A stretch of 32,000 nt of DNA from Candidatus Saccharimonadota bacterium. Its GTDB lineage: Bacteria > Pseudomonadota > Gammaproteobacteria > Enterobacterales > Enterobacteriaceae. The DNA lies in the NCBI GenBank assembly GCA_000217635.1, contig CP001817.1:390001-422000 (forward strand). The letters are read 5' to 3'. The position numbers and the translations under genes are program-made. Shown in pieces: positions 1 through 32,000 of the stretch. Each line of letters opens with the position of its first letter. Within the stretch, counting starts at the first letter, position 1. The notes beneath the pieces are model-generated. The model was not told where the DNA came from, did not search any database, and saw only the letters and a program-made list of their open reading frames with translations.

Positions 1-20
1 TATTCACCTGACCTTTCATA

Positions 21-563
21 TTATTTCTTTTTTGCCTCTTTAATTATTACTTTTTCATGAAAATAACGAATTCCTTTACCTTTATAGGGTTCTGGAACAC
101 GATATGCTCTTATATTAGCAGCAACCTGTCCTACTAATTGTTTATTTACACCGGTTAAAGAAAGTTCCGTATTAGATAACACATCTACCGTAATATATTT
201 TGGTAAATAATATATAATAGGATGCGAGAAACCGAGAAATAATTTTAATATGTTAGTATGCTCTAAAGTTACACGATAACCTACACCAAATAACTGTAAT
301 TTTTTAGTATACCCATTTGTAACTCCAAAAATCATATTTTGTAAAATTGAACGACATGTACCTGCTTGCATCCAACCATACGATTCTGATATATGATTAT
401 GAGTAACAAATAACATATTTTTTTTATAATTTATTTTAATACATTTATGTATACGATATTTTAATAATCCTAAATGACCTGTAATAGTAATTACAGGTAT
501 ATCGCTCAAAGATATTGAAATAGATTTAGGTATATTAATAGGTAATTTTGCGACTCGAGACAT
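21..563 (-). CDS. rplF: 50S ribosomal protein L6
   Basis: 180-aa ORF. MSRVAKLPI... at the N-terminus and ...RAYRVPEPYKGKGIRY...KEAKKK at the C-terminus align full length with E. coli L6. Lies downstream of rpsH as in the spc operon. Confidence 0.97.
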   Translation of the reverse strand: MSRVAKLPINIPKSISISLSDIPVITITGHLGLLKYRIHKCIKINYKKNMLFVTHNHISESYGWMQAGTCRSILQNMIFGVTNGYTKKLQLFGVGYRVTLEHTNILKLFLGFSHPIIYYLPKYITVDVLSNTELSLTGVNKQLVGQVAANIRAYRVPEPYKGKGIRYFHEKVIIKEAKKK

Positions 564-588
564 ACTTTAACTCTCCAAATAATTTATA

Positions 589-981
589 TTATTCCACATA
601 ACATATTATTTCTCCGCCTAAATTTTTTATACGTGCAACACGATCTGTTAAAATACCACATGATGTAGATATAATAGCAATACCTAAACCTTGCATAATA
701 AGCGGAAGATCTTTTTTTTTACAATATTGACGTAACCCTGGCCGACTAACTCGCGAAATATTTTCAATAACCGGTTTACCTTTAAAATATTTTAATACTA
801 TTTCTAAAACTTGATATGTCTTTTTATAAATATGATAATTTATAATATATCCTTCGCTTTTTAATACTTTAGTAATATTTTTTTTTAATTTAGAAAATGG
901 TATAGTAATAGAAATTTTATTTGCGCGTTGTCCATTACGAATACATGTAATCATATCTGATATTGGATCTTGAATACTCAT
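589..981 (-). CDS. rpsH: 30S ribosomal protein S8
   Basis: [18 protein letters not shown]... to ...[10 protein letters not shown] matches E. coli S8 (130 aa). The track ORF begins at an upstream TTG (1029). The ATG at 981 gives the orthologous length. Confidence 0.95.
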
Positions 982-1029
982 AAATATATTTCTCACTTCT
1001 ATAAATAGAACAATATTTTTAAAAGACAA

Positions 1030-1335
1030 CTACCAACTAGCTTTTGTTAACCCTGGAATTTCTCCTCTCATTGCTGATTCTCTTACTTTCATACGACTTA
1101 AACCAAATTTACGGAGAAATGCATGAGGACGTCCAGTTTGTCGACAGCGATTTCGTTGTCTGGAAGGACTTGAATCTCTTGGTAAAGTCTGTAATTTTAA
1201 CATGGCATTCCAACGGTCTTTTTCTAAAATACTTTGATTACATATAATTTTTTTTAATTTACATCGTAGTACATAAAATTTTAAAGCTAATTTAATTCGT
1301 TTAACTTCACGCGCTTTCATTGATTGTTTAGCCAT
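1030..1335 (-). CDS. rpsN: 30S ribosomal protein S14
   Basis: 101 aa. [13 protein letters not shown]... to ...[12 protein letters not shown] is the canonical S14. Confidence 0.97.
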
Positions 1336-1374
1336 CTTATCTTCTCTTATTATATATTATATAATTAATATCTT

Positions 1375-1923
1375 TTATTTTTTTCGAAAAGGAAAATTAA
1401 AAGCTGATAACAACGCCTGTCCTTCCATATCTGATTGTGCTTGTATAGTAATAGTAATGTCCATCCCTCTTATAGCATCAATTTTATCATAATTAATTTC
1501 AGGAAAAATGATCTGCTCACGTATACCTAAACTATAATTTCCCCGGCCATCAAATGAACGGACAGGCATGCCACGAAAATCCCGTATACGAGGAATAGCA
1601 ACAGTTATAAGTTTGTCAAAAAAATCCCATTTTCTATTGCCTCTCAAAGTTACTTTGCATCCAATAGGATATCCTTTACGAATTTTAAAAGTTGCAATAG
1701 ATTTTTTTGCTAACGTTACAATAGGTTTTTGACCAGAAATCAATTGCAAATCATTAATTGCATTATTTAACACCTTTTTATCAGAAATAGATTTTCCAAG
1801 ACCCATATTTAATGTTATTTTTTTAATTTGCGGAACCGCCATCACTGTTGTATAATGAAACCGTTTTAAAAGAATCGGAATCACGCTATTTATATAATAA
1901 GATTTTAACCGTGCTATCCTCAT
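1375..1923 (-). CDS. rplE: 50S ribosomal protein L5
   Basis: From the ATG at 1923, [10 protein letters not shown]...[14 protein letters not shown]... aligns with E. coli L5 position for position. The ORF extension up to 1974 overlaps the real C-terminal frame of rplX. Confidence 0.95.
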
Positions 1924-1942
1924 TATATCCAACTCCTCATTG

Positions 1943-2253
1943 TTAAATAACTTCATTGGTTGATTTAAATGCACGAACTTTCTTGTTATTTACCCAAATA
2001 AATTTTATTTTTCTTTTATTATTTTTTTATCAAAAATTGCTAAATTAGATAAATCAATAAATGCTTCTTTACTAATTATACCACTTTGTTTTTGTTTTGA
2101 AGGAACTGGTTTTTGATGTTTTTTTACCATATTAATTCCTTCCACAATAGCTTTATTAGATTTTGGACAAACCAGTTTTACTATTCCAGTTTTTCCTTTA
2201 TCTCGTCCAGTTAAAACAATAACATAATCATTTGAACGTATTTTGGCAGACAT
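1943..2253 (-). CDS. rplX: 50S ribosomal protein L24, reading frame broken at an A7 run (mRNA sense)
   Basis: The ORF 2005..2253 (82 aa) matches L24 residues 1-75 and then stops. The next frame from the run at 2022..2028 reads [26 protein letters not shown], matching the E. coli tail ...[15 protein letters not shown]. One extra A gives 103 aa, against 104 in E. coli. Confidence 0.85.
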
Positions 2254-2272
2254 ATTATTTTTACCTTAATAA

Positions 2273-2644
2273 TTATAATACCTCAGGAGCTAATGAAATA
2301 ATTTTCATAAATGATTCATTTCTTAATTCTCTAGTAACAGGCCCAAAAATACGAGTACCAATTGGCTGCCCTGTGGTGTCATTTAAAATAACACAAGCAT
2401 TTTTATCAAAACGAATAGTTGAACCATCAGTACGACAAATACCTTTTTTAGTACGAACTATAACCGCTTTCATAACATCACCTTTTTTTACTTTGCTTCG
2501 AGGGATTGCATCTTTAATTGCTACTTTAATAATATCCCCAATATTAGCATATCGACGTTTTGAACCACCTAAAACTTTAATGCACATAGCTAATTTTGCA
2601 CCAGAATTATCTGCAATATATAGTATTGTTTGTACTTGAATCAT
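2273..2644 (-). CDS. rplN: 50S ribosomal protein L14
   Basis: 123 aa. [17 protein letters not shown]... is the canonical L14 at full length. Confidence 0.97.
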
Positions 2645-2702
2645 ACTTAACCTTTTTTAAGAAATGTTTATATATATGTAAAATAAAAACCAATATATTG
2701 AA

Positions 2703-2735
2703 GACATGAAATGAATTTTCTTGATTATTCATGTC
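2703..2735 (-). terminator. Hairpin between rpsQ and rplN (possible S10-operon terminator or attenuator at the S10/spc junction)
   Basis: On the minus strand GACATGAA (17-nt loop) TTCATGTC forms an 8-bp stem about 20 nt after the rpsQ stop. It is followed by TTCAATATATTGGTTTTTATTTT. An alternative inner pairing ATGAA/TTCAT is possible. Confidence 0.3.
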
Positions 2736-2756
2736 TCCTTCATTTTACAAAGTACT

Positions 2757-3008
2757 TTAAAGTATCGATCGTTTTAATATACGAACTAAAATCCATGCTT
2801 TGGTTTTAGATCTAGGTCGGCACTCACAAATTTCTACTAAATCTCCAAGAGAACAGGAATTATTTTCATCATGTACATGTAGTTTTGTTTTTTTACTAAT
2901 AAATTTTTTATATATAGGATGTTTTATTCGACGATGTACCGTAACTACAATAGATTTCTGCATTTTATTACTTGTAATATACCCCTGTAAAATATTTTTT
3001 TTTTTCAT
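2757..3008 (-). CDS. rpsQ: 30S ribosomal protein S17
   Basis: 83 aa. ...[33 protein letters not shown]... matches S17. The start ATG overlaps the rpmC TGA (ATGA). Codons 2-5 lie in an A11 run. Confidence 0.96.
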
Positions 3009-3196
3009 TTTATAATATTTTTCCGATATGTTATTATAGTTTTAATACGTGCAATATTACGTTTCACGCATTTAATTAAATGAACTTTTTTTAATTTTCC
3101 GGAAGATAATTGTAAACGTAAATTTAATTTTTCTTTTAATAATCCAATTAATAATTTATGTAATTCCAAAGTATCTTTTTGATTTATTTTTTTCAT
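3005..3196 (-). CDS. rpmC: 50S ribosomal protein L29
   Basis: 63 aa, the same length and position as E. coli L29, between rplP and rpsQ. Confidence 0.93.
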
Positions 3197-3199
3197 ATA

Positions 3200-3610
3200 T
3201 TACATTACCGTTTTTAATATAAAAGCAGTTTTAATAGGTAATTTTGATGCCGCTAATTTAAATGCAACACGCGATTCTAATTCAGATATTCCATCTACTT
3301 CATATAAAATTTTACCAGGCTGAATTAATGCTACCCAGTATTCAACATTTCCTTTACCTTTTCCCATACGTACTTCTAATGGTTTTTGAGTAATAGGTTT
3401 ATCTGGAAAAATACGTATCCAAACTTTACCTTGACGTTTTATTGAACGTGTAATTGTACGTCGTGCTGCTTCAATTTGACGTGCAGTTAATCTTCCTCTA
3501 GCTATTGCTTGTAAACCAAAACGCCCAAAATGGATAGAATTTCCAATAGATAAACCACGATTTTTACCTTTATGCATTTTACGAAACTTTGTACGTTTAG
3601 GTTGTAACAT
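3200..3610 (-). CDS. rplP: 50S ribosomal protein L16
   Basis: 136 aa. [19 protein letters not shown]... is the canonical L16. Confidence 0.97.
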
Positions 3611-3625
3611 TTATTACTCCGAAAT

Positions 3626-4328
3626 TTATTTACGATACTTACGAGAAAATTTTTTCGTTAAAACAGCAGGTAAAATTTCTTTTTTTTGAATATTCCATTC
3701 CTCCTAAAATTTCACCCTTATAAATCCATACCTTTACCCCAATTATTCCATAAGTAGTATGTGCTTCAGATGTATTATATTCAATATCTGCTCTTAATGT
3801 ATGTAATGGCACTCGACCTTCACGATACCATTCTCTCCGTGCTATTTCTACCCCACCTAAACGTCCGCTAACTTCAACTTTAATTCCTTGAGCCCCTTGG
3901 CGCATTGCATTTTGTACGGAACGTTTCATTGCTCTACGAAACATAATTCGCCTTTCTAATTGCGATGCAATATTATTAGCTACTAATTTAGCATCTAATT
4001 CTGGTTTTCGTATTTCTGATATATTTATTTGCACTGGAACGTTTGCAATTTTAAAAATTTTTTCTCTTAATTTTTCTACATCTTCTCCTTTTCTCCCTAT
4101 TACAATACCAGGGCGCGCTGTATATATCGTAATCCTAATACTTTTAGATGGACGCTCAATAATAACTCTAGATATTGACGCTTTTATTAATGTTTTTTTT
4201 AAAAAAGAACGAACTTTAAAATCACTATCTAAATAATTTGGAAACTCTTTTTTACTTGCAAACCAAATAGAATCCCAGGATTTAATAATTCCTAATCTCA
4301 TCCCGGTTGGATGTACTTTTTGACCCAT
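3626..4328 (-). CDS. rpsC: 30S ribosomal protein S3, C-terminal tail out of frame after an A8 run (mRNA sense)
   Basis: [14 protein letters not shown]... is the canonical S3. The as-written ORF (3639..4328) ends ...[21 protein letters not shown]. With A7 instead of A8 at 3680..3687 the tail reads [25 protein letters not shown]. That is the same length as the E. coli tail [25 protein letters not shown] and gives 233 aa in total. Confidence 0.88.
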
Positions 4329-4330
4329 TA

Positions 4331-4681
4331 TTATTCTCCAGAACGTAAACTAATATCAGATAATATAATTGTAATATGACTCGTTCTTTTTAAAATTCTA
4401 TCAGCACGACCTTTTGCTCGCGGCATCATACGTTTCATAACTGGACCGCTATCTACAAAAATTTTAGATATGACTAAAATTTCTTTTTTCAAACCATAAT
4501 TATTAGTAGCATTTGCTATTGCAGACCGTAATACTTTTGAAACTAAATTTGCTGCTTTTTTATTAACTTTAGATAAAATTCTTTTCGCTAATAAAACACG
4601 TTTCCCTCTAACTAGATTTACAACTAATCTTATTTTTTGCGCAGAAGAACGCACCTGTTTATATTTAGCAAATATATCCAT
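4331..4681 (-). CDS. rplV: 50S ribosomal protein L22
   Basis: 116 aa. ...[17 protein letters not shown]... and ...[20 protein letters not shown]... match L22. Confidence 0.96.
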
Positions 4682-4709
4682 TTATATTTACATCCTCTAA
4701 TATTTTACT

Positions 4710-4988
4710 TCAATGTTTTTTAATTTTTTTATCTGCAGTATGTCCTCGATACGTACGAGTAATTGAAAATTCTCCTAACTTATGCCCTACCATTTCTTCT
4801 GTAATAAAAACAGGAATATGTTGACGTCCATTATGTACGGATATTGTTAAACCAATCATATTCGGAAAAATAGTTGAACGTCTAGACCAAGTACGAATCG
4901 GCTTTTTGCTATCTTTTTTTAAAGATATATCAACCTTTTTAAATAAATGTGCATCTACAAAAGGACCTTTTTTAAGGGAACGCGGCAT
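4710..4988 (-). CDS. rpsS: 30S ribosomal protein S19
   Basis: 92 aa. [12 protein letters not shown]...[24 protein letters not shown] is the canonical S19. Confidence 0.97.
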
Positions 4989-5002
4989 ATATCATTTTCC
5001 TA

Positions 5003-5823
5003 TTATTTAATTCGATGACGTATAATAAATTTTCAGTCCGTTTATTTTTTCTAGTTTTATAACCTTTAGTTTTCAAACCCCAAGGACTAACTGGGTGTTT
5101 ACCAAAATTTCTTCCTTCACCCCCCCCGTGCGGATGATCAACAGGATTCATAGCTGTCCCGCGCACCGTTGGACGAATACCGTATCGACGTGATGCCCCT
5201 GCTTTACCTAAAACACGCAACATGTGTTCAGAATTCCCTACTTCACCAATAGTTGCTCGACAGTTTACATGAACTTTTCGTAGTTCTCCGGACCGTAAAC
5301 GCAACGTTGCATATTTCTCATCTCGAGATAAAAGTTGTGCATAACTACCAGCAGAACGAGCAATCTGACCTCCTTTCCCTAATTTCATTTCAATATTATG
5401 AATAATTGTACCAACAGGAATATTTTTTAAAGGTAATGCATTTCCTAAACTTACCATAACTGTAGGTCCAGATTCTATAACATCACCTTTCTGAATGCCT
5501 TTAGGTTCTAAAATATAATGTCTACTACCATCTTGATATAGCAATAAAACAATATTCGCAGATCGATTTGGATCATACTCTATATTTTTTACTATTGCAC
5601 TAATTCCATCTTTATTTCTTTTAAAATCGAGAATCCGATATAATTTTTTATGTCCTCCTCCGATATGACGAGTAGTAATACGTCCATAATTATTACGACC
5701 CCCTGTCCTTTTTTTCTTTTGTAATAATGGCCCATAAGGTTTCCCTTTATATAAATGTTTAGATACAACTTTAACAACATGACGTCTTCCAGGAGAAGTG
5801 GGTTTACACCTTATAATTACCAT
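5003..5823 (-). CDS. rplB: 50S ribosomal protein L2, last 11 codons shifted at a short A4T3 run
   Basis: [20 protein letters not shown]... is the canonical L2. The as-written ORF (4972..5823, 283 aa) ends ...[25 protein letters not shown], running 17 nt into rpsS. With one extra nt at 5027..5033 it ends ...KNKRTE(K/N)FIIRHRIK*, against E. coli ...SNKRTDKFIVRRRSK*, giving 273 aa as in E. coli. Confidence 0.88.
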
Positions 5824-5836
5824 AAATACTCCTATA

Positions 5837-6139
5837 TTATGAATTTTTATTATTTAAAAAATTTAAATTTTGTCCTGATTTTAAAATAATATACGCTTTT
5901 TTCCAATTATTACTTTTTACTATTTTATTTTTTTTACGTTTTTTTCCTTTTATTACTAAAATATTTACTTTTTTAACATATACCTGAAATAATTTTTCAA
6001 TTGCAATTTTTATTTCAAATTTTGTAGCGTCTTTTAATACTTTTAAAATTACAGTATTATTTTTTTGCATATTAATTGAAGTTTTTTCTGATATATGCGG
6101 TGATAATAATAAATTTAATAATCGTTCTTCAGAAATCAT
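5837..6139 (-). CDS. rplW: 50S ribosomal protein L23
   Basis: 100 aa at the position of L23. Its start overlaps the rplD stop (ATGA). Confidence 0.93.
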
Positions 6140-6741
6140 ATAAATACTTCCTCAATATTTTTAATAGCTTTAATAGTAACTACTATATTTTGATAAGTAA
6201 TTAATTTTATAGGATTGATTTGAGAGATATTTATAACATCTATGTAATATAAATTTTTTGCAGCAAGGGATAAATTTTTATTAATATAATGCGTAATAAT
6301 TAATGCATTATTAATTTTAAAAATATTTAATTGATTTAATAAACTTTTTGTTTTTGGAGAATCTATATTAAATTTATTGAAAATTAATACACGATTTTGT
6401 CGAATTAATTCAGAAAAAATACTTTTTATTGCACCTTGATACATTTTTTTGTTTATTTTTTGTTTATAATTTTTTGGTTTAGCGGCAAAAGTTACCCCTC
6501 CTGACCTCCAAATAGGACTCCTTAAAGATCCTGCTCGTGCTCGACCAGTGCCTTTTTGTCGCCATGGTTTTTTTCCAGATCCAGATACTTCCGATCTACT
6601 TTTTTGAGATTTACTACCTTTTCGCCGACTAGATAAATACGAAGTGACTACTTGATGAATTAAGGGTTCATTTAAAGATTTTCCAAAAACAATGTCAGAT
6701 AACGTCAACATTTCTTCTGAATCTTGAATTTCTATTTCCAT
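6136..6741 (-). CDS. rplD: 50S ribosomal protein L4
   Basis: From the ATG at 6741 the product is 201 aa, as in E. coli. ...[34 protein letters not shown]... matches L4. AGGAGT lies 7 nt upstream. The track ORF extends to 6801. Confidence 0.95.
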
Positions 6742-6754
6742 ATTTTTATCACTC

Positions 6755-7390
6755 CTAGTGTGTCTTTTTAACAGACGGTTTAATAATAATATTATTTCCA
6801 TTAAATCCAGGAATCGCTCCTTTGATTAAAAGCAAATTTTTTGAAATATCTATTTTAATAATTTTTAAATTTTGAATAGTAACACGTGTATTACCTAAAT
6901 GCCCAGACATTTTTTTCCCTTTAAAAACACGACCAGGAGTTTGATTTTGACCAATTGATCCAGGCGCTCTATGAGATAATGAATTTCCATGAGTAGCATC
7001 TTGCATACAAAAATTCCATCTTTTTACTGTACCTGAAAACCCTTTCCCTTTAGAAATTCCAGTTATATCTACCATTTTAACTTTAGATAATAAATTTAAT
7101 GTAATTTCGTATTTTAATTTATACTGATTAATATCATTAGTACGAAATTCCCATAAACCACGTCCTACATTAACCCCTGATTTTAAAAAATGTCCTGTTT
7201 CTGGTTTTAAAATATGACTGTTTTTTTTTATTCCCGTAGTTACTTGAATTGCATTATAAGAATCAGTACGTAATGATTTAATTTGTGTTATAGTATTTTT
7301 TAAAACTTCAATTACAGATATAGGTACTGAAATACCGTCATCTAAAAAGATACGAGACATACCTATTTTTTTACCAATTAAACCTATCAT
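6755..7390 (-). CDS. rplC: 50S ribosomal protein L3
   Basis: 211 aa. [15 protein letters not shown]... and ...[32 protein letters not shown] are the canonical L3. Confidence 0.97.
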
Positions 7391-7440
7391 ATCATGTATA
7401 CCTTTATGATTGAATAATATATAAAAATTAATAACTATTA

Positions 7441-7755
<315 letters not shown>

Positions 7756-7942
7756 TTATAATACTCCTTTAATAAAAAGAAAAAATTCAATTTTCTTATT
7801 ATTTCAATTTAAGTGCTCACCTAAAATTATATAAATATTTGTCATATCAATATTTTTATAAAATATACTTTTAAAAAATTATAAAATTCATTAAAAAAGT
7901 ATATTGTTTATTTTAATTATTCCTAATAAATTATATTTTATA

Positions 7943-7972
7943 ATATTACGTAAAAAATATTTTTATTGTCAA
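7943..7972 (-). promoter_or_regulatory. Candidate sigma70 promoter of the S10 operon
   Basis: The minus strand reads TTGACA (7972..7967), an 18-nt spacer, then TAATAT (7948..7943). This predicts a leader of roughly 180 nt before rpsJ, similar to the long E. coli S10 leader. Confidence 0.4.
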
Positions 7973-8004
7973 GATAAGAGTTTTATTAACTCTAACCTTG
8001 ACAG
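7966..8004 (-). terminator. Imperfect hairpin just downstream of tufA
   Basis: The arm 7966..7980 pairs with 7990..8004 (13 of 15 positions, several of them G:C) around a 9-nt loop, 44 nt after the tufA stop. A U-rich stretch follows about 9 nt later. One arm contains the TTGACA of the putative S10 promoter. Confidence 0.35.
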
Positions 8005-8047
8005 ATTCATCATATATTACTAAAGAAGAAAATTCAAAATAGTATTA

Positions 8048-9232
8048 TTATTCAAGTACTTTTACAACAACACCTGCACCTACAGTACGTCCACCTTCTC
8101 TAATTGCAAAACGCAATCCATCTGCCATAGCAATAGGATGTATTAATGTAACAATCATTTTAATATTATCACCGGGCATAACCATTTCTACATTTTCAGG
8201 TAATTCAATAAATCCCGTTACATCGGTAGTACGAAAATAAAATTGCGGTCTATATCCTTTAAAAAACGGTGTATGTCGACCCCCTTCTTCTTTCGATAAA
8301 ATATATACTTCTGATTCAAATTTTATATGAGGATGAATAGTTCCCGGTTTAGCTAATACCTGTCCTCTTTCTATCTCTTCTCGTTTAGTTCCACGTAATA
8401 AAATTCCTACATTTTCTCCTGCCCGCCCTTCATCTAACAATTTTCGAAACATTTCAACACCAGTACAAATTGTTTTCGTAGTTGCTCTAATACCTACAAT
8501 TTCAACTTCTTCACCAACCTTTAAAATACCACGTTCTACACGACCAGTTACAACTGTCCCGCGACCAGAAATAGAAAATACATCTTCAATTGGTAATAAA
8601 AATGGTGCATCAATAGTGCGAATAGGTACAGGAATATAAGTATCTAAAGCAGAAGCAAGTTCTAAAATTTTATCTTCCCAAATTTTTTCACCCTCTAATG
8701 CTTTTAAAGCTGAACCCCTAATTATTGGTATATCATCACCTGGAAAATCATATTGAGTTAACAAATCTCGAACTTCCATTTCAACCAATTCTAATAACTC
8801 TTCATCATCTACCATGTCACATTTATTTAAAAAAACAATAATATGTGGAACGCCTACTTGTCTTCCTAATAGAATATGTTCTCTTGTTTGTGGCATAGGA
8901 CCATCAGTTGCAGCAACTACTAAAATTGCCCCGTCCATTTGAGCCGCTCCGGTAATCATATTTTTTATATAATCTGCATGACCTGGGCAATCTACATGAG
9001 CATAATGCCTTTCAGATGTATCATATTCCACATGGGAAGTATTAATTGTTATTCCTCTCGCTTTTTCTTCAGGAGCATTATCAATTTGTTCAAATGCACA
9101 CGCATGCCCACCAAATTTTTTCGATAATACCGTAGTAATTGCCGATGTTAATGTTGTTTTCCCGTGATCTACATGACCAATAGTTCCTACATTAATATGC
9201 GGTTTAGAACGAGTAAATTTTTTTTTAGACAT
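8048..9232 (-). CDS. tuf: Elongation factor Tu
   Basis: From [28 protein letters not shown]... the product is 394 aa and matches EF-Tu at full length. The track ORF starts 2 codons upstream at a TTG. Confidence 0.98.
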
Positions 9233-9285
9233 CAACAAATTTCCTTCTTTACATTAAATATATTTAAAATATATTAAAATAAAAA

Positions 9286-11397
9286 TTATGAATTTCTTTT
9301 AGATATAATTTTATCACAAATTATATTTGGAGCTTCAGAATACTTAAAAAATTCCATGGAATAAGACGCTCGACCTTGTGTTTGTGATCTTAAATCTGTT
9401 GCATACCCAAACATTTCCGATAATGGAACATAAGATTGAATGTTCTTACCTCCCAATAAATCATCGTTCATTCCTTCAATAATACCACGACGTCTATTAA
9501 TATCACCTATAACGTCGCCCATATAATCTTCAGGTGTTTCTACTTCTACTTTCATAATTGGTTCTAAAATAGTTGGATTAGCTAGTTTAAAGGCAGATTT
9601 AAAGGCATAAGATGCTGCCAATTTAAAAGCTAATTCGGAAGAATCCACATCATGATACGAACCGTAATATAACCGTACCGTTACATCAACAACTGGATAT
9701 CCTGCTAATGGTCCTGATTTTAATTGTTCTTGAATCCCTTTATCTATTGCTGAAATATATTCTGTTGGTATCACGCCACCTTTAATATCATTGATAAATA
9801 AATAACCTGAATTTTTTGGATTAGAAGGAAATAAATCGATAACAACATGACCATATTGCCCTCTACCTCCTGATTGTTTAATATATTTTCCTTCTACACC
9901 CTTAGCGATATCACGTATAGTTTCGCGATATGAAACTTGTGGTTGACCAACATTTGCTTCAACATTAAATTCACGTCGCATACGATCAACAATAATTTCT
10001 AAATGTAATTCTCCCATTCCCGCAATAATAGTTTGATGAGATTCTCTATCAGTCCATACTTTAAAAGACGGATCTTCTTTAGCTAATCTATTTAATGCTA
10101 TACCCATTTTTTCCTGATCTATTTTTGTTTTAGGTTCTACAGCAATAGATATTACCGGATCAGGAAAATCCATTTTTTCTAAAATAACAGGGTTATTAAT
10201 ATCACACAATGTATCCCCTGTTGTAACATTTTTTAATCCAATTGCTGCTGCTATATCTCCTGCTCTCACTTCTTTTATTTCTTCCCTTTTATTAGCATGC
10301 ATTTGAACAATACGCCCAAATCTTTCTTTATGTGATTTTACAGAATTAAAAACAATATCACCTGAACGTACAATACCAGAATAAACACGAAAAAATGTTA
10401 AATTACCTACAAAAGCATCAGATGCAATTTTAAATGCCAATGCAGAAAAAGGCTGTTTATCATCTGCATAATGAATATTATCTACTATTTTATTGATTTC
10501 CTGGCTTCTATTAATCATTTTTATATCTTTTGGAGACGGCAAATATTCTATAATAGCATCTAATAATGCTTGAACACCTTTGTTTTTAAAAGCAGAACCA
10601 CATGTTACCAATGTAATTTTATTATCTAATACCTGTAAACGTAAACCTTTTTTAATTTCTGATTCACTTAAAAATTCCGAATCTAAATATTTTTCCATTA
10701 ATTCATCATTGGCTTCAGCAGCTACTTCAATTAAATTTTTATTCCATTTTTTAGAAATCAATAATAAATCTTGTGGAATTTCTGTATATTTAAAAGTTAC
10801 TCCTTGATCATGATCATTCCATTGAATTGCTTTCATTTTAATTAAATCAACAACTCCTTGAAAATTTTCTTCTGATCCGATAGCTAATTGTATTGGTACT
10901 GCAATAGTATGTAATCGTGTTTGTATTTGTTTTACAACTTTTAAAAAATTTGCACCTGTTCGATCCATTTTATTTATAAAAGCAATTCTAGGTACTTTAT
11001 ATTTATTTGCTTGCCTCCAAACTGTTTCTGATTGAGATTGTACTCCTCCAACAGCACAGTATACCATTACAACTCCATCTAAAATACGCATAGAACGCTC
11101 TACTTCAATCGTAAAATCAACATGTCCCGGCGTATCAATAATATTAATTCGATGAGATAAAAATTGTTTTGCCATGCCCGACCAAAACGTTGTAGTTGCT
11201 GCTGAAGTAATAGTAATGCCTCTTTCTTGCTCCTGAACCATCCAATCCATCGTTGCAGCACCATCATGTACTTCACCGATTTTATGATTTACACCTGTAT
11301 AAAATAAAATCCGTTCTGTTGTTGTTGTTTTTCCTGCATCGATATGAGCACTAATACCAATATTACGATATTGAGTAATAGGCGTTGTACGAGCCAT
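9286..11397 (-). CDS. fusA: Elongation factor G
   Basis: 703 aa. [35 protein letters not shown]... is the canonical EF-G. Confidence 0.98.
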
Positions 11398-11505
11398 AAA
11401 AATCCTCTATAAAATATACACATTCAATTTGCATATAGTGTATAAAAAATAATCCATAAATATATAAAAACCCATCTTATATAATATGATGATGAATAAC
11501 ATAAA

Positions 11506-11976
11506 TTACCAACGATAATGTGCAAATGCTTTGTTTGCATCTGCCATTTTATGAACTTCTTCTTTCTTTTTAACCGCAGCTCCTTTATTACTAATAGCAT
11601 CTAATAATTCATTAGTTAAACGAAGAGACATTGATTGATCTATACGTTTACGAGCAGCTTCTACTATCCAACGCATAGCTAATGCATTCCTCCGTATAGG
11701 ACGTACTTCAATTGGAACTTGATACGTTGAACCACCGACACGACGTGATTTTACTTCTATAACCGGTTTTACTTGATCTAAAGCTAACTCAAAAGCTTCT
11801 AATTCTTTTTTATGTAATTTTATAGATATATTTTTTAAAGCCGTATAAACAATATTTTCTGCAATTGATTTTTTACCATTTACCATTAAAATATTAATAA
11901 ATTTTGCTAATAATTCTGATGAAAATTTTGGATCCGGTAAAATTTTACGATTTCCAATAATACGACGACGAGGCAT
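11506..11976 (-). CDS. rpsG: 30S ribosomal protein S7
   Basis: 156 aa. [18 protein letters not shown]... to ...KAFAHYRW is the canonical S7. Confidence 0.97.
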
Positions 11977-11999
11977 AAAAACTCCTTGTACATAAAAAT

Positions 12000-12374
12000 T
12001 TATGTTTTTGATCTTTTAACACCATATTTTGAACGACTTTTTTTCCGATCTTTTACTCCTGCGCAATCTAATGAACCCCTTACAATATGGTAACGTACTC
12101 CAGGCAAATCCTTTACTCTACCTCCACGAATCAAAATTACCGAATGTTCTTGTAAATTATGACCTTCACCTCCAATATATGCTGTTACCTCAAAACCATT
12201 AGTAAGTCGTACACGACATACTTTACGTAATGCAGAATTTGGTTTTTTAGGTGTAGTAGTATAAACACGTATACATACCCCTCGTTTCTGTGGACACCGA
12301 GATAATGCTGGTACATTACTTTTAATTCTTTTTTGTATACGAGATTTGCGAACTAACTGATTAGTTGTAGACAT
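12000..12374 (-). CDS. rpsL: 30S ribosomal protein S12
   Basis: 124 aa. ...[39 protein letters not shown]... is the canonical S12. GGAGAA lies upstream. Confidence 0.98.
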
Positions 12375-12464
12375 TCATTCTCCGTAAATAATATATTTAT
12401 ATAAAATTAATATTATAAAAAATAACAATAAATAACTAAAAAATATATTTTTTTATTAAAATAT

Positions 12465-12752
12465 TTACCATGTTATACTTTTTTTATGTTTTGCTGTTAA
12501 TTTGACAAAACAATTATAATCAATTATTTTATCAGATTTCAAAATAAACTTATATAAACCGCGTGCATAAAGATCATCTTCTAAAAAATAGATGATTTTA
12601 AAAAAAAAATGTATTTTTTTAAAATAAATATTATTCTTAATGCCTAAAATTACTCCATCTTGAATACAAACTAAATCATCTGTTTCAGAGCTAAGTGATA
12701 GTAAAGATTTTATTGATATTTTATAAGGAGAGTGCAATAAAATATGTAACAT
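12465..12752 (-). CDS. tusB: tRNA 2-thiouridine synthesis sulfur relay protein TusB
   Basis: MLHILLHSPY...QDGV...EDDLYARGL...FVKLTAKH..ITW aligns with E. coli TusB (95 aa). An alternative ATG at 12764 adds 4 codons and overlaps tusC. Confidence 0.85.
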   Translation of the reverse strand: MLHILLHSPYKISIKSLLSLSSETDDLVCIQDGVILGIKNNIYFKKIHFFFKIIYFLEDDLYARGLYKFILKSDKIIDYNCFVKLTAKHKKSITW

Positions 12753-12757
12753 ATTAA

Positions 12758-13117
12758 TTACCATTTAAAAACAAAATCAAAAGTGTTAATATATTTTTTA
12801 AGATGTTTTGAATTTACTAATTTTATATCTAATATAAAATTATTAAATTTCTTTAGACCACGATCTTGCATTGATTTTTCACAAAAAAAAAAATCTGTAA
12901 TTCCATATAAAAGTAATATTTTAAATGTTTTTATATAATTACGTGAAAAAATCAATTGCGGATTTTGTTTTGGAATCAACTGAAATACACCATCTTCAAT
13001 AAAAAATAAACCTATCTTGTTAGTAGATACTGAAAATGATATTATAACATCCAAACCTTCTCTGCTTATGCTATTTCCATGTGGTGCATTAGAAAAAATA
13101 AACGCAATAGATTTCAT
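12758..13117 (-). CDS. tusC: Sulfur relay protein TusC
   Basis: 119 aa, the same as E. coli. MKSIAFIFSNAPHGNSISREGLD...FFIEDGVFQL matches TusC. Confidence 0.88.
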   Translation of the reverse strand: MKSIAFIFSNAPHGNSISREGLDVIISFSVSTNKIGLFFIEDGVFQLIPKQNPQLIFSRNYIKTFKILLLYGITDFFFCEKSMQDRGLKKFNNFILDIKLVNSKHLKKYINTFDFVFKW

Positions 13118-13137
13118 AAATTTAAATTAATTAAAAG

Positions 13138-13524
13138 TTAGAATTGTATAATTCGATCACATGAATGTATTAAAAATGCTAATTCATTTAAACTAAACCA
13201 TTCGAAATAAGAAGAAAAATTTCCATTTGAATAACCTAATTCTAATGCTGTTTGGTCATTAATTACTCCACGACGATATGCAGCACTAGAACATACATAT
13301 AATTTAATTTTATATTTTTTTTTTAATACAACCCAAGATTTTATAATATTAAATTCATCTACAGCAGGACTTAACATATAATTTGCATTATATACTCCTG
13401 AAAAATAAAAAAATACACATTTTAAAGAAAATCGTTGTAATAATAATGCTTTTGCAAATGAAAATGATGTACTAGAATTTTGAGTTCCATATGGAGGATC
13501 AGTTACAAAAATAATATATTTCAT
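13138..13524 (-). CDS. tusD: Sulfurtransferase TusD
   Basis: 128 aa, the same as E. coli. DsrE-like MKYIIFVTDPPYGTQ... and ...VCSSAAYRRGV carrying the conserved Cys. Heads the tusDCB-rpsL arrangement. Confidence 0.88.
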   Translation of the reverse strand: MKYIIFVTDPPYGTQNSSTSFSFAKALLLQRFSLKCVFFYFSGVYNANYMLSPAVDEFNIIKSWVVLKKKYKIKLYVCSSAAYRRGVINDQTALELGYSNGNFSSYFEWFSLNELAFLIHSCDRIIQF

Positions 13525-13997
13525 ACTAAATATTTAGAACCTTTAGTGTATTATCTTATAAAAATTATTTTTATATAATAAATATTATTTATTAGATTCT
13601 AAAACAAAATAAAAAGACATTACCAAATATTAAAAAATAATTTATATCAAAAAATTATATATATTAAAATATATTATTCTATATATTTATAAAATTCACA
13701 AAAATTTAAAAATAAAAATTAAAAAAAATATTATTATTTTTATTAATTGCAATATATAAAATTATATTTAGATTAATATTTAATAATTTATTTAATTTAT
13801 TTTTTTAATAATAAAATATATTTTCTTAATATATCATGGATATATAAAAAAACCAAATAAACCATAAAAATATATAATCAAATCAAATCTTATAATAAAA
13901 TTTTAAAATATATTTATATTATTATATTAATGATTATTAAGACACTCATTGTTAATAAAATAATTTAAAAAATATTTTAAAGTTAATTTTAAATTTT

Positions 13998-15010
13998 TTA
14001 TGAATTTAAAATATTTTGCACAATATACAAAGTTTTTTTACTATATTTCCGTGCATTTTCCGCTCCATTTTTTAATATTTCATGTAAATAATAAATATCT
14101 TTGCGAAAAATAAAATAAGACTTTTGAATTTTTAATATTACTTCTATTAAAATATCTAATAAATATTTTTTAAAATTTTGATATGTATATCTTTCAAATT
14201 CTAATTCTAACTTAGAAATTTTTTTACCTGTTAACGAAGATAATATCATCAATAAATTTGAAATACCCGGCTTATTATCTTTATCATATATAACTTGCGG
14301 AGGATTATTAGAATCAGTTAATGCTTTTTGTAATTTCATACGTATTAATTTTATATCATCTAATAAAAATATCGAATTGTTCAAATTAATATCTGACTTA
14401 GACATTTTTTTTATAGGATTTTGTAATGCCATAATTTTATAACCAATATTGTTCAAAATAATAGAAGGAATTGTAAAAATATCTCCATATTTCTTATTAA
14501 AACGATGCGCAATACTTTGAACTAATTCTAAATGTTGTTTTTGATCTAATCCAACAGGTACAAAATTTGTTTGATATAATAAAATATCAGCTGCCATTAA
14601 TACGGGATAACTAAATAAAGAAAGGTTAATAGGAATATTTTTATTAAGATTAACTTTATATTTAAACTGAGTCATTCTAGATAATTCACCAAAATAACTA
14701 AAATTACTTAATATCCAATATAATTGCGTATGCTCCAAAACATGAGACTGTAAAAAAACAGTGCTTTTATTAGGATCTACTCCACAAGATAAAAATAACG
14801 CTAAGGTATCTAAAATTCTATTATTTAAAGATTCTTGAATTTGATTTGGAAAAACAGTTAAAGCATGTAAGTCAGATATACAAAAAAAAAACATAAGTAT
14901 TTTTTTTGAAATTCTGCCCAACAATTTATTGTTCCGCAATAATTACCGATTGTTAATAAACCAGATGGCTGAATACCTGTAAATAAAATATCTTTAGAAA
15001 TTTTTTGCAC
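13998..15010 (-). pseudogene. trpS: Tryptophan--tRNA ligase, split by a frameshift in a T10 run (mRNA U10)
   Basis: The ORF 13998..14939 matches E. coli TrpRS from CIVDQHAITV onward (here CISDLHALTV) and includes KMSKS. The missing N-terminus (GTG at 15010: QKISKDILFTGIQPSGLLTIGNYCGTINCWAEFQKKYLCFFF) is in another frame and joins at 14882..14891. Confidence 0.9.
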
Positions 15011-15085
15011 ATTCTAACTACCTTATCAGTATTAAAAACAATATCGCTATTATTTAATATAATATATTAATATTCTTTAATAATA

Positions 15086-15754
15086 TTATACACCTAATAT
15101 ACGTTGAGTAAAATTTTTTATTGTTTCTACATAATTTTTAGATTTAAATAGAGCCGATCCAATTACTGCTATATCAGCTCCCGCCCGAACAATTTTAGAA
15201 ATGTTATTTAAATTAATCCCCCCATCTACAGTCAATAAAATTTTATTATTATATTTTTTAATTAAACAAGATATTAATTTAATTTTATTTAAAATTCCCG
15301 GTAAAAATATTTGCCCCCCAAAACCTGGATTAACTGACATTACTAAAATTAAATCTATATCTTTAATAATAAATTTCAAAAAATCTAATGTAGTAGAAGG
15401 ATTTAATGCTATCCCCACATAACAACCCGATTGTTTAATTAAATATAATGTTTTATGTAAATGATTTGTTGTTTCTGGGTGTATTGTAATATATGTTGCG
15501 CCAGCTTTAGCAAAAGGTATAATTAAAGGATCTACTGGAGAAACCATTAAATGTACATCAATTGGTACAGTAATATCATTTTTGCGTATCGATTCTAATA
15601 CCATAGGACCTAAACTAAGATTAGGTACATAATGATAATCCATAACATCGAAATGAATCATATTACAGCCGGCAGATAAAATATGATGTATTTCATCTCC
15701 AAGATAAAAAAAATTTGCGGATAAAATAGATGCAGAAATTAAAAATTTTTTCAT
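15086..15754 (-). CDS. rpe: Ribulose-phosphate 3-epimerase
   Basis: 222 aa. ...SILSANF..LGDEI...HFDVMDYHYVPNLSLGP... and ...MSVNPGFGGQ.F match E. coli Rpe. Confidence 0.95.
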   Translation of the reverse strand: MKKFLISASILSANFFYLGDEIHHILSAGCNMIHFDVMDYHYVPNLSLGPMVLESIRKNDITVPIDVHLMVSPVDPLIIPFAKAGATYITIHPETTNHLHKTLYLIKQSGCYVGIALNPSTTLDFLKFIIKDIDLILVMSVNPGFGGQIFLPGILNKIKLISCLIKKYNNKILLTVDGGINLNNISKIVRAGADIAVIGSALFKSKNYVETIKNFTQRILGV

Positions 15755-15860
15755 AAATTCCCAAATTATCTTATATCAAAAAATTATATTTATTAATGTG
15801 ATATATATATAAAAAATTAATCTATCAAATAAGAATATATTTAAATTTTCAAAAATGATT

Positions 15861-16973
15861 TTAAATATTACTTTTAAAAGATTTTTTTTTATAACAATTT
15901 TGAATTGCAACAATTAATTCAGATTCATCATGTAATGTATATACTGTAGCAACCCCAATAGACACAGGTAATACTAAGCGTATTTTGTTATCTAAAACTT
16001 TTTTATCTCGACGAATTAAATTTAAATAATCATATACAGACATATTTTGCGGGCCAATAATAGGTAATCCAATTTTATAAAAAATTTTAACAATTCGTAT
16101 TAAGTCAAAATTATTTAAAATATTTAAAGAATTAGCTAAATAAGCGGAGAGAACAATTCCAGAAGCAACAGCATATCCATGTAACCATTTATTATATTTT
16201 GTATAAGTTTCAATAGCATGAGCAAAACTATGTCCTAAATTAAGTAAAACACGATCACTTTTCTCCGTTTCATCTTTACTAATGATTTTTGATTTTATTT
16301 CGCAACATTTTTTAATACAATATAATAGCTCTTTTTTTTGTAATTGAATAACTAAGTTTATGTGTTTCTCTAACCAAACAAAAAAATCATAATCTAAAAT
16401 AATCGCATATTTTATAATTTCAGCAATACCTGAAAGAATTTGTTTTTTTGATAAAAAAGATAAAAAATTAATATCTATAAAAACCGAGCTAGGTTGCCAA
16501 AAAGACCCAATCATATTTTTACCTAAATTATGATTAACTCCGGTTTTTCCTCCAATAGATGCATCTACTTGAGCTAATAAAGTAGTAGGAATTTGAATAA
16601 AATTAATACCTCGTTGATAAATAGAAGCAACAAACCCAGTCATATCACCAATAACACCGCCACCTAAAGCAATCAATGTAGTATCACGACCATATGAATT
16701 TTTTAATAAAAATGTAATCATGGATTCAATTTCTTGAATATTTTTATGACACTCACTATCATTTAATAAATATATTTGATCTATCTTTGATAAAAATAAT
16801 GAATTATATATATTAATATCTGAAATAATATTTTTTAATATTGTATTTGTAATTAATACATATTTTTTTTTATTTTCTAATACTCTTTGAATAGTATTAT
16901 TATTTAATATTTTAGATCCTATATAAATATTATAACTACGATCATCTAAATTAACAGAAATATGCTCTAACAT
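15861..16973 (-). CDS. aroB: 3-dehydroquinate synthase
   Basis: 370 aa. ...GRDTTLIALGGGVIGDMTGF... and ...VDASIGGKTGVNH.LGKNMIG.F.QP... and ...LNLGHSFAHAIE match AroB. Confidence 0.95.
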   Translation of the reverse strand: MLEHISVNLDDRSYNIYIGSKILNNNTIQRVLENKKKYVLITNTILKNIISDINIYNSLFLSKIDQIYLLNDSECHKNIQEIESMITFLLKNSYGRDTTLIALGGGVIGDMTGFVASIYQRGINFIQIPTTLLAQVDASIGGKTGVNHNLGKNMIGSFWQPSSVFIDINFLSFLSKKQILSGIAEIIKYAIILDYDFFVWLEKHINLVIQLQKKELLYCIKKCCEIKSKIISKDETEKSDRVLLNLGHSFAHAIETYTKYNKWLHGYAVASGIVLSAYLANSLNILNNFDLIRIVKIFYKIGLPIIGPQNMSVYDYLNLIRRDKKVLDNKIRLVLPVSIGVATVYTLHDESELIVAIQNCYKKKSFKSNI

Positions 16974-17006
16974 TTTTACACCTAAATTTTTATTAATTAT
17001 AAAAAA

Positions 17007-17567
17007 TTAATTAAATAACGTTTTTATATCATATTTTAATCGTAAAGTTTTTAAAATATTATAAATAATTGAATTTATATTATAGTTATTAGTATCAATA
17101 ATTATATTAGCAATTCTATTATAAATAGGATCTCTTTCTTTAGCTAATTTTTCTAAAATATATTTATCAGATTGATAAATATTAGTTAATAATGGTCTAG
17201 TTTTATCTGATTTAGTCCTTAATAGTTGTTGTTCTACCGTAGCCTTTAAATATATAACAATACCTCTAGTTATTAAAAAATTTCTAGAATTTAATGAAAG
17301 AATAGATCCTCCTCCTGTAGATAATACTACTCTACTTTTTTTTGTTAAATCATCAATTACTTTTTGTTCTCGATTTCTAAAACCTAATTCACCTTCTATA
17401 TCAAAAATCCATCCTATATTCACTCCAGTTTTTTTTTCAAGTACTCGATCCGAATCATAAAAATTCATATTTAAAAATTTTGCTAAATGACGGCCTATTG
17501 TACTTTTTCCGGCTCCCATAGGACCAATTAAAAAAATATTTTTTTTTAAACATACTATAATTTCCAA
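17007..17567 (-). CDS. aroK: Shikimate kinase I
   Basis: ...[31 protein letters not shown]... matches AroK. The in-frame start is the TTG at 17567. An SD-preceded ATG at 17553 is out of frame by one nt across an A9 run (see findings). Confidence 0.9.
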
Positions 17568-17835
17568 GAAAAATAGAGAATAATATATTTTTTAAAAACA
17601 AAAATTTATTTTATAAATAAAAATTTTTGTTATAAACAATATTATATATTGAAAATAAAAGAAATTATATGTTTAATATAAAAAATTATGAATTAATATG
17701 ATATTTTTCCATTAAAAAATATTTCAATATATATATAAAAAATATATCAAATATACATATTATAATATATAATAAAAAAAATAATTTTATTATATAATAA
17801 AAAATATAGGATTTTTAATATATAGAAAAAGAATT

Positions 17836-17922
17836 GGTGAGATGTCTGAGAGGCTGAAAGAACATGTTTGGAAAACATGTATATGGTAAAACGTATCAAG
17901 GGTTCGAATCCCTTTCTCGCCA
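17836..17922 (+). tRNA. tRNA-Ser (anticodon GGA)
   Basis: The acceptor GGTGAGA pairs with TCTCGCC. The anticodon stem is CATGT/ACATG with loop TTGGAAA, giving GGA. It has a long variable arm and a GGTTCGAATCC T-arm. No CCA is encoded. Confidence 0.9.
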
Positions 17923-17986
17923 TTTAAAAAAACATTAAAAAAATAATTCTTAAAATTTATTAAATAATCAAAAATTTAAAAAAATC

Positions 17987-18568
17987 TTAACTATACGAAT
18001 GTATACCATGTTTATGATTTGTAATATCTTGAACCCCTGCAATTTGAGGAAATTCTTTTAATAATTTTTTTTCAATCCCGTCTTTTATTGTTAAATCAAT
18101 CATAGAGCAACCATTACAACTTCCTAAAAATTTTAATAATACATATTTAGTTTTAGTTATTTTTATAAATAAAACTTTACCACCATGTAAAGACAACTGA
18201 GGATTAATATTTTGTATAAGATAATATTGTATTTTATCTTCTAACGATAATTTCTTGTTAAGTAATTTAAAGATTTTGAAAACGGCGCATTTAATGTAAT
18301 TTTTTTTTTCTAAATTATTTTCCAATAAATCAACTTTTACATCTTTTAAAAATATTAAAATTGATCGACATATATATAAATCAAAATATTTATATGATAT
18401 TTTTTTATCAGACACTGGATCTATATCTCCAGAAAAACAATATTTCATTCCACATTCAGCGCGAATCGTGCCAGGAAATTTCATAAATATTCTAATACCT
18501 ATCAAATCCACTTGTGTCGATATTAATTCACGAATGTATTCTTGTACCGCACTTGAAAAAGTAATCAT
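17987..18568 (-). CDS. nfuA: Fe/S biogenesis protein NfuA
   Basis: 193 aa. The N-terminal IscA-like domain (…AECGMKYCF) and the C-terminal Nfu domain (INPQLSLHGGKV...GSCNGCSM...HSYS) match E. coli NfuA. Divergent from bioH, as in E. coli. Confidence 0.9.
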   Translation of the reverse strand: MITFSSAVQEYIRELISTQVDLIGIRIFMKFPGTIRAECGMKYCFSGDIDPVSDKKISYKYFDLYICRSILIFLKDVKVDLLENNLEKKNYIKCAVFKIFKLLNKKLSLEDKIQYYLIQNINPQLSLHGGKVLFIKITKTKYVLLKFLGSCNGCSMIDLTIKDGIEKKLLKEFPQIAGVQDITNHKHGIHSYS

Positions 18569-18700
18569 AAAATTTTTTAATTTCTTATTATTATTAATAT
18601 ATAATGTTTATATTACAATAAAATTAAAAAAATAAACAAGATTTTACTTTTTTTTATTGTACTATATATATTAATAATATTAACATTTAAAATCAACCCT

Positions 18701-19471
18701 ATGTATATAAAAAAATATTACTCGATAATAAAAACAAAAACAAATTTAGTATTTCTACATGGATGGGGATTAGATTCTAATATTTGGACATATATGATTC
18801 CAATTTTAAAATTATATTATAATTTATATTTCATAGACTTACCTGGTTTTGGAAGTAATATTAAAGAACCTATACTAAATTTTAAGAAATTATCAATAAA
18901 AATATTAGAACAACTACCAAAAAAAATAATATGGATTGGGTGGTCTATGGGTGGTTTAATTATAACCTATATCAGTTTACATTACCCTAAACGTACTGAT
19001 GGGATTATTTTAATCAATTCCTCTCCTTTTTTTTTAAAAAAAAATGATTGGTTTGGGATAAATATTTTAGTTTTAAAAAAAATAGAAAAGAAATGCATAA
19101 AAATTATGATAATTTTTAAAAAATTTTATTTATTACATATTAAAACAAAAAAATCAAACCTGATTAATGTATTAAATTTTAATCAGATAAAAAAATTTTT
19201 CTGTAAACCCACAAAAAATGCTATACAATACGGATATATCTGTTTAACTACAATTGATCAAAGAAAAAAATTGAATCATCTACAAGTACCATTATTACAA
19301 ATATATGGATCATTAGATAATATGGTACCTGTAACTAATATTAAAAATCTTGGTCAATTATATTCAAAATATTTTTTCTATATTATTCAAAATTCAAAAC
19401 ACGCACCTTTTTTTTCACATGTAAATGAATTATGTTGCATAATAATGAAATTTATTAAATATATTTCTTAA
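18701..19471 (+). CDS. bioH: Pimeloyl-ACP methyl ester carboxylesterase BioH
   Basis: 256 aa, the same as E. coli. LVFLHGWGLDSNIW, IDLPGFG, GWSMGG (nucleophile elbow), SLDNMVP (Asp) and KHAPFFSH (His) are all present. Confidence 0.88.
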   Translation: MYIKKYYSIIKTKTNLVFLHGWGLDSNIWTYMIPILKLYYNLYFIDLPGFGSNIKEPILNFKKLSIKILEQLPKKIIWIGWSMGGLIITYISLHYPKRTDGIILINSSPFFLKKNDWFGINILVLKKIEKKCIKIMIIFKKFYLLHIKTKKSNLINVLNFNQIKKFFCKPTKNAIQYGYICLTTIDQRKKLNHLQVPLLQIYGSLDNMVPVTNIKNLGQLYSKYFFYIIQNSKHAPFFSHVNELCCIIMKFIKYIS

Positions 19472-19565
19472 TATAAAAAACTATTTTATATTAATAAAAT
19501 TTTTTAAAAAGATAATATTATCAATATATATAATTTTTAATATAGTCAAAATCTATTAAAAAAAA

Positions 19566-20102
19566 TTAAAAAGGCATATCTTCATCATCAAAATCAATTT
19601 TTGATGTTAAATTCACTAAATCAGATTTTTTATCATTTTTTTCAATAGGATACTCAGATAACGAATCATTATTATCCGGTATATTAGGTCCGCTAGTATT
19701 TAATGTTTTAGTATATTTTGATATAGAATCAACATTACTCATAGTACCAGTATGTCTATTTCCTAACATTTGCATTGTTCCAGTAATACTAACAATAATT
19801 TCAGTTGTATAACGATCTATTCCATTTTGATCTTGCCATTTACGAGTTTGTAAAGAACCTTCAATATATACTTGGGCACCTTTTTTTAAATATTTTCCTG
19901 CAATTTCTGCTAATTTACCAAATAAAACAACACGGTGCCATTCAGTTTTTTCTCGCATTTCTCCGGTATTTTTGTCTTTCCAAGTATCAGAAGTTGCTAA
20001 ATTTATATTTGCTACAGCTGTACCATTAGGCATATACCGAAGATCTGGATCTTGTCCTAAATTACCAATTAATATAACTTTATTAATTCCTCTGCTTGCC
20101 AT
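19566..20102 (-). CDS. ssb: Single-stranded DNA-binding protein
   Basis: 178 aa. [25 protein letters not shown]... with the acidic tip DFDDEDMPF. Confidence 0.96.
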
Positions 20103-20434
20103 AAATATATTTCAACCTAATTTAGTGCTATTAATATTATAATATAATATATAATTATAACATGAAACAATATATATATTGTTATATAAAAATTTATAAA
20201 AGATAACAATTATTTTATTTATTTATATTGTAGCATAATAAAAAAAAATGTATGATTGCTGATTAAGATATATATCTTTTAAAAAAACAAATCTTAATTA
20301 TTAATATGTTTAATTTTATATAAAAAATATAAAAAATCATTTATTCACAATTTTAAAAAAACAAAAATTATTAATTTAAATAATATTTATAAAATAACTT
20401 AATACATGTAATTACTTATAAAAAATATAAAATT

Positions 20435-21415
20435 ATGTATAAAAAAAAATATTCAAATAAATTTTCTGTTGCTCCTATGTTAAATTATACTGATCAATAT
20501 TGTAGATATTTTTATAGACAATTAACAAAAAAAACATTATTGTATACAGAAATGATCACTTCCCAAGAATTATTATATAAAAATCCTGATAATTATATAA
20601 GATATACCTCAAATAATCAAAATCCTATTGCTATCCAACTTGCCGGAAATAATATTAATGAATTAACAAAATGTGCAATGATAGCATATTCATTAGGATT
20701 TAATGAAATTAATTTAAATGCTGGATGTCCATCTAAAAAAGCTCAATTAGGCGGTTTTGGCGCTTGTTTAATGCTTAATCCTATATTACTTTTTAATATT
20801 ATTCGCGCTATTTATAATACCGTACCTATCCCAATCAGCATTAAAATACGCCTTGGCACACATAACAAAAACAATTATCAACATTTATATAACTTTATTA
20901 AATTAGTTTCTAAAAAAAATTATTGTAAACGTTTTATTATACATGCACGTATTGCTAATTTAAATGGCTTAAATACAAAAAAAAATCGTTGTATCCCTCC
21001 TTTGAATTATAAATATGTTTATAAAATAAAAAAAGATTTCCCGAATTTAAAAATTATCTTAAATGGCGGAATTCAAAATCTTCAAGAAGCTCAAAAACAT
21101 TTAAAGATAATAGACGGAGTAATGTTAGGTCGAGCTATATATAAAAATCCCTTAATGTTGTGCGCTGTAGATCAAAAAATTTTTTCAGTTCATTCTATAA
21201 TTAATAAAAAAATATTATTAGATAATATGCAAAAATATATTCACTATCATTCATTAAAAAATATTCCGATAATATATATTTTTCGCCACATGTTAAATAT
21301 TTTTTATGGCAAACCTCAATCAAAAAAACTAAAACAATATTTTATACATAAAATAAAAAATTATACTGATATAACAATTTTATTTCAAAAATTATCAAAA
21401 AAATTTAATTTTTAA
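20435..21415 (+). CDS. dusA: tRNA-dihydrouridine synthase A
   Basis: 326 aa. FSVAPMLNYTDQYCRYFYRQLTKKTLLYTEM... and ...NLNAGCPSKKAQLGGFGACLM match E. coli DusA. Confidence 0.9.
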   Translation: MYKKKYSNKFSVAPMLNYTDQYCRYFYRQLTKKTLLYTEMITSQELLYKNPDNYIRYTSNNQNPIAIQLAGNNINELTKCAMIAYSLGFNEINLNAGCPSKKAQLGGFGACLMLNPILLFNIIRAIYNTVPIPISIKIRLGTHNKNNYQHLYNFIKLVSKKNYCKRFIIHARIANLNGLNTKKNRCIPPLNYKYVYKIKKDFPNLKIILNGGIQNLQEAQKHLKIIDGVMLGRAIYKNPLMLCAVDQKIFSVHSIINKKILLDNMQKYIHYHSLKNIPIIYIFRHMLNIFYGKPQSKKLKQYFIHKIKNYTDITILFQKLSKKFNF

Positions 21416-21558
21416 AAAAAATAACAACATTAAAAATAGAAAATAAATAATTATATAATTACTAAAATATTATTTTTATAGATTAATCTATTATATTAAT
21501 AGTATAAATTATTAATAAAAATAAATTTTAGTAATTCTATGTAAGAGAAAAAATAATT

Positions 21559-22953
21559 ATGAAAGAAAAACTGTCTTATCAAGAAATATTCAATAAAACC
21601 CCTCCTCATTCTTTAGAAGCTGAGCAATCAGTATTAGGGGGTTTAATGTTAGATAATCAACAATGGGATACGGTATCTGAATATATCGTAAAAGAAGATT
21701 TTTTCAACCAACAACATCAAATAATTTTTTATGAAATGAAAAATTTAATAGAGCAAGGTAATCCAATAGATCTTATAACATTATCTGAATCATTAGAACA
21801 AAAAGGACAACTAAATAATATCGGACGATTTTCATATTTAGCTGAAATATCGAAAAATACACCAAGCGTAGCTAATATTGTTACTTATGCAGAAATTATT
21901 AGAGAAAGAGCAGTTACACGAGAAATTATCTTAGCTGCTCATAATATTGCTCACGCAGGATATTATCCTAAAGGAAGAAAAAGTACCGAACTATTAAATT
22001 ATGCTGAATCAAGTATTTTTAAAATATCAGAAATAAGAATGAATAAGAACGACGGACCAAAAAATATCGAAACTATTTTAGATACTACTATAACTTCTAT
22101 TGAAAAAATTTTTAAAAAACCAAATAATGGCATAACTGGATTAAATACCGGTTATCATGATTTAAACAAAAAAACTACAGGATTACAAAAATCTGACCTT
22201 ATTATTATAGCAGCACGCCCATCAATGGGAAAAACTGCATTTGCAATGAATTTGTGTGAAAATATCGCGATGTTATATGAAAAACCAATTTTAATTTTTA
22301 GTTTAGAAATGCCAGCTGAACAAATTATGATTCGTATGTTAGCGTCATTATCACGAATTAATCAATCAAAAATCCGAACAGGAAAGTTAACCGATGAAGA
22401 ATGGAGTCGTATTTCTGGTACTATTAATATTTTATTAAAAAAGAAAAATATTTACATTGATGATTCGGCCGGATTAACATCTAATGAAATTCGAACTCGT
22501 GCACGCCGTATTTATAGAGAAAATAATGGTTTAAGTTTGATAATGATTGATTATTTACAACTTATTACAACGCCAATATTATCAGGAAATCGTACTTTAG
22601 AAATAGCTGATATTTCACGAACACTTAAATCATTAGCAAAAGAATTACATATTCCTATTATTGCTTTATCTCAACTAAATCGATCATTAGAACAACGATC
22701 AGACAAAAGACCTATTAATTCCGATTTACGAGAATCTGGTTCATTAGAACAAGATGCTGATCTTGTAATATTTATTTATAGAGACGAACTCTATCATGAA
22801 CAAAGCGAGTTAAAAGGTATTGCAGAAATTATTATCGGAAAACAACGAAATGGACCAACCGGAACAATACGCTTAACATTTAATGGCCAGTGGTCACGAT
22901 TTGATAATTATGCTCATCCTAATGTTCATTTTAATTTTAATCACAATAATTAA
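21559..22953 (+). CDS. dnaB: Replicative DNA helicase DnaB
   Basis: 464 aa. PPHSLEAEQSVLGGLMLDN, Walker A ARPSMGKTAF and IDYLQL...SQLNRSLEQR match DnaB. Confidence 0.97.
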   Translation: MKEKLSYQEIFNKTPPHSLEAEQSVLGGLMLDNQQWDTVSEYIVKEDFFNQQHQIIFYEMKNLIEQGNPIDLITLSESLEQKGQLNNIGRFSYLAEISKNTPSVANIVTYAEIIRERAVTREIILAAHNIAHAGYYPKGRKSTELLNYAESSIFKISEIRMNKNDGPKNIETILDTTITSIEKIFKKPNNGITGLNTGYHDLNKKTTGLQKSDLIIIAARPSMGKTAFAMNLCENIAMLYEKPILIFSLEMPAEQIMIRMLASLSRINQSKIRTGKLTDEEWSRISGTINILLKKKNIYIDDSAGLTSNEIRTRARRIYRENNGLSLIMIDYLQLITTPILSGNRTLEIADISRTLKSLAKELHIPIIALSQLNRSLEQRSDKRPINSDLRESGSLEQDADLVIFIYRDELYHEQSELKGIAEIIIGKQRNGPTGTIRLTFNGQWSRFDNYAHPNVHFNFNHNN

Positions 22954-23083
22954 TCTATAAATTATATATTATTTATTACGGAATAAAATCCATAGTATTG
23001 TAATAGATTTTAATTAAATAAATATAAAAAACAATATACGTTTATAAAATTATCACTTTTTAATAAGGTAACATAAATTAATC

Positions 23084-23498
23084 ATGTTAATTATAGCCTT
23101 TGATTACGGGATAAAAAACATTGGCATAGCAATTTCTGAAACAAAGTTATTATACGCACAGCCTATTTGTACAATTAAAAATAAAAATTGGCTTGAAATA
23201 GATAAAATTATTAAAATTTGGTTACCATTGTTAATAATTGTTGGATATCCAATAGACATGAATGGAAAAAAACAAAAAATTACAAAAAAAAAGTTGATAA
23301 ATTTTGTAATCAACTAAAAAAAGATATAGTATTCCAATTATTATACATGATGAACGACTTACTACAATTGAAGCTAAATCAGTTATCTTTCAAAAAGGTG
23401 GGTATAAAGCTTTAGAAAAAACATGTATTCATTCAACTGCAGCAAAAATTATTTTAGAAAGTTGGTTAAAAACTCAATATAAAAAAACAATTAAATAA
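23084..23498 (+). pseudogene. ruvX: Holliday-junction resolvase-like nuclease RuvX (YqgF), two frameshifts in A runs
   Basis: Three consecutive frames together spell an E. coli YqgF-like protein. They read MLIIAFDYGIKNIG...GYPIDMNGKKQKITKKK, then VDKFCNQLKK, then RYSIPIIIHDERLTTIEAKS...AAKIILESWL...*. The junctions are at A9 (23284..23292) and A7 (23316..23322). Adding one A to each gives 138 aa, the E. coli length. Confidence 0.85.
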
Positions 23499-23502
23499 AT
23501 AA

Positions 23503-23540
23503 TAATTAATTTTTTAAATAATAAAAAAATTAATTATTCA
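23503..23540. repeat. 15-bp perfect A/T-only inverted repeat (hairpin) between convergent ruvX and trmB
   Basis: AATAATTAATTTTTT (23503..23517) and AAAAAATTAATTATT (23526..23540) flank an 8-nt loop, starting 5 nt after the ruvX stop. Confidence 0.3.
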
Positions 23541-23688
23541 ATATAATTAATATTATATTATTATAATGTAATATGTAAATGTTCCGGTACAATAACTAAC
23601 TTAACAATAAGTTATGTATCCCAACATAAAAAAATTTATAAAATATAAATATATTAATAAAATTTATATTTCATATATTAAAAAACCT

Positions 23689-24388
23689 TTATAATTTATA
23701 AATATATTCAAATATTATATTACCTAAATTGATTCCTCGTTTTTCATAATTTGTTTGATATGAGAAATATTTTTGATTACATTTTTTATGTATATTAATT
23801 CTTTTAAAAAAATTATATTTTAAAAAATTTTTTTATATGATAAGCATAAGAAAGACAATCTGTTTTAATATATATTATACCATTAGTCATTAATTTTTTA
23901 GATAATAACTTAATAAATACATCTGTTATTATTCTTCTTTTATGATGTTTTCGTTTAGGCCAAGGGTCAGGAAAAAAAATTTGTACCATAGTTAATATCT
24001 TGTTAGGAATCATATATAAAAAAACATCAATAGCATCATAATTTATAATTTTAATATTATTAATATTATATAAATTAGCATATTTTATATTAGATAATAT
24101 ACCAGGAAAATAAACTTCAATACCTAAAAAATTTATATTAGGATAATATTCGGCTTTTTTAACAAAATATTCTCGCGAACCAAAACCGATATCTACAATA
24201 ATAGGTTTATTATTTTCAAATATATCTTGTAAGGATATATAATTATTTGTATATGTAATTCCAAATTGCGCCCATAATTTCTGTATGATATTAGAGGAAT
24301 TTAAAAAATTTGTTTTTCTATATCTTAATACATAACTTTTTGTTTTATAATTAGTATGAAACAGTTGAAAATTAAAACAATCTTTCAT
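23689..24388 (-). pseudogene. trmB: tRNA (guanine46-N7)-methyltransferase TrmB, C-terminal 40-odd codons in another frame
   Basis: ...VDIGFG...FLGIEVY.PG... and ...MVQIFFPDPWPKRKHHKRRI... match TrmB. The ORF stops at 23813 (…YHIKKFFKI*). The adjacent frame continues NFLKYNFFKRINIHKKCNQKYFSYQTNYEKRGINLGNIIFEYIYKL*, against E. coli ...[20 protein letters not shown]. The start at 24388 follows AGGAAG, and an alternative ATG lies at 24394. Confidence 0.82.
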
Positions 24389-24463
24389 TATCATCTTCCT
24401 AAAATAATTAATTAAATTAATATAATCAATAATTATTTTTAAAAATATATAAGAGATATATTT

Positions 24464-25507
24464 ATGATTTTTTCGCAAAAAATTTTAAATTGGTATCACA
24501 ATAATGGACGTAAAAATCTTCCGTGGAAAAAAAATAATAATATATATTATATTTGGATTTCTGAAATTATGTTGCAAAGAACACAAGTTAAAAAAGTAAT
24601 TCCTTATTATATAAAATTTATAAAAAATTTTCCTACTATAAAAATATTATTAAAAAATCCAATTGAAAAAATATTATATTTTTGGAGTGGATTAGGATTT
24701 TATCAAAGGGTACATAATATATATAAAACTGCTCATATCATACAAAAAAAATATCAAGGAAATTTTCCTACTACGCTTCCGGAAATAAAAAATTTACCGG
24801 GCATTGGAAAAACTACAGCTCATGCTATTTTATCCTTTTCTAAAAATTATTGTTATCCAATATTAGATTCTAATATTAAACGTATATTATTACGATATTA
24901 TTTTTCTACTAAAAAAAAATTTTATTTTCTGAAAAAAAAACTATGGAATATAATTAATCAATTAATTCCCGTACATTATGCTGAAAAATTTAATCAAGGT
25001 ATGATGGATCTTGGTGCCTTGATTTGTCATTATAAAAATCCTGAATGTTTATTATGTCCATTAAAAAATCAATGTAACTATTATAAAACAAAACAATCAA
25101 ATATTGAAAAATTATTTATCAAAAAGTTTTCGAAAAAAAAAATTGGCATGACTTTTATAATATTAAACTATAAAAACTTTATTTTATTACAAAAACAAAA
25201 AACACAAAAATTTTGGAAATCTTTATTTTGTTTTCCGATTCATTACTTTTCTATTACAGATAATATATGGAAAAATATAAAAAATATAAAAAATAACGTA
25301 TTTAAAATTATACCTCCTTTTATTCATCACTTTAGTCATATAAAATTATATATAACTGTATGCTTAATACCAATTAAAAAAAACAAAATAAAAATAAATC
25401 TTCAAAAAAAAGATCTCTGGTATGATATATTTTGTCCTCCAAAAATTGGAATACCTTCACCGGTTTCTAAAATTATTACAATTATTAAACAATACGGAAA
25501 TAAAATT
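24464..25507 (+). CDS. mutY: Adenine DNA glycosylase MutY (no stop codon of its own; ORF continues into yggX)
   Basis: [11 protein letters not shown] (catalytic Glu), PILDSNIKR (Asp) and the 4Fe-4S ligands [17 protein letters not shown] are present. The C-terminal domain ...[10 protein letters not shown]...[16 protein letters not shown] matches MutY. The 406-aa ORF runs in frame into YggX at 25508. Confidence 0.88.
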
Positions 25508-25746
25508 ATGAAAAAAATAAAACCTCGCACTATTTTTTGTACATTTCTAAAAAAAGAAGCTTTAGGATTGGATTATCCATTTTATCCTGGCGAAATAGGA
25601 AATAAAATATATAATGAAATTTCTCAAGAAGCATGGCAACATTGGATAAAAAAACAAACAAAAATTATAAATGAAAAAAATTAAATATGTTTTTAGAAGA
25701 TGATAGAAAAAAACTAGAAAAAGAAATGATAAAATTTTTATTTTAA
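25508..25746 (+). pseudogene. yggX: Fe(2+)-trafficking protein YggX, frameshift in an A7 run
   Basis: [57 protein letters not shown] matches E. coli YggX. The frame ends at 25684. With A8 at 25674..25680 it continues [22 protein letters not shown], against E. coli [22 protein letters not shown]. Confidence 0.82.
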
Positions 25747-25784
25747 AAAAAATAAATAGATAGTTAAATGTTCATTTAAAATAT

Positions 25785-25804
25785 TGCGCTTGCTATAAAG
25801 CGCA
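25785..25804 (+). terminator. GC-rich hairpin between convergent yggX and sbcB
   Basis: TGCGCTT (25785..25791), a 6-nt loop, then AAGCGCA (25798..25804). Four consecutive G:C pairs are very unlikely by chance in spacers this AT-rich. It lies about 40 nt after the extended yggX stop. Confidence 0.5.
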
Positions 25805-26069
25805 TATTATAAAAATATTTATCAAAAAATAAAAAATAAATTAATTTAAATAATTAAAAAAAAAATAATAAATCAATGTTTTTATTATAATTTTTTAGTA
25901 AAAAGAAAATTTTAATTTTGAAACTCTATAAAATATAAAAGATATATTTTAAATGCACGTATAAAATATACTGTTATATATAAACAAAAAATTTTAAAAA
26001 ACCTATCTTCACTTTTATAATTTTATAAAAATAAAAATTACTTTATATTCAAAATATTTTTTATAAAAT

Positions 26070-27505
26070 TTAACAAAAATTATTAATTTTATATATTAAT
26101 TTATCAACATACTTTATTAATTTCTTTAATAAATATAATTTTTTAAAATTGTCATAATATTTAATTTTTAAAAAATAAATTTTATTAAAATATTCTGTTA
26201 TTAATTTAGAATTTACTATATTTTGACAATGTTTTTTCCAAATTTTCTTTTCTAATAAATTTAAAGAATGAGGAAAATTTCTCGCCCGTAATCTAAAAAT
26301 AATTTTCTTTAAACGAACATCAAAAAAATCTATATTTTTAATTTTCCAAAATTCTGGAGAAGTTTTTATGTAATAAATTTAGTAATAATTTATCTTTATA
26401 ATTAAAAAAACTATCATATAACATTAAATCTATATTTTTCGATTTAGCTATTTTTAAATTATAATTATTTGAAAAAACAGAAATAACCCATTTTTTTATA
26501 GCATTATTATGAAAAAATAAAAAAAAATTTTTTTGATATTTCATATAATTTAGTTTAAGTCTCTGGCACGATTTTTCAGATAATGAATTATATTTAAAAA
26601 ACATAGGTGATTTATTTAAATAAATAACTTTCATTCCTAATAATAATAAATCATGTATTTTATAATTAATATTATTAGAGTTTTGATACAATGAAAAAAT
26701 ATCTTTAAAACTAGCATTTAAATCAAAAACTAAAAGTAGATTATTATTATTTGGATGATAACCAATAACCATGATACAACTAATATTTTTTTTTTTAGAA
26801 CCAAAAATATTAGATATATAAAAAAATGGTTTTTGATAATTTAAATTAATAAATTTTATTATGTTTTTTTTTTGAGAATTTTTATATAACTTAAAAAAAA
26901 AATTTTTATTTGTAAACATAATAACCTTGCCACTTCAATTGTTGCCAGAACATCCGACGAAGCATCATGAACATTAGCATGAGTAATATTATTTATTTTT
27001 GTAAAATCAGATAACTTAAAACTAACATAACCTTTAGAATTTTTAGGCCAAAAAATATTTTTTGGATAATAAATATAAAATGCTCTTAAAACATTTAACA
27101 TATCCCAAGTAGAATTTCCATTCTTCCAAGACCATTCATATGGATCAAAACAATTTCTATAAAATATATTACGTGTAATTAAATTATCAAATTTTAAATT
27201 ATTAAATCCAATAATACATGTATTTTTTTTCATAAAATATTATATATTTTTTTGAAAAAAATATTCATTAATACCTATTTTACATAAATCTTGGGGTAAT
27301 ATTTGAGTAATTAATATAGCATTAGGATTAGGTAAATAATCTAACGGAGGGATACAAAAAAATTTTTTTTATCAATTATATTAAAAGATAAATCTGTTCT
27401 AATGCTAGAAAATTGAGCGGGTTTATCTAAAGCTGTATCTGTTCCAAAAGTTTCATAATCATAAAATAAAAAACTTTTACATAATGTATTATATTTTTTA
27501 AACAT
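26070..27505 (-). pseudogene. sbcB: Exodeoxyribonuclease I (sbcB) pseudogene, full length but with 3 frameshifts and 1 in-frame stop
   Basis: Five collinear pieces cover essentially all of E. coli ExoI, which is 475 aa. (1) MFKKYNTLCKSFLFYDYETFGTDTALDKPAQFSSIRTD... (2) FFCIPPLDYLPNPNAILITQ... ending at the TAA at 27240..27242. (3) MKKNTCIIGFNNLKFDNLITRNIFYRNCFDPYEWSW...HDASSDVLATIEVARL. (4) FTNKNFFFKLY... to ...LHKNFSRILEN. (5) KNIDFFDVRLKKIIFRLRARNFP... ending at the stop at 26070. Confidence 0.88.
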
Positions 27506-27557
27506 ATAAATATAACTCTAAAAAATAATTATTTAAATAATAAAAATTTCATATAAA

Positions 27558-27630
27558 CTCCCCTGACTGGACTCGAACCAGTGACATACGGATTAACAGT
27601 CCGCCGTTCTACCAACTGAACTACAGAGGA
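27558..27630 (-). tRNA. tRNA-Asn (anticodon GTT)
   Basis: The reverse complement TCCTCTGTAGTTCAGTTGGTAGAACGGCGGACTGTTAATCCGTATGTCACTGGTTCGAGTCCAGTCAGGGGAG is nearly identical to E. coli tRNA-Asn. No CCA is encoded. Confidence 0.93.
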
Positions 27631-27825
27631 ATAATTTAAATTTATAACATAAAAATTTAAATAAATCAATTAAAAAAAAACAAGAAAAATGAATAATAAA
27701 AAATTTATATATTTTTCATAATCTTAAAAAAAATATTTATATATATTTATTTTTTTAATAAAAAATATAGATTACTAAAAAAATTTGTTTTATAATATAA
27801 ATATAATACTTTTAAAAAAATATTC

Positions 27826-27898
27826 GGCCCCTTAGCTCAGTGGTTAGAGCACACGACTCATAATCGTTTGGTCGCTGGTTCAAATCCAGCAGGGGCCA
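27826..27898 (+). tRNA. ileX: tRNA-Ile2 (genomic anticodon CAT, lysidine-dependent; not tRNA-Met)
   Basis: GGCCCCTTAGCTCAGTGGTTAGAGCACACGACTCATAATCGTTTGGTCGCTGGTTCAAATCCAGCAGGGGCCA differs at only a few positions from E. coli ileX as I recall it. It lacks the elongator-Met (GGCTACG...) and initiator (CGCGGGG...) acceptor stems. Confidence 0.8.
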
Positions 27899-27928
27899 AT
27901 TTTTAATATAATAAAAAATATTTTTTAA

Positions 27929-28351
27929 TTAAAAAATAAAATTCACCTTAATATTTAAATATGAAATAAATACTAAGTGAGCAATTATTTCACCGGGATT
28001 TAAATAAAAATTTAACTTACCACGATTCCAAATAGATAACTTTAATTCACCTTCATATAATGTTTTTATATGTTCGATAAAATTTCCAAAAACAATATTT
28101 TTTGTATAACCTAATCCAGAACGAGGTAAAAGTAAGTATTGAATATCGCTAGGAACGATATCAAAACCTCGTAAAGAAATACCTGTTGATAATAATTTAG
28201 AACAATTAGGAGAAATACATAATATTTCTTTATTAAGACATGTTCGCAAATACAACCCAACAACTCCATGAATACGATGTAAAAATAAAGGGAATATTGA
28301 ATATCTATGAATATCCAAAATTTTTAAATTAATTATACTTTTTTTACACAT
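27929..28351 (-). CDS. dut: dUTPase homologue with degenerate catalytic motifs (possibly inactive)
   Basis: The 140-aa ORF is collinear with E. coli Dut (KILD..., LRTCLN, LLPRSGLG, SIWNRG, NPGE.IA). Motif I is VGLYL in place of AGLDL. Motif III is IKTLYEGE in place of IDSDYQGQ. Motif IV is EIIAH in place of ERIAQ. Motif V (RGEGGFGHSG) is absent. Confidence 0.75.
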   Translation of the reverse strand: MCKKSIINLKILDIHRYSIFPLFLHRIHGVVGLYLRTCLNKEILCISPNCSKLLSTGISLRGFDIVPSDIQYLLLPRSGLGYTKNIVFGNFIEHIKTLYEGELKLSIWNRGKLNFYLNPGEIIAHLVFISYLNIKVNFIF

Positions 28352-28448
28352 AAATATATCCTGTATAATTTCAAAAATCTTGTCTTAATCTATAAAAAAC
28401 GTAAATTTAAATTAAAAATTAAAAATAATATTATAAATTATATTAAAA

Positions 28449-28904
28449 TTATGAATTAGAATTAATAATCGAGATACTTATATTAGTACATATTCCTTTA
28501 TATGGAGAAAAAATTACAGTATGTTCCCCTAAATAGCGCAACAAACCATTTGGTAGTTTAATTTCTTGTTTTTTTACAAAAATACCTTGTAAAGCAAGAG
28601 ATTTAATAATATCTGAAACTCCAACAGAACCAAAAATTTTTTTCTTTTCACTAGATTTTTTATAAATAATAATTGACTTTATCGATTGAATTTTTTTAAT
28701 TCGCACATTAGCTTCGAGTATTTTTTCATTTTGTTGTTTTTCTAAATTTAATATAGAATTTTCAAACTTTTTAATATTTTTATTGGTTGCTAAAATTACT
28801 TTTTCTTTTGGAATTAAATAATTACGAGCATATCCATTTTTTACATGAATTAATTGACCCGATTTTCCTAATTTTTTTATTGTAACTAGTAAAATTACTT
28901 TCAT
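28449..28904 (-). CDS. rplI: 50S ribosomal protein L9
   Basis: 151 aa. MKVILL....LGKSGQLIHVKNGYARNYLIP... matches L9. Lies downstream of rpsR. Confidence 0.95.
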   Translation of the reverse strand: MKVILLVTIKKLGKSGQLIHVKNGYARNYLIPKEKVILATNKNIKKFENSILNLEKQQNEKILEANVRIKKIQSIKSIIIYKKSSEKKKIFGSVGVSDIIKSLALQGIFVKKQEIKLPNGLLRYLGEHTVIFSPYKGICTNISISIINSNS

Positions 28905-28978
28905 AAATTAATTACATCCTATAAATCTTTAAATTTTTAAAAAAAATTATTTTTGTTTTTTATATTCAAATTTATTTA

Positions 28979-29206
28979 TTACTGATGTTGATCGGTATAT
29001 GGGATCAGAGCTAAATAACGCGCTATTTTAATTGCTTTTGATAATTGTCGTTGATATTTTGCTTTAGTTCCAGTAATGCGACTTGGAACAATTTTTCCAC
29101 TTTCAGTAATATAATTTTTTAACATCACAATATCTTTGTAATCAACATATTTAATTCCTTCAGCTGTAAATCTACAAAATTTTCTACGACGAAAATAACG
29201 TGCCAT
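28979..29206 (-). CDS. rpsR: 30S ribosomal protein S18
   Basis: 75 aa. [50 protein letters not shown] is the canonical S18. Confidence 0.97.
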
Positions 29207-29328
29207 ATCTATTTCCTTGTATATTATAAATGAATAAAATTAAAAAAAACACAATGAATAATTTGATATTTATTTACTGAAATAAAATTTTTAATTATTT
29301 TTATAAACTATTAATTTTAGTAGATTTT

Positions 29329-29679
29329 TTAGATAACAAAAAATATTTTTTTATTATCATTTTTTATTTTTAACATTGGAGAAATCTTTTTTATTGATTT
29401 TTTATTTATCAAAATTAAACTTCGAATAATGTTATTATTAAATTTAAAATGTCTTTCTAATTCCTTTATTAACGGAACCGTTGCTTTAATATTCATTAAT
29501 AAAAAATGAGCTTTTCTTAACTTTTGAATTGCATACGATAAAGATTTTCGACCCCAATCTTCTAAACGATAAATCTTTCCTTTATTAAGGATAATAATTT
29601 TTTTATATATATCAATAATATGAGTAATGTTTTCACTTTGATCGGGACGAATTATTAATATAATTTCATAATACCGCAT
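29329..29679 (-). CDS. rpsF: 30S ribosomal protein S6
   Basis: 116 aa. MRYYEIILIIRPDQSE...IYRLEDWGRKSLSYAIQKLRKAHFLLMN matches S6. The acidic tail is absent. Confidence 0.95.
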   Translation of the reverse strand: MRYYEIILIIRPDQSENITHIIDIYKKIIILNKGKIYRLEDWGRKSLSYAIQKLRKAHFLLMNIKATVPLIKELERHFKFNNNIIRSLILINKKSIKKISPMLKIKNDNKKIFFVI

Positions 29680-29931
29680 ATCTCTGATTCCTTTATTATT
29701 ACTTTATAAAAATAATTTTAAATTTTTCCTAATATTATATTTTAACGTAAATATCTATAAAACTCAATGATATTATCAGCACAATTAAATAAATCTTAAA
29801 TATTAAAATTTTCTCTATAAATAATAAAAGTAGTTTTTTTAAAATAAAATAAAAAAAAAGCATTTATATATATAAAAAAATTAATAAATTTATATATTAT
29901 TAGAGTAAAAAAAATTATAATAATAACGTAA

Positions 29932-30906
29932 CTAATTATTTATAATAAATTTTAAATTAATAAAAGTATTATTTTTTGTAATAAATGATTTTTTTATTTT
30001 TTTCATTAATATATCTTTATTATTATCATAAATTAAATTAATATTTTTCCATTTACGTAACCATGTAAGTTGATGTTTTACAAGTTTACGCGTTGCCTGT
30101 AATGTATTACATATCATTTCTTGGTAAGTACATTTTTTTTCTAAATATTCCCACATTTGTTTATAACCAATGCTATTCATGAAAGGAAATGTATTTTTCC
30201 GAGATATTTGAGTATATAAATTTCGTACTTCTTCTTCTAAACCATTATTTAACATCTTTTGAAAACGAACACTAATTTTATTATATAATTTCTTTTTATT
30301 ATATGGAATTAAAGCAAATTGAAACACTTGATAAGGTAATTTTTTCTGACTTAAAGTTAATAATTTACTTAATGGAACTCCTCCAGAAACAAAAAAAACT
30401 TCTAAAGCTCTAATCACTCTTTGTACATCATTTATATGTATTTTAGAACTAGATGCAAAATCTACTTGTTTTAATCCATTAAATAATTTATTTTTATCAG
30501 CACAAAACAAATTGTTAAAGATGTAATCTCTAATTTTTTGATTAGATGTTGGAAGAGTAACTAAACCGTCTAATAAAGCTTTAAAATATAACATAGACCC
30601 TCCTACAAAAAAAGGAATTTTTTTTAAAGAGAATATATGTTTTATTTCTTTATATGCATCAATACAAAAATCAGCGGCAGAATAATTTTCATATATATTC
30701 TTAATATTAATTAATCTATAAGGTGTTTCGAAAAGTTGTTTTTCTGTTGGTTTATCTGTACCTATATTTAATTCTTTATATACTAATTTAGAGTCTACAC
30801 TTAATAATTCTATATTTGAAAATTTTTTTTTACTTCCATTGAAAATAAACTTTTTCCGATAGCCGTTGGTCCCATTAAAAAAAAATACTATGCGTTTAAA
30901 TTTCAT
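29932..30906 (-). CDS. miaA: tRNA dimethylallyltransferase MiaA; continuous ORF, but the P-loop segment is encoded in a different frame
   Basis: ...ELLSVDSKLVYKELNIGTDKPT..., FFVGGSMLYFKALL, RVIRALEV and IGYKQMWEYL match MiaA. Codons 8-28 of the ORF (FFFNGTNGYRKKFIFNGSKKK) do not. The alternative frame between the two 9-nt runs reads LMGPTAIGKSLFSMEV, against E. coli FLMGPTASGKTALAIEL. Confidence 0.88.
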   Translation of the reverse strand: MKFKRIVFFFNGTNGYRKKFIFNGSKKKFSNIELLSVDSKLVYKELNIGTDKPTEKQLFETPYRLINIKNIYENYSAADFCIDAYKEIKHIFSLKKIPFFVGGSMLYFKALLDGLVTLPTSNQKIRDYIFNNLFCADKNKLFNGLKQVDFASSSKIHINDVQRVIRALEVFFVSGGVPLSKLLTLSQKKLPYQVFQFALIPYNKKKLYNKISVRFQKMLNNGLEEEVRNLYTQISRKNTFPFMNSIGYKQMWEYLEKKCTYQEMICNTLQATRKLVKHQLTWLRKWKNINLIYDNNKDILMKKIKKSFITKNNTFINLKFIINN

Positions 30907-31684
30907 ATATATTTTATATCTTTATTTTTCTTTAAAAAAAATTTCATTTTCTTTAATATAATTAAAATTTTTATAATTAATATTACATACCAAATATATA
31001 ATACTAATATTGCAAATTAATATTTCAATGTTAATTTTTTTATTAATATAATTCAGTCATAAAAATATGATATATAAAATTTTTAATAAAAAATTAAATA
31101 TTATCATTTTAATTATCTTAAATTTTTTAAAATTAAAAACAAATAAAAAAATAATTCTATACATTATAAATATGTTTTTTATAAATAAGTATTTATAAAA
31201 ATAAATATATAATAATATTTTTATACAAAATAAAATTTATTAAAAATAAATCATTAATTTTGAATAAAAATATAACATATTATAAATCATGAATTAAAAT
31301 TTAACTATCTTAAAAAATATATTTTAATTTTATAATTTTTATAATACATCATGATTATATTAATAATAAAATATTTTTTTTAAAATAAACGTATAAAATT
31401 TAATAAATAATTGTTATTGATGTTATTATCTAATATAATAATTTTTTAAAAACTTTAAATAATAGTAACTTTTAAAAAAGTAATAATATTTCCTAATAAT
31501 TTAAAATATATATACATATATTTTATATATATTCTATAGTACATTTAACATTATCATTGATATAATCAATTAATTTAAAAAAATATTTTTTATTTTTTGA
31601 TAAAAAATTAATGTATAGTGATATATTATATATACAACACTATATAATATAAAAATAATTATTAAAATTAATATTGATAAAAAA

Positions 31685-32000
31685 ATGCATAAAAAAAAAC
31701 TTAATTTGGATTGATTTAGAAATGACAGGATTAAACCCTAAAATAGATCGAATTCTTGAAATCGCTTCCATTATTACTGACAAAAATTTAAATATTCTTG
31801 CAAAAGGTCCAAATATTCCGCTGTATCATAATAAAACTGTATTAAAAAATATGCACTCTTTAACTTACTCTATACATCAAAAGAATGGATTAATTAAAGA
31901 GATTAAAAAAAGCAAATATGTAGAAAAAGACGCAGAAAGAAAAACAATAAAATTTCTAAAAAAATGGGTAAAAATTTATACTTCTCCGATATGTGGAAAT
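31685..32000 (+). CDS. orn: Oligoribonuclease, 5' part (runs off the window); start uncertain
   Basis: NLIWIDLEMTGLNPKIDRILEIASIITDKNLNILAKGP... to ...SPICGN matches E. coli Orn. The ATG at 31685 is one nt out of frame across the A9 run 31691..31699. An in-frame TTG lies at 31674. Confidence 0.85.

Follow-up and report, generated by a model that had tools for sequence, protein, structure and literature searches.

Why do so many conserved genes in this stretch of the chromosome of Buchnera aphidicola of Cinara tujafilina, as deposited in 2011, change reading frame at A or T runs? A sequence-only reading had listed one-base shifts in rplX, rpsC, rplB, trpS, ruvX, trmB, yggX, miaA and sbcB, with aroK and orn as possible further cases. 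It had left two explanations undecided: real frameshifts at high density that are buffered by slippage, or homopolymer errors in the assembly. The window considered here, i.e. the whole 32-kb stretch, was searched by tblastn with E. coli K-12 proteins and orthologues from related Cinara Buchnera as queries, and events were placed by frameshift-aware protein-to-DNA alignment against the intact orthologues of those relatives, together with DNA alignments. Run lengths and directions are given in mRNA sense.

The tblastn hits were split or truncated for exactly the genes listed before, and the frameshift-aware alignments recovered the shift in each of the nine. In the window, about 23 one-base length discrepancies were identified in 15 genes, mostly in A or T runs. 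About ten of these are additional to the earlier list: one in rpsS, a compensated pair in nfuA, three one-base deficits in bioH and four events in sbcB. The frame breaking is real, and had been undercounted. The homopolymer lengths of the record are one base off (occasionally two) with respect to the frame encoding the conserved protein, and the aligner placed both over-counts and under-counts among the events. Four ribosomal protein genes are concerned:

2022..2028, minus strand: rplX, an A7 run one base short; L24 has 82 aa literally (product AEH39906.1) and 103 aa once corrected.
3680..3687, minus strand: rpsC, an A8 run with one extra base (7 nt in relatives); S3 has 229 aa literally (AEH39911.1) and 233 aa once corrected.
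4716..4721, minus strand: rpsS, an A6 run, one base short of the A7 of relatives; absent from the earlier list.
5027..5033, minus strand: rplB, an A4U3 block one base short (A5 in a relative); L2 has 283 aa literally (AEH39914.1) and 273 aa once corrected.

The corrected rpsC product ends in SRKYRK, as in the relatives, and the corrected rpsS product ends in KKTLK*, identical to that of relative L091, in place of the literal KKH*. The corrected lengths of S3 and L2, and that of RuvX (see below), had been claimed before and were reproduced. The next set comprises the only TrpRS gene seen, two genes shifted at their starts and two with compensating events:

14882..14891, minus strand: trpS, a U10 run (U8 in three relatives) at codon 41 of about 336.
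17539..17547, minus strand: aroK, an A9 run (8 nt in a relative) directly after the orthologous ATG.
18300..18309, minus strand: nfuA, first half of a pair, an A10 run with one extra base (A9 in a relative); absent from the earlier list.
18260..18267, minus strand: nfuA, second half of the pair, one base lacking near 18263 in a short-run context.
19083..19131, plus strand: bioH, three separate one-base deficits (~19087, ~19112 and ~19129) in short runs, net -3.
31691..31699, plus strand: orn, an A9 run directly after the orthologous ATG.

The trpS frame is regained with either U11 or U8, giving a protein of 336 or 337 aa. The suspicion about aroK and orn was borne out, the orthologous ATG being out of frame in both, with an in-frame TTG just upstream. 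In aroK this TTG (at 17567) retains a 186-aa ORF; in orn, MHKKNLIWIDLEMTG is in frame with A8, while with A9 only the TTG is. The 14 codons between the two nfuA events match the relative at 13 positions only in the hidden frame, and the hidden frames of bioH read EMHKNYD, FLKNF and LLH like the relative. The remaining events are located in ruvX, trmB, mutY-yggX, sbcB and miaA:

23284..23292, plus strand: ruvX, an A9 run one base short (or two extra with respect to the 8 nt of the relative).
23316..23322, plus strand: ruvX, an A7 run one base short.
23822..23834, minus strand: trmB, an A7U6 block with one extra base, the last 41-45 codons lying in the next frame.
25674..25680, plus strand: yggX part of the mutY-yggX ORF, an A7 run (A8 in three relatives).
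27356..27370, minus strand: sbcB, an A8U7 block of 15 nt against 19 nt in relatives (4 nt fewer), one short of frame.
27236..27261, minus strand: sbcB, a two-base deficit at U7-C-A7 (~27247-27261) and a one-base deficit ~17 nt downstream (~27238), net -3.
26893..26915, minus strand: sbcB, one base lacking in or adjoining an A5U10 block (~26911).
26358..26368, minus strand: sbcB, one extra base at an A5 run (~26361).
30877..30885, minus strand: miaA, first half of a pair, a U9 run with one extra base.
30823..30831, minus strand: miaA, second half of the pair, an A9 run one base short (A10 in relatives).

RuvX is extended from 77 to 138 aa once both runs are corrected, and the mutY-yggX product from 406 aa (AEH39936.1) to 427 aa, the length found in a relative. 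The segment between the two miaA events is NGTNGYRKK in the literal frame and, in the hidden frame, the P-loop LMGPTAIGKS as in the relatives, with 12 of its 17 residues conserved; the literal 324-aa product is AEH39941.1. At 27236..27261 of sbcB the literal frame is stopped by a TAA; the same segment gives KIYNIF in the hidden frame, versus KIHNIF in the relative. Judged by protein accession numbering, sbcB apparently lacks an annotated CDS in GenBank.

The affected genes had been held not to be ordinary dead genes, and this stands, given that the hidden frames have stayed open and conserved. No stop codon interrupts them, except at one sbcB junction region that is resolved by two further indels, and they terminate at the orthologous stop codons. 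They are as similar to the relatives as the in-frame parts are, and this identity does not change across the junctions, even in sbcB with its five events. The signature of a decaying pseudogene, in which stops gather and conservation of the ancestral frame is lost, is not seen in these genes.

The frequency of events rises with run length: implicated are fewer than 1% of the 818 runs of 4-6 nt in the window, 4 of 74 7-mers (5%), 2 of 26 8-mers (8%), 5 of 19 9-mers (26%) and 3 of 7 10-mers (43%). As had been remarked before, several runs of 9-11 nt are in frame, namely 14 of the 9-mers, four of the 10-mers and all three 11-mers. Sorted by tract, eight of the ~23 events fall in 9-10 nt, six in 7-8 nt and about a third in 2-6 nt. 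The eight in long tracts, together with the open and conserved downstream frames, are what would be expected if the frameshifts were real and long-standing, with RNA polymerase slippage on A/T tracts producing a fraction of in-frame transcripts. Such rescue at poly(A) tracts has been shown in Buchnera and Blochmannia, and Buchnera annotators, citing Tamas et al. 2008, accept the mechanism for conserved poly(A) frameshifts. The criterion they apply is conservation among strains, and every relative has the tracts in frame. The rate of slippage grows exponentially with the length of a run, and a survey across the Buchnera transcriptome found no restored reading frame (PMC5574713). Slippage would be negligible in the shortest runs and the 7-8 nt tracts also count against it, while the compensated sets in three genes would need two or three slips per transcript.

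The known slippage cases of Buchnera and Blochmannia resemble the present one in the AT-rich endosymbiont background, the A/T-tract shifts in conserved genes and the preserved downstream frames, but they concern long tracts, are conserved among strains and number few per genome. The sites in C. tujafilina, by contrast, are unshared, lie in tracts many of which are short, affect about 15 genes in 32 kb and include compensated pairs. Among the features that define the slippage class, the open downstream frame under purifying selection was found, whereas a long tract (~9 nt or more) is present for only eight of the ~23 events and a conserved shifted tract for none. Poly(A)-tract frameshifts with slippage rescue in these two endosymbionts were reportedly also described by Wernegreen et al. 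2010. We regard slippage as a highly improbable account of the window. Programmed frameshifting (prfB, dnaX) shares the continuation of a conserved protein in another frame; its sites, however, carry specific conserved slippery and stimulatory signals and are common across taxa, unlike those of C. tujafilina, which are not conserved. To our knowledge, none of the affected genes has a known programmed frameshift site.

A comparison of tract lengths with orthologous sites in related endosymbionts had been proposed. In every relative fetched (the Cinara Buchnera L086, L087/L090, L089, L091 and L092) these genes have their full length, and the run length at each site is in frame in these five related contigs or genomes, none of which shares a shift with the window. 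As a control, the same aligner was applied to a relative's 36.7-kb contig with a more distant reference. A single internal frameshift, in dusA, was detected in 17 genes of that contig, against at least 18 for the same genes in the window. The excess in the window is therefore not due to chance, since the control run was nearly clean (dusA excepted), and the event density exceeds that of the relatives over the same genes more than 10-fold. The dusA frameshift was reproducible in one relative, in two samples, and is apparently real.

All nine lone events lie at a relative gene position of <=0.13 or >=0.73 (P ~4e-4), and this avoidance of gene middles suggests that only visibly broken ORFs were fixed in finishing. 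The same avoidance is equally expected from natural selection on real indels. It is accordingly claimed also by the possibility that the indels are real, recent and filtered by selection. Essential genes (rplX, rpsC, rpsS, rplB, aroK, orn) would then tolerate only C-terminal or start-proximal shifts, the shifts in nfuA, bioH and miaA would be compensated by a nearby second indel, and the dispensable sbcB and ruvX, perhaps with trmB, miaA and yggX, would represent the first stage of pseudogene decay. In keeping with this, the multi-hit cases that break the ORF are the repair/recombination genes sbcB and ruvX, the former apparently without a CDS, and the relative's dusA offers a reproducible example. 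Homopolymer indels are moreover the main route of Buchnera gene inactivation (PMC5574713), which we count in its favour. Against it, a single lineage would have fixed about 23 indels within 27 kb of coding sequence, versus 0 or 1 in the relatives over the same genes, and all would have to be too recent for any decay of the hidden frames. The sole trpS is broken near its start, and compensation in miaA scrambles the P-loop, so function would not be restored, yet the other 290 codons show no damage. Nor has the C. tujafilina strain lost a mutator-type gene privately, mutL being absent beside miaA in the relatives too.

Ongoing inactivation of Buchnera genes by homopolymer indels was reportedly documented by Moran, McLaughlin and Sorek 2009 in a study of erosion dynamics, to which PMC5574713 alludes. 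Such erosion is similar in that A/T-run indels are the first lesion and early pseudogenes still look conserved. It differs in that it usually affects a handful of genes per whole genome and does not reach the only trpS or as many as four genes for ribosomal proteins within 32 kb, and in that a single event of this kind is seen in the relatives across this region. We hold recent, selected indels to be improbable, and real frameshifts of any kind, with or without slippage rescue, to be unlikely. That the deposited lengths are correct and the bacterium survives some 20 frame-disrupting indels in 32 kb through a mixture of slippage, tolerated C-terminal changes and compensating indels appears very unlikely.

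Of the two explanations left undecided before, homopolymer error in the assembly is favoured, and densely buffered frameshifts fare poorly. We are largely confident that most or all of the ~23 length differences arose as errors of base calling or assembly in the 2011 record and are not features of the living genome: the events are concentrated in homopolymers, become more frequent with run length, occur with both signs and are seen in this one assembly only. Literal ORFs of the window agree exactly with the GenBank entries AEH39906, AEH39911, AEH39914, AEH39936 and AEH39941 (Buchnera of C. tujafilina), which belong to a 444,925-bp contig; L24, S3 and L2 were therefore entered by the depositors at their literal lengths of 82, 229 and 283 aa. 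The DnaB of this strain has a single entry in the protein database, on one contig, and no second assembly of the strain is represented there. The finishing may have relied on ORF-integrity checks, by which errors that visibly broke needed genes would have been repaired, while those near gene ends, beside alternative starts or in compensating sets would have gone unnoticed and been annotated literally.

The record, whose accession CP001817 is taken from the literature, may on indirect evidence have been produced by 454 pyrosequencing, which like other flow- or signal-based platforms is known for homopolymer-length errors. For C. tujafilina bacteriome DNA the same laboratory reports 454 libraries of the FLX and Titanium types, and its companion genome of 2011 was sequenced with 454. 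In another Buchnera assembly, 454 indel errors needed correction with Illumina reads (PMC3890641). The window shares with 454 homopolymer errors the length-dependent single-base indels in both directions, their absence from independently sequenced relatives and the unchanged annotation of literal ORFs. It departs from them in the very short runs that hold several of the events and in the positional filter, which needs the added assumption of ORF-guided finishing. Events in such short runs (A4 in rplB, the three in bioH, the second in nfuA) are atypical of 454 unless coverage was low, and Buchnera genomes commonly carry real homopolymer indels, with dusA an apparent case in a relative; both observations speak against the error reading.

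With sequencing error as the preferred reading, the true rplX, rpsC, rpsS, rplB, trpS, aroK, nfuA, bioH, trmB, mutY-yggX, miaA and orn are predicted to be intact, and ruvX and sbcB are probably intact as well. Illumina HiSeq reads of C. tujafilina bacteriome DNA have been described (PMC4122931), and the site list given here shows directly where existing Illumina reads could be used to polish the record. By extrapolation to the whole genome, the number of such sites could be well over a hundred. Were the deposited lengths correct, no known genome would come close to this density of buffered frameshifts, which would include the only trpS and four ribosomal protein genes, and the window would illustrate in the extreme how gene function can outlast frameshifts, with a bearing on error buffering in degenerate genomes. 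Most likely, however, the discrepancies are uncorrected sequencing errors rather than new biology. The C. tujafilina Buchnera record is a standard reference in comparative work on Buchnera gene loss, and if these are errors, its truncated L24, S3 and L2, its broken TrpRS, its loss of sbcB, ruvX and trmB, and its MiaA without a P-loop would be artefacts.

The window, with a G+C content of 24%, holds the following genes.

S10/spc ribosomal protein operons, then tufA, fusA, rpsG, rpsL, tusBCD
trpS, rpe, aroB, aroK, tRNA-Ser, nfuA, bioH, ssb, dusA, dnaB
ruvX, trmB, mutY, yggX, sbcB
two tRNAs, then dut, rplI, rpsR, rpsF, miaA, orn

Exact matches were found in the public protein collection for ten literal ORF translations of the window, i.e., of reading frames exactly as deposited; eight are GenBank AEH39xxx proteins of Buchnera aphidicola (Cinara tujafilina), and the remaining two, fragments of ruvX and sbcB, match RefSeq WP_ entries only. 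The DnaB of the window is likewise 100% identical to the NCBI protein of this organism, whose genome has the accession CP001817 in the literature (Lamelas et al. 2011). The window thus reproduces the deposited sequence faithfully. The deposited annotation consists of the literal products, among them an 82-aa L24, a 229-aa S3, an L2 of 283 aa and a MiaA that lacks the P-loop; evidently, the depositors were unaware of the shifts and had not verified them. Three long non-coding spacers (13525-13997, 25747-26069 and 30907-31674) have a G+C content of just 8-11%. Remnants of fkpA, mutL and pgi, genes that E. coli or the Buchnera of C. piceae have at the corresponding positions, were undetected in the window spacers, and hemW is likewise absent from the window between ruvX and trmB.

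The window was searched by tblastn with E. coli K-12 proteins as queries, and a purpose-written frameshift-aware protein-to-DNA aligner was combined with DNA alignments to related Cinara Buchnera: that of C. piceae (LR217739, L086), LR217710 (L089), a 36.7-kb Logan contig from run SRR21069242 extending from the S10 operon to sbcB (L087 and L090), and two short contigs (L091 and L092) from a relative that is closer, with 94% identity in S3. The orthologues are full length in all fetched relatives.

Product lengths of orthologues in the relatives
rplX: 104 aa
rpsC: 233 or 235 aa
rplB: 273 aa
trpS: 336 or 338 aa
ruvX: 133-135 aa
trmB: 234 or 239 aa
sbcB: 479 or 483 aa
miaA: 312 aa

Single-base gaps were at times merged or misplaced in the MAFFT DNA alignments (bioH and the 3′ end of miaA) and were re-examined codon by codon, upon which the gap at the 3′ end of miaA was rejected as a frameshift. 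Events reported by the aligner at residue 1 of rplC and where orn is cut off were discarded as edge artefacts.

Both in the window (6755-6801) and in the closest relative (L091 1048-1100), the last ~47 nt of rplC are also covered by the longest rplD ORF (221 aa); alignment to the orthologue places the rplD start at 6741 (201 aa), and the overlap probably reflects merely an in-frame start codon upstream. In rplB, a G8 run of the mRNA (CAC GGG GGG GGT; C8 on the + strand at 5120-5127) encodes the conserved HGGGEG motif in frame. The relatives use GGT GGT GGT here, and such a run is unusual in a genome of 23% G+C.

In total, about 23 one-base length discrepancies relative to the frame of the orthologue (events) were identified in 15 genes. 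The sequence-only reading had proposed that many genes need a one-base correction in an A/T run; tblastn splits or truncates exactly the genes it named, each correction it listed was borne out by the aligner and the DNA alignments, and its corrected lengths were reproduced (rpsC 233, rplB 273, ruvX 138, trpS 336 or 337 and rplX 103 aa), but the number of sites had been underestimated. Additional events comprise one in rpsS (A6 vs. A7, run lengths in mRNA sense throughout), whose corrected tail KKTLK is the same as in the closer relative (L091), a compensated pair in nfuA, three one-base deficits at separate sites in a 45-nt stretch of bioH, and four further events in sbcB. In a control run of this aligner on the contig of a relative, for which the reference was more distant, an internal event was found among 17 genes only in dusA; this near-clean result indicates that the signal does not stem from the low complexity and AT richness of the sequence.

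Except for the bioH events and the second event of nfuA, where runs are very short, each event is within or next to a run of A or T, and over- and under-counts occur in similar numbers. The implicated fraction grows with run length, from 4 of 74 7-mers and 2 of 26 8-mers to 5 of 19 9-mers and 3 of 7 10-mers. The other events, about one third of the total, affect runs of 4-6 nt, of which there are 818, or still shorter contexts. At each site the run length in the relatives is the in-frame one, as in trpS (U10 vs. U8), yggX (A7 vs. A8) and miaA (A9 vs. A10), each in three relatives. The frames in which the orthologous proteins continue contain no stop codons (a lone stop at an sbcB junction is resolved by two further indels), are as similar to the relatives as the in-frame parts, and terminate at the stop codons of the orthologues. 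The view that these are not ordinary dead genes thus stands, and pseudogene decay was ruled out on the same grounds; programmed frameshifting was ruled out because the sites lack conservation in the relatives.

In three genes, compensated sets of nearby indels leave the ORF intact and scramble a short stretch. The literal frame of miaA reads NGTNGYRKK in place of the P-loop LMGPTAIGKS, and the 14 residues between the paired nfuA events agree with the relative at 13 positions in the hidden frame only.

After its A7-to-A8 correction, yggX forms one ORF with mutY, without intervening stop (window 24464-25746, 427 aa). The single ORF is also present in three related Cinara Buchnera (424-429 aa), where the HhH-GPD and Iron_traffic Pfam domains are found on one product.

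L086 14163-15437: mutY-yggX ORF
L087 12774-14057: mutY-yggX ORF
L089 14162-15451: mutY-yggX ORF

In E. coli, by contrast, mutY and yggX are separate genes, 27 nt apart. Since yggX retains its own ATG, it may also be translated separately.

The sequence-only reading had left two explanations side by side, slippage-buffered genomic frameshifts and assembly error. Slippage rescue of poly(A) frameshifts is an established phenomenon (Tamas et al. 2008), which Buchnera annotators invoke when a frameshifted tract is conserved among related strains. However, most sites here lack the tract length expected for such rescue and none is conserved among the relatives. Slippage becomes exponentially more frequent as runs lengthen, and in a survey of the whole Buchnera transcriptome no reading frame was found to be restored (PMC5574713). 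With about one third of the events in runs too short for slippage, and two or three slips per transcript needed for the compensated sets, broad rescue of real frameshifts by slippage is highly improbable.

The position of the events is informative as well. In all nine genes with a lone event, this lies at a relative position of ≤0.13 or ≥0.73, zones that contain just 42% of the coding runs of at least 7 nt (P ~4e-4), and outside ruvX and sbcB any event in the middle of a gene is part of a compensated set. ORF integrity has thus acted as a filter, through either finishing practice or selection. Real, recent indels filtered by natural selection would be expected to give the same pattern; moreover, the genes with multiple ORF-breaking hits, sbcB and ruvX, are repair/recombination genes and plausible early pseudogenes, and a number of events fall in runs so short that, except at low coverage, they would not be typical 454 errors. 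Nevertheless, five relatives are clean, with one internal frameshift, in dusA, over the same 17 genes. This frameshift, just downstream of an A10 tract (L087 9035-9045 and L088 ~2420-2435, both of a related Buchnera), looks real, as it recurs in two independent samples (Logan SRR21069242 and SRR21069211), and it sets the clade baseline at roughly one per 36 kb, compared to one event per 1.5 kb in the window. Strain-specific loss of mismatch repair was considered as the cause of a real indel burst, but mutL is also missing beside miaA in the relatives, so that the strain is not singled out by it. Selection on real indels therefore seems an unlikely general explanation, although some of those in sbcB and ruvX may be genuine, even with errors accounting for most of the rest.

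Assembly error in the deposited record is most likely the explanation, because the discrepancies are private to one record among independently sequenced relatives and the depositors annotated the literal products. The short runs and multiple slips that count against slippage favour error too, as does the miaA pair, which would yield no functional enzyme. The testable features of homopolymer sequencing error are found here. In another Buchnera assembly, Illumina reads were needed to correct 454 indels (PMC3890641). Error is also favoured by the practice of the depositing laboratory, where bacteriome DNA of C. tujafilina was made into 454 FLX and Titanium libraries and the companion genome of 2011 was sequenced with 454. 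In the related literature searched, no direct statement was found on platform or frameshifts for the CP001817 genome, which is probably 454-based. Finishing guided by inspection of ORFs is consistent with the positional pattern, in that visibly truncating frameshifts would be re-sequenced, while shifts at gene ends, beside an alternative start, or compensating each other would escape notice. The finding is thus of low biological interest, yet of use for curation.

Follow-up and report, generated by a model that had tools for sequence, protein, structure and literature searches.

The trpS gene of Buchnera aphidicola of Cinara tujafilina (BCt), which encodes tryptophanyl-tRNA synthetase (TrpRS), is broken in the deposited sequence at a run of ten T residues that leaves its two halves in different reading frames. 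We favour, with moderate confidence, the view that the length of this run was miscalled and that the gene is intact in vivo. The evidence comes from the anatomy of the locus, from the constraint on the gene, from the junction in related Buchnera, and from several other homopolymer frame breaks in the 32,000-nt window, the whole stretch of DNA that was analysed.

Reading frames and repaired products of trpS

The trpS gene lies on the minus strand, and its frame changes at the T10 run at 14882-14891, which is A10 on the plus strand and U10 in the mRNA and which is flanked in the sense direction as CAAAAAAAATACTTATG-T10-GTATATCTGAC. The run separates a HIGH-type TIGN motif upstream (14942-14953) from the KMSKS motif downstream (14394-14408). 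A split of the gene at this run, between its TIGN and KMSKS halves, had been described in the initial annotation and is confirmed by the sequence and its open reading frames, as is the GTG start codon at 15008-15010, just after an in-frame TAG at 15014-15016. An AAGG Shine-Dalgarno-like motif is found at 15021-15024, and in the alignment the genes of related Buchnera begin at a homologous GTG or TTG. The N-terminal segment of 42 codons (frame A, 14885-15010, minus strand) is the frame -2 to which residues 1-44 of the relatives are matched by tblastn. The N-terminal open reading frame reads MQKISKDILFTGIQPSGLLTIGNYCGTINCWAEFQKKYLCFFF and then runs into an out-of-frame tail, VYLTYML, that ends with a TAA at 14858-14860 (tail and stop together 14858-14881), so that the truncated product is predicted to end in ...YLCFFFVYLTYML. 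The C-terminal segment of 294 codons plus stop (frame B, 13998-14882, minus strand) is frame -1 in tblastn with the relatives' TrpRS, reads (M)FFFCISDLHALTV...KMSKS...NILNS and ends at 13998. Frame B is reached from frame A by the gain of one T or the loss of two, and a run of T11 or T8 is thus in frame. An A8 run (14900-14907, minus strand), conserved in all relatives, lies 8 nt upstream of the T10 run; one additional base there would also bring the halves into frame, but would change the conserved YLC to ILMF. The CDS deposited for this gene, AEH39926.1, which is also the best protein match of the repaired gene, is a protein of 298 aa that begins at an internal ATG (14892-14894, minus strand) and lacks TIGN. 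PF00579 is on record for this fragment, which we reject as a functional enzyme as it is without the TIGN ATP-binding motif.

Four loci of related Cinara-type Buchnera, with 73-81% amino-acid identity, were compared: these derive from Logan (public sequencing-run) assemblies, L002/L006 and L003/L007, and from ENA contigs, L004 and L005. An intact trpS of 336 aa is present in all four (L002, L003, L004, L005), and in all four the junction is TG-T8-G, encoding CFFC. TrpRS is likewise full-length in all other Buchnera matches. The frame break is therefore common to none of these relatives, as an "ancient frameshift" in the sense of Wernegreen 2010 would be, since L002-L005 all have T8 and an intact gene. 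Judged from this comparison of sequences, the BCt run is 2 nt longer than a putatively ancestral T8.

The protein obtained by shortening the run to T8 aligns with E. coli TrpRS (5v0i) over residues 4-331 (E 9e-105) without a gap at the junction, where ylcffcisdlha stands opposite yhciycivdqha, and with 6dfu (E 5e-107). This upholds the earlier statement that a run of eight gives exact E. coli spacing, and its companion, that a run of eleven adds one Phe, is also correct, with LCFFFCIS in place of LCFFCIS. The HIGH-type TIGN motif, KMSKS and full-length alignment to solved structures are all found in the repaired protein, which places it among class I TrpRS (PF00579). A tryptic peptide, YLCFFFCISDLHALTVFPNQIQESLNNR, is predicted from a product of U11, of T11 or of a -1 shift, and its T8 or U8 counterpart would read YLCFFCISDL.... 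In 116 TrpRS homologues neither the distance from GNY to DLHA nor the C-x-x-C spacing varies, and as such the CFFFC of a T11 or U11 product is non-canonical. AlphaFold2 predicts the same fold for both products, with a confidence at the junction of 94/88 for T8 and 81/76 for T11, a difference between models that is weak evidence and does not decide between the two.

The window has the Buchnera gene order (S10/spc ribosomal operons, tuf, fusA, rpsG, rpsL, tusBCD, trpS, rpe, aroB, aroK) and is AT-rich, with 18-33% G+C. The spacer between tusD and trpS (13525-13997) is 473 nt long and without an open reading frame; it measures 470 nt in L002 and 183 nt in L003, and may be what is left of a lost gene. 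A scan for promoters and terminators gave nothing beyond shuffle expectation. No second trpS was found in the 32-kb window by tblastn with the relatives' TrpRS, in line with the earlier remark that this was the only one in view. The tRNA genes of the window are tRNA-Ser(GGA) at 17835-17923, tRNA-Asn(GUU) at 27557-27631 and tRNA-Met(CAU) at 27826-27898, and there is no tRNA-Trp gene among them.

Constraint on trpS and other frame breaks in the window

Across the whole gene, dN/dS between BCt trpS and its relatives is 0.16-0.22, the same level as between the intact relatives themselves. The 42-codon N-terminal fragment gives 0.07-0.11 and the C-terminal segment 0.18-0.25. Besides the T10 shift there are no further lesions, whether stops or indels, in 336 codons, and there is no lineage-specific acceleration of BCt trpS: with L003 as outgroup, BCt TrpRS has 13 lineage-specific amino-acid changes, compared with 14 and 11 in the intact sisters. 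The C-terminal frame contains no internal stop despite 181 possible single-base changes that would create one. Neutrality of this segment along the entire BCt branch should have led to 15-27 substitutions that create a stop, and as none is seen any neutral period must be shorter than about 11-20% of the branch. These comparisons indicate that trpS is a live, selectively maintained gene, or was one until very recently. The features of a decaying pseudogene, namely extra stops or indels and relaxed constraint, are not found in BCt trpS, and the reading of trpS as an old pseudogene is excluded by its dN/dS, by the absence of a second lesion and by the bound on the neutral period. Purifying selection without decay also supports the earlier contention that the break calls for either a correction mechanism or a sequence error. 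To presume that TrpRS is indispensable to a reduced symbiont was in contrast too absolute, as Portiera BT-QVLC has lost trpS (PMC5322561).

Frame breaks were sought by tblastn of the relatives' proteins against the window, with the remainder inspected by hand. Beyond trpS there are five more homopolymer frameshift sites in four conserved genes (one each in rplX, mutY-yggX and trmB and two in ruvX), which with trpS makes six sites in five otherwise conserved genes, of about 38 genes. Exactly one added base repairs five of the six sites, trpS counted, and A7 runs account for three of the six. In rplX, encoding ribosomal protein L24 (1975-2253, minus strand), the break is at or near an A7 run at 2022-2028, beyond which the conserved C-terminus continues in the next frame; GenBank has an 82-aa L24 (AEH39906.1), whereas the protein repaired by +1 nt has 103 aa and aligns end to end (residues 1-103) with E. 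coli L24. The ruvX (yqgF) gene (23084-23497, plus strand) is spread over three frames by two breaks, at A9 (23284-23292) and A7 (23316-23322), each repaired by +1 nt. All three of its segments are 67-74% identical to the relatives, in which ruvX is intact (133 and 135 aa); at the first site BCt has A9 where relatives have A7 or A6, and at the second BCt is one base short. The mutY-yggX fusion (24464-25760, plus strand) breaks at A7 (25674-25680) with an early stop, ...INEKN*, and a repair of +1 nt brings back the YggX C-terminus and a length of 427 aa, as in L006. In trmB (23680-24478, minus strand) the break is in the 3' part, near 23822-23834, beside an A7+T6 stretch. Conservation continues in the other frame for the final ~45 residues (...YEKRGINLGNIIFEYIY), and the repair, unlike that of the other sites, is -1 or +2 nt.

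Over the same 21 kb, three genes are frameshifted in BCt, compared with one and none in the sister Logan assemblies; the numbers are small, and this excess is suggestive of miscalling in BCt. The one sister case is dus of L006 (SRR21069242; L006:4393-4487), which is split into 240 + 53 aa at an A10 run and which is intact in BCt (20435-21415) and in L007. As this assembly is independent of the BCt record, it suggests that real homopolymer frameshifts occur in the clade. The window holds 11 A/T runs of at least 10 nt and 72 runs of at least 8 nt (71 of A or T and one C8), and runs of 10 or 11 are called in frame in tusB, tusC, tusD, nfuA and mutY. A T10 run as such is thus common in the window, and what is non-random is that the frame changes within a gene of high conservation. 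None of 14 other BCt A/T runs of at least 8 nt, in nine aligned genes, differs in length from the relatives.

The exonuclease I gene sbcB (26338-27505, minus strand) is broken into no fewer than three pieces (54, 124 and 193 aa) with a truncated C-terminal domain and with A11, A10 and T10 runs within 26786-26902, and is probably a true pseudogene. The dut gene (27929-28351, minus strand) looks degenerate: its GSAGLDLRA motif has become HGVVGLYLRT, its C-terminal motif is missing, and the Pfam dUTPase match is limited to residues 44-137 (E 3.6e-10). About 1.1 kb upstream of miaA (30907-32000), with 17.6% G+C, contains no open reading frame of at least 80 aa. In E. coli and other Buchnera this position belongs to mutL, of which the region may be a remnant; if so, the lost mismatch-repair function would be relevant to the instability of homopolymers.

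Explanations of the frame break

If the run length was miscalled, the deposited T10 would be a homopolymer error in a pyrosequencing-era assembly, and the real chromosome would carry an in-frame run, most likely a T11 called one base short, giving LCFFFCIS, or less likely T8. Normal full-length TrpRS would then be translated with no special mechanism. We infer that the true length differs from 10 and that the BCt platform was 454: 454 FLX/Titanium was the platform on which C. tujafilina DNA was read in the depositing laboratory (PMC4122931), and the Serratia genome that this laboratory published in 2011 was 454-only, Sanger reads serving just to join contigs (PMC3213167). The 298-aa TrpRS and the 82-aa L24 were both deposited as ordinary CDSs, which implies that the runs apparently went unchecked by the depositors, and neither has a RefSeq WP accession, as neighbouring genes have. 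The several other homopolymer frameshifts in the same assembly also move the balance towards sequence error. Four or five very recent independent inactivations within 32 kb, each without later decay, are implausible in a genome as large as that of its sister (445 kb and 444 kb), and homopolymer miscalling in the assembly is the economical common cause. Against this, a T11 read as T10 also needs a real expansion of +3 from the T8 of the relatives, and the 14 other long A/T runs show no length change. A +2 overcall of a true T8 would be atypical for pyrosequencing. T11 breaks the C-x-x-C spacing and is modelled with lower local confidence, the in-frame runs of 10-11 nt in tusB, tusC, tusD, nfuA and mutY mean that any error was not systematic, and the A10 break in L006 dus appears to be real in a sister lineage. 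That sister break and the +2 relative to the relatives' T8, which is unlike a simple miscall, favour instead a real T10 with trpS rescued by transcriptional slippage, which we regard as the main rival, possible but the less likely of the two. With dA10 as template and rU10 as product, RNA polymerase would slip back and add one U, and a share of U11 mRNAs would then give full-length TrpRS (LCFFFCIS), with rare U8 mRNAs giving the canonical LCFFCIS. The T10 run is within the length range of efficient slippage, and continuing purifying selection without a second lesion is consistent with rescue; as in the genes of Tamas 2008, the indel is in an A/T run of at least about 9 nt in an otherwise intact, constrained gene. 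In Buchnera transcriptomes single-base insertions dominate at A/T runs and rise exponentially with length to 11 nt, while deletions are seldom tied to homopolymer runs (PMC5574713). At long poly(A) runs of Buchnera and Blochmannia 12-50% of transcripts are corrected (PMC5009743, citing Tamas 2008; PMC3017870), and in Blochmannia vafer poly(A)/poly(T) runs carry frameshifts in the essential dnaX, dnaG and pth (PMC3017870). Of the two repaired species that the initial annotation had named, U8 is the less likely, because slippage inserts single bases and deletions in runs are rare (PMC5574713). The presence of the frameshift in no relative, however, gives no sign of long-term maintenance by slippage, and the U11 product would break the invariant C-x-x-C spacing. 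Slippage at A7 would also be inefficient, because insertion frequency climbs exponentially with run length (PMC5574713), and the A7 shifts in rplX, ruvX and yggX are beyond plausible rescue and point to assembly error as a common cause. It is unlikely that all six frameshifts are real, with essential proteins dependent on genome-wide slippage, in transcription or translation, even at A7.

Other readings of a real T10 are each far less probable. That trpS is a very recent pseudogene, with charging of tRNA-Trp failing or supplied by the host or by Serratia symbiotica, we hold to be improbable, although tiny symbionts such as Portiera BT-QVLC can lose trpS (PMC5322561), C. tujafilina harbours a co-obligate Serratia whose genome measures 2.5 Mb (PMC4122931; PMC5702781), and other genes of the window are probably in true decay (sbcB, dut). 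BCt trpS has no second lesion and no rate acceleration, its dN/dS is as low as in intact relatives, its neutral period is bounded at about 11-20% of the branch, and all other Buchnera matches have full-length TrpRS. We know of no documented case in which Buchnera imports a synthetase. As the main route, a -1 ribosomal shift on U UUU UUU, in which tRNA-Phe would re-pair one base back so that UGU is the next codon and LCFFFCIS is made as from U11, is very improbable: the zero-frame UGU UUU UUU UUU G does hold a perfect X XXY YYZ heptamer with perfect re-pairing of tRNA-Phe, but the downstream 111 nt have an MFE of -3.9 kcal/mol against a shuffle mean of -9.6 (z = +2.3) and thus no stimulatory structure, no Shine-Dalgarno-like element lies upstream at a stimulatory distance, the relatives, being in frame, show no conservation of the site for recoding, and at such a run length RNA polymerase slippage is expected to dominate. 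Programmed -1 frameshifting of the dnaX type is rejected, as its stimulators are absent and the site is not conserved. Least credible is an enzyme assembled non-covalently from a 50-residue TIGN fragment and a 298-residue fragment. Fragments of class I synthetases have been put back together both in vitro and in vivo, and the ATG at 14892-14894, where the depositors' CDS begins, is exactly at the junction. This ATG however merely results from the frame A codons TTA TGT for Leu-Cys, its position is GTG in two of three relatives, no Shine-Dalgarno motif precedes it, and the break would interrupt one of the core beta-strands of the Rossmann fold (residues 39-44 in the AlphaFold2 models); no natural TrpRS is known to us to be split at this point. 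Some other explanation of the frame break is just as hard to credit. A miscalled run in an intact gene remains our preferred explanation. In the contig index there was no exact match to BCt rpe, tusD or the 298-aa TrpRS, and in protein clusters the BCt proteins are known from one 444,925-bp NCBI contig, with full-length T8 and T11 versions of TrpRS absent. The trpS junction pattern with run lengths of 6-14 had no match in JGI metagenomes, a scan of genome contigs gave only a distant Buchnera from Eriosoma, none of six candidates from a protein search with the N-terminal 103 residues passed an E-value cut-off of 1e-20, and our literature search found no paper on BCt trpS.

Known systems and significance

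Miscalling and slippage, the two leading explanations, are both well-known phenomena. False frameshifts from 454 sequencing of AT-rich genomes resemble trpS in their long homopolymer, their one-base fix and their acceptance as truncated open reading frames, but unlike a simple 454 miscall the one-base change in trpS does not restore the ancestral T8. The slippage genes of Tamas 2008 and Wernegreen 2010, both cited in PMC3017870 and PMC5009743, likewise belong to AT-rich obligate insect symbionts and share with trpS a single indel in an A/T run of 9 nt or more, an intact constrained gene and a +1 fix in RNA. The apparent trpS frameshift differs in that related lineages do not share it. The homopolymer-tract frameshifts of Blochmannia vafer, in dnaX, dnaG, pth and five more genes, are single indels and affect essential information-processing genes (Williams & Wernegreen 2010, PMC3017870); these frameshifted genes show no accelerated evolution and are treated as potentially functional (PMC3017870), and BCt trpS is similarly unaccelerated. 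The B. vafer genome was however sequenced with Illumina and read in a phylogenetic context (PMC3017870), whereas BCt trpS comes from one assembly, probably 454, with other suspicious shifts. We found no report of an aminoacyl-tRNA synthetase among the described slippage-rescued cases. With the programmed -1 site of E. coli dnaX, trpS shares the slippery U UUU UUU, without the hairpin, Shine-Dalgarno stimulator or conservation, and whereas a dnaX-type shift yields two useful products, only the shifted product of trpS could be active. Portiera BT-QVLC and BCt are alike as insect nutritional symbionts without an intact annotated trpS, but in Portiera the gene is gone (PMC5322561), while each half of the BCt gene is undamaged and evolves under purifying selection.

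If trpS and the other sites were miscalled, the public BCt record contains false truncations (AEH39926.1 for trpS, AEH39906.1 for rplX, and ruvX, trmB and mutY-yggX), and comparative work on genome erosion in Buchnera could mistake these for lost genes. If all six frameshifts were instead real, about one in eight genes, including those for TrpRS and L24, would carry one-base deficits, a reliance on polymerase infidelity far beyond that of any described symbiont. If only the T10 run of trpS is real, which is possible although we lean against it, trpS would be a further essential symbiont gene kept by RNA polymerase slippage and the first aminoacyl-tRNA synthetase found with a slippage-dependent supply, and the amount made of a core translation enzyme would be tied to the infidelity of transcription.
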